DNA from: a virus
Lineage: Duplodnaviria > Caudoviricetes
Strand: one strand, 5' to 3'
DNA: 57,795 nt
IMG/VR virus record: IMGVR_UViG_3300031857_000216
Span: 1 to 57,795 of that record
The position numbers and the translations under genes are program-made. The notes below the pieces were generated by a model, which saw nothing but the letters and a program-made list of their open reading frames with translations, did not search any database and was not told the origin of the DNA. This document shows, in pieces, positions 1 through 57,795 of the stretch. The number at the start of each line of letters is the position of its first letter. Within the stretch, counting starts at the first letter, position 1.

Positions 1-385
1 TCGTCTGCGCCGTCTTACCAAGACCAGGCTCGTCGGCAAGCAGCGCGCGGCGCGCCGTCGAGAGGAATGCAACGCCGGCGCGCTGATGAGGAAACAGGTC
101 CTCGTCGCCGTCGTAGGTGTCAAGATCTCGGAGGGCATTGGATGGGTCAACGCGCGCGGTACGCTCGTTGGACGCCCACTCGGTCAGCCTCGGACCAATC
201 TCGAGGTCAGACTTGAACACGGAACGGAGGGCAAGGCAGGACGCCCAGCTCAACGGGACGCGCCACGCGCCCTCGGCGGCGTTCCACGTCGCACCTGGGA
301 TGCTCTTGCACAACTCCTTGTAGCGCCACTCCGTGTTGATACGGATGTGCTCGCCTGTCTCGTTGAGCTCTACTGTTACCGGCAC
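1..385 (-). CDS. SNF2/DEAD-like helicase, N-terminal part (truncated by window edge)
   Basis: Not in the ORF track. Manual translation from GTG 385 (RBS GAGGTG) gives MPVTVELNETG...LFPHQRAGVAFLSTARRALLADEPGLGKTAQT, i.e. the SNF2 Q-motif plus Walker A (LADEPGLGKT). Confidence 0.85.
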   Translation of the reverse strand, partial: MPVTVELNETGEHIRINTEWRYKELCKSIPGATWNAAEGAWRVPLSWASCLALRSVFKSDLEIGPRLTEWASNERTARVDPSNALRDLDTYDGDEDLFPHQRAGVAFLSTARRALLADEPGLGKTAQT

Positions 386-489
386 CTAAACACCTCGTTG
401 TCGTCATTTCGTCGTGATGAACACTGTATCATATACTAAGCAGAAAAAGATGAAGTCTGCTACTTTTTTCTTAGTATCTTTCAGGGGTT

Positions 490-960
490 TTATTGGAGGA
501 GCCTCCGCGGGGTCCACCCATTCTTCGCAAGGAAGAGCAGGCCATGTCGGATCGCGTCCAGAGCGTGGCCGCCGCCGCCGCGGTGCCAGTACTCGAGCTT
601 CTTCAGGGCCTCGTTGGGGAACATCCGCTTGGCGTCGGACGGGCTCTGATACTTGAGCTCGTTATCGCTTATACCGGCGTCCCTCATGATCTGCTTGAGC
701 ACGCCGATCTGCTCGAGGCTGTAGGGAGCCTGCGAGTTGCGAACCGTCTGCGCGTTGATCGTGAACCGCTCGCAAACGATGTCGAGAACGTAGTCCTCGC
801 TGATCGCCTTCGCGATGATGCCCCTGATCGGGGCAGCAAACTCGTCGGGCTGAACCTCGGCGCTCCACTCAAGCACAGGCTCTGTGTCCTTCGGGGTCCA
901 GGTAAAGCACGACACGCCGGTGGCCTTTCCGGGGTCAACGGCCAGGATCATTCTTTTCAT
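490..960 (-). CDS. RuvC-like Holliday junction resolvase / RNase H-fold nuclease
   Basis: ILAVDPGKATG, IVCERF and HALDAIRH acidic motifs. Start probably ATG 960 (RBS GGAGAG). Confidence 0.75.
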   Translation of the reverse strand: MKRMILAVDPGKATGVSCFTWTPKDTEPVLEWSAEVQPDEFAAPIRGIIAKAISEDYVLDIVCERFTINAQTVRNSQAPYSLEQIGVLKQIMRDAGISDNELKYQSPSDAKRMFPNEALKKLEYWHRGGGGHALDAIRHGLLFLAKNGWTPRRLLQ

Positions 961-961
961 A

Positions 962-2785
962 TCAGTACTTCTCTCCCCAGGTCTCAAGTGGACCGTCGAT
1001 GCCGGAGGTCAGCGGGACCGCCCACCCCTCACGCGTCGTCATGCATTCCTTGACGATACGCATGATCTCCTCGGCGTCCTTACGCGGCGCCTGTAGCACG
1101 ATCTCGTCGTGCACCGGAACGATAAGCAGCTCGGTGAGATCTGCCTGGTCGAGCTTCACGAGGTTTGCCTTGAACACCTCGGCGGCGCCGCCCTGGATGA
1201 GGTAGTTGACCAGCGTGTAGACTCGATTCTCGTCACATGGAATGCGCCGTCCGGTCCAGGTGTAGATGTAGCCTTGGCCCTCCGTCTTGAGTCGGCGCAT
1301 TCCGATGTCCTCAATCTGACGCTGGAAGTGAACCATGCCGGGGAACCTACCATCGAACGCGTCTGACACGGACTTCATCTGCGCCTCATGAACGTTAGCG
1401 GTCAGCGCCTGCTTCGCAACGCCGGCGCCGTAGAGACGACCATAGATCATGCTCTTGATAAGACCGCGGCGCTTGTCTGATCTGCCCATCGACGGGTCGT
1501 TGTACACCTCGCGACCGATCTCGGTGAACGGGTCGGAACCTGTAGCGTCTGCCATGTTGAACAGACTGATGAGGTTGTCGTCCTGCGACAGACTTGCGAA
1601 CATTCGGAACTCGACCTGGTCGAGGTCGGACGTGATGATGACGTGGTCGTCGTCCTTCGGAATGAAGGCGCGGCGCACAACGTCGTCGCCCTTGGGCAGA
1701 GTCTGAAGAGCTGGGTTGGTGATCGACATGCGAGATGTTCGCGCGCCGAGCGTCCTAACGGACGGATGAACAAACCCGTCAACAGACTCGGTGAGGAAGT
1801 TGGAGAAGTAGGTGTTGGCAAGCTTATCAGCCTTACGCTGCTTGAGCACGATGTCGGCAAGATTGGATACCGCCTCGTTGCCGTCACGGATAAGCATCTT
1901 GAGCTGATCCTTGGTGCATGACTTCTGCCCGGTAGGAGTGTATTCGGTGATCTCGGCACCGAGGCTCTCAAAGAGACGAACGAGCTGAACGTTGCTCGTG
2001 ATGGAGGTGCCGCCGTACGTCTGCTTGGCCCAGTCCTTCACCGAGTTGGCGTAGTTCGTGAGCTCGTCGTACTTCCTCCTGGAGTAGTCAAGGTCGACGC
2101 GGGCACCATTGATCTCCATGCGGGTGACGATTCTACGCGTCGCCATCTCGAGCTCGTATGGGCGATGGTACGGGCCGTCGGGTCCGCACTTCTCGTAGAA
2201 CATCTCCCACAGCCGCGTCGTGAGCACGCAGTCCAGCGCGCCGTACGACCAATACGGCTGGAAGCTTGTCGGGACGGTTCCCCACGTCCAACCGTTCTTC
2301 GCAAGCTCCGCGTCGAGCGTGTCCTGTAGCGCGACCGCGCGGCCATCAATGTGCAGCGCCGCCAACCGCTTGAGAGCGCCGGACCCGAGCGGGTCGATGA
2401 TGTGCGCCATGATCATGGTGTCGTGCGCGCGGTGCCACGGCAGATCCCAGCGAGACTGAACGGCAAACCATCGTGCCTCAAACGCAATGTTGTGGCAGAT
2501 GATCGGACCATCAAAGCGATCCATGCCCTCGTAGAAGACGCCCTTCCACTCGTCCCAAGGGATTGACCAGCCCTGCTGGCCATCGCCTACCTGGACGAGA
2601 CGCAGACGACCGTGCCACGGCGATAGCGCGTGGTCGCGTGGGTTGCCGGGCAGCTCGCCGGTTTCTGTGTCAACCGACACCGCGTTGTGAGGACGGCGCT
2701 GGCCGAGCCACTCAAGAAACTCGCGCGCCTTCTCAGTAGAGTCTACGAGATGGAGCTGTACTCCAGAAAGATCCTCAGTTGCCAT
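962..2785 (-). CDS. polA: DNA polymerase family A (3'-5' exonuclease + polymerase, no 5' nuclease)
   Basis: Exo motifs VDTETG, HNIAFE, DTM and YGALD. Pol motif A DLDQVEFR, motif B RGLIKSMIYGRLYG, motif C VHDEIV. Start at ATG 2785 overlaps the upstream gene. Confidence 0.95.
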   Translation of the reverse strand: MATEDLSGVQLHLVDSTEKAREFLEWLGQRRPHNAVSVDTETGELPGNPRDHALSPWHGRLRLVQVGDGQQGWSIPWDEWKGVFYEGMDRFDGPIICHNIAFEARWFAVQSRWDLPWHRAHDTMIMAHIIDPLGSGALKRLAALHIDGRAVALQDTLDAELAKNGWTWGTVPTSFQPYWSYGALDCVLTTRLWEMFYEKCGPDGPYHRPYELEMATRRIVTRMEINGARVDLDYSRRKYDELTNYANSVKDWAKQTYGGTSITSNVQLVRLFESLGAEITEYTPTGQKSCTKDQLKMLIRDGNEAVSNLADIVLKQRKADKLANTYFSNFLTESVDGFVHPSVRTLGARTSRMSITNPALQTLPKGDDVVRRAFIPKDDDHVIITSDLDQVEFRMFASLSQDDNLISLFNMADATGSDPFTEIGREVYNDPSMGRSDKRRGLIKSMIYGRLYGAGVAKQALTANVHEAQMKSVSDAFDGRFPGMVHFQRQIEDIGMRRLKTEGQGYIYTWTGRRIPCDENRVYTLVNYLIQGGAAEVFKANLVKLDQADLTELLIVPVHDEIVLQAPRKDAEEIMRIVKECMTTREGWAVPLTSGIDGPLETWGEKY

Positions 2786-3281
2786 TGTCACTCCCGCCTT
2801 CAACCACGACCACCTCAACGCCACACGTCTTGAGATAATCAAGAACCTTGTACGGATCACGATGCATGTCTGCCTCACTGATCATGCATACCACACGGGT
2901 GATACCGGAATTGGAAATCAGCTTGGCGCACGCGTCGCAAGGCGGGCTGACAATATACATCGTACCGCCAAGACTCTTCGACCTGTCAACGTAGAGAAGG
3001 GCGTTCGCCTCGGCATGAATAGCCGGGCACCCTGTGTACTCGGTTCCGAGAGACGTTACGCCCTGAGCCCGCTCGCACCAGTTGATGCACTGCCCCTGCT
3101 TGGGCCAGTTCGCGGCCGGGCCGTTGTATCCGGTGGCTACGATGTGCTGGTCACTCGAGACGATAACGGCGCCCATCTGCGCGCGCGAGCATCGAGATCT
3201 CTTGGCCACCAGCGCGGCCACACCAAGCCATGTTTCATCCCACGTCGGTCTGTCGTCAGTCGTCATCGCCTTCTTCGTCAT
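2775..3281 (-). CDS. dCMP deaminase (cytidine/deoxycytidylate deaminase family)
   Basis: RPTWD, RSRC, GYNG, HAEANA and PPCDAC Zn-deaminase motifs. Alternative start at 3266. Confidence 0.9.
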   Translation of the reverse strand: MTKKAMTTDDRPTWDETWLGVAALVAKRSRCSRAQMGAVIVSSDQHIVATGYNGPAANWPKQGQCINWCERAQGVTSLGTEYTGCPAIHAEANALLYVDRSKSLGGTMYIVSPPCDACAKLISNSGITRVVCMISEADMHRDPYKVLDYLKTCGVEVVVVEGGSDNGN

Positions 3282-3453
3282 TCTCGTAATCGGACATGTT
3301 GTTGATGGCGAACACCATCACCTTGGACACGAGCTCAAGCGCGTCACGACGGGAGAAGCCGGCCTCCTTGAGAGTGCAATACATCTCGTGCATTGACACG
3401 GCTGCCTCAAGCAGCGGAGATCTCTGGCCGAACTCCTCCTCGTAGTCTCTCAT
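3256..3453 (-). CDS. small hypothetical phage protein
   Basis: 65 aa, ATGA-coupled to the upstream gene; LKEAGFSRRDALEL. Confidence 0.7.
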   Translation of the reverse strand: MRDYEEEFGQRSPLLEAAVSMHEMYCTLKEAGFSRRDALELVSKVMVFAINNMSDYENDEEGDDD

Positions 3454-4295
3454 CGCTGCTCTTTCTCCTTGTTGCGCTCAATCGCCTTGAGCATGGCATC
3501 AGCGTACCACGCCTCCTGTGACGTAAGAGCAACGTGGTCTGTCTTGCCCTTGGCGGCAAGAAGCGCAAGAAGGCCGGACGCCTCAATGGCGCCCCAGGTA
3601 GATCCGGTAATCGGCGGGATCTCCACGATTTGATCGGTCTTCGTAAGCTGCTCGGCGGCGTCGTAGTGCTGCTCGTAGATGTGGAGCGACCCGACGTGGT
3701 GAGCGTACTTACCAGGCTCGATGCCAAGAACGCTTGCCATAGCGATCTGCACGCGAGTAAACTGGAAGAAGTCGTAGGCCGCGCCAAGCCATACGTCGTT
3801 GGACCGCATGTAGACGCTCATGTTGAGCTTGTTGTTGCGGATGCGGAACTGATGAAGAACGGTGCACGGGTAGTCACGCTTGTTTGGTTGATTGTCGTAG
3901 TCCGGGTTCCAGATTGTGACGACGGCCTGCCGCGAGTTCGGGTCGAGCTGAAGCTTCTGCACGACGTGCGCGTACTGGCCCCTGGTGCGTAGACCATACG
4001 CGCCGTGGAAGATTCCGTTGTCCTCGGCGAAGTTCTTGAACTGCGGACCGACGGCAATCACGACGTCGGGAAAGCTGGTGCCTGACAGAAGCTGGCACGC
4101 CTCAACGGCGCCGATGCCGGGAACCGCGTTGCGGCCCACCTTCATGGGCAGCGTGTTGTAGACGTCGTCGATGAGGATTACGGCGTCCTCAATCTCGCGA
4201 GTCTTCATGCCGCGCGGTGCGACCTCATCGCCGTGGCGAAGAACATGCTGAACAAGATCAACGTAGCCGTTGACGCCGTTCTCAATCTCAATCAT
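3450..4295 (-). CDS. thymidylate synthase-superfamily protein with dCMP-type Asp (candidate dCMP hydroxymethylase/methylase)
   Basis: SRQAV, DYPCT catalytic Cys, MRSNDVWLGAAYD and SLHIY motifs. ATG 4295 overlaps the kinase stop (ATGA). Confidence 0.9.
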   Translation of the reverse strand: MIEIENGVNGYVDLVQHVLRHGDEVAPRGMKTREIEDAVILIDDVYNTLPMKVGRNAVPGIGAVEACQLLSGTSFPDVVIAVGPQFKNFAEDNGIFHGAYGLRTRGQYAHVVQKLQLDPNSRQAVVTIWNPDYDNQPNKRDYPCTVLHQFRIRNNKLNMSVYMRSNDVWLGAAYDFFQFTRVQIAMASVLGIEPGKYAHHVGSLHIYEQHYDAAEQLTKTDQIVEIPPITGSTWGAIEASGLLALLAAKGKTDHVALTSQEAWYADAMLKAIERNKEKEQR

Positions 4296-5302
4296 TGAAG
4301 TTCCCATTCTCCTACGCTTTCTCTCTTGCTGATTTTTTGGATGGCGACCCCGTACTCATGACAGTCAGAGTAGCGGAAGCGGCGAACGTATTGCGGATGC
4401 GGCAGCGTGACGTAGTCGTCGGCGTGTATCGTTGTCCGCAGCACCGCCTTCTCCGCAAGACGACCAAGCGCGGCCACCGGCGGGCTGCCAAGATCACGAT
4501 GCAACGCGCCGAGGCGGGCTGGATCGATCTCGTTGCCGTTCACGATTCCGACCGTCTGCCAGAAGCCGTCAGGTAGCCCGCGCATGAGGAAGTCGCCGGA
4601 GCTTGTGGATACCGGCATGAACGGTAGGATCGTCTCCTCGCCGAACTCCTCGGTGATGTTGCGCCTATCGCCGACGATCAGCACTGATGGAGTTGGGACG
4701 CCAATGTACTCGGGGTACGCGCCAAGAAATCTGGCCTTGTTCGCGATCTCCGCGGCGATGTCAAGAATACGGCGCGCGTACGCGGGATACTCGCGCATTG
4801 GCATGTCACCAGGTGAAAGCACGTCGGCAAGAATAGCCTCGTTCACACTGGTACGTGAGTACTCCTTGTGGATTGTTGACAGCTCATCAAGATTGACGAA
4901 GTCGTCGCCGCGAGAGCCTACGCGCTTGATGATCACGTCAATCGGCTGATACAGCAGAAACTGAGCCATTCCTCGAGATTGCATGAACAGCTCGACCCAG
5001 CGCCAGCCAGACTTGCCGAGTAGACCGTATCCATCCGTGTTGGTATGAGGACGCTTGAGCGGCGCGTACGTGCGCTCGCCCCAGTGCCAGCGATCGGCCA
5101 GGTGAATCTCGTCAAACAGGTTGACGTTCTGAAGATCAATCGCATATTCCTTGAGCAGGCAGCGACGCGTCTCCTCGGGCGGCCTACCCTTGTGATGCTT
5201 GATGATCTTAAGGTCGGGCTGCTCGGCAAGCAGCTCCTCCTCGAGCGCCGCGATCAGCGTGCTCTTACCGGAGCCGTCGCAACCTTCGATTGCAATAAAC
5301 AT
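4292..5302 (-). CDS. thymidylate/dNMP kinase fused to a uracil-DNA-glycosylase-like domain
   Basis: N-terminal P-loop FIAIEGCDGSGKST and DRWHWGE. C-terminal YIGVPTPSVLIVGD, LPF..SG.FL, VAALGR.A and LPHPQY resemble UDG-superfamily motifs. Confidence 0.75.
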   Translation of the reverse strand: MFIAIEGCDGSGKSTLIAALEEELLAEQPDLKIIKHHKGRPPEETRRCLLKEYAIDLQNVNLFDEIHLADRWHWGERTYAPLKRPHTNTDGYGLLGKSGWRWVELFMQSRGMAQFLLYQPIDVIIKRVGSRGDDFVNLDELSTIHKEYSRTSVNEAILADVLSPGDMPMREYPAYARRILDIAAEIANKARFLGAYPEYIGVPTPSVLIVGDRRNITEEFGEETILPFMPVSTSSGDFLMRGLPDGFWQTVGIVNGNEIDPARLGALHRDLGSPPVAALGRLAEKAVLRTTIHADDYVTLPHPQYVRRFRYSDCHEYGVAIQKISKRESVGEWELQ

Positions 5303-5335
5303 GTCGTTCGTCCTTATCCTGGGTAGAGGATTATA

Positions 5336-5806
5336 TCAGGGAATCATCTCAATTCTGTAAACAGCCTCGATGCCCTTGTCTAGATCCGATGCCGACTCAA
5401 GAAGGCGCTGAGCAACGTGGGTCAGGTATCGCGACCCGCTGTTGTCGTACTTGTAGAGCGCCTCAAGAACGGCGGACGCGTCGTCGCTGACCTGCGCCCA
5501 GTATCGGTTCTTCTCAGGAAAGATCACCGGAGCGTGAAGCGACGGGCGGCACTCGTCGCACGGAGTAACCTCGTGACGAATCTCTCTCGTGTCGATCTCC
5601 TGAAGCCCGTAGCGCTTCACAAGTTGGCACGCGCCGGTGTGATAGATCACCGAGACACCGACGCGCGAAAGAACGTAGGAGCCGTTGTCGGTCTTGTAGA
5701 GCTCAAACTCGATCCAGCGGTTGGAACCGCGCCGCCACGAGGACGACTTGCCGAGGAGCTTCCCATTGAACTGTAGGATCCGAGATCCGTCTTTTACTTC
5801 GATCAT
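5336..5806 (-). CDS. hypothetical phage protein
   Basis: Clean ORF from ATG 5806 (MIEVKDG), with H..C and CDEC possible Zn ligands and its own -10 element upstream. Confidence 0.75.
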   Translation of the reverse strand: MIEVKDGSRILQFNGKLLGKSSSWRRGSNRWIEFELYKTDNGSYVLSRVGVSVIYHTGACQLVKRYGLQEIDTREIRHEVTPCDECRPSLHAPVIFPEKNRYWAQVSDDASAVLEALYKYDNSGSRYLTHVAQRLLESASDLDKGIEAVYRIEMIP

Positions 5807-5876
5807 TTTAGTGTCTTTCCCGTGACTTGACACTCATCATAACATGGTTTGAATATGAGATGTGTATCATTTCTGG

Positions 5877-7040
5877 CTATTCTCCTAGACGGGCCTCAAG
5901 CGCCTCGACGCGCTTGATGAGCTCCTGCACACCCTTGACGGTCAGCGCCGTGACGGCGCGCTGATCCCAGTCGACGGGCTTGAACTCCGAGAAGTCCTCG
6001 TAGGTCATCGTCTCGGGGTCCTTATTACTCCACCACTCGCTGTCCGGCGCGTCAAACGCCGCCAGGTTGCGGTTGACCTCGGCGATCTCCTCGGCGATGA
6101 ATCCATACGCGGTGTACTCATCCGACATGCGGCGACCGATGTCGTCAACACCCTCCGGGTATTTGTAGTTGAACGAGCGAGGCTGCAGGGCGGCGATTGT
6201 TGAGAGTGCGGCGTCGCCGTCAATGTCAACGATGTTTCGCTTGATCTCAACGGTTGAGCTTGAGCGACCAATGAAGTAGACGCCAAAGACGGTGCCGGAG
6301 AACAGCGTCACGGTCGGCGAGACGATTGTTGGCCAGTTTGGTATGGAGATGTAGTTCGTGTTAGTGACGACGTCTCCACCAGACTCCACGCGGTTAGGGC
6401 GCAGGTAGGTGGTGTACGTAGTCACGCCGTCATTGTCAAAGATCTCGATCCAAAAGTCGGCCAAGGCACCGGTTTTAATCGTTACGCTTTTTCCTCTAAC
6501 GCCGTCTACCTCATCAAACGACACCAATATTAAATCGTTTGTTATGAGCACCTCCTCCTGCTCGTATCCGCTGTAGCTTGGTGAGTATAGCGGCTCAAAC
6601 GTCCCAGCAGGGGCAACGTACCTAAACTCGTTTGCGCTAAACCCGCCGTAGGTCTGAGTGGAGTATGTTGACGCGGGGTTGCCGTCTGGATCCTCCGGGT
6701 TTGGAATATCAAGGTTTGCGACGGTTTTGTTTACCGCGATGCGATAGGACTGCAGTGTCCCTGCACCAAATGTATCCGTGTTGTCGGTGATCTCAATGGT
6801 GCCGATGTCGGCACCAATGATCGAGTTGATGCTCACGGCCGCAAGACTTTCTGAGTACGAGATTGCGTCGGTCGTGATTGACCAGCCGGCAATCTGTCCG
6901 CCGGTAATCTCGATGTTGCCGAGGCTGGCGACGCTCGTGGCGTTTGAACCGCGACGCTTCTCGAGCTTGCTCAGCCTGGTGTCGTGGTCGCTGAAGCGCT
7001 TGCCGATGGTGCGCTTGCTTCTCCTAAGATTACTCGCCAA
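5877..7040 (-). CDS. tail fiber/spike with C-terminal intramolecular chaperone (peptidase S74-like)
   Basis: SSS..IKRNI, GFIAEEIAEV and terminal coiled coil VQELIKRVEALEARL. Start codon uncertain (TTG 7040). Confidence 0.8.
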   Translation of the reverse strand: MASNLRRSKRTIGKRFSDHDTRLSKLEKRRGSNATSVASLGNIEITGGQIAGWSITTDAISYSESLAAVSINSIIGADIGTIEITDNTDTFGAGTLQSYRIAVNKTVANLDIPNPEDPDGNPASTYSTQTYGGFSANEFRYVAPAGTFEPLYSPSYSGYEQEEVLITNDLILVSFDEVDGVRGKSVTIKTGALADFWIEIFDNDGVTTYTTYLRPNRVESGGDVVTNTNYISIPNWPTIVSPTVTLFSGTVFGVYFIGRSSSTVEIKRNIVDIDGDAALSTIAALQPRSFNYKYPEGVDDIGRRMSDEYTAYGFIAEEIAEVNRNLAAFDAPDSEWWSNKDPETMTYEDFSEFKPVDWDQRAVTALTVKGVQELIKRVEALEARLGE

Positions 7041-9072
7041 CTTTATCAATCTCCGGTTCTTGGATCAGCCTAAGCCGAACGTTCTCTGGGAATGCGGGGT
7101 TGTTTGGTACGCTTACCGAGAATCCCTCGATCTTGCGCACGATGATGTCTGTCCGCGGCTCAAGGTTGCTTGCTAGGCGAAGCAGAACAAAAGGATCGTT
7201 GATGATCAGCGCGCACCAGTCTCCGGGCCTGTAGGTGTTGACGGTCGGTGAAAGCGAGCCGTTGACGGAGATGGTGAAGTCCCCGAGCGGCGGGCGAAAC
7301 TCCGATAGGTAGCGCCTCGCATGATCGTACAGGTCGTCCTCGTCGAAGACATCGTTCTTTGATGTCTCGGCGTCAAGAAGCGGCCATCCGGCCGTCAGCA
7401 GGTCGTTTGCCGTCGCAACGGAGTACGGCTGGCTTGCATCGCTACCCAGCGTGCTGTCGTTGCCGACGACAAAGAATCTAGTTGCGGCGTCTTCGGCAGA
7501 CTCGCGAAGCTCGACGTCGTTGATGTTTCCGGGATACTCAAAGACGTAGTACTGAGCGCCATACCGCGACAGCGGCGGTGCCTCGCCTGGCGCCAGCGGC
7601 GGGTCAGGTTCGGGAAAGTCAATTGGAATAAAGACAAACGTTCTCGTGAACGAGTTTGTCATCGGGTCAAACTCGCAGTCGATGCGATACTCAAACCCAT
7701 TCAGCGCGTCCGCGTACTCATCGAGCTCGTCTCCGACGGATCGCTGCTCAAAGCCGCGAATGATCTTGTTCGTGACGTGCGTCTCTCCGCTGTAGCTTTC
7801 AGTCGAAAAGTCGATGAGCGGGTCGGCGTTTGCCGGAAACGATCCATACGTTCCATAGATTATTGACGGAGTCTTTGTTACCGTTCCGCCCACGCTGGTT
7901 GTAAGCGATGGAACCTTTACGTTGCTGTCGCTTTTAAAGATAATGATCGGATTCGGAGTCGTGAAGATCTGAGTGATTCGCCTAAGACCGTTGAAGATAA
8001 CATCGCGCCCGGAGGCATCGTCAACTCCTGCAACAACGACGTAGTCACCAACGGAGAACCCGTGAGCAACGGACGTTTGAATTGCTGCGATAAATAGCGG
8101 AAGAGGGAATATTACGTTTGTTGGATCAGACGCACCCTTCTTTACGACGCTTCTTGTGACGGATGAAACGGTTGCGGGTGCCACGTTTGCAAAGTCAAGG
8201 GCAAAGCTGATTGTGGTATCTGTTATAGCGGTAACCTCATGATAGCCGTCATACGGCGATCCCATGTTCACGACCTGCAGCGTTTGGCCAACAGACAGCT
8301 CGTGACCTGGACACGTTAGCGTCGCAACTCCGTCCGTGATCTCCCTGGCGGTGATCGTCGCGGTAAACTCCTTCGACGGCATGATCTCGTCGTTGGGAAA
8401 ATCAACGTTGATGAAGTCATTGAACATGTGCCGCATAAGGCTGCGAACGTAGTCGTAGGTGTCGACGCGAACGATGACGGTCACGCTGGTATAGGTGCCG
8501 TTTGGTATCGGGCTGCCGTTTTCATCCTCAATCTCGACTGAGAACGTCGTTGACGTCGGCGCCGGACTGGAAAGAATCGTCTTGACGCCGGAGTACCTAA
8601 AGTTTCCAGTCTCGATGAATGACACGCGCACAGGCATGCCGGCAGCAAACGCAAACTCTCCGCTCGAGATCGTTACGGCGCCAACGCCTAGGCTGCCCGA
8701 CACAACGATGGACGCGGTAAAGTCGTTGCTGTATGTCTTCCAGATGTTCCGCTTGTAGAGGTAGCTTGTAAACTCAGTACCGTTGACGGAAAGCATTCTG
8801 TCCTTGAGAGAGTACGACCGCGACCAGATGATTCCGCCCCACACGCACTCGCCGTTTCTTACGACGTACAGCGCGGTCTTGCCGGGCATCGTGTTCTCGT
8901 ATAGCGAGTAGATGTCGGTGGCGTCAACCACGGGAATCTTCCCACTGAACGTGCCGGCGCCGTTGAGGGCGCGCTCATATGACACGTCGCTGAACGGCAC
9001 CTCCTCGATGACAACGTTTGTCAAAAAGTCAGCAAGGAAGTAGCGATACTCTGCTACCGTTACCGTCGCCAT
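7030..9072 (-). CDS. minor tail/baseplate hub protein (ReqiPepy6 Gp37-like) with inserted beta domains
   Basis: N-terminal YERALNGAGTFSG...YVVRNGECVWGGIIW and C-terminal FEYPGNI, GWPLL, YRPGDW. Lies downstream of the tape measure and Dit genes. Confidence 0.75.
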   Translation of the reverse strand: MATVTVAEYRYFLADFLTNVVIEEVPFSDVSYERALNGAGTFSGKIPVVDATDIYSLYENTMPGKTALYVVRNGECVWGGIIWSRSYSLKDRMLSVNGTEFTSYLYKRNIWKTYSNDFTASIVVSGSLGVGAVTISSGEFAFAAGMPVRVSFIETGNFRYSGVKTILSSPAPTSTTFSVEIEDENGSPIPNGTYTSVTVIVRVDTYDYVRSLMRHMFNDFINVDFPNDEIMPSKEFTATITAREITDGVATLTCPGHELSVGQTLQVVNMGSPYDGYHEVTAITDTTISFALDFANVAPATVSSVTRSVVKKGASDPTNVIFPLPLFIAAIQTSVAHGFSVGDYVVVAGVDDASGRDVIFNGLRRITQIFTTPNPIIIFKSDSNVKVPSLTTSVGGTVTKTPSIIYGTYGSFPANADPLIDFSTESYSGETHVTNKIIRGFEQRSVGDELDEYADALNGFEYRIDCEFDPMTNSFTRTFVFIPIDFPEPDPPLAPGEAPPLSRYGAQYYVFEYPGNINDVELRESAEDAATRFFVVGNDSTLGSDASQPYSVATANDLLTAGWPLLDAETSKNDVFDEDDLYDHARRYLSEFRPPLGDFTISVNGSLSPTVNTYRPGDWCALIINDPFVLLRLASNLEPRTDIIVRKIEGFSVSVPNNPAFPENVRLRLIQEPEIDKVGE

Positions 9073-9114
9073 TGCTTGTTCTCCACGTCAACTCGTCGCT
9101 TTGCCTGGCACATA

Positions 9115-10338
9115 TTATCCGATCCAACCCGACCTGTAGTACACCTTCATGGACGCCGTACCGTTTACGGTACCCTCGTCAATGAAGCTGACGACGTTTG
9201 CTCCTGCTGCAAGAGTCAACCAGTCAACGAGCGTGTCAACGCGAGCGCGAGCGCCAAGCGTGATGCCGTTGAGCGCGACCTTGCGCTCGTAGGTGTCAAT
9301 CTCAAGAAAGTCGGCGTCTCGCGTAAGCGTGCCCGACGGGCTGATCGGCGTTTCAAGAAAGTCGGACTCGTCGGCAAGAAAGCTGGCCTTGTCATCGGCG
9401 GGAATGTCGCTGACCTGAAACGTGCCCGTCAGCGTCGAGGTCACGCCGGAAAGATCAATGAAGTCGCCAACCGCAAGCGTATGATTCGCCGACGTTGTGA
9501 TCGTCACCACTCCGCCAGTCGCAACGACGCTCGTGACCGAGCGGGTCTCTGACGCGCGCAGGGTATCGGTGATTGTGAATAGCTGATCCGTCGCATCGTT
9601 GTAGATCGTGGCGGGACCCGACGTTGGCCCGGTTACCTCGATGAAGATGGGCACGCTCGTGTTGCCGACGTTCGTGATTGTTCGCTCGCCGGTCTCCGGA
9701 GTCGAGTTATTCTTGGCGGGAATGATCTGGGTGTTGTAGCCCTCGTCGTCGCTCTCGTTCCACGAGTACTTGATCGGATCCGCGGCGCGCAGGCCGATCG
9801 AGAACTCGGTTCTTCCGCGCGCGTTGATTGTCGCGATCTCCGGGCGACCGCTGAGGCGAACGTATGCCGCGCGTGTTGGGTTCTCGCGCGTCTTGAGCCA
9901 GGCTCCTGTGTAGACGAGGCTGGTGGCGCGGACGAGAGTGTCACGCGCCGCGGGCAGGTATTCGGGGTCAGGTGGAAGAATCACACCGTTGAGCGTGATC
10001 TGACGTGCCTGCCAGCGGCCGCGAGCATCATATGAGCCATCGCTCCAGCCGCGGTCAACATCGGGGATCTCTGGGTCTGGGTGAACCCACCAGCCCTCGA
10101 TGTCCGTGCACACCCAGATGACGTTGTTGTCATCGATGCGGTTGAGAGTTAGGTCACCGATGCTGACATCCTCCTGCAGCTTCATGCCGGTAAACACCGG
10201 CGGCGGGAGCGGCGTTAGCGATCGGCGTACCTTGGTATGCTCGCCGTCCTGCCCCTGCGGATCGAGGAACGCGCCGGCGCCGTACGCACCGGCGCCGTAG
10301 AGCGCCGTGCCGTACACTGGGTCGTATGGTGCTGGCAT
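9115..10338 (-). CDS. distal tail (Dit-like) minor tail protein
   Basis: IEGWW, ARQITLNG, LRAADPIKY, TNVGN..P.IEVTGP and WLTL..G.N...Y.SGW pattern typical of siphophage tail proteins. Confidence 0.75.
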   Translation of the reverse strand: MPAPYDPVYGTALYGAGAYGAGAFLDPQGQDGEHTKVRRSLTPLPPPVFTGMKLQEDVSIGDLTLNRIDDNNVIWVCTDIEGWWVHPDPEIPDVDRGWSDGSYDARGRWQARQITLNGVILPPDPEYLPAARDTLVRATSLVYTGAWLKTRENPTRAAYVRLSGRPEIATINARGRTEFSIGLRAADPIKYSWNESDDEGYNTQIIPAKNNSTPETGERTITNVGNTSVPIFIEVTGPTSGPATIYNDATDQLFTITDTLRASETRSVTSVVATGGVVTITTSANHTLAVGDFIDLSGVTSTLTGTFQVSDIPADDKASFLADESDFLETPISPSGTLTRDADFLEIDTYERKVALNGITLGARARVDTLVDWLTLAAGANVVSFIDEGTVNGTASMKVYYRSGWIG

Positions 10339-10369
10339 CTTCTATTCCTCTATGTCCTGGCTAGCTTGG

Positions 10370-11401
10370 TCAGGCGCTTGCCATGATCTCCCACGCGGTG
10401 CCGTTTGACACGAGCGTGGCCCAGGCTCCGTCCGTCGCGGGAAGAATCGCCGTGCCAGCGGAACCACCAATGCGCGGAATGACGTTTGACGCGTTGGAGA
10501 CAACGGTCTGCGCCTGGATCGTTCTAAACATAAGCTCGCGGCCCGTCCACGATGCAGCTGCCGGCAGAGTCACCGTCACCGTACCGGCGCGGTTGGCGAT
10601 GATCCAGTTGTCCGTGTCAAGAACCGTGTACGTCGCGTCCGTCGTGGTTACCGGCGCGCCACGGCCAAATGATCCGGTGATGTCAACCGTGTTTACCGGC
10701 GCCACCGTCGAGCCAACTCGCGTCTTACCGGCGAGTGCGTTCTGCGCCGTTCCCGCCATGTAGAGGTTCCACATGTTCGCCGCCGCGGCGATTCCACCGT
10801 AGAAGCCATAGTCGTTCGTGGCGCCCGTAAGCGTGGAGTCGACGTAGAAGCCATACTGATTTGTCACCGTCGCACTGGCGCCCTTCGTGCCCTGAACGGC
10901 GCGGAAGTGAATAAGGTCCGTAAGCGTGAATGATGCGTTCTGCACCGCGATCGACGTCGCGACGCCGATGGCCGCGGTGGTCACACCGGACTGAACCTCA
11001 CCGTTGGCGAACACCGCGTACGAGGTGGTCGCGCCGGAGATGTTGCGATTCACGCCGAAGTTCACCCCGGCCGCGGCGGCCGTACCGACGCTGATTGACG
11101 TGCTTGAAATGAACGCGCCGGTGATGGTAATGGTGTTGGTCGTAAGCGAGTTCGTCAGCGTCGCGCCTGAGACGCTAAGACTGCTGAGCGTGCCGATCGT
11201 CGTCAAGCTCGAGGTCACGACGGTCGCAGGAAGCGTGGTCCCAACCAGCCCGCTGGCAAGTGCCTTGGTCGCGGGAATGCTCGACGGGCTTTGGTATGTG
11301 AAGCGGACGTCGATCGCGTCAATCGCTTCGTTCAGCACTGTGCCCCAGCCGGTGTCTCCGTTGTCCGGCAGTGGTGTTGTTCCATCAATAAGTGTTGCCA
11401 T
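10370..11401 (-). CDS. tail fiber / minor tail protein
   Basis: N-terminal LPDNGDTGWG..LN anchor motif, Thr/Ala/Gly-rich beta sequence, C-terminal TLPAA..GR domain. Confidence 0.65.
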   Translation of the reverse strand: MATLIDGTTPLPDNGDTGWGTVLNEAIDAIDVRFTYQSPSSIPATKALASGLVGTTLPATVVTSSLTTIGTLSSLSVSGATLTNSLTTNTITITGAFISSTSISVGTAAAAGVNFGVNRNISGATTSYAVFANGEVQSGVTTAAIGVATSIAVQNASFTLTDLIHFRAVQGTKGASATVTNQYGFYVDSTLTGATNDYGFYGGIAAAANMWNLYMAGTAQNALAGKTRVGSTVAPVNTVDITGSFGRGAPVTTTDATYTVLDTDNWIIANRAGTVTVTLPAAASWTGRELMFRTIQAQTVVSNASNVIPRIGGSAGTAILPATDGAWATLVSNGTAWEIMASA

Positions 11402-11432
11402 TGTGTTCTCCGTTGTGAATCCTTATCATAAC

Positions 11433-14400
11433 CTACGCCGCACCCTTGCGAAGCTCGAAGGCGATTTGGCGATTTACAAGTGCGGCAAGCTCGACCTCGT
11501 CCATGCCAGGCGACGGGAAGATGTTGAACGTTGCACCGGCGGCTCCGCCGGTGAACATCTTGATCATCGCCTTGTCGCGCTTCGACAGGCCGTCCGGGTC
11601 CAGCGGCTCGACGCGCTCAGGCTTGCCCGCCTCGGCGATGGTGACGAGTGCGCCGCCACGCTGCGGCATAACTGTTCCGCCGAGTGCCATTCGGAATCCG
11701 GTCGATACCGAGCCGCGCGCTGAAGGCTTGGGAGGAGTCTTACCGGAGAAGTCAATCTCCGGAATCTTTGGAATGCTCTTACCACCAACAAACGGAATCC
11801 AGCTCGGGATCGTGAAGCTCGCAATAGTGTTGTTCCAGAACTTGATGATTTGGTTGAGTGGCCACGCAAAGATCTGAAGAATGCCCTTCGCGAGGCTCGC
11901 GATGCCGTCGACCCATCCGCCAAACGCCTTCTTCATTCCGTCAAGGAATCCCTTGAAGTCTCCCGTAAGAAGCTTGAACAACGCCTTGAACACCTCGAAC
12001 GGCGTCATCATAATCTTAATGATTCCCGCAATGATGCGGATGGCGCCGCCGATGGCGTTTGCTAGGTTCGTGATCAGGTTCACAAGAATAAACTCGACAA
12101 CGGGCATGACGTACTTTGCGAACTGATCGCCAAGCCAGCCAAAGATCTCGCCAAGTTTTTGGAACACTCCGCCAAGACCATCAACACCCGGCATGACGTC
12201 CTTGATCGCCTGGTTGATAATGTCAAAGGCGTTTCTCAGCGCGCCGCCAACCGCGTCAATAAGCTTGCTGACCGCCTCGCGAAGCTTCTCGCTATTGGCG
12301 TACATCAACGCAAAGATCGCGACGGCCGCGGCGATCGCACCGATAATGATCCAAATAGGCCCTGTTGCGATTCCTAGCACACCTGCCAGTGCACCGACAC
12401 CCGTCTTTAGTAGACCAAATCCCTTACCCAAGAACTTAAGCGCGTCAAAAAGCTTGCCCACGTATCCGGCCAGTGTTAGGAATGCAAACTTACCGATGCT
12501 AAACATAAGCTGCCCGGCCTTGACGAAGGCAAGCTGCGCACCGACGAAGAGGACGATCTTCTGAATCAGCGGATTGCTAAAGATTGCCGTAAGAACGTCA
12601 AGGCCAAAGTTTAGCGCCGTAAAGAAGTTGTTGATTGACTCGCTTTCGGCAAAGATCGCGAGGAAGTCAACAAACTTATCTACGAACTCACCAAGCGCCG
12701 GCGCGCCGTCCATGAGGCGATCCATCGCGTCGCCGATTGTGGAGAAGATCCCGCTAAGCTTACCCGCGGTCTCTCCGATCGCGGGGTTGTCGCCAAGTGC
12801 GATGAACTCGTAGCCAAGCTCGCTGACAAGACCGCCGAGCGCGATTACGTTGTCGGCAACGTCGTTGAAGAACTGCTCAAGGCGGCCGCTTTGTTCAAGC
12901 CTTGCGGTGAACTCGTCAAACTTTTCCGTAGCGCCCTCAAACGCGTTGAGCAGCTTCTCTCCACCGCTACCTGGCCCGGCGGCCGCGCGACCGATGTTAC
13001 CAAGCGCCTCCCAGATGTTCCTAAACACGCGACCAAGCTGCGCGGCAACGTCACCGGACTTGTTGAACATCTCCGTAAGCTCACCGGAGGCGTTTCTTGC
13101 CTCGATCGTCTCCGCACGTGTCTTCGCAAGAACGGACAGCCAGTCCGTGAATCGGCGAATCAGCGGGTCGGCCGCGGCAACGAGCGACTGGAAGATGCTG
13201 ACGAGGTTTCCAACAAACGGCCCAAGCTTGCGAATTGTGTCAAGGTTTGTGTTCGCAATCTTGTTGAAGTTCTTTAGGTTAGCCTCAGACGTGATGATCT
13301 TTGAGAACTCGTCGGCGGTGTAGCCAAACGCGTCGCCCGTCGCCCTTAGAACCGGGATAAGAGCCGGAAAGAACTTGTCAACCATTCGCTGGATTGACGC
13401 CTCGAGCTGCGGAAACAGCTTTTCGCCGGCGGCATCGCGAAGCTCCTTGACGCGCGGCTTGAGGCTGACGATGAACTTAGCAAAGCGCTGTGCCTCCTTC
13501 GACAGCTTCTCCATTGGATCCTCGGCCGCGGCGCCACCGCTACCTCGCCCCTCACGCGCATCGTTGAGTGCCTTGTACGCCTTTGCAAGAGCGATCAGCG
13601 CCTTCTGCTGCTCCTTCTGCGCCTCGAGCAGCTGCTCCTCCGCGCTAAGCACCTCCTCGGATCCATCAATGCCCGCGGCGTTGCGGCGCTCGGTTTCCTC
13701 GGCAAGATCGGAGTTGCGGTCGATCGCGCGACGATAGTTGAGGTCAGCCTCGGCAAACGCAAGCTCGGCCTCCCGGCGTGCCCTGCTGTTTGGTGGCAGG
13801 TCCTGCACGCGGGCAAGCGTTGCGCGCGCGTCCTCAAGAGCAAGTGAGGCGCGCTGCTGGCTGATCGCCGCGTCCTCGGCCTCGAAGTTGAGCTGCTGAA
13901 GACTCTCACGAGCGGCGTCCTGCGCACGACGCAGGTTCTCAAGCGCATCGGTGACGCGCTTGTCAGCGCCCGCTACGCGCTCCTGCGCGGCGGCGTACGC
14001 CTCGAGTAGTCCCGGCATTCGGTCAACGCCGGAGCTCTTCCGTGCCTTGCCAAGAGACTTGATCGCCTCACCCATTCCGCCGAACGCGAGCTTGACGGTA
14101 AGAGCAACCTGACCAATTGCAGACAAAAGTCCCGGCAGAACGATAAGTGACGGCAGTGCAGCCGCAACCTGCGCCGTAAGAGCAACTAGGCCGCTGACAA
14201 GCGACGAGATCGCTCCGGCCGCGACTGAGATTGCCGGACCAAGGAAGTAGCCTTGGGTGACCATGCGCCTAAACGCATCAGCCGCCGCGTCCGCCTCCCT
14301 GCGGAACTGAGAAAAGTTTCTTGAGCCTCCGGAGGAGAAGCCCTTTGAGAATGCGTTTCCAAGCCTGGAGCCAAGCGACTTGGTATCAACGTCCTTGAGC

Positions 14401-14474
14401 CCGTTCTCGACGTCCTTCTGAAAGCCCGTGGTGATTGCACGGACAATGATCTGAGCCTCGCCTACAACAGCCAC
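11433..14474 (-). CDS. tape measure protein
   Basis: 1013 aa, helical and Ala/Gly-rich with hydrophobic segments. N-terminal VVGEA.I.VRA, C-terminal MALGG...AEAG.PE. Follows the tail assembly chaperones. Confidence 0.9.
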   Translation of the reverse strand: MAVVGEAQIIVRAITTGFQKDVENGLKDVDTKSLGSRLGNAFSKGFSSGGSRNFSQFRREADAAADAFRRMVTQGYFLGPAISVAAGAISSLVSGLVALTAQVAAALPSLIVLPGLLSAIGQVALTVKLAFGGMGEAIKSLGKARKSSGVDRMPGLLEAYAAAQERVAGADKRVTDALENLRRAQDAARESLQQLNFEAEDAAISQQRASLALEDARATLARVQDLPPNSRARREAELAFAEADLNYRRAIDRNSDLAEETERRNAAGIDGSEEVLSAEEQLLEAQKEQQKALIALAKAYKALNDAREGRGSGGAAAEDPMEKLSKEAQRFAKFIVSLKPRVKELRDAAGEKLFPQLEASIQRMVDKFFPALIPVLRATGDAFGYTADEFSKIITSEANLKNFNKIANTNLDTIRKLGPFVGNLVSIFQSLVAAADPLIRRFTDWLSVLAKTRAETIEARNASGELTEMFNKSGDVAAQLGRVFRNIWEALGNIGRAAAGPGSGGEKLLNAFEGATEKFDEFTARLEQSGRLEQFFNDVADNVIALGGLVSELGYEFIALGDNPAIGETAGKLSGIFSTIGDAMDRLMDGAPALGEFVDKFVDFLAIFAESESINNFFTALNFGLDVLTAIFSNPLIQKIVLFVGAQLAFVKAGQLMFSIGKFAFLTLAGYVGKLFDALKFLGKGFGLLKTGVGALAGVLGIATGPIWIIIGAIAAAVAIFALMYANSEKLREAVSKLIDAVGGALRNAFDIINQAIKDVMPGVDGLGGVFQKLGEIFGWLGDQFAKYVMPVVEFILVNLITNLANAIGGAIRIIAGIIKIMMTPFEVFKALFKLLTGDFKGFLDGMKKAFGGWVDGIASLAKGILQIFAWPLNQIIKFWNNTIASFTIPSWIPFVGGKSIPKIPEIDFSGKTPPKPSARGSVSTGFRMALGGTVMPQRGGALVTIAEAGKPERVEPLDPDGLSKRDKAMIKMFTGGAAGATFNIFPSPGMDEVELAALVNRQIAFELRKGAA

Positions 14475-14525
14475 GTACAGTCACCTCCTTCAGCTACGTC
14501 GTAGATCATTCTACATCAGTTGGAG

Positions 14526-14965
14526 CTACCCTAGCGGGGCGTCTAGAGCCCTGCCAAAGGGTAGAGTCGCGTCGGGATTTAGGTCCGTCGGCGGAAAATA
14601 TGGCTTGGGGACGTTTGACTTCTGGAACGGGTCAATCGGCGTTGGTGCGTCGCCGATGTCGTCGTCTAGCGGCGGATCAAGATTGTCAAGGCCACGAGAC
14701 CCAGACGACGACGTCTCCATCGCGTACCGATACTCGCGACCGTACATCTTTGAGTACAGCAGGCCACGCATCTTCTCTCGTGCCTCGAGCTGCTCGCCCG
14801 TCTCCATCGACGACGTGTTCTCCTCAAACATGTAGTGAAGAACGTCGACCATGTCTGACATGCTCAGCTCCTCGAGCCGAACACCTGACATTATTGCCTT
14901 GCCGTTGACATACGGCCAGAGGTCTACTCCCCAGTCTGTGAGTCCTCTGGCCGTGTCGTAGGGCG
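14526..14965 (-). CDS. tail assembly chaperone, frameshift extension (gpGT-like)
   Basis: ORF overlaps the gpG-like gene in the -1 frame, has no convincing start of its own, and lies directly before the tape measure gene. Confidence 0.7.
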
Positions 14966-15274
14966 GTTGGTGTACTGCTCCACGAGCCAACCGGTGATCT
15001 CGCCGAGAGTCTCAACGGTGACAATCGTGTCTGGGTCCTTGATCAACTTGTCAAAGTTTGCGTAGCTCTCCGGAAGAAGAACCGCCGAGAAGAACTCGTC
15101 AATAACCTCAGCGCTTGCGGCGGGGTTGTTCTCGTCGGCCGACTTGCGAACCATGTCGAGAAGCACCTTTCCTTGAAGCTCGGGACGGCAGGAGAACTCC
15201 TCGCCGTGAAGCTTGAAAACGATAGGATCTGTAAGCTTCTCGCCGCCAGTCCCAAAGTCCTTGAATCGTGTCAT
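14924..15274 (-). CDS. tail assembly chaperone (gpG-like)
   Basis: FKLHGEEF...WLVEQYTNRPT; position before the tape measure gene. Confidence 0.8.
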   Translation of the reverse strand: MTRFKDFGTGGEKLTDPIVFKLHGEEFSCRPELQGKVLLDMVRKSADENNPAASAEVIDEFFSAVLLPESYANFDKLIKDPDTIVTVETLGEITGWLVEQYTNRPTTRPEDSQTGE

Positions 15275-15355
15275 CGTAATCTCCTAATATCTTACGAACG
15301 GTGTCGTCTGTCGCTTGCGTCTCTGATCATAACACGAAAAGTGAAGATAGTGGCT

Positions 15356-15760
15356 CTAAGTAAGCATCAACCACATGTTGTCTGAGAGGTATCTGTTCGG
15401 CCTCGTTCCAGGGTGCATAACCTCACGTGAGTAGACCACGCGTGTTCCGCGCGTGAATCTCATGACCTCGCCGCCGCCGCGGGTAATCAGGTGCGGTCGC
15501 GTGCCCTCGTGGTGAATATAGGCATGCGGAACGTACGCGCCGACGGTTACCTTCTGCCCATACGTTGCTCGCTCGTGATCGACGCGAATAGACGAGCGGA
15601 GCTGTCCGGTTCTCATCCCGGCCTGGAGAATAGCGGCGCTTTGCACGCGTACCGCCCTCGCCTTTAGGTGACGACCGAGCGTGCCGCCCGGGTTTTTCAG
15701 CGCGTAGTCCATACCCGCTGGGTAGGCTACGAAGTTTGAGAACTGAATGTCGAAGCTCAT
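15356..15760 (-). CDS. HK97 gp10-like neck/tail completion protein
   Basis: RTGQLRSSI, HA.IHHEGTRPH.I and VMHPGT.PN.YL motifs. Confidence 0.75.
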   Translation of the reverse strand: MSFDIQFSNFVAYPAGMDYALKNPGGTLGRHLKARAVRVQSAAILQAGMRTGQLRSSIRVDHERATYGQKVTVGAYVPHAYIHHEGTRPHLITRGGGEVMRFTRGTRVVYSREVMHPGTRPNRYLSDNMWLMLT

Positions 15761-16260
15761 GGGATCGCCATCGTAAGCTGCATATTGACCGTCTGGAACC
15801 CACCCTCCGGAGACGGAATGTCAGCCGTCGCGATTACGCCAACGCCATAGCCGCCAGGCTCCCACATGTCCAGTAGATTCAATGACTGCATCAAGACGTA
15901 CGCGTCGATCGCCGAGATCTTTGCGGCGTCCTCGATCTTGTCCGCTGTCGGCGGGCGGCCGTTCTGCCCAACGGTTGGGATCTCTCTCGAGATCGACACC
16001 GTCATCACGGCGGTGCGGGCGGTGTTGCAGCGCATTGGAGCCGACGCCTGATCGCCGGGAGGGCCAAGGTAGATCTGTACAAGCGTTACAACGAGCTGCT
16101 CGCAGTCAATGGCCTGCTGGCCGACCGTCCAGTATTGGCGATTTGGCAGCGGAACGTTGTAGGAGTTGAACGTCGAGACGACGCGCTGAAGAACGCCATC
16201 GAGAAGACTGATGGCGTTGAGAGCTTCCTCGTCGACGTTGCTGATGTCTACAATTGCCAT
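15757..16260 (-). CDS. head-tail joining / tail terminator-like protein
   Basis: Position between adaptor and neck genes; DCEQL.V and P.GG motifs; ATGA coupling to the next gene. Confidence 0.6.
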   Translation of the reverse strand: MAIVDISNVDEEALNAISLLDGVLQRVVSTFNSYNVPLPNRQYWTVGQQAIDCEQLVVTLVQIYLGPPGDQASAPMRCNTARTAVMTVSISREIPTVGQNGRPPTADKIEDAAKISAIDAYVLMQSLNLLDMWEPGGYGVGVIATADIPSPEGGFQTVNMQLTMAIP

Positions 16261-16266
16261 TTGTCG

Positions 16267-17637
16267 CTATCCACCAATCGTGTATGCGCTGATCACCGAG
16301 GACACGAGCGATACCTTGAGGTTTCCAGATCCGATATACACGGTTTCTACCTCAGAACCATTGTCGCGCTGCGCGTAGAGGTCATACGTGCCCGGGTCAA
16401 CCTTACCGATCGTCGTTAGAACGTTTTCGTAGGTGAGTGTGATCGTGATTCGATCATCTCCGTCGGCGGCGACGTTTCCTGTGTCAGCGGCAAACACAAC
16501 GTTTGACGCAGTCCTCTCGTACGAGATCTTATTCTGCGAGAGAATGACGTTGGAGATCGTGTAGGTGCCGTCAAACGTTCCGTCGACGCCCGTAACCTCA
16601 ATCTCCGCGCCGATTGTGAAGCCCTCGGCATCCTCAAGAGTGAGTGTGGCGATGTTATCTGTAAGTTCCTTACCTACGACCTCGCCAAACGTCGCTGTTG
16701 GGTCGTATGTCTCGGTGCAATCATTCACCGTTACCGACGCCGACTCGGCGTAGTTGCGGACGATGACGTAGGGTTCCCACCCAAGCTCCTCAGTCAGGAA
16801 CTCCGCGTTGATGTCGCGCAGAGCGATGTCAACCGACCCCTCTCCGCCAGCCTTGACCGACAGATCTAGGATGCTTGCCTGCAGCCTGGGCGCCTTCGGC
16901 GTGTAGCGACGGCCGCGCGGAACGTCGGGAGTAAACACGCGTGCTCGTGCGCGTGCCTTGTCGGGGTTGACCGACTTAAGAAAGAGGTCGATCTCGTAGA
17001 GACCGGTGCGCATATCGTCGATGAAGTCCTGCGAGTCCAGCAACGTGTAGGACACGCCCTGCCGGGAGATTGACGTGACGCGCTGTGGAAGCTGGCAGTC
17101 ATCGTCACCGTTCCACAGCTTCGCGAACTCCATCGCGAGCTTTCGCGCGGCCATCTTGCCGAGGGTTGGCGGCTCGATGCCGTACGTGTAGGTCACCTCG
17201 ATGTCGCACGGCGTCCAGCGCGATCCTGCGGTTGCCTGGATCGTCGAGTGGTCGACGAGGTAGTAGCTGTTGGGGTTCACTACCGCGCCTGAGCGGTTGC
17301 GGATCGTGTGAATCTTTTGTACCGGACGACCGCGAAGGCGAAGACGGGACTGGGGAGAGAGGCCGTCCGTTGTTACCGCCGTGTAGGAGTCCATGTCGGT
17401 GTAGGGAATGTTGTAGATGTCGCCAAGCACAAGCTCGGCCTTGTTGTTCCGAACCGACGGGCCGTAGCGGTACGAGAGGGTAGCGCAGACATAGCGCTCG
17501 GTTACCGTCGTGACTCCGCTGTACTTTCTGCCGGAAAGTGCCCAAAGAATGTTTGAGGCAGACTTTGCGGCCTCATAGGCGAACTCGGTCTCGACGTACT
17601 CACCGAGCTCCTCAGGAGTAATCCACAGATTAGACAT
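16267..17637 (-). CDS. head-to-tail adaptor with C-terminal extra beta domain
   Basis: AS.ILWALSGR.Y, YTYG..PP, C.LPQRVTSISRQGVS and TGL.EIDLF...NP, typical of actinophage adaptors. Confidence 0.75.
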   Translation of the reverse strand: MSNLWITPEELGEYVETEFAYEAAKSASNILWALSGRKYSGVTTVTERYVCATLSYRYGPSVRNNKAELVLGDIYNIPYTDMDSYTAVTTDGLSPQSRLRLRGRPVQKIHTIRNRSGAVVNPNSYYLVDHSTIQATAGSRWTPCDIEVTYTYGIEPPTLGKMAARKLAMEFAKLWNGDDDCQLPQRVTSISRQGVSYTLLDSQDFIDDMRTGLYEIDLFLKSVNPDKARARARVFTPDVPRGRRYTPKAPRLQASILDLSVKAGGEGSVDIALRDINAEFLTEELGWEPYVIVRNYAESASVTVNDCTETYDPTATFGEVVGKELTDNIATLTLEDAEGFTIGAEIEVTGVDGTFDGTYTISNVILSQNKISYERTASNVVFAADTGNVAADGDDRITITLTYENVLTTIGKVDPGTYDLYAQRDNGSEVETVYIGSGNLKVSLVSSVISAYTIGG

Positions 17638-17666
17638 CTATCTCTCGTTTCGCGATCTAAATAGCC

Positions 17667-17714
17667 GTGAGCGGCGCACCTGTATGTATTCTATACAATA
17701 GATGCGCCGCCCAC
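17667..17714 (-). terminator. 15-bp RNA hairpin after the major tail gene, with a TAGAAT -10 element in its loop
   Basis: GUGGGCGGCGCAUCU/AGGUGCGCCGCUCAC pairs fully, using G-U wobbles only on the minus strand. Confidence 0.6.
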
Positions 17715-17732
17715 AAACTGGCTACTAGGTTG

Positions 17733-18779
17733 TCAGGATGTCGGATCTTCAGTCGATGCGATGATGAAGTCGATGTCCTCGTCCTCGTTGTAGTTGATGT
17801 TACCAGGAGTGTTGTACGCCGTGGTCGAGCCCTGCGAGAGGAAGTCCTCAACGTCGCGGCTGTTGGCCTCGACGAATGCCGTACCGGAGTCCGCCGTCGA
17901 CGAGATGTTGCCGCTCGTCGTGGTGGTGTAGGTGAACTGGTCGGTCGCCGGCGTTGTGGCAATTGTGTACGTCCCGTTGAGCGCCGTGGTGGTCAGACCA
18001 GAGACAACGACGGTGTCGCCAGGCTCGAAGTTGTGGGCTGCTGTGGTGTCCACGGTCGCGGTCGAGCTTGTGCGAGCAACGTTGTCGATCGTCGCGGTGA
18101 GGTCGCCGTGCCAGGTGTAGAAGCCCTTGCGACCGGTCGGCGCCCACGAGGAACGGGCGTACGAGTACGGACGCTCGGTGGCCACCGGGAACTCCCAGCG
18201 ATCGTCAAGGCCGTTGTTGAATGTGACGTTTCCGAGGCTGTAGCCCTCGAAGGTGCTCGCAAGCATTCCGTTCTCAATCACGCGATCGCCCGACTGACGA
18301 AGACGGCAGAAGGGGAAGACCCAGTGGAAGTAGGGAAGTGTCGCGGCACGCTTGCCGTCCTTGACGGCGAACGACCAAACCTCGATGGCTACGCCGTTAC
18401 CGGCCGGGTCATCGCCAACCGCGGGGGCGGCCCAGCCGATGCTCTTGCGGTCAGGCGCGGCGAAGGTGCCGAGGTTTTTGCGAAGCAGGAGACCGCCCGA
18501 CAGGAGCTGGCTGAGCTCCGGGTCGGGCTCGCAGATCGCGAGCTCCATGGTCACGCGCTTCATGGTGTCGGGTGCCTTGTACGAAACGCAGATGGTGCCG
18601 TTCGCGGACTTCTCCACGATTTCGTCGCCTTCCTCGTACTCCGGCGTAAACGACACGCGCATGAACGCTGATGTCGTGTAGCTGTCGCCGGGATCGTTGA
18701 GCAGCGTCCCAGCGGCGTCAAGACGTGTCACGCGAATTGACACTCCCTGAATGCTTGCTGCGTAGTCTTGGGTTGACAT
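17733..18779 (-). CDS. major tail protein with C-terminal accessory domain
   Basis: IRVTRLD..G, EYEEGDEI..K.ANG..C, C.PDP.L and Y.HWVFP motifs of actinophage tail tube proteins. Confidence 0.85.
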   Translation of the reverse strand: MSTQDYAASIQGVSIRVTRLDAAGTLLNDPGDSYTTSAFMRVSFTPEYEEGDEIVEKSANGTICVSYKAPDTMKRVTMELAICEPDPELSQLLSGGLLLRKNLGTFAAPDRKSIGWAAPAVGDDPAGNGVAIEVWSFAVKDGKRAATLPYFHWVFPFCRLRQSGDRVIENGMLASTFEGYSLGNVTFNNGLDDRWEFPVATERPYSYARSSWAPTGRKGFYTWHGDLTATIDNVARTSSTATVDTTAAHNFEPGDTVVVSGLTTTALNGTYTIATTPATDQFTYTTTTSGNISSTADSGTAFVEANSRDVEDFLSQGSTTAYNTPGNINYNEDEDIDFIIASTEDPTS

Positions 18780-18793
18780 TGGAACTTTTCTCC

Positions 18794-19666
18794 TTAGATT
18801 GCCGCGCTTAGGTCTACCCTAACCGCAATGTGGATCGATGTATCAAAGTAAACTGCCGCGGGGCGGATTGCCTTGAGGCGCATGTCATTCTGGTTACCAT
18901 CTACGTCATACGCCTGGGACAGGTTGTCGTTGACCACGTCGATCTCGCCGACGTAGGTCTTCACGGCGCCTGTACCATACATCCACTTATTGGTGTCAGA
19001 AGCCGTGGCTCCAGTTGCACCCGTGGGTCCTGTGCCGGAATATCCGGTGCCAATCACAATCGGAGTTCCACTTACGGTTTGAAGGTGGTTTTCCTTGTGA
19101 AAGATCATGTAGCTGCTGGAGAGCAGCGCGGCAGTGTCGCGTGTCATGTGAATGACTCCCTGCTCTCCGCAGGGCGATGCCTCGCCGATCTTGTAGTCAA
19201 GAAGCGCGAGCGCCCGCGCGGCGTTTAGCGCCGTGCCGCTGTTGAGCACGGTTGCAGTGGAGTTTGAAAGAGCCAGGTTGGGGTGAGTCTCACCCTTACG
19301 GATCGCGCCGTCCCAAAGCTCCTGCTCGACGGCCTTCTGAGTTACTCCCTCAAGTTGAAGCTTGATGCGCTCGATGCGATCGAGGCCAAGAAAGCTGAAG
19401 GTTGAGATAACCTCCTCGAGCTCGACGAAGAACGGGTCGATCTCGGTGTAGTAGGTGGGAGTCGCGTTTGACGCGACTGTGTCCGACGTTGTGTCGGTGG
19501 CGTCCCAGTTGGTAGCGGCGTACAGGTCGGTCGCCCACTCTTGCGCAAAGCCGCGAATCCAACGATCCTCGTTGGATGAATCCTCCGGCTTGGCAACTGA
19601 GAATAGGCCGTAGTCGGCAGGAACAATCTTCAGGGCCTCGACTACGCCGTTCTTTGGAAAAGCCAT
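18794..19666 (-). CDS. second capsid-like protein (candidate pentamer protein as in cluster B mycobacteriophages)
   Basis: Directly follows the major capsid gene; YGLFSVA, AVEQELWDG, GVIH and GTP.V.G.GY motifs. Confidence 0.6.
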   Translation of the reverse strand: MAFPKNGVVEALKIVPADYGLFSVAKPEDSSNEDRWIRGFAQEWATDLYAATNWDATDTTSDTVASNATPTYYTEIDPFFVELEEVISTFSFLGLDRIERIKLQLEGVTQKAVEQELWDGAIRKGETHPNLALSNSTATVLNSGTALNAARALALLDYKIGEASPCGEQGVIHMTRDTAALLSSSYMIFHKENHLQTVSGTPIVIGTGYSGTGPTGATGATASDTNKWMYGTGAVKTYVGEIDVVNDNLSQAYDVDGNQNDMRLKAIRPAAVYFDTSIHIAVRVDLSAAI

Positions 19667-19700
19667 TTGATGAATCCTTAAAATCTTAATACCATCCGAG

Positions 19701-19737
19701 TTGCTCCTCCGAGGTCCGAAGACCCCGGAGGAGCGAA
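19701..19737 (-). terminator. GC-rich hairpin with cUUCGg tetraloop downstream of the major capsid gene
   Basis: GCUCCUCCGGGGUC-UUCG-GACCUCGGAGGAGC on the minus strand. Confidence 0.75.
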
Positions 19738-19760
19738 CTCATTGGACGATGCTACTGGGA

Positions 19761-21614
19761 TCAGTACTCGATCGCCGCAGCGGTGGCAGCGCCGGTCGTG
19801 TCGCGGAGGGCCGCGGCGACACCGTTGACCGAGATGGTCGAGGTGACGGCGAGCGACTCCACGCCAACCTTGGCGACGCCCTCGAAGGTCTCAACGAACA
19901 TCTTGTAGTCGTTGGTGCCGACGAGTGTCGAGTCACGGATGATACCGAGGTCGAGTGTACCACCGTCGAGGAACAGGAATGTACCCTCGGCGAAGATGTA
20001 CCACGTGAACGTGTCGGGGAACTCGTTCATCGCACCAACGCTCTGCGAACCGAAGACGTCGAGGTCGTGCGAGAACGTGATGTTCACGCCACGAGCCGCG
20101 AGGTAGCCCTCGATCTCAGCATCGGAAGCGGCGATGGTCCCGTCACCAGGCATTGCCAGCGCAAGGTCGGCACGCATCGCGTCCTTCATCCAGGCCGGAG
20201 CGATGACTCGCAGCGGCATGGAGGGGTCGAGACGGTGACGGTTGCGGTAGGCAGCGCCGGCGCGACCGACCTGCACGAGGAAGTCACGAGCAACGCCGAT
20301 GAGGCTGGTGCTTGTGATTTCAATCGAGCCGGCGGTGAGCTTGCTGGCGAGGTACTGCTCGGCCTCACGGGCGTGCTGGATCAGAGCGAGCTCGTTGTGA
20401 CGGGCGATGAGCTCTGGGTAGGCACGGGTCATGAGGTTACCGAACTGCAGCTGCAGTGTCACGGCGTCGGTGGCGACGGTGAGCTCTGTAGCGGCGCTTA
20501 CGGTAAGGCTGGACTTGACGTCGGTACCAGGGCTGGTGTCGGTCGCGTTCGTCCAGACACCAACGGCGTTTCCATAGCTGGAAAGCACCGGGGGCTGGAT
20601 GTAACGGATACCGCCACGGTCGGCCTGGAAGCGGACGAGTGCGTCACGGATCGGACGATCGGTCGAGCCGAACCCGAAGATGTCATACTTGACCTCGAAC
20701 GGGGTGCTGTGACCACCCGACGCGATAATCGCCTGGGGATCAACGACTGCGTTGATCTTGGCGACGTTCGAGTCGGTATCCTGGTTGAGGACGCGAGCCT
20801 CGGGGTACTTGGTTGTGATGGACGCAACGATGTGCTGCTCGCCATCTCCACCCTTGACACGGCGCAGGCCGTGCAGACGGGATTCCATGGCGCGAGCGAT
20901 CTCGCTGTAGTCCGCCATCACGCCACCCGCTGTGTACCCAGGGATGTCGGCACCCGCGGTGATTGTCACCGGGGCAGCCTCGCGAACCTGGATGTTCGGG
21001 CGACGGTCAGCGGGGGCCTGGACTTCTACGTCGTCCATGCCCTCTTCGTGTGCGGCGGCAGTCATTGATGCCTCCTGACCTTCCTGCTCCACTTCTGGAG
21101 CGTCTGTGATTTCTTGTGTGCTTGCTTCAGCGGCAGGCTCGGTCTCGACGGCTGCTGTTTCCTCAGAAACGGCGGCCTCGGCCTCCTCAACTACCTCGGC
21201 GGTTGTTGTCGTGGTTGAAAGTTCGGACTCTTCCTCAGTGGCTGTAGATGCCTCCATCATGGGGGCCTTGTACTCCTCTTCGTCGTCATCGGACTCAGCC
21301 GGGGCCTCAGCCTCGATCTCGACCTCAACGGCGGGAGCTTCCTCCATGACTTCCTCTTCCTCATCGCCCTTGACGCGCATGGCGGCTTCGGCGGCGCGGG
21401 CAGTAAGCTCTTCAGCCTGTGCCTCGCGACGCTTTACCTCGCCACGCACGGTGTCGAGCATATCAGCAAGAGTGGTCATAGCATCTACTGTCTCTGGGGT
21501 TGGATCCATACCCTCAACCGTTTCAAACTCGGCAACGATCGATGCCTGAAGCTCGGCGACTTGTTCGTCGCCGAGATCAGCAATCGTGTCGAGCATTTGC
21601 TTGATACGGTCCAC
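19761..21614 (-). CDS. major capsid protein (hexamer) with N-terminal scaffold/acidic domain
   Basis: GTG 21614 with GGAGG RBS. Coiled-coil and acidic N-terminus, then ASGG..P....YD, RGGIRY, QFGN...R.YPE and TLDLGIIRDSTL...NDY..F.E.FEG. Confidence 0.85.
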   Translation of the reverse strand: MDRIKQMLDTIADLGDEQVAELQASIVAEFETVEGMDPTPETVDAMTTLADMLDTVRGEVKRREAQAEELTARAAEAAMRVKGDEEEEVMEEAPAVEVEIEAEAPAESDDDEEEYKAPMMEASTATEEESELSTTTTTAEVVEEAEAAVSEETAAVETEPAAEASTQEITDAPEVEQEGQEASMTAAAHEEGMDDVEVQAPADRRPNIQVREAAPVTITAGADIPGYTAGGVMADYSEIARAMESRLHGLRRVKGGDGEQHIVASITTKYPEARVLNQDTDSNVAKINAVVDPQAIIASGGHSTPFEVKYDIFGFGSTDRPIRDALVRFQADRGGIRYIQPPVLSSYGNAVGVWTNATDTSPGTDVKSSLTVSAATELTVATDAVTLQLQFGNLMTRAYPELIARHNELALIQHAREAEQYLASKLTAGSIEITSTSLIGVARDFLVQVGRAGAAYRNRHRLDPSMPLRVIAPAWMKDAMRADLALAMPGDGTIAASDAEIEGYLAARGVNITFSHDLDVFGSQSVGAMNEFPDTFTWYIFAEGTFLFLDGGTLDLGIIRDSTLVGTNDYKMFVETFEGVAKVGVESLAVTSTISVNGVAAALRDTTGAATAAAIEY

Positions 21615-21739
21615 TGTCCCTCCTAGGGCCAGCTCATGATGAGTCTCTTTTTGACTCATCTCGGGTTTCTGTCCAAGGAAAGGGACTCACGCGCGAAAGG
21701 CGGAGGCACTTGCCTAGGTCTCATAATACCAAGGTACGA

Positions 21740-22303
21740 CTACGTCAATAGTCGCAGCATGGTGCTCATTTCCGACGAGACCTCGCTCTGCGAGTATACA
21801 TCTCCGCCGGACATGAAGCTCTTAAGGTTCTTGGTGGCGACGTCGGCGTCTTCCTTGCCGATCTTCTTCTCCACCCGGTCAATCATGTCCTCCATCATGT
21901 CCTTGAGTACGGGTGGCAGGTCGCTGTAGCGAACCTTGGCACCCGGCTCCATGAACGGTAGAGGCAGGTTTGAGATCAGCGAACCTAGCGCGGCGGCGGA
22001 AGTCCTAATGTTTTCCAGGGCTTCTGGGTTCAGTCCACCAGAGTCAAGGCGGTCGATCACGGATAGGAGATCAGCGGCGGCCGCCACGGCGGCCGAGTAG
22101 TTACCGGCGTTGTCCAGGTTCTCTGCCTCCTCGACCTTCTCCACGACGTTCTGAAGGCCGGACGTGCCGAGGTCCTGCTTGAGGCGGGCCAGAACCGTAC
22201 GGAACTTGCCCTTGATGTCACGGGGCTGATTCTTACCGGACACATAGATGCCTGGTTGACGCGCAGCGGTAACTGCTTCTAGATTTCCGCTATTCTGTGC
22301 CAT
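21740..22303 (-). CDS. hypothetical head-module protein with QPRDxxGKF motif
   Basis: 187-aa ORF between the protease and capsid genes. Confidence 0.75.
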   Translation of the reverse strand: MAQNSGNLEAVTAARQPGIYVSGKNQPRDIKGKFRTVLARLKQDLGTSGLQNVVEKVEEAENLDNAGNYSAAVAAAADLLSVIDRLDSGGLNPEALENIRTSAAALGSLISNLPLPFMEPGAKVRYSDLPPVLKDMMEDMIDRVEKKIGKEDADVATKNLKSFMSGGDVYSQSEVSSEMSTMLRLLT

Positions 22304-22311
22304 GTTGCCTC

Positions 22312-25300
22312 TCAGGTCTCGGGCTGGTCATCCTGCGCGAGTCGCGCCTTGGCGGAGGCCACTCGGGCGCTGATGTCTGCGACGTCCTCGTCGATCGCCG
22401 CGGCGGCCTTCCACTGCTCGGGGATAAGCTCGGACTTGCCGAGGGCCCGGGCCCGCTTCATGATGTGGCGGCGAACCTGGGCGCGCTTGCTCTTCTTCGA
22501 GCGACCGTATGCCTGGATTGCGTTCTTGAGATCCTCAACGTTGCGGATCGGGTACGAGCCATCGGGGAGGGCCTTGCCCTCCTTGGCAAGCCTGTCGCGA
22601 ACCCGCATCGAGATCGCACCAAGCTCGGCCTCGGCGCGGGCCGATGCAACTCGAGCGGATAGGTCAATGTCGAGATCAACTATCTCGATGTGCTTCTCCG
22701 TCTTGAGAGCCTCGAACTTGGCCCTGGCCTCGGCGGCCCTGGTGGAAAGCTCGGCCTTGTCATCGGCGTCAACCGACGCGTTCGCCGCGTTCTCGAGAGC
22801 CTCGATGCGGGCGGCAAGCTCGGTCACCGGGTCGGACTTCATCTTCGCAAGAACACGGGCTCCGGCGGCGACGAGCGCGTACACCTGGCCGGATGCAACG
22901 CGGGCGCGTGCGATCGGGAACCCGGGAACGTTTACCTGGCAGACCGCGACGAGCTCAAGCGCGCCGTTGATCGGGCGCCAGTCGCCGGACGGCGCCGACG
23001 CGCGAAGCGCGCGGACCTGCTCAGGAGTGGCAGACGGGCGAAGTGCACCGGCGACCCAGATGCCGTAGGCGTCCTCACCAGCGTGAACATCGGCGATGGC
23101 CGAACCGGTGTCGTCGTAGTGCTTCGCGGCGTCGACGGCGCTCGCCTCGAGCGAGGCGTGGCCGCCGGCAAGCGTAAGCTGGCCAACGGGATAGTCCTTG
23201 CCGTCATCGGCGCGAACCACTCCTGTGTGGAAGTACGAGTACTTGCTCTTGCTCCGCGGTGGGCGGGTGCCGTACGACATTCCGATGTGGTTGGTGTTCC
23301 ACGCAGCGATGTGACCAAACACGCGGCCGGCATCGTCAACGGTCAGCGGGGTTGCTCCGCTGAGCTTGGGATTCGAGAACCAGGTAGCTGGCGGCACGGT
23401 CGGGATCGACCCTGCAACCGCTCCGCATGCGACGATCGCATTCGCCTCGGTCTCGTCCACGTCTTCGGCGTAAACGCCGTCGGGGATGCTGTTCATCTTG
23501 TCCTCCTGGCTTTCGCCTACGGTAGTGTTCTCGTCTAGATAGATTCTGCATTCCTGGAACGCAGGCTTCGGTACAATTGTAACTGCCATCACTCTGGCGT
23601 GATCGATGACGATCTTGTCACCGCCGATCTTCTTGGTCTTCTTCTTGCCCTTGGCTGCGGCGTCCTCGTCGTCCGCCTCGGACTCGCTGGCCTCAAACCT
23701 GTCGAGGTCAGCAGACACGCCGCGGACGAAGCCCTCACGCACCATGCGCTCGACCTCCTGGCCGTAGGAGCTGCTGTCGAAGACACCGTAGGCATTTCCA
23801 ATGCCCTCCTCGGTGCGCTCCATTCCGTCGATGCGCCCAACGACTACCGAGCCGTTGTGCCCGTCGGCGGTGTGAATCTGCCATAGAAGCGGAAGTGGGA
23901 GCTCGCGGATCTCAATCGAGCCTTTCTTAAAGATGCGGCCGTCGCCAGACTCGGCGTCCTCGGGAATGACGAGCGGTATCGTGAACCGAGCGCCGTCCTT
24001 CTTCTCGATCATCTCGAGCTCGATGCCAGCGGCAGCCGTGAGAACTCGAGCACGAGCGTCGGCGATCCGAGCGCGGGTATAGACGTACCTGACGACGTCC
24101 TCCTCGGATGGAACGTAGAGTTCCTCGAAGAATCCGCCGCCGCGGACTCCCTTTCTCTTCCTGCCAATGTTGAACTTGCTGCCGGGCCACACGCCAGTCG
24201 CCTCCTTGTGGCGAAGCGAGCAGTAGCCTTTGGCGCGGATTCCCATGTACTTGCGAAGCTGACGGTAGCAGCGCGTCCAGTCGCCAGGCGTGTTCCAGCG
24301 AATCTTAAGCGCGCCCTTGCCGTACAGCCAGTAGCGACGAAGCTTCTCGGCGCCACCGCGGTTGCGGTCTAGCCCGCCCTCACCAACGGCGACTACGGCG
24401 CCCGACGCCGTGACGCCATCGATCTGCGCCAGCGTGTCCTGAAGATCTGCACCAGACAGAGGGACAACGGGAGGTGGAGTCGGCGACGTGAGGTCCGCGA
24501 GGATCTGGTCATCGCGCACCCACTTCTTGTCGACGCGCTTGTACGTCGCCGGAGTCGTTGACTTCGCGCTCGCAGGCACGATTGCGACGAGATCAAAGAC
24601 GGCGCGTGGATCCTCGGGCGAGACGATCGCCATATACATCGGCTGGACGTCGGATGTCTCCGGAGTCATCGGCTCGTCGTCGGTCACCGTTGCGGCCGAG
24701 ATCATCGGGTTGTAGTACAGGTTATAGATCGGCTTCTTCTTGAAGAGCTTCGAGTAGAGCGGGTGCTCACGAAGATCTACGAAGTCCTCCTCAAACTGAA
24801 CGCCAGAGCGGCGCTCGAGGTCGCGGACAAACGCTTGACGTGAGGCACGTGCGTCGGCATCGGTTGGGACAGGGCGACGCGGCGACGGTGCCTGCTGCCT
24901 CTCGCGCTGACTCTTTACCCACGCGGGGAAGTCGCCGATGACCTGCTGAAGTTGGTCGGGTGTTAGCGCAGGCAGACCTTCGGGAAGCGTCGCGTTCGGG
25001 CGATCAATCGGTGCCCTTGGTTGACCAAGAATACCGCTTGTGTCGAGCCTCGAGTCCTCGGACGGCACCTCCATCGTCTGAGGCGCCATGTCCTCGGCCT
25101 TGGTGGTGTCCTTTGCCGGAACCTCGGTCTCGCTGCCGTCGTCAAACCTTACGCGAACGGACTGTGTATCGGGGTTGATTCCGACGATGTTGCCCTGGCG
25201 GTTTTGGCTGTTGACGGATACACGCGATCCCATCGCGGCGAACTTGCCCGTGGCGTCGCGGACCTGCTTGCGCGCCTTCTGCGAACGCTCCTCGGGAGTG

Positions 25301-26352
25301 TACTCGCCGTCGCCCTGCCCCTGCTTGGGCGCCTCGGCGGCCGAGACAACTGCGTCAATCGTTTCCCAGTCCATGTCGTCGGCCGCGGCAGCGACGAGCA
25401 TGGCCTCGTCCTCGTTGAGGTCAAACACGGTGACGGGGTCGAAGGGCCTCTGCTGAAGATGCGCCGAAAGAATAAGAGCCGAGTCGCTGTCGATGAAGAT
25501 ATGCGACTTCTCAACGAGGTCGTCATCGTCGTCAATGGCAAGATCGAGGGAGTAGACGTCGGCATCTACGAGCCCAAGATCGTCCCACGAGCCGCCGTCC
25601 CAAACGCGAACGTCTCCAAGCTCGTCAATCATGTAGAGGCGATCGATGCCACTTTCATCCATGCGAACGCGCGCAACAAACTCACGGACGGGCTCACCAT
25701 CGATCTCGTCGTTGGAGAACGCGTCAACGTCGGCGTCGTAGCGAGTGGCGGTCTCGTACTCGTAGGACTCGTCGTCTGAGGAAACGATGAATCCGCCGGC
25801 GATCGTGCCTTTCTTTCGCTCGCGCTCGACAATCGCCTGTGACCAGCGCCACGCGGCGTCTCCGCCCCAAAGCGCCCACGCGATGCGACCGTTGGACGGG
25901 AAGTTGTCCTCGCCCGGGTCCCAACCCTTCGCCTTCTTGTCAACCTCATGGCGTGGGAAGTACTTGGCGACGTGGCGAACCTTCCTAAGGCCGATCTGCC
26001 CACCGTTGGCGAGAATGCGCGCCGTGTTGAGACCGACGGGAGTTCCGCCGCGGCGATGCTCCTTGCGCCACTCAAGCGCCTTCTTAGCCTCCTCCTGCAC
26101 ACCCTTGGGAATGGTGTACATGCGCCCGGAGGCAACGACAACCTGAACACGAAGATCAGCGAGGGCGCCCGTGGCAAGATCGTAGTAGACTTGATCTACG
26201 TTTACATCTGCTTTAGACCAGACCTGTGCGGAGGCCAGAACCGCCAGCTCTCCGATATTCTCAACCATGTTGGTGGAGCGGTCAATAACGACGGCACTGG
26301 TGCCATCGGTAAAAAGCAGGTGGTTGGCTGATTGGCCAAAAAGCTTAGTCAT
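22312..26352 (-). CDS. multidomain prohead (capsid maturation) protease polyprotein
   Basis: Protease region ESGDGR.F, LPLPLLWQ, H.GSVVVGRID, RGVSADLD and VPKPAFQE. Second domain with GHIAAW, HYD.TG, SGDWR, VNVPGFP. Several other small domains; C-terminal ALPDGSYPI. Confidence 0.8.
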   Translation of the reverse strand: MTKLFGQSANHLLFTDGTSAVVIDRSTNMVENIGELAVLASAQVWSKADVNVDQVYYDLATGALADLRVQVVVASGRMYTIPKGVQEEAKKALEWRKEHRRGGTPVGLNTARILANGGQIGLRKVRHVAKYFPRHEVDKKAKGWDPGEDNFPSNGRIAWALWGGDAAWRWSQAIVERERKKGTIAGGFIVSSDDESYEYETATRYDADVDAFSNDEIDGEPVREFVARVRMDESGIDRLYMIDELGDVRVWDGGSWDDLGLVDADVYSLDLAIDDDDDLVEKSHIFIDSDSALILSAHLQQRPFDPVTVFDLNEDEAMLVAAAADDMDWETIDAVVSAAEAPKQGQGDGEYTPEERSQKARKQVRDATGKFAAMGSRVSVNSQNRQGNIVGINPDTQSVRVRFDDGSETEVPAKDTTKAEDMAPQTMEVPSEDSRLDTSGILGQPRAPIDRPNATLPEGLPALTPDQLQQVIGDFPAWVKSQRERQQAPSPRRPVPTDADARASRQAFVRDLERRSGVQFEEDFVDLREHPLYSKLFKKKPIYNLYYNPMISAATVTDDEPMTPETSDVQPMYMAIVSPEDPRAVFDLVAIVPASAKSTTPATYKRVDKKWVRDDQILADLTSPTPPPVVPLSGADLQDTLAQIDGVTASGAVVAVGEGGLDRNRGGAEKLRRYWLYGKGALKIRWNTPGDWTRCYRQLRKYMGIRAKGYCSLRHKEATGVWPGSKFNIGRKRKGVRGGGFFEELYVPSEEDVVRYVYTRARIADARARVLTAAAGIELEMIEKKDGARFTIPLVIPEDAESGDGRIFKKGSIEIRELPLPLLWQIHTADGHNGSVVVGRIDGMERTEEGIGNAYGVFDSSSYGQEVERMVREGFVRGVSADLDRFEASESEADDEDAAAKGKKKTKKIGGDKIVIDHARVMAVTIVPKPAFQECRIYLDENTTVGESQEDKMNSIPDGVYAEDVDETEANAIVACGAVAGSIPTVPPATWFSNPKLSGATPLTVDDAGRVFGHIAAWNTNHIGMSYGTRPPRSKSKYSYFHTGVVRADDGKDYPVGQLTLAGGHASLEASAVDAAKHYDDTGSAIADVHAGEDAYGIWVAGALRPSATPEQVRALRASAPSGDWRPINGALELVAVCQVNVPGFPIARARVASGQVYALVAAGARVLAKMKSDPVTELAARIEALENAANASVDADDKAELSTRAAEARAKFEALKTEKHIEIVDLDIDLSARVASARAEAELGAISMRVRDRLAKEGKALPDGSYPIRNVEDLKNAIQAYGRSKKSKRAQVRRHIMKRARALGKSELIPEQWKAAAAIDEDVADISARVASAKARLAQDDQPET

Positions 26353-26370
26353 CTCGTTAGCACCTCGAGC

Positions 26371-27066
26371 TTACTTTATATCATCTGTGACGGGGCCACC
26401 ACCGACCCATGCGCGGCAGGTACGGGCAGACGCGCACTTGAAGTCGAAGGCCTCGCAGTACCCAAGCTCCCCGGCCTCATCGATGAGGTCGAATTCGTCC
26501 GCACGCGATTCATCGACGAGACCACCCTTGATGCAGTCCTTCATCTGAGGGCTGATGATGAATACCGCGCAGTTACCGCAGCGCTGCCTCTTTGCCTGCT
26601 CAACCGGGACCGACCACTCGTCGGCAAGCTTCTTCCAGTATCCGCGGTTCGCCTCGGCGGGGTTGAATGGCCCGTACATCGCCGTGTCAATTGCATTCTT
26701 GCGGTTCTTCAGGTTTAGGGCAATGTCCTTGGTTGCGGGCGGGCACTCAAACGCCGCGGCGGTTACGGCCTTGCGACCGCCAATCTTCATCTTGCGGTCG
26801 TTGCTCTCGGCCTCGTCATACTCGGCGATTGCGTCGATGTCAACGTCCACGTTGTAGAAGTCGGGGTCGTCTACCTCGTCAAAGAACTGCTCGGTGACGG
26901 GGAACCAGGCCTTGTTGTCGCGGATGTAGGTACTGCCCTTGTCGGCGCTACCGTATACCAGGTACTCGACCTCACCGGTGCCCCGGTTGATGATCGCATA
27001 CATGTCATCGTCCTCGGCCTTTGCCTCGGGCCACTGCCTCGGCGCCTTGAGTGGATTTTCAGCCAT
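26371..27066 (-). CDS. Cys-rich phage head-module protein
   Basis: CPPAT.D...NL.NR, YGP.NP, CGNCA.F and GYC..F.FKCA..RTC.AW..GGP. Start ATG 27066. Confidence 0.75.
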   Translation of the reverse strand: MAENPLKAPRQWPEAKAEDDDMYAIINRGTGEVEYLVYGSADKGSTYIRDNKAWFPVTEQFFDEVDDPDFYNVDVDIDAIAEYDEAESNDRKMKIGGRKAVTAAAFECPPATKDIALNLKNRKNAIDTAMYGPFNPAEANRGYWKKLADEWSVPVEQAKRQRCGNCAVFIISPQMKDCIKGGLVDESRADEFDLIDEAGELGYCEAFDFKCASARTCRAWVGGGPVTDDIK

Positions 27067-27073
27067 AACCGTC

Positions 27074-27463
27074 CTAGTCGCTTCCCTTGAGTACAGACCA
27101 ATCAAAGCCGATGATCCAGTCAGAGTCGGATTCCTCGACGGGTCTTATTCTATACTGTATCCCACCGCTCGAGAACGTTGCAATGCCTTGATCATCAATA
27201 AACACGAGCATCGTGTCCTCGTCGAGTCTGTACGACCGCATGATCCCGTCCGTCGCCACCGACACCATCTCGACCCTCTCGTCTCCAAGGTAGTGAACCT
27301 CTGTGAAGAGTCGATAGATGAGACGACCTAGGCCGGAGGTTGGGCCCTCAAGAGCCTCAAGTACGGCGTAGCCGCCAATGAGGTTTGTTCTCCTAATCCG
27401 GTCCTCTAGGGTGGGGGGCTGGAGTCTTCTCTTGCTTTTACTTTTCTCTGTCATTGTAGTCAA
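27074..27463 (-). CDS. hypothetical protein
   Basis: Clean ORF with TATAAT upstream at 27474-27479. Confidence 0.65.
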   Translation of the reverse strand: MTTMTEKSKSKRRLQPPTLEDRIRRTNLIGGYAVLEALEGPTSGLGRLIYRLFTEVHYLGDERVEMVSVATDGIMRSYRLDEDTMLVFIDDQGIATFSSGGIQYRIRPVEESDSDWIIGFDWSVLKGSD

Positions 27464-27482
27464 CCTTCACGCTATTATATCG

Positions 27483-30400
27483 CTACACCACGGATGGTGG
27501 CACGAACTCCTGAGCGATCCTTTTTCTAATTTTATCGATGAGATCTGTTCTACCTTCTTTTTCAAGATCCATAATCAAACGAAACACGAGCGCCATGACG
27601 TCCGCCTCGAATTTGTCTTCGACACGGTTGATCAGATCAATAAGAGATGTAGACCCTGACGTAATAGCGTCATTCTCGAGGTACAGTCTTGCCTGCTTAA
27701 TGGCTCCTTCGAATCCGCCGCTATACGCGCCAGGCCCCATGACAACTCCAAGAGGCGTGTACCCGTACAAATTCCCGCTCATACCTCTCTCGGCAAGTTG
27801 TTTATAGATCTCAATCGCCTCGTCGATGCCGATCTGCCTTGGGGAGGGAGGGATGCCTGGTACGGCGTCATCGTAGTCGACAGACGGCCGGTATTCGTAT
27901 AGCCTGCCGTCGGGATGAACAATGAGCAGATTTCCGTTGCCTTCCACCCTCGCGTACACCCTCGAACCTATCGGAGCGGTTCTATAGCGAAGACGGCTGC
28001 CTGTCGCGAAATCAAGAAACGTATTGTACAAGACTGCGTCATGTGATGCGTAGTTAGATAGTTCGTAGAGCTCAGGCAACTTGATCAAACCGATCTCCTC
28101 GATGCTGTTCTCGAAGATGTCATCACTTGGGCCCGAGGGGTCCTTTAGTCTTTTCTCGTAGTATCTGGTGTCGAGTGCGTTGAGCCTGACCTTCCTCGAG
28201 GCATTCTGAGAATCCTCGCTCAGCTTGATGAATTCCTCAATTGGCACGCCGTTGATCTCGGTTACGCCTCTTCTTCTGAGCTCCTCAAGTAGATCGTCGC
28301 GGATTTCGCTAGACACAACGACACCAACGGCGGCGTCAATGCCGACGCGACCTTTGATCATCGTCTCATACATAAACGGCAGTGTTTCACTGTAGACTCC
28401 CATCTGATAGCCGCCCTTTGGCGTCCTCGATCCAAACTGATCTGTGGAGTTTGCGTAGAGGTCTGATCTCTCATAGATATTGGCGGCGTCAAAGATGATC
28501 GTCATAGATCCGTACATTGGATCAGCAATCGTCTTAAAGCCTTTTCTTGGAGACAGATAGACGTAGTCCGCGCCACCGCTACTGATGTCTGTCTTGCTTG
28601 ACATGCCGCTGACTGGTATGCCCTCAAGCGTTCTTGACGTCGTAGACAGCAGCGCACCAAACCCGCCGTGCTCGGGGCCGACCAACGCAGCTACAAGATT
28701 CTTAATCATCCAGTCCTGCGCCTCACTCAGGGTGATCTCTTCTCCATACAGAGCCGTGTAGTCGCTTGCTGCGGTCCACCGGTCCGCGGTCATCGTGTGG
28801 ATGAAGAATCCCGTGTCAGTTCTCTCCATCATATCGAAGACAAAGTCTTCAGGCATGATGTAGCGAACTAAGCCCGAGCTGTCTACGACCACCTTCAAGT
28901 CCTCTGGACCGATTCCGTACCTGCTCTTGATCTGCCCAAGAAGATCGTCTCGCCTATCCTGCTCGATGACGTTGTTTGCTGGGTCATTTATGCCAACAAG
29001 TAGACTGATGAGGCGATTCTCGATGAACACCCGCATGTCCTGCTCCTCGGCCGGTCGCGGAGACCGCACTCCCGCCTTCTCAAGAAGCCGAGCGATCACC
29101 TCCGGCGCATCGGCGCCGTCTACCTTGTCTATCGGAACGTCAATAGTGACCATGTTGTGGTATGCATTTGGGCCAGGCAGCCTTGCCTCTGACTGCGAGG
29201 CGATCGAGGTGAGACTTGGGTCTGTCGTCGATCTTACGAGAGTAATGTCGGCATCGGTGTCATCGTCTAGGTAGCTGTATACAGCGGTAGCTGCGCCTCC
29301 GCCCGTCGAAAAGCTCGCAAAGAACCTCTCGCTGATGACGATGTTTCCTTCGTCGTCGACAGAGGTGGTCGGTGCAAGATATCTGTCCCTAACTTCCCAC
29401 TCGGCGTCGTCAGACGCCGCGATCGCGAGATCACTTCCTGCCCACGGAGTCAGCTTGAAGCGAAGACGAAGCATTCTTTCGCCGCTCGGCGTCACGATCG
29501 TCATCGCGCGAACCTCAAGGTCCTCGATGTCGCCGGCGTCGATGGCGGACGCCAGCACCGGCATCTTGTCGCCGTCCTTATTGATGACGCGATCGACGAC
29601 GTCCATGAGAGATGGAACGTCCGTTGATCCGCCAAACGGCTTTGAGCTTAGGCTCTTTGTTGTCTCGGGCTCAAACCTGGGTCTACCCGTTGGCTCGATT
29701 ACGACGGGCTTATCGTCGACTACATCTACAGTTGAGTCAGAGTCCTTCTTGTTGTCCTGGCCAACAACCGCGATTCGGACGCGCTTCACGACGCCGTTGG
29801 AGTCCGTAACCTTGCTGACAACCCTGAACGTCGTGCCGCGGTCAAGAAGAATCTCATGCTCACTTGTGAGGCTGCTCAGTGAGCCAAGAGTCTGGTTGAC
29901 ACTGACTCCGCGCGTGCCCGCCGGCACCGCGATCTCAAGAACAAGTCCAAACTTGTCGTCATCGTCTCCGTACCTAGAGAACTGCTCGCCGGTGCTTGGG
30001 CTCAGACTTGTTGAGGAGTATCCTAGATCGTGAAACACCGCTCCAACAGGGTAGTCGGCGATTTCTCGGGCGTAGTCGCTATGAATGCCACGATGAAGAA
30101 CAAGATCAACCGGCGTGGTTGGCGCCGCCTCAAAGAGCCTGTCGAGATCTGCGACAAGATCATCAGCCTTCTCTCTAAGATTCGCAAGCTCGTCGGGAGT
30201 CTCGACGTAGTGAATGTCGGTTATATCGCCGCCGCGAAGATGCGTGTTGATGCCCATGTAGTCCGTGTCGGTGTAGTTCTCGAGCGCGGTATAGCTCTCC
30301 GCTAGCGGAAGATCATCAAAGTCAATGTCAGGATCGCCCCTATCAACACCGAATTCAGCCTCGTCATACGCAGATGCAAACTTATCCTGCGCGGCTCCAG

Positions 30401-33400
30401 CGGTACTTAGGGGCGCGATTTGGAGGAACGGATCGTCGCCGGCGTCAACGGAGTCGGTCGCCTCGTCGTCGTCGCTTGTTGCCGCAAGAAATATGGACGC
30501 TGCAGATCGCGCAAAGTCGGGGTGGAGCACCCCTTGCTCGCGCATGAGATTGATCTCGTCCGCAGTGAACCACCCGTACTGTGTGTTCTCGCCGTCCGCC
30601 TTCTCAAGGTCAATATTTGGCGATAGAAGAGATGGGTCGGCCTTGAAGATCTGCGTGGTGTATGCCCAACCAGTTGATGGCTCAAACACGTGAGTGCCAA
30701 TGAGGTCGAGGCCCTCGATCATCGCGCCCATCTCCTCAAGGAACTCCTCGCGAGCGGTGATGCCCGTCGTGTCCTTTGAGTTCAGCCTGTCCTTGTGCGC
30801 TCCACCTGGGTACGCCCACTTGCCGCCGCCGCCGGAGATTCCTGGCGCGCGCCTGGCAAGAAGATACGTATGTGAGCCCGTGTACTGGTTTATTTCTGCG
30901 CTGCGGATGAGCGCGCCGGCGGCGCCGTACCTGCCCCAGTATCGTTTTCCATCAATGGCGAAGTAGTATCCCTCGCCGTCGTCTGGGTCAGCCGTTCCGC
31001 CGTTGACCGGAGCAAAGAACGGAAGCATCGGCGGAGTCAGCACCCCGGCGCGGAGATCGTAGACGTCGCTCACCGAGATGTTGTCCGCGCTGTAGACACC
31101 GTCTTCATCCTGTGAGATCTTGTAGCCTCGCCATGTTCCGCCGCCGTCGCCGCCGTCGCCATCCGGCGCTACCTCTTCGACGTCTGGCTGCGGAGCTGGT
31201 GTCTCATCGGTAGTAGGTGCCTCGGTCTTGCGCCTCTGGCCGACCACGGCAACGCGCATGCGTGCAACGCCGCCATCCGGGTACTCAACCTTGCTGACGA
31301 CCCTAAACGTTGTGCCGCGGTCGATAAGAATCTCTTTTTCTTCAAGATTGGAGTCGGCAAGTCTCTCCATGTCAAGAGCATGGCTCCCTGCTGGAAGAAC
31401 AATCTCGACGATTAGTCCCCTGGAGACGGCTTCGAACGAGTACTCGCCCTCGACAAAGGGCAGCGTGGCTGACGCGTCCGTTGACGTCGACGTAAACGCG
31501 TGCTCAACGAAAAGATCGCCGACCTCGGCGTCCTCGAGCATGTCAATATACTCGCTATCTTTTGTTCCGTGAACTCCACGGTACAGAATAACGTCCTGGG
31601 TCGTCGTTGGGTGTAGATCATAGTAGCGATCCATGACCGCAACTTCATCTTTTGAATTCTTCGGTACACCATCGTGGCGACGAAGATCGCTGTTGATCTG
31701 TTGGTATCCATCCTCCACGTATTCCTGGAGAACATCTGGGAGACCGTACTCCTCCTCAAGCACGGGAATCTCGTCGAAGAGGCTAGGGCCGTAGCTCTCG
31801 CGCATCTCAAGAAGCATCTTCTCTACCTCATCTGCGCCGGAGACTGGCGCAGTCTGAAGATCGGGATCGACGTCGCTAAGCGTTGACTCGTCGATGCCCG
31901 GCTGCGGAGAGAACGGGTCGGTCTCGTCGGAGAAGTTTAGCTCGCTGCCCTTCCACATTCCATGTGAGGCAAGTCTTGCGATGGCGTTCGGGGACATGTC
32001 CGATAGCTGAGATGCAGTGGGAGCAAATGCCTTGTTCGTTTCATCGATCACCTGCTCGTTGGCGTACGAGCCGTGGTCAGCATGGAGGCTGCTCTCTACT
32101 CCAAGCTCCATGGCCAACTTGGCTGCGAGCGCGTCGGCACCCTGCGTTGGAGAGTACTGCTCGCCACCCTCGAACACAAGAGCGTTGCGATTTGCCGTCT
32201 CGTCGATCTGCTCTCCGAAGCGAGAGATCGCGGTCTCTCGATCTACGCCCATGAGGTTCATCCAGTATGCTATCGCTTTCTCACGATCTCCTGGGTTGAC
32301 TCCGCCCAACTCCTTGAGCGCATCGGAGTACATCCTGTCAACCTCGTCCTGCGACGTGCCTGGCTCGATCTTCAGGACGCGCACGGAATCCTTGGGAAGC
32401 ACAAGAGGCTGACCGGGAGCCGGCGACATAAAGGTGTCAACGACAAGAAGGTTGTCTAGCGAGTCTGGGTTTCTGTCGATCGTCGGCTGCAACCCGGAGA
32501 CGATGATCCACCTCGGCTTGTCCTCGTGACCCGTTCTAAGCATATGCCCGGCGACAACGTGGTTAAGCGCAAAGTGAATCGTGCCTCGCCCGTAGGCGTA
32601 CCGGCCAATCTCGTCCTCCTGTATCCAGTCTCCGCTTGGGCGCAGAAGCACGTTGCCCTCGTCGTCGTACTCCGGCTCAAACGAAGTCTCGTGAGTAAGC
32701 ATCAGCTGCTCGGTTGTTACTTCCGCGAGACGCCCGTCGGTGATCTGCTTGTTGCCTGACTCCTCAAGAAACTCTTGTTTTTCTCTCCGGCTTTGGGCCT
32801 TTCTTTCGTCTGCAGATTCACGTCCGAGTGAGGCAAGCCTCTCGAACTCTGCCATGGCGTCGCCATCTCCGCGCGAGCCGGCATAGAGAAGCGCTGATAC
32901 GTACGGCGCGACCTGCTGCGGTCCGCCGAATGACTCGTCCCTGTACGCGTCCTCCATGAGATGCGCGACGGCATCGGCAAACTTGATTGCCGTTTCCTTG
33001 CCTTCCTCGCTGTCGTAGTCGAGTCCGGCAATAACGTATGGGTTGATTGGCAGCAGGTCAACGTCGTCGTCCAGTTCAAAGTCAAGATCTACGACGTCCT
33101 CTGGGTCGTCTCTTCTCCAGCTTTGTCCGTAGCCGACGTTGCTTCGTTCCTTGTCCGGTACGCCGAATGCGATTCTTCTCTCGTTGCCGATCCGCCAGAC
33201 GTCGACGGAGATGTTTGCATCGCCAATTCTGACGGATCTTTTCTCGTCGGGCTCCATCTTGAGCTCGCCGTTAGTAAGAATCTTCTCCGCCTTCTTCACC
33301 TTTGCAAGTGGAGCAAGCGCCGATGAACGCAGTTCTTCGTCTATAACTTCAGGGGTTGGAGTCGCCCCCGAAGGGGCGTCACCTTTTGGGACTTGTAACT

Positions 33401-36400
33401 CGTCCAGTAACTCAATGACTCTTTCGACGTCCCTGGGTTTGATGGCTCCACTCGAGATGTATGCGCCGATTAGCTCGGAGATGACCTCGTCGCGCGGCCC
33501 GGGGAAGTCGCCCGCCTGGTCGAGGATCTCCTTGGCGACCTTCTCAAGCGGGTCCTTTTTCTTGGACTTGCTTTCCTTCGCCTTTTCCTCGACGTTCTCT
33601 CGAAGCGCCTCGGTTGTTCCAGCCTCGGGTTCGCCGGCCTCGCCTCCGCCTCCGGAGTCCGGAGCCTCGGGCTCCTTCACTCCGACCGGGCCCTCGCCGT
33701 CGTCATCGCCCTTCTTCTTGGCTGCCGCTTTTGCCGCCGCCTTCTTCGCCTTCTTCTCGGCGGCGTCGGCTGCGTCGATCTCGGCGCGCTCCTCCGGAGT
33801 TACAAGCTCTTCCCAGTTCGCCGGGCGCTTGCCCATCGGAATGTTCGGGTTGTAGATCCAGAGCCTCTGATCGTCGTCGTCCTTGACGACGGTCAGAGTG
33901 CGTGTGCCCTTTGAGAGATACTCGTTTGGTTCGTGATCGTCTCTCCGAACGAAGACGTTGTGCCAACCGTTCTTGCTGTAGCGAAGCACCGTACCGATGA
34001 AGCCCCACTTGTCGCGAACTCGCATACCGGGAACGATGAACTCGCCGTCACGGCTCCAGCCGCGCTCGGTGAGCTCCGGCGGTGGCAGCGCGTCGCCGAT
34101 CGGTCGGTTGTACCGCTGCTCGTTGAGAGTGACTCTAACCTCGTTGATGTAATCGCTAAGAACGTCCGCGTCAACGGCGTCCTCGCCGGTGCCGGAGATC
34201 TTTGGCATGTCGTCAAGAATGGCGGTAAGACGCTCGACAGCCTCGACGTCGTCAATCTCGCCAGACTCGTATGCGCGGCGGACCTCGTTGAAGTCGTCGA
34301 TGACCTTCTCGATCGCCTTGCGAACGGACGGCTTCTTGAAGTTTGTCGTCTCGGGGTCGATGATGCTTTCGGCAAACTCGCTTGCCTCCTCGAAGCGCTT
34401 CTGAACGTCGAAGGTCTTCTGCTCGGCGCTGACTCCTTCACCGGGAGTAAACTCGGTGCGATCAACTCCGTCTGCCTCGGGAGTCTCGTCGGGGATGCTC
34501 GATGTCGATGGTGCGTCCTCGGAGTCCACCTCTCCGCTCGTGACGGCCTCCGGGTCGCTAAGCTCGCCTGGCTTGACCGTCGCCGCGTCGATGAGGTCGT
34601 CAAGCGACGGAACGAGACAGTCGTCGTCACCAACCGCCGCGACAAGTCCGGACGCGTTGACTCCGCCGCCACCGCAGTTCCACGCCGCTGCAATCGCCTT
34701 GTCCATCTCGTAGCGTGCAACCTCGTCGCGATGACGCTCGAGGGCGGCGTCGTACTCCGCCTTCTTCTCATCGTAGCGATCGCGCTGCCCCTTGAGCGAG
34801 TCTAGTCGAGTGTCGGCGTCAGGCTTGCTGGGCGCGTCATCGAGCAGCGATGCGAGCAGGCCGCCCGTACCCTCGGCGTCCGCGTCGGCGGTGTGCCAGT
34901 TCTCAAGGTCGATTCCGTAGTGCTCAAGAAGCTGCGGCAGCCTGTGGCCCGCGGGGCCATCGGGGTTGCTAGCGGAGCGGCGCTCAAGAAGCGTGCGGGC
35001 AAGAACGAGCGTGTCGATGTAGCCGCCCGGCTCGTAATCAATGCTTGCATCGGCAAGAGCTCTTTCGAAGACGCCGCGATCGAACGGCATGTTGTGCGCT
35101 GCAAGAATCGCGTCAGGTCCAGCCCACTCGAGGAAAGCCGCGTGCGCCTCGCCCATGCCGGTCTGCTGCGCGAGGTACTCGTCGCTCAGCGAGTCGCCGT
35201 CGGCATCCTTGAGGTTTGCGCGCGACCACTCGCCGAGTGCCTCCCGAGGATCCATGAAGATGTTGAATCGGTCGACGACCTCGCCGTTGAGCATGCGCAC
35301 GGCGCCGAGCTGAACGGGCTTGTTCGTGTTGCCGGGATCAAAGCCCGTTGTCTCATAGTCAAAGACAACGATCTCGCGGGCCGCGATGGCTCGCTTGATC
35401 TCGGCCCAGTCCTTGGCGCCGGCGACAACGTCGGCGATGCGGCCCTGGAACGCCGGCTCGTCTGGCCTGCGCGGCGCCTTGGGACGATGCAGCGCCGGAG
35501 CGTCGCCCTTGGGCGGAGTTACTCCGCCGCGGCGAGCGTCGATGACGGTATTCTCGTTCCACTCCTTGCGCTGCGACTCGTGCCCGGGGAAGTATCCCTG
35601 AACGCTGACCTTGCCCTTGGGAGTCGCCTCGTCGCGGAACACGGACTCAATCACGAACGAGTCGCCGAGGGTCACGTCGCCAGGCTTGAGGTCCTGGGCG
35701 GCGTATCCGGTCTCGATGAGCTCCGGCTCATCAAGCTCCGTCGTGTCCTCGACGCCGAAGCGCTCGAGCAGGTAGCGCCTGCGGTTCTTCAGGCGCTCCT
35801 TGAGAAGAGCGGCGTCGTCTGGGTTGGTCACGATGTTGTCGACGAGCTCGTCAATCTGGCTCGGGCTGATGTTGAGAAGAAGCTTCACGCTCTCGCGGAC
35901 GTCGTCGTCGGTCATCGATCCAAAGACCGAGCCGCTATACCAGTTGACGTCCTCGTCGCGCATCGAGTCAATCTCAAGCACCTCGTCGCCAAACGAGTCC
36001 TTGGGACGACCCTGAGCTCGCCACATGAGCGCGCCGCCCGGATCGACGCGAACGGGATCGCCGTTTGCATCGGTGACGATGTTGTCGTATCCGGTGCCTG
36101 TTACGTCGTAGTTGGCGAGCCACGCGTCGATCGCAAAGTATTTGCGGATCTTGTCAAGGTACGCCTCGTCGCCGCGCATCACCCGCTCTTCAAAGTCTGC
36201 GGTGTCTGCGTCGGGAATAAGAATGGAGACGATGCGGTCCTTGCCATCGTCGGTGCCAGGGCGCACCTTCGCCGCGGGAACGCCAAGCGCCTCGTAGAGC
36301 ACCGACGCGAGAACCTCGTTGTCGAGGTGCGAGCGGGACTTGGGCGTCTTGACGTAGTATCCGCTGCCGTCGGGCGCCTGGTAGAAGCCGCCGGGATTGG

Positions 36401-39400
36401 ATCCGGCCTGGCCACCGGTCTTTGTCCAGCCCGTGGTGTCGATTGTCTCAAGCTGAATCGGGGGAAGCTCTGGGCCGGCGTCAACGTCAACGTCGGCAGG
36501 CTCCTCACGGCGCTCTGGCTTGCGAAGCTCGACGATGATCTCGTCCGCGTAGCCAAGACCCGAGGGCTGGCGGCGAACCGACGCCACCTCGAGCTGGCCG
36601 AACGACAGATTCTCGTTTTCTCCGGTGAACCAAGAGACCGGCGTCACGTCAACGGAGTTGATCGTGCCGGGCGGCGCGACGAAGACAACGCGATGGTGAC
36701 GTGGATCGTCAGGCGCAAATGTCATCGCATCGACGGCTCGGCCGCCGGTGCTGTCCGTCGTCGAGAACGGCCTCGGGTCGAAGCTGATGATCGAGCCCTC
36801 CGTGGTGTAGAGGTTGAACAACTCCGTGTCGTCAGGCGACACCGGAACGACGCGGTATAGCGGCTGCGTGTTTGTTCGCGACATCTGCTTGATCAACCTC
36901 ATGAACGCACCGGCGGCTCCAGTGTCGTCTAGGCCGCGCTCTCCGCCGGCGATCAAGCCACGGTTGCGCACGAAATCGCTGAAGTCGCCGTACTCGTCGA
37001 GGAACTCCTCGTAGGTTTCTCCCGGGGAGCCCTCGGTCCCGCGTGCTGAGTGGTATTTTACGAGAGCGTTGAATAGCCTTCCGCGGAAGCCGTTGGGATC
37101 GCTGTAGTCGTAGCGGTCGGACGAGCCCCCGTCAAGTGAGAGAAGCATTCCCCAAAGACCGGCAAACGCCTCGCGTTCCTCGGCGTCGTCGCTGTAGGCA
37201 AGAGGTAGGTACCCGTCAAGAACCAAGTCAAGGCTTTCGCCAAACTCAAAGACGTCGTCATCAAAGGCGCGGTTGAGCTCGTCGGCGAGGCTAACCATCG
37301 TCGGGTTCGTCTCCTGGTACCCGTCGATCTGCTCGAACACGCGGCGCATGCGGTCGGAAAGACCCTTGCCCCTGCGCCACTGATCGCTCTCGTCTGTCGA
37401 GTCACCCTTTGGCACCTTTGTCGACGGCAAGAGTTGATCGTCAGCCTGGTCAAGAAGTCGCATGTCAGCGGCACGGGAGTCGTAGCGCCTGGTGTTTTCT
37501 GTGCCACCAAGACCGGAGTCATAGATCACCGCAAGAATCCGCTCCGGATCCTCGCCAAGCATACGGAGAGCGTCGTAGAGCGCCTCGGCTGGAACGGCCT
37601 CGTCGCCCTCCTCAAACTCCACCATTCCGTAGCCGGTTGCCTCGTCTCCTCTCCTAGGGAGAACGGCATCGGCCAGTGCAAGCGTCAGCTCCTCACGGGT
37701 GTACTTAGACAGACCCAAAGGATCGTCTGTGTAGTCCGGGCTGACCTCGTCCGTGCGCCCCTTGGGCAGGTAGTTGTCAAAGATGTTGAGCTTGTATCCA
37801 CCGTCAGGTGTCTCAAAGAGGTAGTCATACTCCTTGATCTCGGCCTCGTCCATCTTGCGCGGGCCGGGGCCGCCGGGGCCGCCTGCGGGTGGCTCGCCGG
37901 GGGCGCCGGGGCCCATCCTTCGAAGCTCGTCCTCGGCGCTCAGCTTTGCGTCGCGCTCTGACGCGTACCGATTTGACGAGATGCGCTCGACGGGCTCACC
38001 GGTGACCTTATCGGTCGAGTGCTGAATGTGGAAGAAGTTACCGTCCTCGTCTTGATCTACGGTGTAGTAGACTCCCTCGCCGGTTAGCCTGAGCGTTCCG
38101 TCTGCGTCGGGTCGCCAATCGCCGAAGCGGCCGGCTACGGAGTCCGGCGGGCTCTTAGGCCTATAGCCGTAGGTTCCATAATCTCCAACGGGGCCCGTGT
38201 AGATCCACTTATCCTCACCGGGCAGGTCACCCTCCGGATTTAGCTCCCAGTTGGCCGGATCATTGATCGCCTCCATCGCACGCTCAAAATCGGCAAGAAC
38301 GCGGCGGGCGACGCTGTCGTCGTCGTCGATCTGCTCGTTGAGTGGCTTGAGGCCTTCCTCGCGAAGATCCTGGATTAGCTGATCGCGCTCGGGGTAGAAG
38401 CCCTCCCAGACGAGGTAGTCAGCTAGGCCGCCGGAGCCGCGGCTAAAGAACTCGGTCTCGGCCTGCTCGAATTGCTCGGCGGTCGTAGGTATGTAGGGCA
38501 CGCTGGTGCGAGAAGCAAGACGCTCGTTGTCCATCTCACGGAGCTGATCAAACACGCGGTCGGATGGGTCGACGTCGTATGTCGGGTCTCCAACGCGCTT
38601 CATACCCTCGCGACGAAGAGCCTCGATCGTTGGGTGACCGTCCTCGTAGATTCCCTCGTCAACGAGGAAGTCAGCAAGTCCGACGTCGCCTCTGCTGTCG
38701 TATGCGCGCTTGCCGCGCTCCGTAAGCGTCAGATCGACGATGTTTGCGAGGTCGGGGTTAGACTCAATCTCGTCGATCTTCGACGTGCGGAAGTGGTTCT
38801 CAGCCCAGCGCTTTGCCTCATCGGCAGATTCAAAGGAGTCACGGTGGTACTCGCCTACGCCTTGCCAGCCGTCCTCGGTGCCTTCGTATCGCTCAACGTA
38901 GTACTTTCCATCATCATCCTTGACAACGGCGTAGAGGCGATTACCCCTAGGCTGGAACATCTCCGTGTCCGGGTCCGCCGGCCGAGTGGTCCAGTACTCG
39001 ACGGGCGCTCCGGCATTGTAGCCGTCGATGAGCTCACGCGCTGGCTTGCCGGAGTTCTCGGGGCGGCGGACATATGACGCGAATCCAGGGTCGTTGGAGA
39101 TCATCTCGCGGAATGTCGCGTTCGTCTCACGAACGTTGTCGGCTACGCCCTCCGCGGGCGCGCCGATCTTCGGCGGACTGTTGTCAAGATCACGCAGGTA
39201 GTCAAACGCATTCTGAACAGCGGTTGCCTCATCGACGTCACCGTCGCGACGGTCGGTGGTCAAGTCACGGGCAATCTTGCTGTCGCTCTCGACGCCGAGG
39301 CCATCAACGAGGTAGCTGTAGAGTGCGCGGTTATCGCCAATGTCATAGAGGCTGCGTCCGCGATCCTCAAGCTCGCCGGGGACAACATACGACGAGAGGT

Positions 39401-42400
39401 CAAACTCCTCAAGCGGAAGACCAGGGGCGGGTGCCTCGGTTCCAAGAGGGTCGATCTTGCTGAGAGTGAAGTTCTTCTTGTCGCCGTTCTGGTCGATGGC
39501 CTCAAGGTTGCGGTTGCCGTTCTTGGGGTTTGTCCAGATGCGAAGTGGCTGAACCTCGCGGTCCTTGCCGTTGTAGCTGAAGCGGACCTTGCTGCCGTTT
39601 GCAACCGCGTCGGCGACCTGCGAGATGATGTCACCTCGTGGGTCGATATCAACGGAACCCGCGACCTCGGGAGCTACGTCTTCAGGCTCCGGCTCAAGTG
39701 GCTCGATCTTGTTGATCGTGAATGTGCGATCTCCCTGATCAAGGGCGCTGAAGCCCTTGATGTTGACGTTGCCGTTCTTCTCATTGACGGTGACCGACTC
39801 AGGGCGAACGACGCGCTCCTTGCCGCCGTAGTTGAACGTGATGAGCTCGCCATTGGCGATGGCCTTTTCGGCAATCTCCTGAATCTGCTCAGGAGTCATG
39901 CCCTCCTCGACGCGGTTCGTCTTCATGCTCCTAGGCGCCTCGGGCGCTGCTGGCGTTTCTGCCGGTGGAGCGCTCTCGATGTCAAGACCAAGACGAGATG
40001 CCGCATCAGACGGGACGTTGGGATCGATCCCAAGCTTCTCAAGAACCTGGCGCTTCTCGTCATCTGTAAGATTCGCCGCCTTGAGCGTATCCCTGAAGCG
40101 CTCGACGCTAGCGCGGCCGGACGACCACGCTCCGTAGTCGTCGGAGTAGTCGTAGTAGAAGTCAGCGCTCCGAAGCTTGGCGGCAACCTCATCGACGGCG
40201 AAGTCGCGGTCGTTCTCAAACGTGCGCGCCTCGACCTCGCTGGCCCTAGCCTCAGCCTCGGCTGCCGCTGCCTTCTCTGCCATGCGCGGCCTGACGTCCT
40301 TGTCGAGGATTCCGTTCACGATGGAGAGATCGTCAGGGTCCTGGTACAGCTGCGCCTCTCCGAATGCGTCGGCAAGCTCGGAGAGCTGCTCCTCACTTAG
40401 GTCAGCGTCAACGATGCGGTCAACAACCTCTTCGACAGACGGGTACTTAATCCTGGTGTCTGGGCGACCCACCGCGCCGAAGAGTTCTCTGCCAAGGGTG
40501 CTGGGGAGGTTGATGGGGTCAGCCGGGTCGCCTTCAGCGTTGAACACCGGCCTAGGGCGCTGCTCGTAGCCTTCAAACGCCCTGTCGATGTCGTTGTACC
40601 CAAGATTGACGGACCTGCGGTCGCCGTTGCTGTCGATGATCGTGCCGGTGATCCTCTGCGGACTGACGTCTGTGGGTTCAAAGAGAACGTTTTCTCCGTC
40701 AACACTGAACCTGGCTAGGTCGCCGTCATTCTTAATCTTCTTGAACTGATCACTAAGCGGCTCGTTGAAGTCTACGTCGACCGTGGCCTTGTCCTCGCCC
40801 TGCGCGATGACGTCTTCGATGATCGGCTCGAGCGCCTGCTCCCACGAGTCGTACGGACCGCCAAGCACTTCTTTGGCCTCGGAGCCATTGTTCGATCCGC
40901 GATACGCGCTGAATCGGTGCTCACCCGTCTCCGGGTCGACGAACTCGACGACGGAGTGCTTACCGTCTGGAGAGACGTATTCTGCGTAGGTGCTGTACGG
41001 TTGGAAAACATTGGAGTCTTGAACAAAGGCAGCCTCGCCATACTTTGTCCAACCCTCTGGTCCCTTGTTCTTAGGAAGAAGAGTCTTGGGGTCCTTTGCC
41101 GCTCGCGCGCGGTCGGCGGCAACAACCTCGAGTGCCTCGTCGAAGCTTTCGAGATTGCGACCAAGTGTGTGCTCTCTATCTGCTCCGCGCACGGAGACGC
41201 CGAACACCGGCGGGTCGCTCGTCAGCACCTCTTCGATGCTATACGCAGACTCGTCGGGGTTGGACGAGCGATGCGTCCGCTGAAGCACCACTCCATCGCC
41301 GCGGGTCACCGACGGGACGGACGACCAGTCGTCGGGGTTGCTTTCCTGCGCTGCAGCCTCTTCATCGGTCGGAGTGCGGAGGTCGCGCTGCGTATCGCGA
41401 TAGGAGTCAGCAGTCGCGCGCGCTGCCTCCCTGCGCGATTGGCGCGTCGGTGCCGGAGCGGGTCGGCTTACGTCAACCCTTTCGTCTACCTCAAGACCCT
41501 CGGCCTCCTTGAGAGACGCGCGGTACGCGTCTTGGTCACCGAGAGCCGCGCGCTGAACGTCTGCCCATCCCCTGGCTGTCGCTACCTTTTCGCCAACCGA
41601 GTTGTCGGCAGGGTTTGCGCGGTGAAGCGACAGCTCGCCGTTCGGCTCCTCGATCACGTAGTAGCCGTCGTCAGATCTCCACATTCCCGGCCCGTCTGTG
41701 ATGGGTCGAGCCCTAAACCAACCCTCCGGCTCTCCTGCCTTCTTTCTCGCGAGGTCATCCTGGTTCAGCGCGGCTCGGCGGCGAGCGCCGAACACGCCTG
41801 TTCGGGGAAGATTCGCCACGGCCTTGTCGCTAAGAACGGCGCGAATCGCGTCTCCGGAGCTCGAAGGTACGACGTAGATTCCGTCTGGAAGATCGCGGTC
41901 GCCCTTAACCTCTACCTGAATGCCGTCCCCCTGTGCGCCGCCGGACGTTCCGACGACGCGGCCGCTGACGGTTCTAAACAACCCGCTAAGGGTCTTCATC
42001 GGGAACGAGAAGCCGCCGCCCATGTACGCGAATCGACCCTTGCGGTCGCGGCGCTGAAGCTGAGCCCTCGCCCTACGCGCGGCCTCGGAGTTTCCGCCAA
42101 GGCCAAAGCCACCGACGGCGACAATCGGGTCAACCGACGCGGTCAGCGGTACAAGCCCCGCATCGAGAGCCGCAAGTCGCGCGAACGCGTGGCGACGCTC
42201 AATCGACCCAGGCATCGCCGCGTGAGCGGCGGCAACGAGCGGGCGCACCTCATCGGCGACGCGCTCATCGGCGGCGATCCACCTGGCGCGCGCGTCACGA
42301 AGAGCAGCGGCGGTCATTGCGTGCGGGCGGGTTGACGCGGGGTGGCCAACCGTAAGTAGATCGGAGTTCTGTGCCGACGCCGTCGTGACCTTGTTCCTCG

Positions 42401-42635
42401 ACGCAAGCGTGATGTGAGCCGATACGGCGCGAAGAGCCGAGAACACTCGGGCATCGGGATCGCTATGGCGCGTCTTGCGTAGGTCGCGGTTGGCGACCTC
42501 GATCGCGACGGCGACAGGGACCTTGCGCTCAGGGAGCAGGTAGACGTTCGAGCGCTCAAGCAGCCCAAGAATCTCTGCGCGAAGCTTCGCGGAGTGATTA
42601 CGCGTGAACTGCTTTCTGATGTTCTTCTTCTTCAC
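27483..42635 (-). CDS. giant 5050-aa polyvalent protein: WYL-like domains, 3 ADP-ribosyltransferase-like domains, PI3/4K/HipA-like kinase, DEDDh exonuclease, Nudix hydrolase
   Basis: Single uninterrupted ORF. ART motifs LYRG/STS/ExE; kinase GSNPGG...YYVK..NEVLA..DAWLANYD; exonuclease VFDYETTG..HN..FD..H.A.AD; Nudix W..PGG..EE.G; WYL F.Y.GK.R.V.P. Confidence 0.9.
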   Translation of the reverse strand: MKKKNIRKQFTRNHSAKLRAEILGLLERSNVYLLPERKVPVAVAIEVANRDLRKTRHSDPDARVFSALRAVSAHITLASRNKVTTASAQNSDLLTVGHPASTRPHAMTAAALRDARARWIAADERVADEVRPLVAAAHAAMPGSIERRHAFARLAALDAGLVPLTASVDPIVAVGGFGLGGNSEAARRARAQLQRRDRKGRFAYMGGGFSFPMKTLSGLFRTVSGRVVGTSGGAQGDGIQVEVKGDRDLPDGIYVVPSSSGDAIRAVLSDKAVANLPRTGVFGARRRAALNQDDLARKKAGEPEGWFRARPITDGPGMWRSDDGYYVIEEPNGELSLHRANPADNSVGEKVATARGWADVQRAALGDQDAYRASLKEAEGLEVDERVDVSRPAPAPTRQSRREAARATADSYRDTQRDLRTPTDEEAAAQESNPDDWSSVPSVTRGDGVVLQRTHRSSNPDESAYSIEEVLTSDPPVFGVSVRGADREHTLGRNLESFDEALEVVAADRARAAKDPKTLLPKNKGPEGWTKYGEAAFVQDSNVFQPYSTYAEYVSPDGKHSVVEFVDPETGEHRFSAYRGSNNGSEAKEVLGGPYDSWEQALEPIIEDVIAQGEDKATVDVDFNEPLSDQFKKIKNDGDLARFSVDGENVLFEPTDVSPQRITGTIIDSNGDRRSVNLGYNDIDRAFEGYEQRPRPVFNAEGDPADPINLPSTLGRELFGAVGRPDTRIKYPSVEEVVDRIVDADLSEEQLSELADAFGEAQLYQDPDDLSIVNGILDKDVRPRMAEKAAAAEAEARASEVEARTFENDRDFAVDEVAAKLRSADFYYDYSDDYGAWSSGRASVERFRDTLKAANLTDDEKRQVLEKLGIDPNVPSDAASRLGLDIESAPPAETPAAPEAPRSMKTNRVEEGMTPEQIQEIAEKAIANGELITFNYGGKERVVRPESVTVNEKNGNVNIKGFSALDQGDRTFTINKIEPLEPEPEDVAPEVAGSVDIDPRGDIISQVADAVANGSKVRFSYNGKDREVQPLRIWTNPKNGNRNLEAIDQNGDKKNFTLSKIDPLGTEAPAPGLPLEEFDLSSYVVPGELEDRGRSLYDIGDNRALYSYLVDGLGVESDSKIARDLTTDRRDGDVDEATAVQNAFDYLRDLDNSPPKIGAPAEGVADNVRETNATFREMISNDPGFASYVRRPENSGKPARELIDGYNAGAPVEYWTTRPADPDTEMFQPRGNRLYAVVKDDDGKYYVERYEGTEDGWQGVGEYHRDSFESADEAKRWAENHFRTSKIDEIESNPDLANIVDLTLTERGKRAYDSRGDVGLADFLVDEGIYEDGHPTIEALRREGMKRVGDPTYDVDPSDRVFDQLREMDNERLASRTSVPYIPTTAEQFEQAETEFFSRGSGGLADYLVWEGFYPERDQLIQDLREEGLKPLNEQIDDDDSVARRVLADFERAMEAINDPANWELNPEGDLPGEDKWIYTGPVGDYGTYGYRPKSPPDSVAGRFGDWRPDADGTLRLTGEGVYYTVDQDEDGNFFHIQHSTDKVTGEPVERISSNRYASERDAKLSAEDELRRMGPGAPGEPPAGGPGGPGPRKMDEAEIKEYDYLFETPDGGYKLNIFDNYLPKGRTDEVSPDYTDDPLGLSKYTREELTLALADAVLPRRGDEATGYGMVEFEEGDEAVPAEALYDALRMLGEDPERILAVIYDSGLGGTENTRRYDSRAADMRLLDQADDQLLPSTKVPKGDSTDESDQWRRGKGLSDRMRRVFEQIDGYQETNPTMVSLADELNRAFDDDVFEFGESLDLVLDGYLPLAYSDDAEEREAFAGLWGMLLSLDGGSSDRYDYSDPNGFRGRLFNALVKYHSARGTEGSPGETYEEFLDEYGDFSDFVRNRGLIAGGERGLDDTGAAGAFMRLIKQMSRTNTQPLYRVVPVSPDDTELFNLYTTEGSIISFDPRPFSTTDSTGGRAVDAMTFAPDDPRHHRVVFVAPPGTINSVDVTPVSWFTGENENLSFGQLEVASVRRQPSGLGYADEIIVELRKPERREEPADVDVDAGPELPPIQLETIDTTGWTKTGGQAGSNPGGFYQAPDGSGYYVKTPKSRSHLDNEVLASVLYEALGVPAAKVRPGTDDGKDRIVSILIPDADTADFEERVMRGDEAYLDKIRKYFAIDAWLANYDVTGTGYDNIVTDANGDPVRVDPGGALMWRAQGRPKDSFGDEVLEIDSMRDEDVNWYSGSVFGSMTDDDVRESVKLLLNISPSQIDELVDNIVTNPDDAALLKERLKNRRRYLLERFGVEDTTELDEPELIETGYAAQDLKPGDVTLGDSFVIESVFRDEATPKGKVSVQGYFPGHESQRKEWNENTVIDARRGGVTPPKGDAPALHRPKAPRRPDEPAFQGRIADVVAGAKDWAEIKRAIAAREIVVFDYETTGFDPGNTNKPVQLGAVRMLNGEVVDRFNIFMDPREALGEWSRANLKDADGDSLSDEYLAQQTGMGEAHAAFLEWAGPDAILAAHNMPFDRGVFERALADASIDYEPGGYIDTLVLARTLLERRSASNPDGPAGHRLPQLLEHYGIDLENWHTADADAEGTGGLLASLLDDAPSKPDADTRLDSLKGQRDRYDEKKAEYDAALERHRDEVARYEMDKAIAAAWNCGGGGVNASGLVAAVGDDDCLVPSLDDLIDAATVKPGELSDPEAVTSGEVDSEDAPSTSSIPDETPEADGVDRTEFTPGEGVSAEQKTFDVQKRFEEASEFAESIIDPETTNFKKPSVRKAIEKVIDDFNEVRRAYESGEIDDVEAVERLTAILDDMPKISGTGEDAVDADVLSDYINEVRVTLNEQRYNRPIGDALPPPELTERGWSRDGEFIVPGMRVRDKWGFIGTVLRYSKNGWHNVFVRRDDHEPNEYLSKGTRTLTVVKDDDDQRLWIYNPNIPMGKRPANWEELVTPEERAEIDAADAAEKKAKKAAAKAAAKKKGDDDGEGPVGVKEPEAPDSGGGGEAGEPEAGTTEALRENVEEKAKESKSKKKDPLEKVAKEILDQAGDFPGPRDEVISELIGAYISSGAIKPRDVERVIELLDELQVPKGDAPSGATPTPEVIDEELRSSALAPLAKVKKAEKILTNGELKMEPDEKRSVRIGDANISVDVWRIGNERRIAFGVPDKERSNVGYGQSWRRDDPEDVVDLDFELDDDVDLLPINPYVIAGLDYDSEEGKETAIKFADAVAHLMEDAYRDESFGGPQQVAPYVSALLYAGSRGDGDAMAEFERLASLGRESADERKAQSRREKQEFLEESGNKQITDGRLAEVTTEQLMLTHETSFEPEYDDEGNVLLRPSGDWIQEDEIGRYAYGRGTIHFALNHVVAGHMLRTGHEDKPRWIIVSGLQPTIDRNPDSLDNLLVVDTFMSPAPGQPLVLPKDSVRVLKIEPGTSQDEVDRMYSDALKELGGVNPGDREKAIAYWMNLMGVDRETAISRFGEQIDETANRNALVFEGGEQYSPTQGADALAAKLAMELGVESSLHADHGSYANEQVIDETNKAFAPTASQLSDMSPNAIARLASHGMWKGSELNFSDETDPFSPQPGIDESTLSDVDPDLQTAPVSGADEVEKMLLEMRESYGPSLFDEIPVLEEEYGLPDVLQEYVEDGYQQINSDLRRHDGVPKNSKDEVAVMDRYYDLHPTTTQDVILYRGVHGTKDSEYIDMLEDAEVGDLFVEHAFTSTSTDASATLPFVEGEYSFEAVSRGLIVEIVLPAGSHALDMERLADSNLEEKEILIDRGTTFRVVSKVEYPDGGVARMRVAVVGQRRKTEAPTTDETPAPQPDVEEVAPDGDGGDGGGTWRGYKISQDEDGVYSADNISVSDVYDLRAGVLTPPMLPFFAPVNGGTADPDDGEGYYFAIDGKRYWGRYGAAGALIRSAEINQYTGSHTYLLARRAPGISGGGGKWAYPGGAHKDRLNSKDTTGITAREEFLEEMGAMIEGLDLIGTHVFEPSTGWAYTTQIFKADPSLLSPNIDLEKADGENTQYGWFTADEINLMREQGVLHPDFARSAASIFLAATSDDDEATDSVDAGDDPFLQIAPLSTAGAAQDKFASAYDEAEFGVDRGDPDIDFDDLPLAESYTALENYTDTDYMGINTHLRGGDITDIHYVETPDELANLREKADDLVADLDRLFEAAPTTPVDLVLHRGIHSDYAREIADYPVGAVFHDLGYSSTSLSPSTGEQFSRYGDDDDKFGLVLEIAVPAGTRGVSVNQTLGSLSSLTSEHEILLDRGTTFRVVSKVTDSNGVVKRVRIAVVGQDNKKDSDSTVDVVDDKPVVIEPTGRPRFEPETTKSLSSKPFGGSTDVPSLMDVVDRVINKDGDKMPVLASAIDAGDIEDLEVRAMTIVTPSGERMLRLRFKLTPWAGSDLAIAASDDAEWEVRDRYLAPTTSVDDEGNIVISERFFASFSTGGGAATAVYSYLDDDTDADITLVRSTTDPSLTSIASQSEARLPGPNAYHNMVTIDVPIDKVDGADAPEVIARLLEKAGVRSPRPAEEQDMRVFIENRLISLLVGINDPANNVIEQDRRDDLLGQIKSRYGIGPEDLKVVVDSSGLVRYIMPEDFVFDMMERTDTGFFIHTMTADRWTAASDYTALYGEEITLSEAQDWMIKNLVAALVGPEHGGFGALLSTTSRTLEGIPVSGMSSKTDISSGGADYVYLSPRKGFKTIADPMYGSMTIIFDAANIYERSDLYANSTDQFGSRTPKGGYQMGVYSETLPFMYETMIKGRVGIDAAVGVVVSSEIRDDLLEELRRRGVTEINGVPIEEFIKLSEDSQNASRKVRLNALDTRYYEKRLKDPSGPSDDIFENSIEEIGLIKLPELYELSNYASHDAVLYNTFLDFATGSRLRYRTAPIGSRVYARVEGNGNLLIVHPDGRLYEYRPSVDYDDAVPGIPPSPRQIGIDEAIEIYKQLAERGMSGNLYGYTPLGVVMGPGAYSGGFEGAIKQARLYLENDAITSGSTSLIDLINRVEDKFEADVMALVFRLIMDLEKEGRTDLIDKIRKRIAQEFVPPSVV

Positions 42636-42638
42636 GGC

Positions 42639-43727
42639 TTAGTTGCTCTTCCTATGCGGCAGCAAATCTGCATCTTGACTACTGTATACCGATGTCGCGA
42701 GCTCAAGAGCTCGACTAAATGGATCCTCACGAGCGTCTACGGCGCGCAGCCACGCGGCCTTCAGCGCAGGAACGACCTCGTAGCCAAGACCGGAGTACTC
42801 GGCCATCGCAACGATCGCGTGCTCGGGCGACTCGTACTCAGACTCGTCGAGAATCTCGACCTCAAGTTCGAGATTCGCGGCGGCAGACGCGGAGGCGGTG
42901 ACTCCAGACTTGCCGCGAGACGACCTGGGATGAGCAGCGGGTAGCAGGTCGTTGTCCTGCTTGTAGTTCGGGTTGGCCGGGCGGCCGCTGCGGAGGAGGC
43001 GCAGGTACGCGTTGACGCGCGCCATCGCCCACTGGTCACGGGTCTTGCCCGGGCGATGCGAGCTTGAGTACGCACCGGCGCCGCGGCGATACACCGCCTT
43101 GAGCATCGCGAGCGTCGCCTTGCGCCCTGCCGGAGCCTTTTCGTTGTGCTCCTTGACCTTGTTCTTGAGGGCAGTCTCGGTCTTCTCGGAGAAGACGATC
43201 TTCTTTCCTCCGGCGGCCGAGCCTGGCTTGTTTCTCTTTGAACCGTAGATGCGGTCCTTCTTGGGTGCGCGACGCGACGCGGCTGCTACGAGCATCATAA
43301 GTCCATCCCTGCAACCGCAGTTGCATGTCTCGGGGCAGTTGCATCTATCAAACGAGCACCTACACCCGCCGGCGCACATCGGGCACGATACCGCCTCGAT
43401 GATCTTGTTGTATTGCGAGACGATGCCGTCAGGGATCAGCGCGAAACGGCAGGCGCCCATTGGTTCTACCTCGTCAACGATGATCTTGCACGTGCTGCCT
43501 CCCGCGTACAGGATGCAGTTCGCGCAGTTGACGCCCTTGTGGGCGTTTTCATTCTTGCTTGCCGGCGTGTATCCGGCCCAGACTCCTGTGTCGTCTGAGT
43601 TGAACTTGCCGTATTTCTGGGTGATCTCAATGAGCGCCGCGCCAAGCTCGCGCTCCTCGGGGACGAGCACGGCGGCGATGAGGCCTTCAACCGCCTGCCG
43701 CGCCTGGGAGTGTTGCGTATCGCTCAT
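42639..43727 (-). CDS. multidomain Cys-rich head-module protein
   Basis: CANC..Y...C...GACRF, a Cys cluster CPMCAGGCRCSFDRCNCPETCNCGC, and a basic domain AVYRRG.GAY..RPG...QWAMARVN. Start probably ATG 43727. Confidence 0.75.
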   Translation of the reverse strand: MSDTQHSQARQAVEGLIAAVLVPEERELGAALIEITQKYGKFNSDDTGVWAGYTPASKNENAHKGVNCANCILYAGGSTCKIIVDEVEPMGACRFALIPDGIVSQYNKIIEAVSCPMCAGGCRCSFDRCNCPETCNCGCRDGLMMLVAAASRRAPKKDRIYGSKRNKPGSAAGGKKIVFSEKTETALKNKVKEHNEKAPAGRKATLAMLKAVYRRGAGAYSSSHRPGKTRDQWAMARVNAYLRLLRSGRPANPNYKQDNDLLPAAHPRSSRGKSGVTASASAAANLELEVEILDESEYESPEHAIVAMAEYSGLGYEVVPALKAAWLRAVDAREDPFSRALELATSVYSSQDADLLPHRKSN

Positions 43728-43747
43728 TGCGTGCCTACCTAGGTGAC

Positions 43748-44236
43748 TCAGACGACGCCGGTGTTGAACAGGTATGACCGGAGCTGCCAGTCCCACTTCT
43801 TGTGCATGCCGTCACGTGACGCCATGAAGTCGGCGATTCCCTGCTCGTCAGCGGCGTCGGCGGCCTTGAAGCAGTCGTTGATACTCTGAATCATCACCGT
43901 GTTTGCCTGAAGAAGATCGATGAGCATGGCCTTGGCGTCGCAGCCGCAGTCCATGTCCTCGATCGACGTGAGGCGCGCGAACTCAACGAGACGATGAGGC
44001 GCGTTGAAGCCAAGCTTCAGCATGTTCTCGGCAGTTTCGTCAATCATGCCGTAGACGTCCTCGTAGATCGTCCCAAAGAAGTCGTGAAACTGCGAGAAGA
44101 GCATTCCCTTGACGTTCCAGTGATGACCCTGCGCCTTAAAGCTGAGGTTGACGGCGTTGGCAAGAACCTCGGCAAGAGCCTCGGCAACCTCGCGCTTTGC
44201 GCCCTCCTTTAGGTCGATCATATATTCCATGCCCAT
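43748..44236 (-). CDS. dps: Dps family DNA-protecting mini-ferritin
   Basis: HHWNVKG..F..FH..F...Y......DE.AE signature; C-terminal HKKW.WQL. Confidence 0.9.
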   Translation of the reverse strand: MGMEYMIDLKEGAKREVAEALAEVLANAVNLSFKAQGHHWNVKGMLFSQFHDFFGTIYEDVYGMIDETAENMLKLGFNAPHRLVEFARLTSIEDMDCGCDAKAMLIDLLQANTVMIQSINDCFKAADAADEQGIADFMASRDGMHKKWDWQLRSYLFNTGVV

Positions 44237-44242
44237 GACTAC

Positions 44243-46027
44243 TTACTCCTGTGGTGGCGTCACTGGTGGCGTCGTTGGTTCGATCAGGTTCGGAGGAGCC
44301 GTGGGCTCCGCGAGCGGTGGTGCGACTGTTGGTTCCGCCAACTCTGGCGGTGCCTCGGATGATTGTACATCGCCGGCAGGAGCCCCACTCGGGGGCACTC
44401 CCTGAAGCATCTGCGCAATCTCGGGCGGAACCGGTGCGACGCTGTTCGCCTGCTGCGCGGCGCGCGTTGCGGCGATGATGTCCGGCGCAATCGCGCCAAT
44501 GACCGCCTCGGTGAGCTCGGGCGTGATCGCGCCCTTTTCGATGACCATACGAAGCGCAACCTCGTCCGGCGACGGCGCGTCGGCCTCGCTGAATCCGTGC
44601 AGGCGGCGCCAGGTTCCGTAGCTGATCGCGCCCTTTTCAAAGCCGGCGTCGGCGTCCGACGCGCGGTCGTTGCGGGTCGCAACCTGGCTTGGGTCGTACC
44701 AAACGACGATGCGGTTGACGTCGCTCTCCGGGAATCCCGCGGCCTTGAGGTACGGGCGGAGGTAGACGATTGTCAGCGCGTCGGCGATGAGCAGCATCAG
44801 CGGCTCGATGTGCGACTTGTAGAGCGACTCGTCAATCTGCATCGCGTTGGAGTACTTGACGTTCGCAAGTCCGGTGACGATATCCTTCGGAACGTCGAGT
44901 CCCTGGAGGATGCGCTCGAGGACGCGATCCGAGCGCTCGGCGAGCGAGGGGTCGAAGCTGCGCTCAAACTTGAACTGCTTGATCTTGTCGCCAAGCTCGG
45001 CAGGACCGCGAATGATCAGCGGAACAACCGCGGATGCCGAGTCCTCGTCGCGGATCGGCGTGGTCATCGCGTCGATGAGCTGATCCTCGAACTCGTCGGC
45101 GCTCTCCTCGGGAGTAAGCCCCGGCTCGAGATCGTTCGCCTCGTCGTAGGGATAGTCCGGATCCGGAGACGCGGCGACGCTAAGACCATCGGGCAGGTAT
45201 AGGGCTCCGGCGTTGAGGCGCGACCGCGCCGTGGCGCGGAACGTCCTATTGAGGAGCAGAAGCTCGGCGCAGAGGTCGAGCAGACCGCGCAGCGAGGAAT
45301 CCGCCTCGTCGGAGAAGCGAGGGTGCGCGCGCCAGATGCGGCCAACGAATGCTCCTCCAGGAAGCGGAATCAACCCGCGCTGGTTGCCGCTGGATCCGGA
45401 GTTGCCACCGGGTAGGAAGTCACGGCGCGGTGCGATTGCGTAGTTGTTCTTGGCGTCGATCTGAACCTCGTCAACCGAGCGAATGTCCCAGGACTCAGGA
45501 AGACCCGTGCCCTTGCGCTCCGGCATCTGAACGAGGTAGCACTCTCCGGTAACGGAGAGGTTGAGGGCCGCGTCGCGAAGAAGACCGGCCTGGCCGCCAT
45601 ACGCCGAGTCAAGTCGCGAGAGGGCGCGCTCGGCTGCGCCAGACAGCGCCTGGTCAATCGTTGAGGACGCGCGAACGGAGACCGGCGTCTCGGCCGGGTT
45701 GTCAACGACCGCGGCGTAGAGGCGGATGCGGGAGACGACCGACGCAACGAGGTTGAACGCATACTTGATCTCGCCGATGGCGTCGTAGTACTCCCACGCC
45801 TCGGTCTGCCACGCCGAGCTGCTGGACGAGCGGCGCTGCTTGAAGTACTCGGCCTCGCCCTTATCGTTGAGCTGAACACGAGCCGCGGCGGCGGTCAGAG
45901 CACGAGGAGTGGAGAAAACTGCCGACGATGCCTGTGCGTAGACGCCGTAGGGAACGTCGATGACGCGAGACGACGGGTTCACCGTTCGTCGTGTCGGCTT
46001 TGCTGGTTCTCGGCGGAAAACGCCCAC
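44243..46027 (-). CDS. portal protein (cluster B actinophage-like)
   Basis: WQTEAW.YYD.IGE..YA, LSVTGECY, RIWR.HP....ADS, RSRLNAG and ASAVVP. Pro-rich tail. Position after the terminase. Confidence 0.85.
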   Translation of the reverse strand: MGVFRREPAKPTRRTVNPSSRVIDVPYGVYAQASSAVFSTPRALTAAAARVQLNDKGEAEYFKQRRSSSSSAWQTEAWEYYDAIGEIKYAFNLVASVVSRIRLYAAVVDNPAETPVSVRASSTIDQALSGAAERALSRLDSAYGGQAGLLRDAALNLSVTGECYLVQMPERKGTGLPESWDIRSVDEVQIDAKNNYAIAPRRDFLPGGNSGSSGNQRGLIPLPGGAFVGRIWRAHPRFSDEADSSLRGLLDLCAELLLLNRTFRATARSRLNAGALYLPDGLSVAASPDPDYPYDEANDLEPGLTPEESADEFEDQLIDAMTTPIRDEDSASAVVPLIIRGPAELGDKIKQFKFERSFDPSLAERSDRVLERILQGLDVPKDIVTGLANVKYSNAMQIDESLYKSHIEPLMLLIADALTIVYLRPYLKAAGFPESDVNRIVVWYDPSQVATRNDRASDADAGFEKGAISYGTWRRLHGFSEADAPSPDEVALRMVIEKGAITPELTEAVIGAIAPDIIAATRAAQQANSVAPVPPEIAQMLQGVPPSGAPAGDVQSSEAPPELAEPTVAPPLAEPTAPPNLIEPTTPPVTPPQE

Positions 46028-46065
46028 TTACTTCTCCTCGTGTCTCTTGGAACGGAGTTGATCAA

Positions 46066-46350
46066 TCACTGGTCAACGCGGCTCAGCAGTCCCGCTACGC
46101 CGGACAGGGCAAGAATGCCGCATACGAACGTCGTGGGTACGGTCGCTATTTTATACATGCTCATAACCAGTGATGCAGTCCAAATACTTGCGCACCAGTC
46201 GCAGGTGAGTACGTAGCCGATCCCGTTGCCGCTCGGCGGAAACCGTCGCCAGATCCGCTCGCGGATGGGATTGAGAATGACGTCTGTCGTGATCAATCTG
46301 GTCAGGCGGTAGACCGCGAGCGCAAGAATAAGGTAGTCAAGCCAGCTCAT
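46066..46350 (-). CDS. DUF1360-like membrane protein
   Basis: LAVYRLTRLITTD.I..P.R and LTC.WC.S.W, with two hydrophobic segments. Confidence 0.8.
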   Translation of the reverse strand: MSWLDYLILALAVYRLTRLITTDVILNPIRERIWRRFPPSGNGIGYVLTCDWCASIWTASLVMSMYKIATVPTTFVCGILALSGVAGLLSRVDQ

Positions 46351-46724
46351 CGCGGGTCCCTGTCTGAGTACACCGTGTTGTACGGGTTCCACGCCCGAAG
46401 CCCCGAGCCGCAGCCGCAGTTCTCGTCCTTGAAGAAGACAAGAACCTTTCCGGTGCTGGTTCGGACCCTCATGGGCTTGGCGCGATTTTTCTGAAGACGA
46501 AGCGATCCGGCGTCGTAGCCCTCCTTGAAGATCAGGGTCGGGCCCGCGTTCGCGTCCGCGGCGATCAGCACCGTGCTGTCCGTGACGACGATGCGAACCC
46601 GGGTGACCCGCCGGGCATGAGGAACGTTGTCGTTGTAGTCAACGGTCTCGTAGTCGATGCCCTCGGCGTCCTGCGCCGGAATGACGAGAATCTTTGCGGG
46701 AAACAGGTCGATTGCGATCTTCAT
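46347..46724 (-). CDS. hypothetical protein
   Basis: Start ATG 46724 (RBS GGAAGG); C-terminal CGCG. Confidence 0.7.
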   Translation of the reverse strand: MKIAIDLFPAKILVIPAQDAEGIDYETVDYNDNVPHARRVTRVRIVVTDSTVLIAADANAGPTLIFKEGYDAGSLRLQKNRAKPMRVRTSTGKVLVFFKDENCGCGSGLRAWNPYNTVYSDRDPR

Positions 46725-46726
46725 GA

Positions 46727-47347
46727 TTACCTTCCTAGCCTTCGTGCCATCGCGCGATAGGTCACTCCCGCGGCGGCGGCAAGCTCGCGAACGGACGCGC
46801 CGGCGCTGTACATGCGCACGCACGTGTCCGTCAGCTCGGCGTTCGCCCGGGCAAGCGGGCTGTCGGGATTCGTTCGCGCTCGGTATCGCCGGGCGACGGG
46901 AGCAAGCGACGCGATGCGATCGCGCGTCCGCGGAGTAAGCACGGGCGCCTCGGGATTGTAGACGCGTCGCCTCGGCGCGACGACCACCGCCGTCTTCTGC
47001 CGGGCGGCGGAGGCGGGCGAGGAGGTAGGAGAGGTAGAGGCGTGAGGAGTTGCTCTTGAGCCTGACTTTTCCGCCGCGGCTATTGTTGAATAGGCGGAGG
47101 AGGAGGAGTAGGAAGAGGGAGAAGGGATGGGAGGGAGGGGTTGTGTGTGCGGGGTGCGTTGCGGGGACGTGACCCAGGCGCGAACGGAGGAGCGCTGCTT
47201 GGGCGGGTCGAACGCATTTGCGATGGAGGCGAGGGACCAGCCTGCCTCGACCAGGTCGCGCGCACGCGCCTTGAGGTCTGGACCAGTCAACGCGCGGAGC
47301 AACTCACACTCGCTCTCGGGGAGGACCTGCCTTGCCTTATGACTCAC
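46727..47347 (-). CDS. double helix-turn-helix DNA-binding protein
   Basis: LVEAGWSLASIANAF and YSAGASVRELAAAAGVTYRAMARRL joined by a Ser/Pro linker. Confidence 0.75.
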   Translation of the reverse strand: MSHKARQVLPESECELLRALTGPDLKARARDLVEAGWSLASIANAFDPPKQRSSVRAWVTSPQRTPHTQPLPPIPSPSSYSSSSAYSTIAAAEKSGSRATPHASTSPTSSPASAARQKTAVVVAPRRRVYNPEAPVLTPRTRDRIASLAPVARRYRARTNPDSPLARANAELTDTCVRMYSAGASVRELAAAAGVTYRAMARRLGR

Positions 47348-47428
47348 GGTTGCTTATTGTATCACTACGTCTGCGTGTACAGGTCGTGATTCGTCAATAA
47401 CGACGCGCGAAAAGTAGAGCCTCAGCCC

Positions 47429-47566
47429 TCAACCTTCGCCATATTCCTTCAGCACGCGGCGGTAGATGTACGCGTCAAACTTCTCGCGCTTCTCAACAAC
47501 GCGGCGGCGGTTCTTCTCGGCGCGCTTTTGCTTGCGCTGTGCAATCTTTGCTGTGTTCTTTCGCAT
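47429..47566 (-). CDS. small basic protein (leaderless)
   Basis: MRKNTAKIAQRKQKRAEKNRRR; TATAGT 6 nt upstream of the ATG. Confidence 0.6.
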   Translation of the reverse strand: MRKNTAKIAQRKQKRAEKNRRRVVEKREKFDAYIYRRVLKEYGEG

Positions 47567-47607
47567 GCGTGCACTATAACACGGAAATACCTGCGCGCGA
47601 AAAGTTG

Positions 47608-47688
47608 TGTACAAAGAAGGGGAGTAGTACATTTAGGTATGAGATCTTGCGTGCTTTGTACAAACCGGAGAAGTAGTACCTTTAGGTA
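47608..47688. repeat. two direct repeats TGTACAAA-N7-AGTAGTAC(A/C)TTTAGGTA with 49-bp period
   Basis: Copies start at 47608 and 47657 in an AT-rich intergenic stretch. Confidence 0.8.
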
Positions 47689-48272
47689 AAGTGATTTTGG
47701 CGATTGAGAGGGTAGCGGTTACTTCCGAGGCCGACCCTGCACGTCACCAGGCATGCGGGCAGGCAGGCCATTGCCGCTGCGCTCTGAGCGGCGGCTCAGT
47801 CGGCGCGTGAGTGACAAGGGCAGGCCTCAGTGACTCAGTAGTCGTTGGCCTGAGACGTCGTTTGGTGGAGAGGCAGTGAGAGCCTGTGGCCATGGTGGCC
47901 TGCCAGCCTGGCGACGGCCTACCAGCCTGGCCAGGTCGATGGCGATGGCCTGGGAAGGCACCAGGAGCCGCCAGGAGCCGCCGATAATGGTCAGGACGGA
48001 TTTGCAGGCCTGACAGGTCCTCGAGGCCTGTCAGAGCCCTAGCCAGAGCAAGTGGCGACGGCGAGAGGTCGGTCGGCGCGTTGGCGCGCTGGCGAGCAGG
48101 CCCGCTGGCATGCCGGCGGCCATCGAGTCGCTGGCGCGTCGGCTGGCGCGCTGTTGGCGGCCAAGACGAGTCGGTTCGTCGAGTCGTCGGGTCGCCGGCG
48201 GCGAGCGATGGTCGTCGGCTAGCGGCCTCGAGCCGCATTGGCCATTGGCACCAGGGCCCGCATACCCGCATC

Positions 48273-48292
48273 GAAAAAGTTCGAACTTTTTC
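48273..48292. promoter_or_regulatory. perfect 20-bp palindrome (operator-like)
   Basis: GAAAAAGTTC|GAACTTTTTC just upstream of the -35 element. Confidence 0.7.
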
Positions 48293-48303
48293 CGCTTCGA
48301 TGG

Positions 48304-48331
48304 TTTACTTCTCCGTCGTGGTTGTTATAAT
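48304..48331 (+). promoter_or_regulatory. sigmaA-type promoter for the plus-strand gene
   Basis: TTTACT-16 nt-TATAAT, with TGn extended -10. Confidence 0.7.
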
Positions 48332-48375
48332 GACTTCCAGCGGCACCGCAAGGGCCGCGGACGAAAGGACAAATC

Positions 48376-48621
48376 ATGCTCATCACCACCGCAAAGGTTG
48401 CCATCAAGGTCGGCCGCTCGAAGGCGGCCCGCAAGGCGGCCCGCAAGGCCGTCGAGTTCGCCCGAGAGAACGTGACCGTGGACACCGAGGCACGCGCCCT
48501 GGACATCGAGGTCGGCGGCAAGGTGCTCAGGGTCGACCGCAACACCTTCAAGCGCAACCGCAACGCCGAGTCGGTGCCCGCAATCGAGAGCCCGTTCCCC
48601 GAGAGCGACCCCTTCCTCTAA
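48376..48621 (+). CDS. small basic protein, the only clear plus-strand gene
   Basis: RBS GAAAGGA, promoter upstream, terminator downstream, KAARKAARKA repeat. Confidence 0.8.
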   Translation: MLITTAKVAIKVGRSKAARKAARKAVEFARENVTVDTEARALDIEVGGKVLRVDRNTFKRNRNAESVPAIESPFPESDPFL

Positions 48622-48639
48622 CGCAACCCGCAACAGCGA

Positions 48640-48673
48640 GAAGGCCCCTACCGCTGATGCGGCAGGGGCCTTC
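48640..48673. terminator. hairpin terminator between convergent genes
   Basis: GAAGGCCCCT-A-CCGC-TGAT-GCGG-C-AGGGGCCTTC. Confidence 0.7.
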
Positions 48674-48701
48674 ATCGTTCGCGGCGTCGAGCCGGACGTC
48701 G

Positions 48702-49157
48702 TCAGTCGACGATGACCGTGACGTTCGGGTCGCCGGCAAAGATCGCCTCAAGGGTAGCCGCATCGACGAGGCCGCTGACCTCGAGCTTGTTCGCGGCCTG
48801 GAACTCCTTGACCGCCTTGAGCGTGAGGTCGCCATACCAGCCGTCCTTGTCGGAGCCCGCATCGCGGAATCCCAGCTCAGTCAGTCGGCGCTGCAGATGA
48901 TGCACCGACAGCGACTTGCGCGTCATGCGGCTCTTGAAGACGCAGCGGCTGAGGAAGACGTCGTCGGTCGGGCCGGCGCCTACGACGGCGTTGGCTACCG
49001 CTACAGGCTTCGACCGCGGCGCCGTCTTCGGCTCGGGCTTCGCCTCGGCGGCAGGCTCGGCGGCAGGCTCGGCGGCAGGCTCGGGCGCAGCGGCAGGCGC
49101 CTCGGTCTGCTCGATGGCGTCGGCTTCGGTTTCGGTGGTTTCAGGTTCCTGAGTCAT
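48702..49157 (-). CDS. peptidoglycan-binding (PG_binding_1-like) domain protein
   Basis: V..LQRRL.ELG...DG.YG..T..AV.EFQ...L.VSG.VD..T; N-terminal PAAE repeats. Confidence 0.8.
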   Translation of the reverse strand: MTQEPETTETEADAIEQTEAPAAAPEPAAEPAAEPAAEAKPEPKTAPRSKPVAVANAVVGAGPTDDVFLSRCVFKSRMTRKSLSVHHLQRRLTELGFRDAGSDKDGWYGDLTLKAVKEFQAANKLEVSGLVDAATLEAIFAGDPNVTVIVD

Positions 49158-49207
49158 GGTTGCATTCTACCTTGTCTGGTCGGGGTCGTGGTTGTCGCTG
49201 TGGACGT

Positions 49208-50623
49208 CTACCGCGGCTTGAACACCCTGGCGCCACCGCTACCCTGCCCGCCGCGGAACGACGGGAGGCGGCGAGCCGCAGGCGAGTGCGCGGTGATCTT
49301 GCCGCCGACGAATCCTTGCGGCGGCTTGATGAGCAGCGCTGTCAGCGCGTGCACGAGCGCGTCAACGCGGTCCGGCGACTTACCCTCGCCGGGAATCCAT
49401 GAGCACATCTGCGACTCGAGGTCTGCGATGTAGCCGACGTGATGCACGCGGTTCTGTTCGTAGGCGAGCGTGACGGGTTCGGCGCGCAGCGCCTTGCCAT
49501 ACTTCGAGTGAACCTCGAGCACGGTGATCTTCGGGTCGATCGAGTTGATCGCGTTGCGGACGAGCGCACCGCCCTGGTTAACCTCGGCTACGACGGGGCA
49601 CGACCACTTGCGCGCCATCTCGACGACGCGGTTGGCCCAGGTCTCCGGCGAGCCATGAATGGACGCGTCCTCGAGCACCCAAGCCTGGCGTCGGTACAGG
49701 TCGCGGTCGGCGGTCGACGCGCAGACAACGATCCCGCATTCGTCGCGAGGGTTCTCGGCGACGGACGGGTCGACGCCGATGACGCGCAGCGGCGTGCCGA
49801 TCGGATACGCGGTGTGGCGGCTTTCCTCGATCGACTCGATCGTCCACAAGGCGCCTTCGACGTCATCGAGCATCTCGCCGAACAGCTCCTGTGCGGCGAG
49901 GCGCGTACCTTCGTAGACGCCGACGATGGTGTTGAGGTAGGCCTCGGAGAGGTTGCCTGCATTGTCGAGCGTTGACCCTCGCGACACGACGACGCGGCCG
50001 GGATACTTCTCGGACTCGCGAAGCAGCGAGTACAGCAGCGGCACGCGCTTGGGCGTGGTCGTGACCATGATCTTGGGGTTGGCGCCGAGTCGCGTTCCAA
50101 CGCGAAGGTTGTCGAACGCGGTCATGCCAGCGGCGTCGGGCGTCTGCCTCCACGCGGCGATCTCGTCGCCCCAGGCGTGCGTGAACTGTGGGCCTCGGAG
50201 CGAGTCAGGCTCGTCAGCGGTGAAGCACGTAGCCGTGTTGCCGTTCGGCCAAGTCAGCCTTCGCTTCGATGGTTCGTACAGCGGCTTCTCGCTTGGCGGG
50301 CTCACGTTCATGATGCCGGACTCGCCCTCAACGATGACGTCGCGTACGTCGGCGGCGGTACGCGCGACGAGCGCGAAGCGGCGCTGACCCGTGGTCGTGT
50401 ACTTCGCCTCCTCGCGAACCCACTCCGCCGCGGTCCTCGTCTTGCCAGCGCCTCGGCCGGCGAGGAACATCCAGATGTTCCAGTCCCCCGGCGGGATCTG
50501 CTGCTCTGGTCTACCCCAAGCCTTCCAGTCCCACAGGAGCGTTTCCATGTCAACGCCTTCGAGAATAGCGCGCTGCTCGTCTGCGGGCAGCGCCGCAATC
50601 TGTTCCATCACGCTTTTTCCCAT
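49208..50623 (-). CDS. terL: terminase large subunit
   Basis: AGRGAGKT Walker A, AWGDE Walker B, TTTP, VIGVDP and SPDRVDA nuclease motifs. Confidence 0.95.
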   Translation of the reverse strand: MGKSVMEQIAALPADEQRAILEGVDMETLLWDWKAWGRPEQQIPPGDWNIWMFLAGRGAGKTRTAAEWVREEAKYTTTGQRRFALVARTAADVRDVIVEGESGIMNVSPPSEKPLYEPSKRRLTWPNGNTATCFTADEPDSLRGPQFTHAWGDEIAAWRQTPDAAGMTAFDNLRVGTRLGANPKIMVTTTPKRVPLLYSLLRESEKYPGRVVVSRGSTLDNAGNLSEAYLNTIVGVYEGTRLAAQELFGEMLDDVEGALWTIESIEESRHTAYPIGTPLRVIGVDPSVAENPRDECGIVVCASTADRDLYRRQAWVLEDASIHGSPETWANRVVEMARKWSCPVVAEVNQGGALVRNAINSIDPKITVLEVHSKYGKALRAEPVTLAYEQNRVHHVGYIADLESQMCSWIPGEGKSPDRVDALVHALTALLIKPPQGFVGGKITAHSPAARRLPSFRGGQGSGGARVFKPR

Positions 50624-50668
50624 GCGGGAATTGTATCACTGAAACGCGATGTACAAGGCGGACGCGCG

Positions 50669-51472
50669 CTAGTCGATTGGCACGACGGTCAGCGCGTCGC
50701 TGGTCGGACGCTGGTTGCCGTCGCTGGGCACGTTGACGACGCGACCGCGATACACCATCGTTGACGAGCCGCCGCCGTCGAGATTGTACGCCTCAACGCA
50801 GCCTCGGCGCTTCATCATGTCCGCGAGCTCGACGAGCGTCATGCCTCGGCTAGCCGACGACCTACCGTCCACGACGACGACGAGGTAGTGATACGGCGCG
50901 ACCATGCACACGGCTGTCCGCGGGTGCCTCGAGCTGTAGGCGTCAACGCTGAACGCCGCGTTGCCCGCTCGCATCTGCTGCTCGGTCAGCGGCACGCCGT
51001 CGTTGATGAGCCACGGGCCGAACGACAGCGTCTCGAGGACGCCGCCGGCGACTAGCTTCCCGGCGGTCGTCGTTCGCTCGTCGTAGAGCGCGAGGGTGCC
51101 GTCCGCGTTGATGGCGAGACCGTGGCGCGTCGGCACGTTGACGTAGGTCGACCCGCCGCGGATGACGATGCCATCGGATCGGTAGTCGTAGAAGTCGGCG
51201 TTGACGGCGAGCTCGGCGCCGGCGACCTCCGCGATCTGCAGCGTCGTCTGCCTCGAGCCGAGTGCCCTCGCCGTGGCAAGCCGCATGTCCCTGATCTCGG
51301 CGACGTAGTACACGACGCCGCCCTCGCTGACGGTCGAGACCTCGAGGCTCGGCGACGGCTTTCGCTCGGGAGGCGTCGAGTCGGTTGGCGCGCTGACGCG
51401 ATCGGCACTCGAGCACGCCGCAACGACAACCGCGAGGAACGTGAACGCCGCTACAGCTTTTCTGCTACCCAT
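50669..51472 (-). CDS. phosphodiester glycosidase (NAGPA/DUF2233) family lipoprotein
   Basis: Signal peptide with lipobox VAAC; AVNADF, HPRTA, VVVDGR, GMTL.ELA and AYNLDGGGSSTM. Confidence 0.85.
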   Translation of the reverse strand: MGSRKAVAAFTFLAVVVAACSSADRVSAPTDSTPPERKPSPSLEVSTVSEGGVVYYVAEIRDMRLATARALGSRQTTLQIAEVAGAELAVNADFYDYRSDGIVIRGGSTYVNVPTRHGLAINADGTLALYDERTTTAGKLVAGGVLETLSFGPWLINDGVPLTEQQMRAGNAAFSVDAYSSRHPRTAVCMVAPYHYLVVVVDGRSSASRGMTLVELADMMKRRGCVEAYNLDGGGSSTMVYRGRVVNVPSDGNQRPTSDALTVVPID

Positions 51473-51876
51473 GTCTCTCCATTCCACCACACGACGCGAC
51501 GCACGCCGGCCTCCCGCAAGACGGGGACGCATCGGGCGCACGGATGCGACGCGAGCAGCTTCCCCTTGGCGCCCAAGCGGGCGACGTAGATTGTACCGCC
51601 GCGACCGTTGTTGTACGCGCGAAGCACAGCGCGCACCTCCGCATGAACGGACTGCTCGGTGTACGGCGCAACGTGTGAGTTCCGCAATCGGTTCGACGCG
51701 GACGTGACCCTGCCGGCGACAACGAGCGTTGCGCCGACGCGTGTGCGATGAAGTGACGCCTCGGCGGAGCGGATGGCGCGAGCGACGTAGCCGCGTTCGT
51801 TGCGAGCAACCGAGGCGTCGAAGCCGTAGTTGCGATCCCGCAATCCGCTGCGCTGTCGCGCCGAGGCGACGCTCAC
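51451..51876 (-). CDS. second cytidine deaminase-superfamily protein
   Basis: H.TRVGA, SVHAEV, TIYVAR and SHPCARC. Start GTG 51876 or TTG 51843; the longer upstream ORF part overlaps the next gene. Confidence 0.8.
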   Translation of the reverse strand: MSVASARQRSGLRDRNYGFDASVARNERGYVARAIRSAEASLHRTRVGATLVVAGRVTSASNRLRNSHVAPYTEQSVHAEVRAVLRAYNNGRGGTIYVARLGAKGKLLASHPCARCVPVLREAGVRRVVWWNGETWVAEKL

Positions 51877-51877
51877 G

Positions 51878-52450
51878 TCAGAGGCCGAACTTCTTTCGGC
51901 ACTCGGGCCCGAGCTGAAGCTCACGGGAGCGCTGGTCGGTGAGCTCGGCGCCGCAGGAACCGCAGCAGGCGTAGTGCTCGCCGAACATCCGCGTGTAGCT
52001 GTACGGATCGGCCGCGATGATTCCGACGACCGCCTTGACGCTCGCGGCGGAAAGCTTGCTCCGGTTGAAGCGACCGGGCGCGCCGTGAAGCTGGCGCATG
52101 TAGAGCGTGCCCATGTACTCGCGGATCTCGAAGAACGCGAGGTCGCCGCTGAAGCTGTCGTCCGCGTCGGTGAGCTCGAGCACGTCGGTCGGCACGGCGT
52201 AGCGCGACTTGGGCACCGAGGCGAGCAGCGTCTGCATCGGCGAGCGGGTGCTCGAGGCGGCCTTGCGCTTGGGCAGGTCGAAGAGCTTGCTGATGAGGCC
52301 CGAGGCGTCGCTCTTGGAGAGCGTGCCGTCCGCGATCGCCTGCTTGATGAGCTCTTGCTGCTCGGGGTCAACCTCGCGGGAGTCGAGCAGGTCGGTGATG
52401 AAGCCGATCTGCTTGGGCGAGGCCGCGTAGGTGATGTGCGTCGTTGTCAT
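51878..52450 (-). CDS. DUF6011-like Zn-ribbon protein
   Basis: ASPKQ..FI..L N-terminus and CGSCGAELTD..S....LGPEC C-terminus; RBS GAAAGGA. Confidence 0.8.
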   Translation of the reverse strand: MTTTHITYAASPKQIGFITDLLDSREVDPEQQELIKQAIADGTLSKSDASGLISKLFDLPKRKAASSTRSPMQTLLASVPKSRYAVPTDVLELTDADDSFSGDLAFFEIREYMGTLYMRQLHGAPGRFNRSKLSAASVKAVVGIIAADPYSYTRMFGEHYACCGSCGAELTDQRSRELQLGPECRKKFGL

Positions 52451-52500
52451 TGGTTCCTTTCGTCGCCGGGACCGCCCCGGCATGAACAACTATAACTTCC

Positions 52501-52656
52501 TCAGAAGTTCTTCCCGCCGGCGACGTCCGCCTGCAGCTCGCGCACGAGCGCCCGCAATCGCTCGATCTCGGCCGCTGCCTCGAGCATGACTGTGAACGGC
52601 GGCTGCTGATCGTCCCACGCGCGAAGTCGCGCGACGATGTCGTCGCTCACGGTCAC
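52501..52656 (-). CDS. small hypothetical phage protein
   Basis: Not in the ORF track. SDDIVARLR...EAAAEIERLRA pattern; GTG overlaps the upstream stop. Confidence 0.6.
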   Translation of the reverse strand: MTVSDDIVARLRAWDDQQPPFTVMLEAAAEIERLRALVRELQADVAGGKNF

Positions 52657-52988
52657 CGCTCCCAGTAGGCCCGCGGTGGGTGGTGATGCGCGAGCTGCTC
52701 GCGAGCGGTGTAGCGGCTGTCGTACGACTCACCGATAGCGAGGCCGTCGTCCTGGACGAGCGTCACCTGGTGACCGCAGTCCTCGCTGTCGCAGGTCGCG
52801 ACGGTCGGCTCGAACGCCTCCCAGGGCACCTCGACCGTGTTCCAGCCGGCGCCGACGTCGCTGTACTCCGTCTGCGTCTTCACCGGCGTGCAGCACTCGG
52901 AGCCGCACTTGGGGCAGATCCACCAGGCGCCGTCGTCATCGAGGGCCAGGTTCTTCAGGGTCTCGGTTGTGTGTGTCGTTGTGTCCAC
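52653..52988 (-). CDS. Zn-ribbon hypothetical protein
   Basis: GTG 52988 with RBS GAAAGGA; CPKC ... CDSEDC. Confidence 0.65.
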   Translation of the reverse strand: MDTTTHTTETLKNLALDDDGAWWICPKCGSECCTPVKTQTEYSDVGAGWNTVEVPWEAFEPTVATCDSEDCGHQVTLVQDDGLAIGESYDSRYTAREQLAHHHPPRAYWER

Positions 52989-53092
52989 GTTGTTCCTTTC
53001 GTCTTGCCAGCCACCGCGGCTGGCAGGTATCACATTATCTTCCGGAGATCTCTCTCCGGCACCTTTCACTTGGCACCTACCGCGAGGGTAGG

Positions 53093-53131
53093 TGCGGCCC
53101 GGCCGGAGAAAGGATAAGCCGACCGGGCCGC
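53093..53131 (-). terminator. GC-rich hairpin
   Basis: GCGGCCCGG..CGG/CCG..CCGGGCCGC right after a stop codon. Confidence 0.55.
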
Positions 53132-53135
53132 GATC

Positions 53136-53429
53136 TTACTCGGAGGACGGCCCCTCGGCAACGAGCTGACCGTTCACCCAGTTGCGCGGAAGCTCGTAGC
53201 CGCAGTGATCGCACGTCCACCACTCGCCGGCTTCGAAGTTCGGGACGGGCATCTCGTGCGCGCCGCCGCAACCCCAGCACGAGATTGGGCGAAGCGAGCG
53301 CTGACCGCGTTCGCGGTAGCCGATGTCGTGCTGCTCGATGACGTGGCTCATGTGATCGGTCATCTTGACGAACCGCTCCTTGCAGTAGAGACACTCGTAC
53401 TTCGTCCGATCCTTCGGAACTCGAGGCAT
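53136..53429 (-). CDS. C2H2 zinc finger + C4 Zn-ribbon protein
   Basis: CLYC-x12-H-x4-H, then CWGC...CDHC; TGATG coupling. Confidence 0.7.
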   Translation of the reverse strand: MPRVPKDRTKYECLYCKERFVKMTDHMSHVIEQHDIGYRERGQRSLRPISCWGCGGAHEMPVPNFEAGEWWTCDHCGYELPRNWVNGQLVAEGPSSE

Positions 53430-53773
53430 CAGAACCTCGCGTCGACTGCCTCGTCGTCGGTGACGTCGAGCATCGCCTCCCAGACATTCCCGCACGCCTT
53501 GGCGAACTTGGAACCGCGAGAGTCGTAGACTCGGTTCTTGAAGTTTCCGTAGTCCATCGTCTCGACGTGAGCAACGAGGAATGATGCGAGCTCCTCGCGA
53601 GTCACGTGAACTCGGTAGGGGTAGTCCGTGCCTCGGAAGCTGACAATCTTGGTGTCCGCGAGCTCCGCAAGCATCTCGAGCGACTTCTTGTCACGGGCGC
53701 GAACCGCGAGCTTGCCGGGCTCCATTCCGTTGTCAACGGCGCTGATGAAGCCGCTTTCAGTAAAAATCCACAT
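53429..53773 (-). CDS. conserved-looking hypothetical phage protein
   Basis: MWIFT..GF.SAV, L.VRAR, TDY.YR and DY.NFK pattern. Confidence 0.75.
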   Translation of the reverse strand: MWIFTESGFISAVDNGMEPGKLAVRARDKKSLEMLAELADTKIVSFRGTDYPYRVHVTREELASFLVAHVETMDYGNFKNRVYDSRGSKFAKACGNVWEAMLDVTDDEAVDARF

Positions 53774-53823
53774 TGTCTTTTCTTCTTTCTGTCGTTGTGT
53801 CTTTTGGTGTGCGTTTGAGCGTG

Positions 53824-54018
53824 TTAGCTCTTGAGCTGCACGTGCTCCGGAACGTCCGACATCGGACGCTCCTCAACTGTGACCTCGCCGTACTCCGACG
53901 AGAGCGTGCGAACCGCGTTGTCACGTCCGGCCGCAAGCGACCAGACAACGATCTCGTTGCCCGCGTTGTCCTGGGCCGAGATGCGGAACGCTACCTCTGG
54001 GTTCTGATCTTCTTCCAT
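53824..54018 (-). CDS. hypothetical protein
   Basis: RBS GAGGAG; 64 aa. Confidence 0.65.
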   Translation of the reverse strand: MEEDQNPEVAFRISAQDNAGNEIVVWSLAAGRDNAVRTLSSEYGEVTVEERPMSDVPEHVQLKS

Positions 54019-54243
54019 GTCAATTCTCCTCTGTGTTTGGCGTACCGGGCGAGCGCTACGCCCGCCCGGTACTCCGCTAATATCCTACTCGCGTCGGGAA
54101 CGGATTATCACGCCGCGAGGGCGTGCATTCGCGCAACAGACGCATTTGACTGCGACTCGAGCGAGCACCGAACATCCCTAGCGCATTTCAACGCGCATTG
54201 GATAACCTAGTTGGCTGGGCAATTATACATTCCTCAGAACATC

Positions 54244-54417
54244 TCAGAGAGATGACTTCGGAGCGAGAATCGCCATAATCACGCCATAAAACCCGAACCC
54301 GAGGACGAGTCCGGTGTCAGCCTCGAGAACTCCCGCCGCGAACGACCCAAAGCCTGCGAGCAGCGCGAAGACCGCAATCCAAACGACGTTCCGCAGCCGC
54401 GAGAACAGCGTCGGCAT
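54244..54417 (-). CDS. small two-TM membrane protein
   Basis: Not in the ORF track. MPTLFSRLRNVVWIAVFALLAGFGSFAAGVLEADTGLVLGFGFYGVIMAILAPKSSL. Confidence 0.6.
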   Translation of the reverse strand: MPTLFSRLRNVVWIAVFALLAGFGSFAAGVLEADTGLVLGFGFYGVIMAILAPKSSL

Positions 54418-54420
54418 TGG

Positions 54421-54606
54421 TCAGGCTCCAGCCTTGCGGGTGCGACCCTTGAGACGAGCCGAGGCGTCGCGGATGGGCGTACCGGAGCTCTGGATGAGCT
54501 TGCGGGCCTGGCTGTAGGTGATGTTGACCTCACGGGCAACCTCGACGACGGACATGCCGGAGGCGTAGAGCTCTCCTGCGCGCTGGGCGGTGATTTCGGT
54601 AGACAT
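54421..54606 (-). CDS. helix-turn-helix DNA-binding protein
   Basis: LYASGMSVVEVAREVNITYSQARKLI..SG..IR; RBS AAGGAAAAGG. A longer in-frame start exists at 54738. Confidence 0.75.
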   Translation of the reverse strand: MSTEITAQRAGELYASGMSVVEVAREVNITYSQARKLIQSSGTPIRDASARLKGRTRKAGA

Positions 54607-54742
54607 TGTCTTTACCTTTTCCTTCCTTGTGTTGGGGGTCTTTGTTGTTTCTTGCTGTGCCGGCATCTCTGCCAGAGCCACCCGCGACCTCTCGAGGAGA
54701 CCGCGGGCTTCGTTGAGTAGCGCTTCCGTGCTGCTCATCGAT

Positions 54743-54931
54743 CTATCGCTCCGTGGGTCGAGCGTTGTTCTCGCTCGAGTCCTCGACGGAGAATGCGGAG
54801 GTCTCTACCATTTCCTCAACGAACTGAGTCGTCCGCTCGATGAGTTCGGCTTGCGCCTCGCTTGAAAGCTCGGTGACGACGTGCGTCAGCACCGCGTCGC
54901 CTTCGTTCGTTTCGTATGTTTCGTCATTCAT
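54743..54931 (-). CDS. small acidic protein
   Basis: MNDETYETNEG...; fits the gene spacing. Confidence 0.5.
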   Translation of the reverse strand: MNDETYETNEGDAVLTHVVTELSSEAQAELIERTTQFVEEMVETSAFSVEDSSENNARPTER

Positions 54932-54948
54932 CTTTTGGTTACTAACCT

Positions 54949-55092
54949 TTACCTTGGGTACCAGTCTCCGGGTTGCCGCCCGCCGTAGGCGGACTTGCCG
55001 CGGGTCCTGCCGACCGCGAAGTAAATATACCACACGGTAGCGGCAAAAGCCACTAAGATCATCGTCAGGGCGGCAGAGCCCGCTTTCTTCAC
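54949..55092 (-). CDS. small single-TM protein
   Basis: GTG overlapping the upstream stop; AALTMILVAFAATVWYIYFAV. Confidence 0.5.
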   Translation of the reverse strand: MKKAGSAALTMILVAFAATVWYIYFAVGRTRGKSAYGGRQPGDWYPR

Positions 55093-55277
55093 CGTGGCTC
55101 CATCGTCACGGTCTTGCTGCCGTGAACCTCGGGGTTCGCGCAGGTTGGGTACGCGGACGGAGCGACGTAGAGAGTCAGCCGGCGCTTGCACTCCGGGCAG
55201 ACCCATTCCTTCGAGAGCTTCTTCTCGGGCTTCTCGTTGATCACTGTCTTCTGTTCGTTGTTCTCTTCTTCAGCCAT
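55089..55277 (-). CDS. small Zn-binding protein
   Basis: RBS GGAGG; WVCPEC...PTC....H. Confidence 0.65.
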   Translation of the reverse strand: MAEEENNEQKTVINEKPEKKLSKEWVCPECKRRLTLYVAPSAYPTCANPEVHGSKTVTMEPR

Positions 55278-55342
55278 GTCGCCGTTAGCCTCCGCTTGCC
55301 TGGGTCCGCTCATTTTATCCAGCGTCTCGAGGAGGAGTGGCA

Positions 55343-55642
55343 CTATTCCGCGACTTTCTTCGTCAGACCGCTCGCGGCCTCGGCGCGACGCTTTCTGTTC
55401 AGCGTTCGCCGCTCGTTCGCCGTGAGTCCGCCCCAGACGCCGTACTCGACGTGCGTCAGCCCGTACTCGAGGCACTGCTCCTTCACCGGGCAGCCCGCGC
55501 AGATCTTCTTCGCCTCGCGGACGTTCGTCTTCTTCGCGTCGTTGAAGAAGTACTCGGCGTGTCCGACGCACGCGGCCTGCGCGCGCCAAACGAGGGTTTC
55601 CTTGGTGATGACGAGCGTGTCGCCGTCGTTCTCGATTGTCAT
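55343..55642 (-). CDS. whiB: WhiB-family Fe-S transcription factor
   Basis: W...AAC...FF...AKKIC..CPV...CL.Y.L...YGVWGGLT..ER. Confidence 0.95.
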   Translation of the reverse strand: MTIENDGDTLVITKETLVWRAQAACVGHAEYFFNDAKKTNVREAKKICAGCPVKEQCLEYGLTHVEYGVWGGLTANERRTLNRKRRAEAASGLTKKVAE

Positions 55643-55731
55643 GTGTCTCTCCGTGTCTTCTGTCGTTGTGTCATTATACGGGTCTTAGAACCTCGTAGCG
55701 GGCGGCCCGAAGCGGCGGGCCGCGTCGGAGC

Positions 55732-55965
55732 TTACCTCATCAGCCCGTCACGTTCATGCCCTGCCAGTATCTCGGCAAAGAGGGCGTCACGCTCACGGTA
55801 TGTGAGGCACTCCATGAGCCTATCGGCTTCCTCGGGGCTCAGCCCGTGGTACTCGGTGTAGGTACGGTGTTCCCTGTCATAGGAACCACCCGTGAGTGGG
55901 TCGGTTCTCACAGGTACCACGCCTTCCCCGTCGTTGTATCGGATGTCGTAGTTGTTCATGTTCAT
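55732..55965 (-). CDS. hypothetical protein (leaderless)
   Basis: MNMNNYDIRY...; TATAAT 7 nt upstream of the ATG. Confidence 0.65.
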   Translation of the reverse strand: MNMNNYDIRYNDGEGVVPVRTDPLTGGSYDREHRTYTEYHGLSPEEADRLMECLTYRERDALFAEILAGHERDGLMR

Positions 55966-55985
55966 GTAGGCCATTATACAAACCT
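55959..55985 (-). promoter_or_regulatory. 27-bp promoter/start cassette duplicated at 57712-57738
   Basis: AGGTTTGTATAATG(G/A)CCTACATGAACA, one mismatch between copies. Confidence 0.8.
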
Positions 55986-56005
55986 TAGAACCTAGACCAG
56001 GCCCG

Positions 56006-56626
56006 CTACCCCTTACCCACCGGCGGCGCCTTCGCCCGCAGGGGCGCCCTTTGCGAGGTGACGTGAAACGGCGGACCCGAGCCTGTGTCGAGCTTCGCCG
56101 CAACGTGAAGCGCGTCTCGGACCGTGCGCTCCGTCGCCGTGACGCCGCTGGACGCAACGTTGTCGCCCGCGCTGGCGTACATCGCGCCTAGCGCGTAGTC
56201 TCCGCCGGAGCCGAACGAGTAGATTCCGGTCGTGTCTCGAACCCACGCGTAGTCCTCGCCGATCTCGTAGATCTGCCCATTGATAATGGACAGCACAACC
56301 GAACCGTGCTGCGCCTGCTCCTTCGATTCCTTCGCCGCGTAGCCGTGATCCTCAAAGCACTCCCGCAACGCTGGGACGAACTTGCTCGTCATAAAGCGGT
56401 CGAGTCGAACGCCTGTCAGATCTCCAGGCTTGGGCGGAGTGAACGCGTAGGCGAGGATGTTGATCGCTCGCACGTCTCCGGCGGCACCGAGAAGGTATTG
56501 GCCATTCTTGATCACCTTCGCTGATCCGCGGCCGAGCGTGTAGGATCGACCGCCCTCCTCGGTCACCCGGGAGTCAAAACCCACGACTGCCCAGTCGGGC
56601 CCTTGAACGGCGATGATCGTGGTCAT
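56006..56626 (-). CDS. HslV/proteasome beta-like Ntn threonine protease
   Basis: MTTIIAV N-terminal Thr nucleophile, FDSR, AKV, GAAGD and FGSGG.YALGA. Confidence 0.85.
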   Translation of the reverse strand: MTTIIAVQGPDWAVVGFDSRVTEEGGRSYTLGRGSAKVIKNGQYLLGAAGDVRAINILAYAFTPPKPGDLTGVRLDRFMTSKFVPALRECFEDHGYAAKESKEQAQHGSVVLSIINGQIYEIGEDYAWVRDTTGIYSFGSGGDYALGAMYASAGDNVASSGVTATERTVRDALHVAAKLDTGSGPPFHVTSQRAPLRAKAPPVGKG

Positions 56627-56634
56627 TTCAGCGA

Positions 56635-56961
56635 TTATAACCTGTCCACGGCAGATGGCGGCACCGTAAACTCGACCGGCTCCCAGCGGCCATCGACCCG
56701 CTCCGCGTAGGGCGGGAATGGTCTGCCCATTACTACCTTGACTGCCGCTCCTTCTCTTCCGGTGACCATCCCGTGCATGCCTCGCAGCACGGAGTCGCCG
56801 CAGCGCTCGTTGAAGATCACCTTGTCGCCGACGACGAAGTCAGCGCTCGTGCGAAGACTGCGGACCGCCCGCAACCTCGAGGTGATCGCTTTGTTGATGG
56901 CGAGCAGACTCTCATCAAAATCCCCACCGAGAATCCGCTCGGTGATTTCCTGCTCATCCAT
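56635..56961 (-). CDS. hypothetical protein with SH3/KOW-like C-terminus
   Basis: FVVGDKVIF...G.VTG. Confidence 0.65.
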   Translation of the reverse strand: MDEQEITERILGGDFDESLLAINKAITSRLRAVRSLRTSADFVVGDKVIFNERCGDSVLRGMHGMVTGREGAAVKVVMGRPFPPYAERVDGRWEPVEFTVPPSAVDRL

Positions 56962-57037
56962 GTTGTCGTGTTCTCAAGCGTCGCGAGCATCCGATCCGCG
57001 TCGCTGCACAGGATTATCGGACGCCCGCGATGCGATC

Positions 57038-57553
57038 TCAGTAGATCGAGAACCCCCCGCTCTGCTCGAGAAACTCCGCGAACGCGCGTACGTTCTCGGC
57101 GGAGAACGGGTAGCTTGCGCGGTGGTCGTCGACCTTGCCCTCGCCGCCGCAGGCGTTGCACCAGCCGTGCGTGCGCCCAAGCGCGATGGCGACGTGCTCC
57201 TCGAGTTCCTTGTCGGGCATTCTCATCTCGGCGCCGATCTCGTCGGTGCGAATCCCGGTGGCACCGCAGTACTTGCAGTCGTGCCTGGGTAGGCTCGCCA
57301 TCTCCATGCGGTACGCCTCCTCGAACTTCGCGGTGTTGCCCGACTCGAGCTCCTCGAGAAGAATCCTCGCCAGCTCCTGGGCGCCGTCCGCGTCGAGACC
57401 GTCGCCGTCATTGTAGTGCCCGCTGACGTCGCTCGTCAGCTCGGGCGCCACGTCGATGCAGTACTCCCAAAGCGGGCGCCACCACCAAACGTTGTTGCGG
57501 AAGTACTCTCCGGTCTCGCTGGCCGGGTTCTTCCCGTACACGTCCATTCCCAT
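57038..57553 (-). CDS. hypothetical phage protein with DnaJ-like CxxCxxxG Zn motifs
   Basis: YFRNNVWWWRPLW; CKYCGATG; CNACGGEG; RBS AAAGGAG. Confidence 0.8.
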   Translation of the reverse strand: MGMDVYGKNPASETGEYFRNNVWWWRPLWEYCIDVAPELTSDVSGHYNDGDGLDADGAQELARILLEELESGNTAKFEEAYRMEMASLPRHDCKYCGATGIRTDEIGAEMRMPDKELEEHVAIALGRTHGWCNACGGEGKVDDHRASYPFSAENVRAFAEFLEQSGGFSIY

Positions 57554-57586
57554 GTCTTTTTCTCCTTTGTTGTTGTTGTCGTTTGG

Positions 57587-57718
57587 TCAGCTGTTGAGGC
57601 TGACGATGTGTCGAAGTCCGAGCCACGCCGCGTAGGCGATCATTCCGCTCACGACACCCGCGTTGACGGTGACCACCGCGATGGTGATGTGCGGGATGTA
57701 TTTGGCGATGCTGTTCAT
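57587..57718 (-). CDS. small membrane protein (leaderless)
   Basis: Not in the ORF track. MNSIAKYIPHITIAVVTVNAGVVSGMIAYAAWLGLRHIVSLNS, 7 nt after TATAAT. Confidence 0.6.
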   Translation of the reverse strand: MNSIAKYIPHITIAVVTVNAGVVSGMIAYAAWLGLRHIVSLNS

Positions 57719-57795
57719 GTAGGTCATTATACAAACCTGGGAACTCTTACTCGGCGCGGCCGGACGAGCGCGATTGTCGATGTTGTTAGTCGCGA

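Follow-up and report, generated by a model that had tools for sequence, protein, structure and literature searches.

A link between Asp-type thymidylate synthase (TS) homologs, an adjacent dCMP deaminase and modified cytosine has already been published (eLife 2021, PMC8670742; bioRxiv 2024, 10.1101/2024.12.05.627091). The Asn177 to Asp substitution (E. coli numbering) moves the preference of the enzyme from dUMP to dCMP (PMC8670742; PMC13326640), and the pairing of Asp177-type TS homologs with a dCMP deaminase is tied to cytosine-modified phage DNA (PMC8670742), being found on 104 of 149 modified contigs compared with 17 of 277 unmodified contigs (bioRxiv 10.1101/2024.12.05.627091). In these MetaGPA papers, the two genes lie less than 3 kb apart, often together with DNA_pol_A and NTP pyrophosphohydrolase genes, and are enriched on modified-cytosine contigs. 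Five of the seven deaminase-linked Asp-type homologs assayed made 5-methyl-dCMP, a product for which Xp12 is the positive control, and PaMx74 is described as replacing cytosine entirely with 5-methylcytosine. In phages of the Xp12 type, deamination of the modified nucleotide has been documented; the deaminase mSCD-B5 turns 5mdCTP into dTTP, and among 90 deaminases associated with Asp-type TS homologs, 7 gave 5hmdU from 5hmdC nucleotides in vivo, a specificity that is polyphyletic and not revealed by sequence (bioRxiv 10.1101/2024.12.05.627091).

The window analyzed here is a stretch of 57,795 nucleotides from an uncultured freshwater phage, a 43%-complete contig. It contains five co-directional ORFs, all on the minus strand, that encode a kinase, a TS homolog, a small protein, a deaminase and PolA. 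The genes, their key residues, folds, order, overlaps and conservation were shown, and the features are as follows.

5336-5833, minus strand: orf165, conserved upstream ORF of 165 aa, true start probably Met10, function unknown
4292-5302, minus strand: kinase-UDG fusion of 336 aa, with a thymidylate-kinase-like N-domain and a UDG-fold C-domain
4748-5302, minus strand: kinase N-domain (residues ~1-185), predicted thymidylate-kinase-like dNMP kinase
4295-4732, minus strand: kinase C-domain (residues 191-336), uracil-DNA-glycosylase-superfamily fold
3450-4307, minus strand: TS-fold enzyme of 285 aa, predicted dCMP 5-hydroxymethylase (PF00303; key residues in the text)
3256-3453, minus strand: small acidic ORF of 65 aa between TS homolog and deaminase, function unknown
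2775-3281, minus strand: dCMP-deaminase-family zinc deaminase of 168 aa (PF00383, phrog_174; HAE and PCDAC motifs)
962-2785, minus strand: family-A DNA polymerase (PolA), with 3'-5' exonuclease region (PF00476, phrog_17)
490-987, minus strand: RuvC-like resolvase homolog, closing the conserved block downstream (phrog_1981)

The preliminary description had stated that the kinase, TS, small ORF, deaminase and polA genes overlap one another, and they do so at all four junctions: by 16 nt between kinase and TS (or 4 nt, ATGA, with the TS start at Met5), 4 nt (ATGA) between TS and small ORF, 26 nt between small ORF and deaminase (or 11 nt counted from the second ATG), and 11 nt between deaminase and PolA with the PolA start at ATG 2783-2785. 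This start is the more likely one because alignments to relatives begin no earlier than residue ~30-36 of the longer GTG-2878 ORF. The block from orf165 to PolA belongs to a freshwater actinophage lineage of ~130 kb, with an actinobacterial host as predicted for DSL-LC01.

The TS homolog matches the Pfam family Thymidylat_synt (PF00303) at 1.1e-27, over profile positions 3-226 of 266 only, and PDB sequences of both a TS (3ix6, 7.6e-22) and the MilA CMP hydroxymethylase (3.4e-20). Its residues 168-179 read RSNDVWLGAAYD, and window bases 3771-3773 (GTC) give GAC on the minus strand, so that the Asp codon reported earlier indeed encodes Asp179 at the position of E. coli Asn177. In HMMER alignments this residue faces the Asn of 'RSADIFLGVPFN' in the Brucella TS 3ix6 and the Asp of 'RANDAFRGAVSD' in MilA, and its proposed equivalence to T4 gp42 Asp179, as numbered in the T4 dCH paper (PMC6400193), was upheld by a MAFFT alignment. 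With Asp145 (3873-3875), Cys148 (3864-3866), Thr149 and Asp171, the window enzyme has the signature D/C/T/D/D (E. coli positions 143/146/147/169/177), identical to that of T4 gp42. All 82 family loci have Asp where E. coli has Asn177, L070 and L071 with RSNDVWLGAAYD among them, and Cys-Thr...Asp recurs in all 150 best representatives of a 50%-identity set of distant homologs. Such conservation shows that the pattern is not due to chance. Ser169 and Arg126 match the deoxyribose-type residues defined in the MilA paper (PMC5175136). Every sequence-level test run agrees in supporting the TS homolog as a putative cytosine-type enzyme.

The residues by which published work tells hydroxymethylases apart from methylases and 5-hydroxy-dCMP synthases indicate 5-hydroxymethyl-dCMP as the probable product, in a signature argument built on few characterized anchors, two of them direct (T4 gp42 and Xp12). 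All hydroxymethylase anchors (T4 gp42, SPO1 gp29, CP-51 and SP-10) carry the Asp before the Cys, and 146 of 150 representatives have it three residues before the catalytic Cys. Both methylase anchors, the 5-methyl-dCMP synthases of Xp12 and PaMx74, have Asn at that position and Pro directly after the Cys (N/C/P/D/D). The corresponding Asp of T4 dCH serves to activate the substrate water, and the D145N variant yields no 5hm-dCMP (PMC6400193), which suggests that Asp145 is kept here for water use; L143D/E is likewise read as a hydroxymethylase mark in PMC13326640. The Pfam match also breaks off at profile position 226, and the final 60 residues differ from the TS-type YNP(R/K)PEV(V/I)E tail kept by the Xp12 and PaMx74 enzymes. 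Gly102 occupies the place where the T4 dCH signature has Ser/Thr two residues before Tyr96 (the family mostly has G-A-Y), and we count this loss against the hydroxymethyl reading; verified hmU enzymes likewise lack the Ser/Thr (A-P-Y).

A 5-hydroxy-dCMP synthase of the D169N type is ruled out by the retained Asp171.

For the phylogenetic comparison with gp42 proposed in the preliminary description, a tree of 165 sequences, with canonical ThyA left out, nests the window clade within the radiation containing gp42 and the hmU enzymes; this placement of gp42 may be an artefact of its very long branch (3.59). PaMx74 lies far from the window clade on a branch of length 2.2. Identity of the window enzyme is 27% to T4 gp42 and 25% to the PaMx74 enzyme; the former value, together with the long branch, also counts against the hydroxymethyl reading. 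Some of the 5-methyl-dCMP makers assayed in the bioRxiv study could fall in the window's clade, which likewise counts against it.

Taken together, we give a probability of roughly 0.6 to the reading that the block is the nucleotide-supply end of a T4-like 5-hydroxymethyl-dCMP (cytosine-replacement) pathway. The earlier proposal of a 5-substituted-dCMP pathway thus gains support from the cytosine-type residues and the published TS-deaminase link. We infer the substrates, products and virion DNA state of the following scheme from sequence, fold and context. The TS-fold enzyme would bind dCMP, through Asp179, and methylene-tetrahydrofolate, forming an exocyclic methylene intermediate on Cys148, to which water activated by Asp145 would add to yield 5-hydroxymethyl-dCMP and tetrahydrofolate. 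The thymidylate-kinase-like domain would phosphorylate this product, host NDP kinase would provide the triphosphate, and the phage PolA would incorporate the modified dNTP. Like T4 Cd, the deaminase may convert part of the dCMP pool to dUMP for the host thymidylate synthase, and the all-alpha dUTPase/dCTPase-family enzyme of the relatives would bar dCTP and dUTP from DNA. The kinase-fused UDG-fold domain most likely binds or excises uracil entering DNA from this dUMP-rich metabolism, by analogy with DNA polymerases of thymine-modified phages, which carry fused, active UDG domains.

The gene content of relatives bears on this scheme. All five complete or near-complete relatives encode a single TS homolog, and none of the five encodes DHFR, ThyX or a second TS homolog; they therefore have no dUMP to dTMP route of their own. 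Following folate logic, we count these absences for the hydroxymethyl reading; the missing route fits an Xp12-like scheme at least as well. A dUTPase_2-family all-alpha NTPase (dUTPase/dCTPase-type, 1.1e-12) is encoded by DSL-LC01 and the four other relatives, where its gene maps just past the end of the window contig. The suggested search for a dCTPase and glycosyltransferases gave this enzyme in relatives; neither the NTPase nor sugar transferases occur on the 43%-complete contig itself, which we count against the hydroxymethyl reading.

The predicted activities of the window and its relatives together equal the T4 set of gp42 dCMP hydroxymethylase, gp1 dNMP kinase, Cd dCMP deaminase and gp56 dCTPase/dUTPase. 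Besides the shared D/C/T/D/D residues, both TS homologs lack the TS tail, the deaminase resembles Cd, and the relatives supply the all-alpha NTPase. However, apart from the low identity to gp42 and the Gly in place of T4 Ser94, the kinase resembles thymidylate kinases and carries a fused UDG fold, unlike gp1, and the lineage lacks a phage thymidylate synthase and DHFR. The window genes form one overlapping operon beside a family-A polymerase, whereas the neighbors of gene 42 in T4 are beta-gt, imm and the family-B polymerase gene 43; the predicted actinobacterial host, extrapolated from DSL-LC01, also differs.

The unusual part of the module is the kinase-UDG fusion, with its uncharacterized UDG-like domain, which the accessible sections of the MetaGPA papers (PMC8670742; bioRxiv 10.1101/2024.12.05.627091) do not mention. 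The 'dNMP kinase' of the preliminary description holds for the N-domain but overlooked the C-terminal UDG-fold domain. The N-domain carries a P-loop (EGCDGSGKST) and a DRWHWGE motif and matches phrog_761 'thymidylate kinase' (1.5e-15), with a sub-threshold Pfam Thymidylate_kin score (20.5 bits, cut-off 27). Its AlphaFold2 model (pLDDT 92.8) retrieves YorR (2axp, 4.6e-7; 3kb2, 1.4e-6) and many thymidylate kinases (~1e-5) in Foldseek. The C-domain (model pLDDT 90.7) aligns in VIA-align with UdgX 6ail (Z 11.1), family-4 UDG 1l9g (10.7), 2d3y (10.7) and the UDG domain of phiLo PolA 9qhs (8.9), and in Foldseek with 1l9g (3e-4) and 6iod (3.4e-4); Pfam UDG gives only E 0.1, and a profile search against PDB sequences gave no match. 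Its motifs are LIVGD(R)RN, GIVN and LPHPQ, whose equivalence to UDG motifs derives from fold matches and inspection rather than residue-level alignment. Across 30 sequences, G21, L36-P37-F38 and P113 never vary, and conservation reaches at least 90% at D22, N65, H112 and Q114. The Asn after the second strand (GIVN) is presumably the uracil-reading position of UDGs.

Among cultured phages, this kinase-UDG fusion recurs with a D/C/T/D/D TS homolog and a dCMP deaminase in Stenotrophomonas phage AXL3 (gp27-gp30), Bacillus phage G (gp315-gp319) and the freshwater spring phage ctUtU524, with TS identities to the window of 32-34%. The AXL3 kinase matches the window C-domain profile with 94.7% probability (E 6e-8), and by inspection gp315 of phage G and an ORF of ctUtU524 that lacks annotation share this architecture; motif A varies among them (VGDRRN in the window, VGED in AXL3, AQNPGG in phage G). 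AXL3 differs in encoding ThyX (PMC7504290) and an adjacent PRA-PH pyrophosphohydrolase. Its DNA withstands 35 restriction enzymes whose sites contain G/C and is cut at AATT and TTAA (PMC7504290), which, the module being related, we count as supporting context for modified cytosine in the window phage. The module also occurs in the Gordonia phages GMA2 and Sixama, whose kinases lack the UDG domain. SPO1-/SP15-like polymerases of T-modified phages contain active UDG domains with the motifs LLVGE and LNHP (PMC13697223; 9qhs), comparable to LIVGD and LPHP here, and the Z of 8.9 to phiLo adds to this likeness of a UDG-fold domain on a DNA-synthesis enzyme of a modified-pyrimidine phage. In the window, however, the partner is a nucleotide kinase, the domain is shorter (~146 aa) and the modification is predicted on cytosine instead of thymine.

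Alternatively, the TS homolog might reductively methylate dCMP to 5-methyl-dCMP, the kinase feed the polymerase, and the deaminase turn some of the methylated nucleotides (mono- or triphosphates) into thymidine nucleotides, making a dUMP-dependent thymidylate synthase dispensable. The TS(Asp177)-deaminase pairing is the hallmark of this Xp12-type route, for which the five 5-methyl-dCMP makers among seven and the activity of mSCD-B5 also speak, and the route agrees with the shared overlapping operon and with the absence of ThyX and a second TS homolog from the five relatives. Xp12 and PaMx74 (pyrophosphohydrolase/hydrolase, TS(Asp177), dCMP deaminase, DHFR) likewise place an Asp-type TS directly upstream of the deaminase in a replication module. 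Yet their DHFR gene adjoins TS and deaminase in both phages, whereas the window lineage has none, and no kinase is annotated beside their TS. Further, the window enzyme has Asp rather than Asn before the Cys, Thr rather than Pro after it and an unrelated tail; T4 D145N loses hydroxymethylation altogether (PMC6400193), and the PaMx74 enzyme is distant in identity and tree position. We consider this route unlikely.

The 5-hydroxymethyl-dCMP could also be deaminated to 5hm-dUMP and phosphorylated by the kinase, replacing thymine alone or both pyrimidines, and the fused UDG domain would then remove plain uracil and spare hmU. The 7 of 90 linked deaminases active in this sense, the thymidylate-kinase rather than T4 gp1 type of the kinase, the conserved Asn of GIVN and the fused active UDG domains, so far a trait of thymine-modified phages (PMC13697223), fit such a route. 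It is nevertheless quite improbable: the enzymes of all hmU phages compared are of the Asn type and act on dUMP, the window showed no thymidine-hypermodification genes, deaminase specificity is unreadable from sequence, and AXL3, with an equal module, has ThyX and DNA that is cut at AT-only sites. Ordinary thymidylate supply, with deaminase, TS and kinase leading through dUMP and dTMP to dTDP and canonical DNA, is a coherent dTTP pathway and is what public annotations of the DSL-LC01, Gordonia phage and AXL3 homologs imply. The Asp at the Asn177 position in all 150 best representatives, the replacement of true-TS Leu143, His147 and C-terminal tail, and the restriction resistance of AXL3 make it highly improbable.

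The deaminase (PF00383, dCMP_cyt_deam_1, 4.5e-20; phrog_174, 1.1e-44; human dCMP deaminase 2w4l, 1.2e-16; T4 Cd 1vq2, 1.8e-14) is present in 82 of 85 loci by tblastn, and PolA matches PF00476 (DNA_pol_A, 5.9e-53) and phrog_17 (3.4e-106). The small ORF, with no Pfam family and a weak match to phrog_19638 (E 0.0079), holds an equal position in 74 of the 85 loci (tblastn) and is absent from DSL-LC01. orf165, which travels with the module, has no Pfam or PHROG match and finds only unnamed viral clusters in the ESM Atlas, but tblastn detects it in 78 of 85 loci and, at 30-35% identity, just upstream of the kinase in GMA2 and Sixama. The RuvC-like homolog (phrog_1981, function unknown, 4.3e-22) occurs in 74 of 85 loci (tblastn), and its DSL-LC01 counterpart is annotated 'RuvC-like resolvase'.

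The 285-aa thymidylate synthase (TS)-fold enzyme of the window is predicted from its sequence to make, most likely, 5-hydroxymethyl-dCMP (probability roughly 0.6). It is encoded in a module whose genes all lie on the minus strand, in the order orf165, kinase, TS homolog, small ORF, deaminase, PolA and RuvC-like, with the following positions:

4292–5302, minus strand, kinase (336 aa)
3450–4307, minus strand, TS homolog
2783–2785, minus strand, ATG, the more likely start codon of PolA

The preliminary description had named five of these ORFs, and ORF calls, Pfam and PHROG bear out both the ORFs and their family assignments; the overlaps it described between neighboring genes are present at all four junctions (4/4). 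For PolA, the ATG is favored over GTG 2878, since the alignments to relatives do not begin before residue ~30–36.

Pfam assigns the enzyme to the TS fold (PF00303, 1.1e-27), and Cys148 pairs with the catalytic cysteine of all anchor enzymes, namely the T4 dCMP hydroxymethylase (dCH) gp42, the 5-methyl-dCMP enzymes of Xp12 and PaMx74, and the uracil hydroxymethylases SPO1 gp29, CP-51 and SP-10. Replacement of Asn177 (E. coli numbering) by Asp is reported to select dCMP (PMC8670742; PMC13326640). The Asp codon previously read at this position is indeed there (GAC, 3771–3773, minus strand; residues 168–179, RSNDVWLGAAYD), and its proposed equivalence to Asn177 and to the gp42 aspartate was confirmed: HMMER aligns the residue with the specificity Asn of the bacterial TS 3ix6, as well as with the Asp of the CMP hydroxymethylase MilA, and MAFFT pairs it, as Asp179, with the corresponding Asp of T4 gp42. 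This specificity Asp is kept in 82/82 family loci. The family itself is large: when all 1.84 billion representatives were scanned with HMMER, 12,320 relatives emerged, at least 573 of these clusters at E ≤ 1e-30, and the cytosine signature Cys-Thr...Asp is found in all of the 150 best representatives (150/150).

The position three residues before the catalytic Cys is described as Leu in TS, presumably to keep water out, and as Asp or Glu in hydroxymethylases (PMC6400193; PMC13326640). In T4 dCH, Asp145 is reported to activate the substrate water, and the D145N variant to yield no product (PMC6400193). The window enzyme carries Asp145, the gp42-type residue according to these two sources, together with Cys148, Thr149, Asp171, Asp179, Ser169 and Arg126, and its five diagnostic positions (E. 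coli 143/146/147/169/177) are identical to those of T4 gp42. Ribonucleotide use is reportedly marked by the Ala and Lys that replace Ser and Arg in MilA (PMC5175136). We infer support for the earlier interpretation that the module makes a 5-substituted dCMP, and the window enzyme is predicted to work like gp42. It nevertheless differs from gp42 in that the latter has a short C-terminal end and the window enzyme a long extension, neither carrying the folate-closing tail of TS. The Pfam match of the window enzyme stops at profile position 226/266. The Ser/Thr found two residues before a conserved Tyr (T4 Ser94-x-Tyr96) is absent from the window enzyme, which reads Gly102-Ala-Tyr104; its family mostly has G-A-Y here, and a Ser94-type residue is also missing from the verified SPO1-type enzymes. 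Because the Ser94 signature residue is Gly, we do not file the enzyme in the gp42 family proper and place it in the wider pyrimidine-hydroxymethylase branch. A phylogeny had been suggested as a check, and a 165-sequence tree of homologs other than canonical ThyA agrees with the assignment, as supporting evidence only, the position of gp42 being weak because of its long branch.

Two other TS-fold activities were ruled against. In canonical ThyA the relevant positions are Asn177, Leu143 and His147, which in the window enzyme are Asp, Asp and Thr, and the C-terminal tail is unmatched. The 5-hydroxy-dCMP synthases of the RB69 gp48 and DLP3 gp80 type are marked by Asp169 to Asn (PMC13326640), and by that criterion Asp171 of the window enzyme is retained, with no Asn.

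Among the competing products, 5-methyl-dCMP has a known precedent: the Xp12 synthase served as the positive control of a recent study (bioRxiv 10.1101/2024.12.05.627091), and the Xp12 and PaMx74 homologs read Asn/Cys/Pro/Asp/Asp at the five diagnostic positions. They keep a TS-like tail, and their TS and deaminase genes are directly followed by a gene for dihydrofolate reductase (DHFR). Reductive methylation is described as oxidizing the folate, so that DHFR is needed, whereas hydroxymethylation needs none (PMC6400193). The window enzyme has Asp and Thr in place of the Asn143 and Pro147 of Xp12 and PaMx74, and its last ~60 residues are unlike their tail, with its YNP(R/K)PEV(V/I)E sequence. 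DHFR (PF00186) is found in 0/5 of the complete or near-complete relatives, the window contig itself being 43% complete. An Xp12-type route is therefore unlikely in our view. A route to 5-hydroxymethyluracil (hmU) seems to us slightly less likely again; hmdU made from hm-dC nucleotides is among the candidate outcomes of the deaminase, and the uracil hydroxymethylases SPO1 gp29, CP-51 and SP-10 read Asp/Cys/Asn/Asp/Asn. Ordinary dTMP synthesis, which the gene's TS label would imply, is very improbable. The relatives, namely the phage DSL-LC01 and four IMG/VR genomes rated 90–100% complete, encode exactly one TS homolog each, with neither ThyX nor DHFR in any of them (0/5). We continue to prefer 5-hydroxymethyl-dCMP as the product.

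The deaminase belongs to the dCMP-deaminase family (PF00383, scoring 71.9 bits where the cut-off is 25), and the zinc motifs HAE and PCDAC are present in its translation and in alignments to 2w4l and 1vq2. Deaminases selective for 5mC or 5hmC are reported to be polyphyletic, with one member using triphosphates only (bioRxiv 10.1101/2024.12.05.627091). The substrate may be dCMP or a 5-substituted dCMP or dCTP; candidate roles are a T4-like supply of dUMP to the host TS, an Xp12-like production of dT from 5-methyl-dC, and formation of hmdU from hm-dC nucleotides. The window holds another gene of this fold:

51454–51870, minus strand, second cytidine/dCMP-deaminase-fold gene, inside the listed ORF 51451–52371

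It contains HAE and PCARC and matches PF00383 (8.9e-9, 35.6 bits), with weak PDB matches and no homolog in the five complete or near-complete relatives. The real gene probably encodes ~130–140 aa, because the N-terminal ~170 residues of the 306-aa ORF are Ser/Arg/Pro-rich and look like a wrong frame.

The kinase is a two-domain protein in its structural model (pLDDT 92.8). Residues ~1–185 match YorR and thymidylate kinases in Foldseek (4.6e-7 to 1e-4) and the family phrog_761 (1.5e-15), the Pfam thymidylate kinase score being under the cut-off; they have the P-loop kinase fold of the TMK/dNK class. Because the Foldseek matches listed for the whole kinase were all of the kinase type (YorR, thymidylate kinases, dCK), the remaining segment was folded alone. 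Residues 191–336 (pLDDT 90.7) match the uracil-DNA glycosylase (UDG) superfamily, with Z scores of 11.1 for UdgX 6ail (rmsd 3.1, 129 aligned), 10.7 for both the family-4 UDG 1l9g and 2d3y, and 8.9 for the UDG domain in phiLo PolA (Foldseek 3e-4); the model has the alpha/beta fold of UDGs. At the sequence level, PF03167 gives E 0.1 and 13.1 bits, the cut-off being 24.3, a profile search of PDB sequences gave no match, and none of the domain's 71 metagenomic homologs has a precomputed Pfam domain. The conserved residues VGD(x)RN, GIVN and HPQ come after strands 1, 2 and 4, respectively, as UDG motifs do; in the model, LIVGD (strand 1) and LPHPQ (strand 4) come at the places of UDG motifs A and B. 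Family-4 UDGs hold a four-cysteine iron–sulfur cluster; this set is not in the kinase's domain, which has one Cys. The active UDG domain of the phiLo polymerase is reported to carry LLVGE and LNHP (PMC13697223).

The same kinase–UDG fusion recurs in AXL3 gp29 (hhalign 94.7%). By inspection, gp315 of Bacillus phage G has it too, as does a ctUtU524 ORF that carries no annotation; these two each adjoin a D/C/T/D/D enzyme and a deaminase. The phage G gp315 is annotated as thymidylate kinase (L095, the phage G locus, 474–1469), its C-terminal UDG-like domain reads AQNPGG ... HPAY, and its neighbors are the deaminase gp317 and the TS homolog gp319. In the spring-water phage ctUtU524 (locus L093), the fusion ORF occupies ~3080–3990, in the gap before 'pyrimidine hmase'. 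Gordonia phages GMA2 and Sixama possess the module without the UDG domain. No description of a kinase–UDG fusion was found in the literature, as far as the limited coverage of our search extends. Our best guess is that the domain would watch for uracil in connection with a precursor metabolism rich in dUMP, by analogy with the polymerase–UDG fusions described for thymine-modified phages (PMC13697223).

The window contig is a linear IMG/VR virus, 43% complete according to CheckV. Twenty sequencing-run records contain the stretch, all as assembled contigs, a form in which base modification does not show. Among named phages the window is closest to DSL-LC01, an Actinomycetia phage of 129 kb assembled from a metagenome, in which the order kinase, TS, deaminase, PolA, RuvC-like and helicase matches that of the window; the DSL-LC01 paper mentions neither thymidylate nor deaminase and leaves these genes undiscussed. 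Relatives of the TS homolog at 65–77% identity are encoded on at least 113 IMG/VR stretches, of which 80 were retained, several coming from contigs of 115–136 kb. The syntenic block from orf165 to the RuvC-like gene was compared across 85 loci, where it comprises TS (85/85), deaminase (82/85), kinase (81/85), PolA (80/85), orf165 (78/85), and the small ORF and RuvC-like gene (74/85 each), absences being mostly at contig ends.

The preliminary description also proposed a search for a glycosyltransferase or dCTPase elsewhere in the genome. On this 43%-complete contig, Pfam found neither a glycosyltransferase nor an NTP pyrophosphohydrolase among 48 further ORFs or ORF pieces. All five relatives encode an all-alpha NTPase of the dUTPase_2 family ~10 kb past the helicase, beyond the end of the window contig, and this would be the kind of enzyme to play the part of gp56. 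MazG was considered and rejected (PF03819 in 0/5 relatives), the NTPase being of the dUTPase_2 type. Directly upstream of it lie two paralogous proteins of ~330–350 aa, kept in 4/4 complete relatives (L098–L101, the IMG/VR genomes) and present in DSL-LC01 (L088) at 7285–10906. One is annotated as a glycosyltransferase in DSL-LC01, and for one the ESM Atlas points to clusters of T4 beta-glucosyltransferase (BGT) (0.94). PDB sequence searches and Pfam gave no relevant match, PHROGs match only a family of unknown function, and the probability in a comparison of profiles with T4 BGT was 0.5%; as a lead only, the paralogs are candidates for further modification of hydroxymethylcytosine. UDP-galactopyranose mutase was dismissed as a family trait, occurring only in DSL-LC01 (1/5 genomes).

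The pairing of an Asp-type TS homolog with a dCMP deaminase on cytosine-modified phage contigs has been published (PMC8670742; bioRxiv 10.1101/2024.12.05.627091), as have the residue rules applied here (PMC13326640; PMC6400193). The AXL3 paper treats the module as ordinary dTMP synthesis while describing DNA that withstands 35 enzymes whose sites contain G/C (PMC7504290). Among the literature matches listed, whose coverage is limited, there is no title that reports 5-hydroxymethylcytosine (hmC) in an actinophage; such DNA is known so far chiefly from the T-even-like phages that infect proteobacteria. If the hmC prediction is correct, freshwater actinobacterial phages of a widespread, ~130-kb family would as a rule have hmC-containing DNA, with consequences for the evasion of restriction in lakes and, in metagenomes, for sequencing bias and the calling of modifications. 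Public annotation would be affected for genes labeled thymidylate synthase, thymidylate kinase and gluconate kinase (two records). The fusion protein also occurs in AXL3 and phage G, which are cultivable, so that its function is accessible at the bench.

A more speculative idea, which we regard as a long shot, is that one Asp-type hydroxymethylase and a coupled deaminase supply both 5hm-dCTP and 5hm-dUTP, so that both pyrimidines would be replaced in this abundant freshwater actinophage lineage and perhaps also in AXL3 and phage G. The kinase–UDG fusion would then be dedicated to phosphorylating 5-hydroxymethyl-pyrimidine nucleotides, and its glycosylase domain would remove unmodified uracil from nascent DNA. 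This would constitute an hmU route independent of dUMP hydroxymethylases and would couple precursor synthesis to base-excision proofreading in a new way.

Three further features of the window were observed:

27483–42635, minus strand, single ORF of 5050 aa
43748–44236, minus strand, ferritin-like (Dps-type) gene adjoining the portal gene (PF00210, 6e-17)
50669–51541, minus strand, phosphodiester-glycosidase (NAGPA) domain protein beside the terminase (PF09992, 1.2e-38)

In the 5050-aa ORF, Pfam places an RNase_T exonuclease domain near residues 2423–2517 or beyond and, near residues 4116–4278, an ADP-ribosyltransferase-exoenzyme domain (PF03496, 1.2e-31), while WYL is matched weakly; DSL-LC01 has an 8.5-kb ORF at another location. 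Outside the window family, Brevibacterium phage LuckyBarnes (L097) and Glutamicibacter phage Montesquieu (L096) encode ~516-aa, Asn-type TS-fold enzymes of the uracil type (D/C/N/D/N), one adjoining two genes annotated as 'beta-glucosyl-HMC-alpha-glucosyltransferase' and the other an aGPT-pyrophosphorylase gene, which suggests thymine hypermodification in these two phages.

Follow-up and report, generated by a model that had tools for sequence, protein, structure and literature searches.

Among the described systems, those closest to the giant phage protein reported here are the polyvalent proteins (Iyer, Burroughs, Anand, de Souza and Aravind, 2017; PMC5512222). As the main text of that work presents them, these hold many effectors per polypeptide (the criterion being 2-15 unrelated effector domains), with an ART frequent among them, are encoded with virion genes, and have domains that are shuffled between relatives, MPTase and ArdC-N being the top hub domains. 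A further precedent is gp50 of coliphage N4, the 3500-aa virion RNA polymerase, which is packaged and injected; in the same text its N-terminal region is involved in injection, while encapsidation needs its C-terminal region (PMC5512222). Some gp50 relatives are noted there as carrying an H-Y-D type ART fusion. T4 Alt and the MuF fusions are given as head-packaged in passages of two sources (PMC5512222; PMC9503650).

The protein encoded in our window (the whole 57,795-nucleotide stretch of DNA analysed) qualifies as a polyvalent protein as Iyer et al. use the term (2017; PMC5512222), with a new, putative anchor domain. It has at least nine recognisable domains of six kinds and is encoded beside virion genes, and its family shows shuffled domain content that includes the hub domains MPTase-PolyVal and ArdC-N. 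It differs from the described polyvalent proteins in its length (5050 aa, with relatives of up to 7986 aa), in that its N-terminal domain (N-dom) and a second conserved domain (X1) match no known family, and in having no MuF or portal fusion. With N4 gp50 it shares the form of a giant single polypeptide with a catalytic middle, the terminal injection and encapsidation regions being those of gp50, though it has no RNA polymerase domain, no sequence similarity to gp50 was detected, and its phage is siphovirus-like, with a tape-measure gene. As for T4 Alt and the MuF-ART fusions, one of its ARTs (ART3) gives matches to the exoenzyme ART family and to phrog_802, which is Alt-like (E 2.7e-14), and Microbacterium phage proteins of the MuF-ART kind are ~32% identical to ART2/ART3. 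However, those proteins bear a single effector and a known anchor (capsid-targeting sequence or MuF), whereas the giant protein has neither; no recognised head-anchoring domain, MuF and portal included, came up in Pfam and PHROG searches of it. Because no MuF/portal fusion is present, the MuF-toxin precedent invoked in the sequence-only reading stands as an analogy only.

The open reading frame and its locus

The source is an uncultured phage of actinobacteria, and the giant gene sits among its capsid genes, as follows.

44243..46027, minus strand: portal protein (phrog_776, 5.5e-106)
43748..44236, minus strand: Dps/ferritin-like protein (Pfam Ferritin, 6e-17), in 14/49 related loci
42639..43796, minus strand: DUF5824 protein (Pfam DUF5824, 1.4e-7), always directly upstream of the giant gene
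27483..42635, minus strand: whole ORF, 5050 aa, GTG start, polyvalent protein
22312..26352, minus strand: 1346-aa protease-like head protein (phrog_18402 'head maturation protease', 8.2e-59; phrog_859, 5.1e-94)
19761..21659, minus strand: major capsid protein (phrog_777, 1e-82)

The acidic 5050-aa ORF (pI 4.5, 555 kDa, two Cys in total) was recovered at the same coordinates as in the sequence-only reading, which had also placed it within the head module; here, the portal gene indeed lies on one side and the protease-like and capsid genes on the other. Its position between portal and prohead protease, as claimed there, is likewise correct, but these genes are not its direct neighbours: the Dps/ferritin-like and DUF5824 genes occupy the interval towards the portal, and two small ORFs that towards the protease-like gene. 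The protease-like protein has 45% full-length identity to gp70 of Microbacterium phage Cece, whose annotation reads 'capsid maturation protease', and the major capsid protein is 79.5% identical to that of Actinomycetia phage DSL-LC01. The same strand carries terminase, adaptor, tail and tape-measure genes. Among related loci, the order portal, DUF5824, N-dom and core is kept in 42/42, the core is followed by the protease-like gene in 29/29, and this in turn by the major capsid gene in 7/7. Median best-HSP identity is 74% for the portal and 67% for the capsid protein versus 41% for N-dom, 42% for the core and 29% for the C-terminal domains; as judged from these sequence comparisons, the giant gene evolves fast relative to its neighbours. 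At the same locus, Microbacterium phage Cece encodes gp68 (1654 aa), with N-dom at its start, and Gordonia phage Forza has separate genes for the portal (gp77), a kinase-domain protein (gp78) and an ART (gp80).

The ORF is real. An assembly chimera, which the sequence-only reading had named as what would undo it, or a pseudogene, the long frame then being an artefact from joined related phages, is extremely improbable. Its favouring signs are that no public contig covers the whole ORF by itself, with breaks at the ART2/ART3 repeat and a Lys/Ala-rich low-complexity stretch, and that GC drops from ~0.62 to ~0.55-0.58 in the 3' third. Against this, the frame is free of stops for 15 kb and the protein is colinear with its homologues from N-dom through C-dom, and a single open frame is kept over that span in 20/20 related loci (3078-6194 codons). 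Moreover, contigs of four public runs tile the ORF with overlaps, all 30 bins being covered in identical order with 0 indels, and one contig spans 29818-34783, crossing the low-complexity stretch. At least 98% of the sampled ORF words are present in 12 runs (runs holding ORF sequence have labels including lake water, freshwater and others), and a public collection holds an identical protein cluster, P0002.

Domain architecture of the giant protein

Eight of the nine domains assigned in the sequence-only reading hold. The features of the N-terminal half are these.

41496..42635, minus strand: N-dom (aa 1-380), basic, the family's constant N-terminal module
41502..41684, minus strand: hairpin-plus-helix module (~60 aa), copy 1 (aa 318-378), five-copy HMM
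41082-41261, minus strand: further copy of this module (aa 459-518)
40785-40973, minus strand: further copy (aa 555-617)
39666..39887, minus strand: WYL-like unit 1 (aa 917-990; PADLOC PDLC01457, E 4.8e-8; jackhmmer, 7.5e-28)
39426..39632, minus strand: WYL-like unit 2 (aa 1002-1070; Pfam PF13280, 22.1 bits; PADLOC PDLC01652, E 1.9e-9)
38766-38954, minus strand: further hairpin-plus-helix copy (aa 1228-1290)
38316..38720, minus strand: ~50-aa helical repeat, two copies (aa 1306-1356 and 1390-1440), within variable region V2
37902-38090, minus strand: further hairpin-plus-helix copy (aa 1516-1578)
36996..37835, minus strand: X1 (aa 1601-1880), conserved domain with a DYTDDP motif

N-dom is kept in 18.5-24 of the 25 giant homologues per 50-aa bin, and among the 150 N-dom matches listed in the profile search every match starts at residue 1-37. 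Its residues 170-377 share 37% identity with the N-terminus of Cece gp68. It gave no Pfam, PDB or Atlas match, and neither N-dom nor X1, the latter having invariant columns, matches a described family. N-dom is a candidate capsid-incorporation or ejection module. The hairpin-plus-helix HMM was built from the same five copies, so that it is circular for those five, and its one outside match, in P0003, is weak (i-E 2.5e-4). Both WYL-like units are covered by PADLOC WYL models, unit 2 also exceeds the Pfam WYL cut-off (21.8 bits), and the two share 39% identity, in agreement with the earlier assignment; a third, degenerate unit placed near 40600-40730 was not borne out, as jackhmmer gave a non-significant i-E of 0.28 at aa 627-661. 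The helical repeat copies are 41% identical (E 2.5e-7 by self-BLAST).

The middle of the chain holds the enzymatic core.

36507..36911, minus strand: ART1 (aa 1909-2043), divergent R-S-ExE fold (R1928, S1958, E2006, E2008)
35742..36449, minus strand: atypical protein-kinase-like domain (aa 2063-2298), closest to CtkA/CotH/HipA
35502..35714, minus strand: small all-beta domain after the kinase (aa 2308-2378), strongly conserved (GYFPGHESQRKEWN)
34836..35390, minus strand: DEDDh 3'-5' exonuclease (aa 2416-2600), Pfam RNase_T PF00929 at aa 2423-2589
34536..34748, minus strand: two-cysteine segment (C2654, C2673), the sole Cys of the protein, both invariant (AAWNCGG...C.VPS)
33846..34118, minus strand: second small conserved domain (aa 2840-2930), in 48/145 family proteins

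ART1, uncovered over aa 1909-2043 by any Pfam, PHROG or NCBIfam match, is upheld at the level of AlphaFold2 fold and motifs, with middling Foldseek scores (~1e-4): its model (mean pLDDT 78.6) retrieved Plx2a (E 1.2e-4, TM 0.47 on target) and Certhrax (E 1.5e-4). R1928, E2006 and E2008 are invariant in 15/15 aligned relatives, and a profile comparison with ART2/3 (hhalign) gave E 0.052 with the motifs in register. For the kinase, which had been read as PI3/4K-HipA-like, the fold was confirmed, with CtkA/CotH/HipA nearest. Here, VIA-align gave a Z of 15.8 with CtkA (rmsd 3.7, 219 aligned), followed by CotH (13.8), HipT (12.0), HipA (11.6) and LepB (11.3), with generic PI3K at only ~9, and Foldseek matched the model to CtkA with E 1.2e-7. 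The domain shares the fold of the CtkA/CotH/HipA-HipT atypical Ser/Thr kinases (Z 11.6-15.8 over ~200-219 residues) and has conserved Lys, Asp, Asn and Asp-x-Gly positions; K2096, D2177, N2185 and D2198 are invariant, their catalytic equivalence being putative and read from the motifs. It differs, however, in having 9-18% identity only to these kinases and in forming its own phage clade. Cultured phages include relatives at 33-41% identity. The clade has relatives in Gordonia, Pseudomonas, Aeromonas, Yersinia and Morganella phages, which often adjoin or are fused to ARTs. No Pfam kinase family, HipA_C and PI3_PI4_kinase included, matched the domain at E <= 0.1, and the kinase domains of Forza gp78 and Dolphis gp117 were likewise without a Pfam match at that threshold. 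The kinase described in passages of PMC5512222 is of a different clade, without a C-lobe, and the words HipA, CotH and DarT are absent from that main text.

The small all-beta domain after the kinase, with strands at 449-489 of the AlphaFold2 model, occurs in 70/145 family proteins; the second small conserved domain might also be all-beta, which is a guess from its sequence. The exonuclease assignment stands, with an RNase_T match at E 7.8e-17 (62.7 bits versus a cut-off of 24), further matches to phrog_192 (2.5e-27), PADLOC DEDDh (1.3e-22) and the PolC exonuclease (PDB 2p1j, 3.9e-11), and invariant catalytic residues D2426, E2428, D2519, H2581 and D2586.

Following the core are an orphan region and three cassettes.

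31866..33188, minus strand: V3 orphan region (aa 3150-3590), globular-looking
31170..31748, minus strand: ART2 (aa 3630-3822), VIP2/C3-type (R3686, STS 3716-3718, E3766, E3768)
30489..31133, minus strand: Nudix block (aa 3835-4049), fold at ~aa 3886-4042, box variant E-x2-EE-x-G
29691..30308, minus strand: ART3 (aa 4110-4315), VIP2/C3/Alt-type (R4182, STS 4208-4210, E4259, E4261)

No relative of V3 turned up in the family set, among 5.8 billion near-length proteins or in the ESM Atlas. Pfam ADPrib_exo_Tox (PF03496) matched in two stretches, well above the gathering cut-off (E 4.9e-32, 111.3 bits versus 23.4); the best is ART3 (aa 4116-4278) and the other is assigned here to ART2. The R-S-ExE triad claimed for both is present (LYRG/FTSTS/EKE in ART2, LHRG/YSSTS/EHE in ART3), and the two share 34% identity (E 3e-32), with R, STS and ExE kept. 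ART2 is also matched by phrog_595 on aa 3635-3781, with an E of just 0.91 for PDB Vis, and ART3 by phrog_3895 (6.6e-24) and PDB ExoT (5.3e-4). The Nudix domain, too, stands: aa 3886-4042 match PDB RenU 6uuf (E 1.2e-9) and PF00293 is precomputed on homologues, while Pfam NUDIX gave no match on the giant protein itself at E <= 0.1. The canonical Nudix box is Gx5Ex7REUxEExGU. Here, E-F-L-E-E-M-G is kept, with E3963, E3966 and E3967 invariant in 9/9; the Arg before the first Glu is replaceable (R, A, I, L, Y or K at this position), and there is a longer loop.

The C-terminal end comprises two conserved domains and a tail.

28959..29672, minus strand: C1 (aa 4322-4559), conserved and beta-rich, confident in the AlphaFold2 model
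28221..28931, minus strand: C2 (aa 4569-4805), DarT-like candidate (H4613, Y4691, E4757)
27486..28220, minus strand: C-terminal tail (aa 4806-5050), mostly unique to the giant protein, with a low-confidence helical end

C1 occurs in 64/145 family proteins and gave only low-probability Foldseek rows, without a clear structural match. Within C2, a domain conserved across the giant-protein family, lies the GGADYVY stretch (aa 4686-4692, Y4691 at base 28563). DarT, the DNA ADP-ribosyltransferase of the DarTG toxin-antitoxin system, was the best structural match of C2 in two independent searches: DarT fills the top five Foldseek rows (E 7e-3 to 1.3e-2, probability 0.98-1.00; the first at E 7.1e-3, probability 1.00), and VIA-align over 48,161 chains placed DarT1 first (Z 7.5, rmsd 3.9, 158 aligned), with DarT as four of the top five, these scores staying at Z < 8 and E > 1e-3. 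H4613 and Y4691 are invariant in 14/14; of the 13 rows reaching the column of E4757, 12 retain this Glu and one has Q, the remaining row ending earlier. The order of these residues and their secondary-structure positions in the AlphaFold2 model fit a putative H-Y-E motif, and the ARTD class motif, as given in part of one source, resembles this H...Y...E pattern (PMC11543638). C2 is probably a fourth ART fold, DarT-like and of H-Y-E class, as its model suggests; Pfam and PDB profiles gave no sequence-level DarT match. Whereas DarT is the toxin of a toxin-antitoxin pair, C2 is a domain fused at the end of the giant phage polypeptide, and the likeness is of a predicted fold; Pfam revealed no DarG/macro or NADAR partner inside the giant protein. 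The stretch from the end of C2 to the C-terminus has a median of 30 aa in relatives.

A family of giant proteins around a constant core

That the protein might be a unique mosaic was rejected, since the constant N-terminal domain and the core are common to a large family. Proteins with the ~380-aa N-terminal domain form 546 clusters at 50% identity and reach 7-8 thousand aa. ART, Nudix, UvrD, KTSC and WYL content varies among the 25 giant homologues (3113-7986 aa), and 16 sampled members add DnaG/Toprim, MPTase-PolyVal, ArdC-N and SprT-like domains, the last three in 1/16 sampled relatives each and absent from the 5050-aa protein. Among the 145 family proteins of at least 1800 aa, N-dom is found in 144 and X1, second to it in spread, in 132, whereas any recognisable enzyme is found in at most 74. 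The constant modules are N-dom, the WYL pair, X1, ART1, the CtkA/HipA-like kinase, the DEDDh exonuclease, C1 and C2; the cassettes of the 5050-aa protein are ART2, Nudix and ART3, together with orphan regions, and ~1,900 of its residues have no detectable relative. The search for variable domain content in related phages, as the sequence-only reading had proposed, revealed shuffled cassettes around a conserved core.

Function and competing explanations

With a probability of roughly 60%, we regard the giant ORF as a polyvalent effector, a 555-kDa chain of constant modules and exchangeable enzyme cassettes that would be packaged in the head and injected. By analogy, it is probably cargo injected with the DNA, a reading drawn from the precedents above and from the place that the gene consistently occupies among the late structural genes. 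The chain is soluble by its sequence and almost free of cysteine, which speaks for this reading. The protein would be made late, be built into the procapsid via its constant N-terminal and/or C-terminal modules, possibly be cleaved by the adjacent prohead protease, and leave the capsid with the DNA on its ejection into a new host cell. Host proteins would then be targets for modification by the R-S-E ARTs and the kinase, and nucleic acid may be ADP-ribosylated by the DarT-like domain. Defence signals derived from nucleic acid or from NAD/ADP-ribose could be destroyed by the exonuclease and Nudix domains, and the WYL units may sense nucleotide ligands. A chain of 555 kDa would need to unfold or be cleaved to traverse a siphovirus tail, a point against this reading.

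It is unlikely, in our view, that the protein is instead made late but left unpackaged, acting in the producing cell in host DNA/RNA breakdown, replication/repair support, superinfection exclusion or late defence shutdown, with its place in the structural operon setting timing only. Cassettes in the family that include DEDDh, UvrD helicase and DnaG primase/Toprim are typical replication/repair enzymes and could act inside the producer cell, and both the missing known head-anchoring domain and a size very large for cargo point the same way. Yet the portal-to-protease/capsid position is fixed (42/42 and 29/29 loci), the constant N-terminal module recurs in the same-locus protein of distant cultured phages, family members have polyvalent-protein hallmark domains, and ARTs in such a genomic context are taken as head-packaged in a passage of the literature (PMC9503650). 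A primarily structural or ejection protein (inner body, 'ejectosome'), filling the capsid or forming a path through the actinobacterial envelope, with N-dom, X1 and the C-terminal domains doing the work and the enzymes as passengers, appears a good deal less probable. This would suit the spread of N-dom (144/145) and X1 (132/145) relative to each recognisable enzyme (<=74/145), a gene that behaves as a head-module core gene, and the dedicated injection and encapsidation regions of the N4 polymerase as described in the main text of PMC5512222. However, the protein looks soluble, with no transmembrane-like or strongly hydrophobic segments seen, and the core enzymes show no variation at their catalytic residues, and therefore are under selection; the structural explanation overlaps with the polyvalent effector more than it excludes it.

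A 'Trojan horse' toxin, whose VIP2-like ARTs target eukaryotic grazers that swallow infected cells, is very improbable. Such a role has been proposed for 24 freshwater phages encoding VIP2-like ARTs, according to part of one source (PMC6802176), and ART2 and ART3 match the exoenzyme/VIP2 family, with some of the runs holding ORF sequence labelled lake water or freshwater. Pfam, though, showed neither a translocation domain nor a B component. The domains that accompany these ARTs (WYL, DEDDh, Nudix, HipA-like kinase and DarT-like ART) belong to phage-bacterium conflict, and the fixed head-module position and polyvalent architecture would be left unexplained. Going further than the polyvalent-effector reading, it is conceivable, if rather doubtful, that N-dom and X1 form a new, MuF-unrelated capsid-loading/ejection system by which a large clade of actinobacterial phages injects megadalton-scale, recombining enzyme arrays, the array of the 5050-aa member serving as a complete NAD+/ADP-ribose warfare kit and the adjacent prohead protease cutting the chain into its parts in the capsid. 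The parts of such a kit would be three protein-directed R-S-E ARTs and a HipA/CtkA-like kinase, a DarT-like ART turned on host nucleic acid, and Nudix and DEDDh domains erasing ADP-ribose- or oligonucleotide-based defence signals.

To our knowledge, polyvalent proteins have been predicted computationally and little followed up by experiment. The giant family offers a large natural set of them: its members number in the hundreds, their locus is fixed, and exchangeable cassettes are joined to a constant, putative anchor. Packaging can be put to the test in distant relatives from cultured Microbacterium and Gordonia phages. In the literature consulted, we found no earlier description of the conserved N-dom, which may be a new route for loading cargo into capsids, of an ART-linked clade of phage kinases resembling CtkA/HipA, or of a probable DarT-like ART that serves a phage and not a bacterial defence system. 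Moreover, the relative-less residues of the giant protein could hold new anti-defence activities.

Genomic setting and integrity of the giant gene

The entire 57.8-kb contig belongs to a siphovirus-like phage genome, with nearly every gene on the minus strand, and besides the genes listed here it carries those for a head-tail adaptor, a major tail protein, a Dit-like protein, a minor tail protein, and a DNA polymerase.

Genes of the window referred to in the text (nucleotide positions)
49208-50623, large terminase subunit
44243-46027, portal
43748-44236 (minus), Dps/ferritin-like protein
42639-43796 (minus), DUF5824 protein
27483-42635 (minus), giant gene
22312-26352 (minus), 1346-aa head protein
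21740-22303, gene following that of the head protein
19761-21659, major capsid protein
11433-14474, tape measure

The nearest deposited phage is the metagenome-assembled Actinomycetia phage DSL-LC01 (79.5% identity between capsid proteins), with farther capsid-protein relatives in Microbacterium, Arthrobacter, Gordonia, and Mycobacterium phages, and a megablast search of the giant ORF against 50,697 phage records gave no match. The ORF claimed in the sequence-only reading was recovered at exactly its proposed coordinates and strand, with a GTG start and 5050 codons. Its product has a mass of 555 kDa and a pI of 4.5, is basic over the first ~300 residues, contains two cysteines in total, and showed no transmembrane-like segment.

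As to whether an ORF of this length is an assembly chimera, a doubt voiced in that same reading, we found that at least 98% of the sampled words from a 10-kb stretch of the gene are present in 12 public runs, not all of them independent, as they were flagged as possible sources. Across 27000-43000, all 30 bins are covered with 0 indels by contigs from four runs that differ in study code, and these contigs overlap end to end and keep the same order. No single contig among the listed pieces of the public runs crosses the whole ORF, and the breaks are located at the repeat formed by ART2 and ART3 (two of its ADP-ribosyltransferase-like domains) and at a Lys/Ala-rich stretch, the latter crossed by one 4966-nt contig (29818-34783). 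Three contig "joints" skipping 1.8-7 kb were left uncounted, as their sides are just 21-27 letters and lie at repeats. The weakest point of the assembly is a Lys/Ala/Glu-rich low-complexity linker at 33140-33290 (aa about 2938-3047), where high-depth contigs of other organisms join, though contig 29818-34783 spans it. Moreover, the giant protein is colinear with its homologues over the full length, and a single open frame of 3078-6194 codons occurs in 20 of 20 IMG/VR loci where the N-terminal block is followed by the core block and then the C-terminal block. One locus (L007) was excluded from this count, as its match to the N-terminal domain (N-dom) is placed after the C-terminal block (C-dom); here, the N-dom-like stretch (12145-12807) lies downstream of the giant gene's C-dom and may be a second, tandem family member. 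With gap-free tiling from four runs, colinear homologues, and uniformly single frames, the ORF is very unlikely to be a chimera or a pseudogene, and this is the least probable of the explanations considered. None of the listed public runs holding the sequence is an RNA run.

Domain architecture of the giant protein

Blocks and domains (residues of the giant protein, minus strand)
1-380, N-dom
380-900, V1, variable, with copies of a ~60-aa module
917-990 and 1002-1070, two WYL units, mutual identity 39%
1080-1600, V2, variable, with a repeated helical module
1601-1880, X1, conserved
1909-2043, ART1
2063-2298, kinase domain
2308-2378, small beta domain
2416-2600, DEDDh exonuclease, all five catalytic residues invariant
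Cysteine segment (nucleotides 34536-34748, minus), with C2654 and C2673, the only cysteines
2840-2930, second small conserved domain, then low-complexity linkers
3150-3590, orphan region (V3), globular in appearance
3630-3822, ART2
3835-4049, Nudix block
4110-4315, ART3
4322-4559, C1, beta-rich, without clear match
4569-4805, C2, including the GGADYVY motif
Tail, 245 residues after C2, largely unique to this protein

The catalytic domains proposed from the sequence were recovered, by differing lines of evidence. ART1 is matched by no sequence model; in an AlphaFold2 model covering aa 1880-2400 (built on 15 aligned sequences; mean pLDDT 78.6), it matches the ART toxins Plx2a (Foldseek E 1.2e-4) and Certhrax (1.5e-4), and Arg1928, Glu2006, and Glu2008 are invariant, such that the assignment holds at the level of fold and motif. 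For the adjoining kinase, the label "PI3/4K-HipA-like" is fair, given a structural ranking in which HipA and PI3K are both matched, although the nearer group is CtkA (Z 15.8, rmsd 3.7, 219 aligned), CotH (13.8), and HipA (11.6), with HipT at 12.0 and weaker matches to LepB (11.3), RioK1 and PRPK (9.7), and PI3K (about 9). The DEDDh exonuclease is supported by sequence-model matches together with its catalytic residues, and the Nudix block by a match to RenU (E 1.2e-9), its Nudix box keeping three glutamates but not the arginine. ART2 and ART3 are paralogues sharing 34% identity (E 3e-32), with the R / STS / ExE motifs complete in both. Two WYL-like units were likewise confirmed, barely over the Pfam cut-off and with PADLOC WYL models at E 1.9e-9 and 4.8e-8, while a third, degenerate one fell away as not significant (i-E 0.28).

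Other parts of the chain resemble little that is on record. N-dom has no Pfam, PHROG, NCBIfam, PDB-profile, or ESM Atlas match (Atlas query aa 1-400), and PDB sequence-profile searches with alignments of N-dom, ART1 plus kinase, and C-dom returned nothing significant, the best match, an NSE2 stretch at E 6.5e-4, being rejected as implausible. The ~60-aa module occurs in five copies overall (at aa 318, 459, 555, 1228, and 1516). No relative of the orphan region was found in the family set or, for aa 3150-3600, among 5.8 billion near-length proteins, and the ESM Atlas gave no usable match for aa 3201-3600. Both cysteines, 19 residues apart in the conserved segment AAWNCGG...C.VPS, are unchanged across the aligned homologues (13 of 13), and the pair could bind a metal, form a disulfide, or mark a site of processing.

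The motif GGADYVY had been placed in a further, unassigned domain; its location stands, within C2, for which a fold can now be proposed. In a model of aa 4300-5050 (mean pLDDT 70.6, residues 20-510 confident), Foldseek gave nothing below 1e-3 for C2; DarT entries fill its first five rows (E 7e-3 to 1.3e-2, probability 0.98-1.00), and a sixth DarT and the ART effector SopF come next. An independent VIA-align search of 48,161 representative chains placed DarT1 first (Z 7.5, rmsd 3.9, 158 of 208 residues), where a Z below 8 may reflect a common arrangement; the match spans model residues 297-514, and four of the top five entries are DarT, the remaining rows aligning short helices with the low-confidence tail. 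His4613 and Tyr4691 are invariant in a 14-sequence C2 alignment, and Glu4757 is shared by 12 of 13 rows that extend to its column. This pattern fits the H-Y-E motif, which, in the part of PMC11543638 available to us, defines the ARTD class, including DarT2. As these scores are middling and Z lies below 8, we regard C2 as probably having a DarT-like ART fold, without being a DarT family member; if so, the giant protein would have four ART-fold domains of two classes. As a query, C2 alone retrieved one match, a 439-aa hypothetical protein without Pfam domains. Among viral predicted structures, Foldseek matched the C-domain model to uncharacterised proteins only, the best from a Pithovirus (E 1.1e-3); iridovirus 422L and betabaculovirus ORF32, also among the rows, may be members of the DarT-like "ORF28" family to which the accessible text of PMC9503650 refers.

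Protein family, locus, and cultured relatives

A word-indexed search limited to protein lengths of 2777-8838 aa gave 25 homologues and an identical copy (3113-7986 aa, on contigs up to 152 kb), whose precomputed Pfam annotations combine RNase_T, ADPrib_exo_Tox, UvrD helicase, NUDIX, KTSC, WYL, AAA_30, and ResIII domains. By BLAST mapping, aa 1-380, about 900-1070, 1601-2940, and 4313-4803 are common to nearly all 25 homologues, the ART2, Nudix, and ART3 cassettes to about half, and aa 400-880, 1080-1600, 3150-3590, and 4950-5050 to none. In the DSL-LC01 equivalent (3289 aa, same locus, annotated hypothetical), the exonuclease, ART2, Nudix, and ART3 are all missing. Variable domain content at this locus in related phages, which the sequence-only reading had proposed to look for, is thus present. 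Some relatives of 5.8-8 thousand aa (P0009-P0017) have two kinase copies and as many as three or four domains of the ART2/3 type, and so cassettes duplicate within proteins as well as shuffle. GC content is 0.55-0.58 in the gene's 3' third (C-dom, ART3, Nudix, ART2; 27483-34000) versus 0.60-0.635 over 34000-44000, which fits a recent cassette gain via recombination with a lower-GC relative.

An N-dom profile run against 1.84 billion representative proteins gave 546 matches at E <= 1e-3, of which 233 reach E <= 1e-30; each of the 150 matches listed begins at residue 1-37, in proteins of 343-7004 aa. Pfam scanning of 16 sampled members found RNase_T and UvrD in three each, and DnaG primase/Toprim, MPTase-PolyVal, ArdC-N, SprT-like, DUF7178, WYL, and RyR in one each. 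Among 145 family proteins of at least 1800 aa (of 172 fetched; the query's identical twin included), an HMM census counted at least 144 with N-dom, 132 with X1, 74 with DEDDh, 73 with the kinase, 68 with C2, 64 with C1, 56 with ART1, and 25 with Nudix, these being lower bounds since some proteins end at contig ends. A median of 30 residues separates the end of C2 from the C-terminus.

Relatives occur at 49 IMG/VR loci; as a single-protein query the C-domain found no related locus, whereas an alignment query succeeded. Where the relevant genes were within reach, the order portal, DUF5824, N-dom, core held at 42 of 42 loci, core followed by a protease-like gene at 29 of 29, core, C-dom, and protease-like gene at 18 of 18, and protease-like gene followed by the capsid gene at 7 of 7. 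The proposed position between portal and prohead protease is therefore a fixed one, except that DUF5824 intervenes after the portal. The DUF5824 gene, always directly upstream of the giant gene, is found at 43 of 49 loci, a median of 68 nt from the N-dom match, and its product could serve the giant protein as a chaperone or adaptor. Between portal and DUF5824, and hence within the head module, lies the Dps/ferritin-like gene (Pfam Ferritin, 6e-17), in the same place at 14 of 49 loci; this is an odd place for an iron-storage or DNA-protection protein, which might be further capsid cargo. Median best-HSP identities of 74% for portal and 67% for capsid versus 41% for N-dom, 42% for core, and 29% for C-dom show that the giant protein evolves far faster than its neighbours.

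In distant cultured phages, this locus is present as separate pieces. Upstream of its capsid gene, Gordonia phage Forza has portal gp77, gp78 (734 aa, kinase domain 33% identical), and gp80 (a 1017-aa ART). In Microbacterium phage Cece, the order is portal gp66, gp68 (1654 aa), and gp70, annotated "capsid maturation protease", and the first 219 residues of gp68 share 37% identity with N-dom aa 170-377. The 1346-aa head protein is one gene in Cece, 45% identical to gp70 over its full length, and gp70 additionally covers the following gene of the window; its counterpart is split in Forza (gp82, gp84) and DSL-LC01 (three genes annotated "capsid maturation protease"), so this protease-like module has been fused and split repeatedly. 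Phages of Pseudomonas, Aeromonas, Yersinia, Morganella, and Escherichia likewise carry the kinase domain, within proteins annotated as ADP-ribosyltransferases; in Pseudomonas phage Dolphis, gp117 combines it with a C-terminal ART and is not in a head module. This kinase-like domain, with 35-41% identity, lies inside 1200-aa "ADP-ribosyltransferase" proteins of ~90-kb Gram-negative phages, and the kinase-ART pairing thus crosses phyla.

Proposed role of the giant protein

As far as the available text of Iyer et al. (2017; PMC5512222) defines a polyvalent protein, the giant protein displays each feature that could be tested. Within the parts available, this work and its 2022 successor (PMC9503650) argue that polyvalent proteins and head-gene ARTs are packaged and injected, with T4 Alt, MuF fusions, and the N4 virion RNA polymerase as precedents. 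By analogy, packaging and injection would be the most likely mechanism here, with a probability of roughly 0.6; no known anchoring domain was found in the giant protein. The replication and repair cassettes of the family speak for a late function inside the producing cell, which we nevertheless hold to be unlikely. A mainly structural or ejection role overlaps with packaging and injection itself and, on its own, is improbable. Slimmer still is the chance of a "Trojan horse" toxin against grazers, an idea put forward for freshwater actinophage ARTs (PMC6802176, citing Ghai 2017). Going by what is generally known of these families, and as a guess, the ARTs and the kinase might act on host proteins, the DarT-like domain on nucleic acid, and DEDDh and Nudix on defence signals, with the WYL units as putative ligand sensors.

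The polyvalent-protein concept is already published, and the kind is known. Apparently new, within literature searches and word searches of PMC5512222 and PMC9503650, are a very large family held together by a constant N-terminal domain of neither MuF nor portal type, a clade of CtkA/HipA-like kinases linked with ARTs in phages of both Actinobacteria and Proteobacteria, a predicted DarT-like C-terminal domain, and four predicted ART folds in one chain. These searches returned no description of the family or of virion proteomics of its relatives, although similar architectures may be on record in supplementary files such as the annotation tables of PMC10611076 and the FTP supplement of PMC5512222, and the accessible portion of the DSL-LC01 paper leaves the 3289-aa homologue unmentioned. 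What makes the family of note is its size, its candidate anchor domains without a recognised fold, and its cultured relatives, which make packaging testable.
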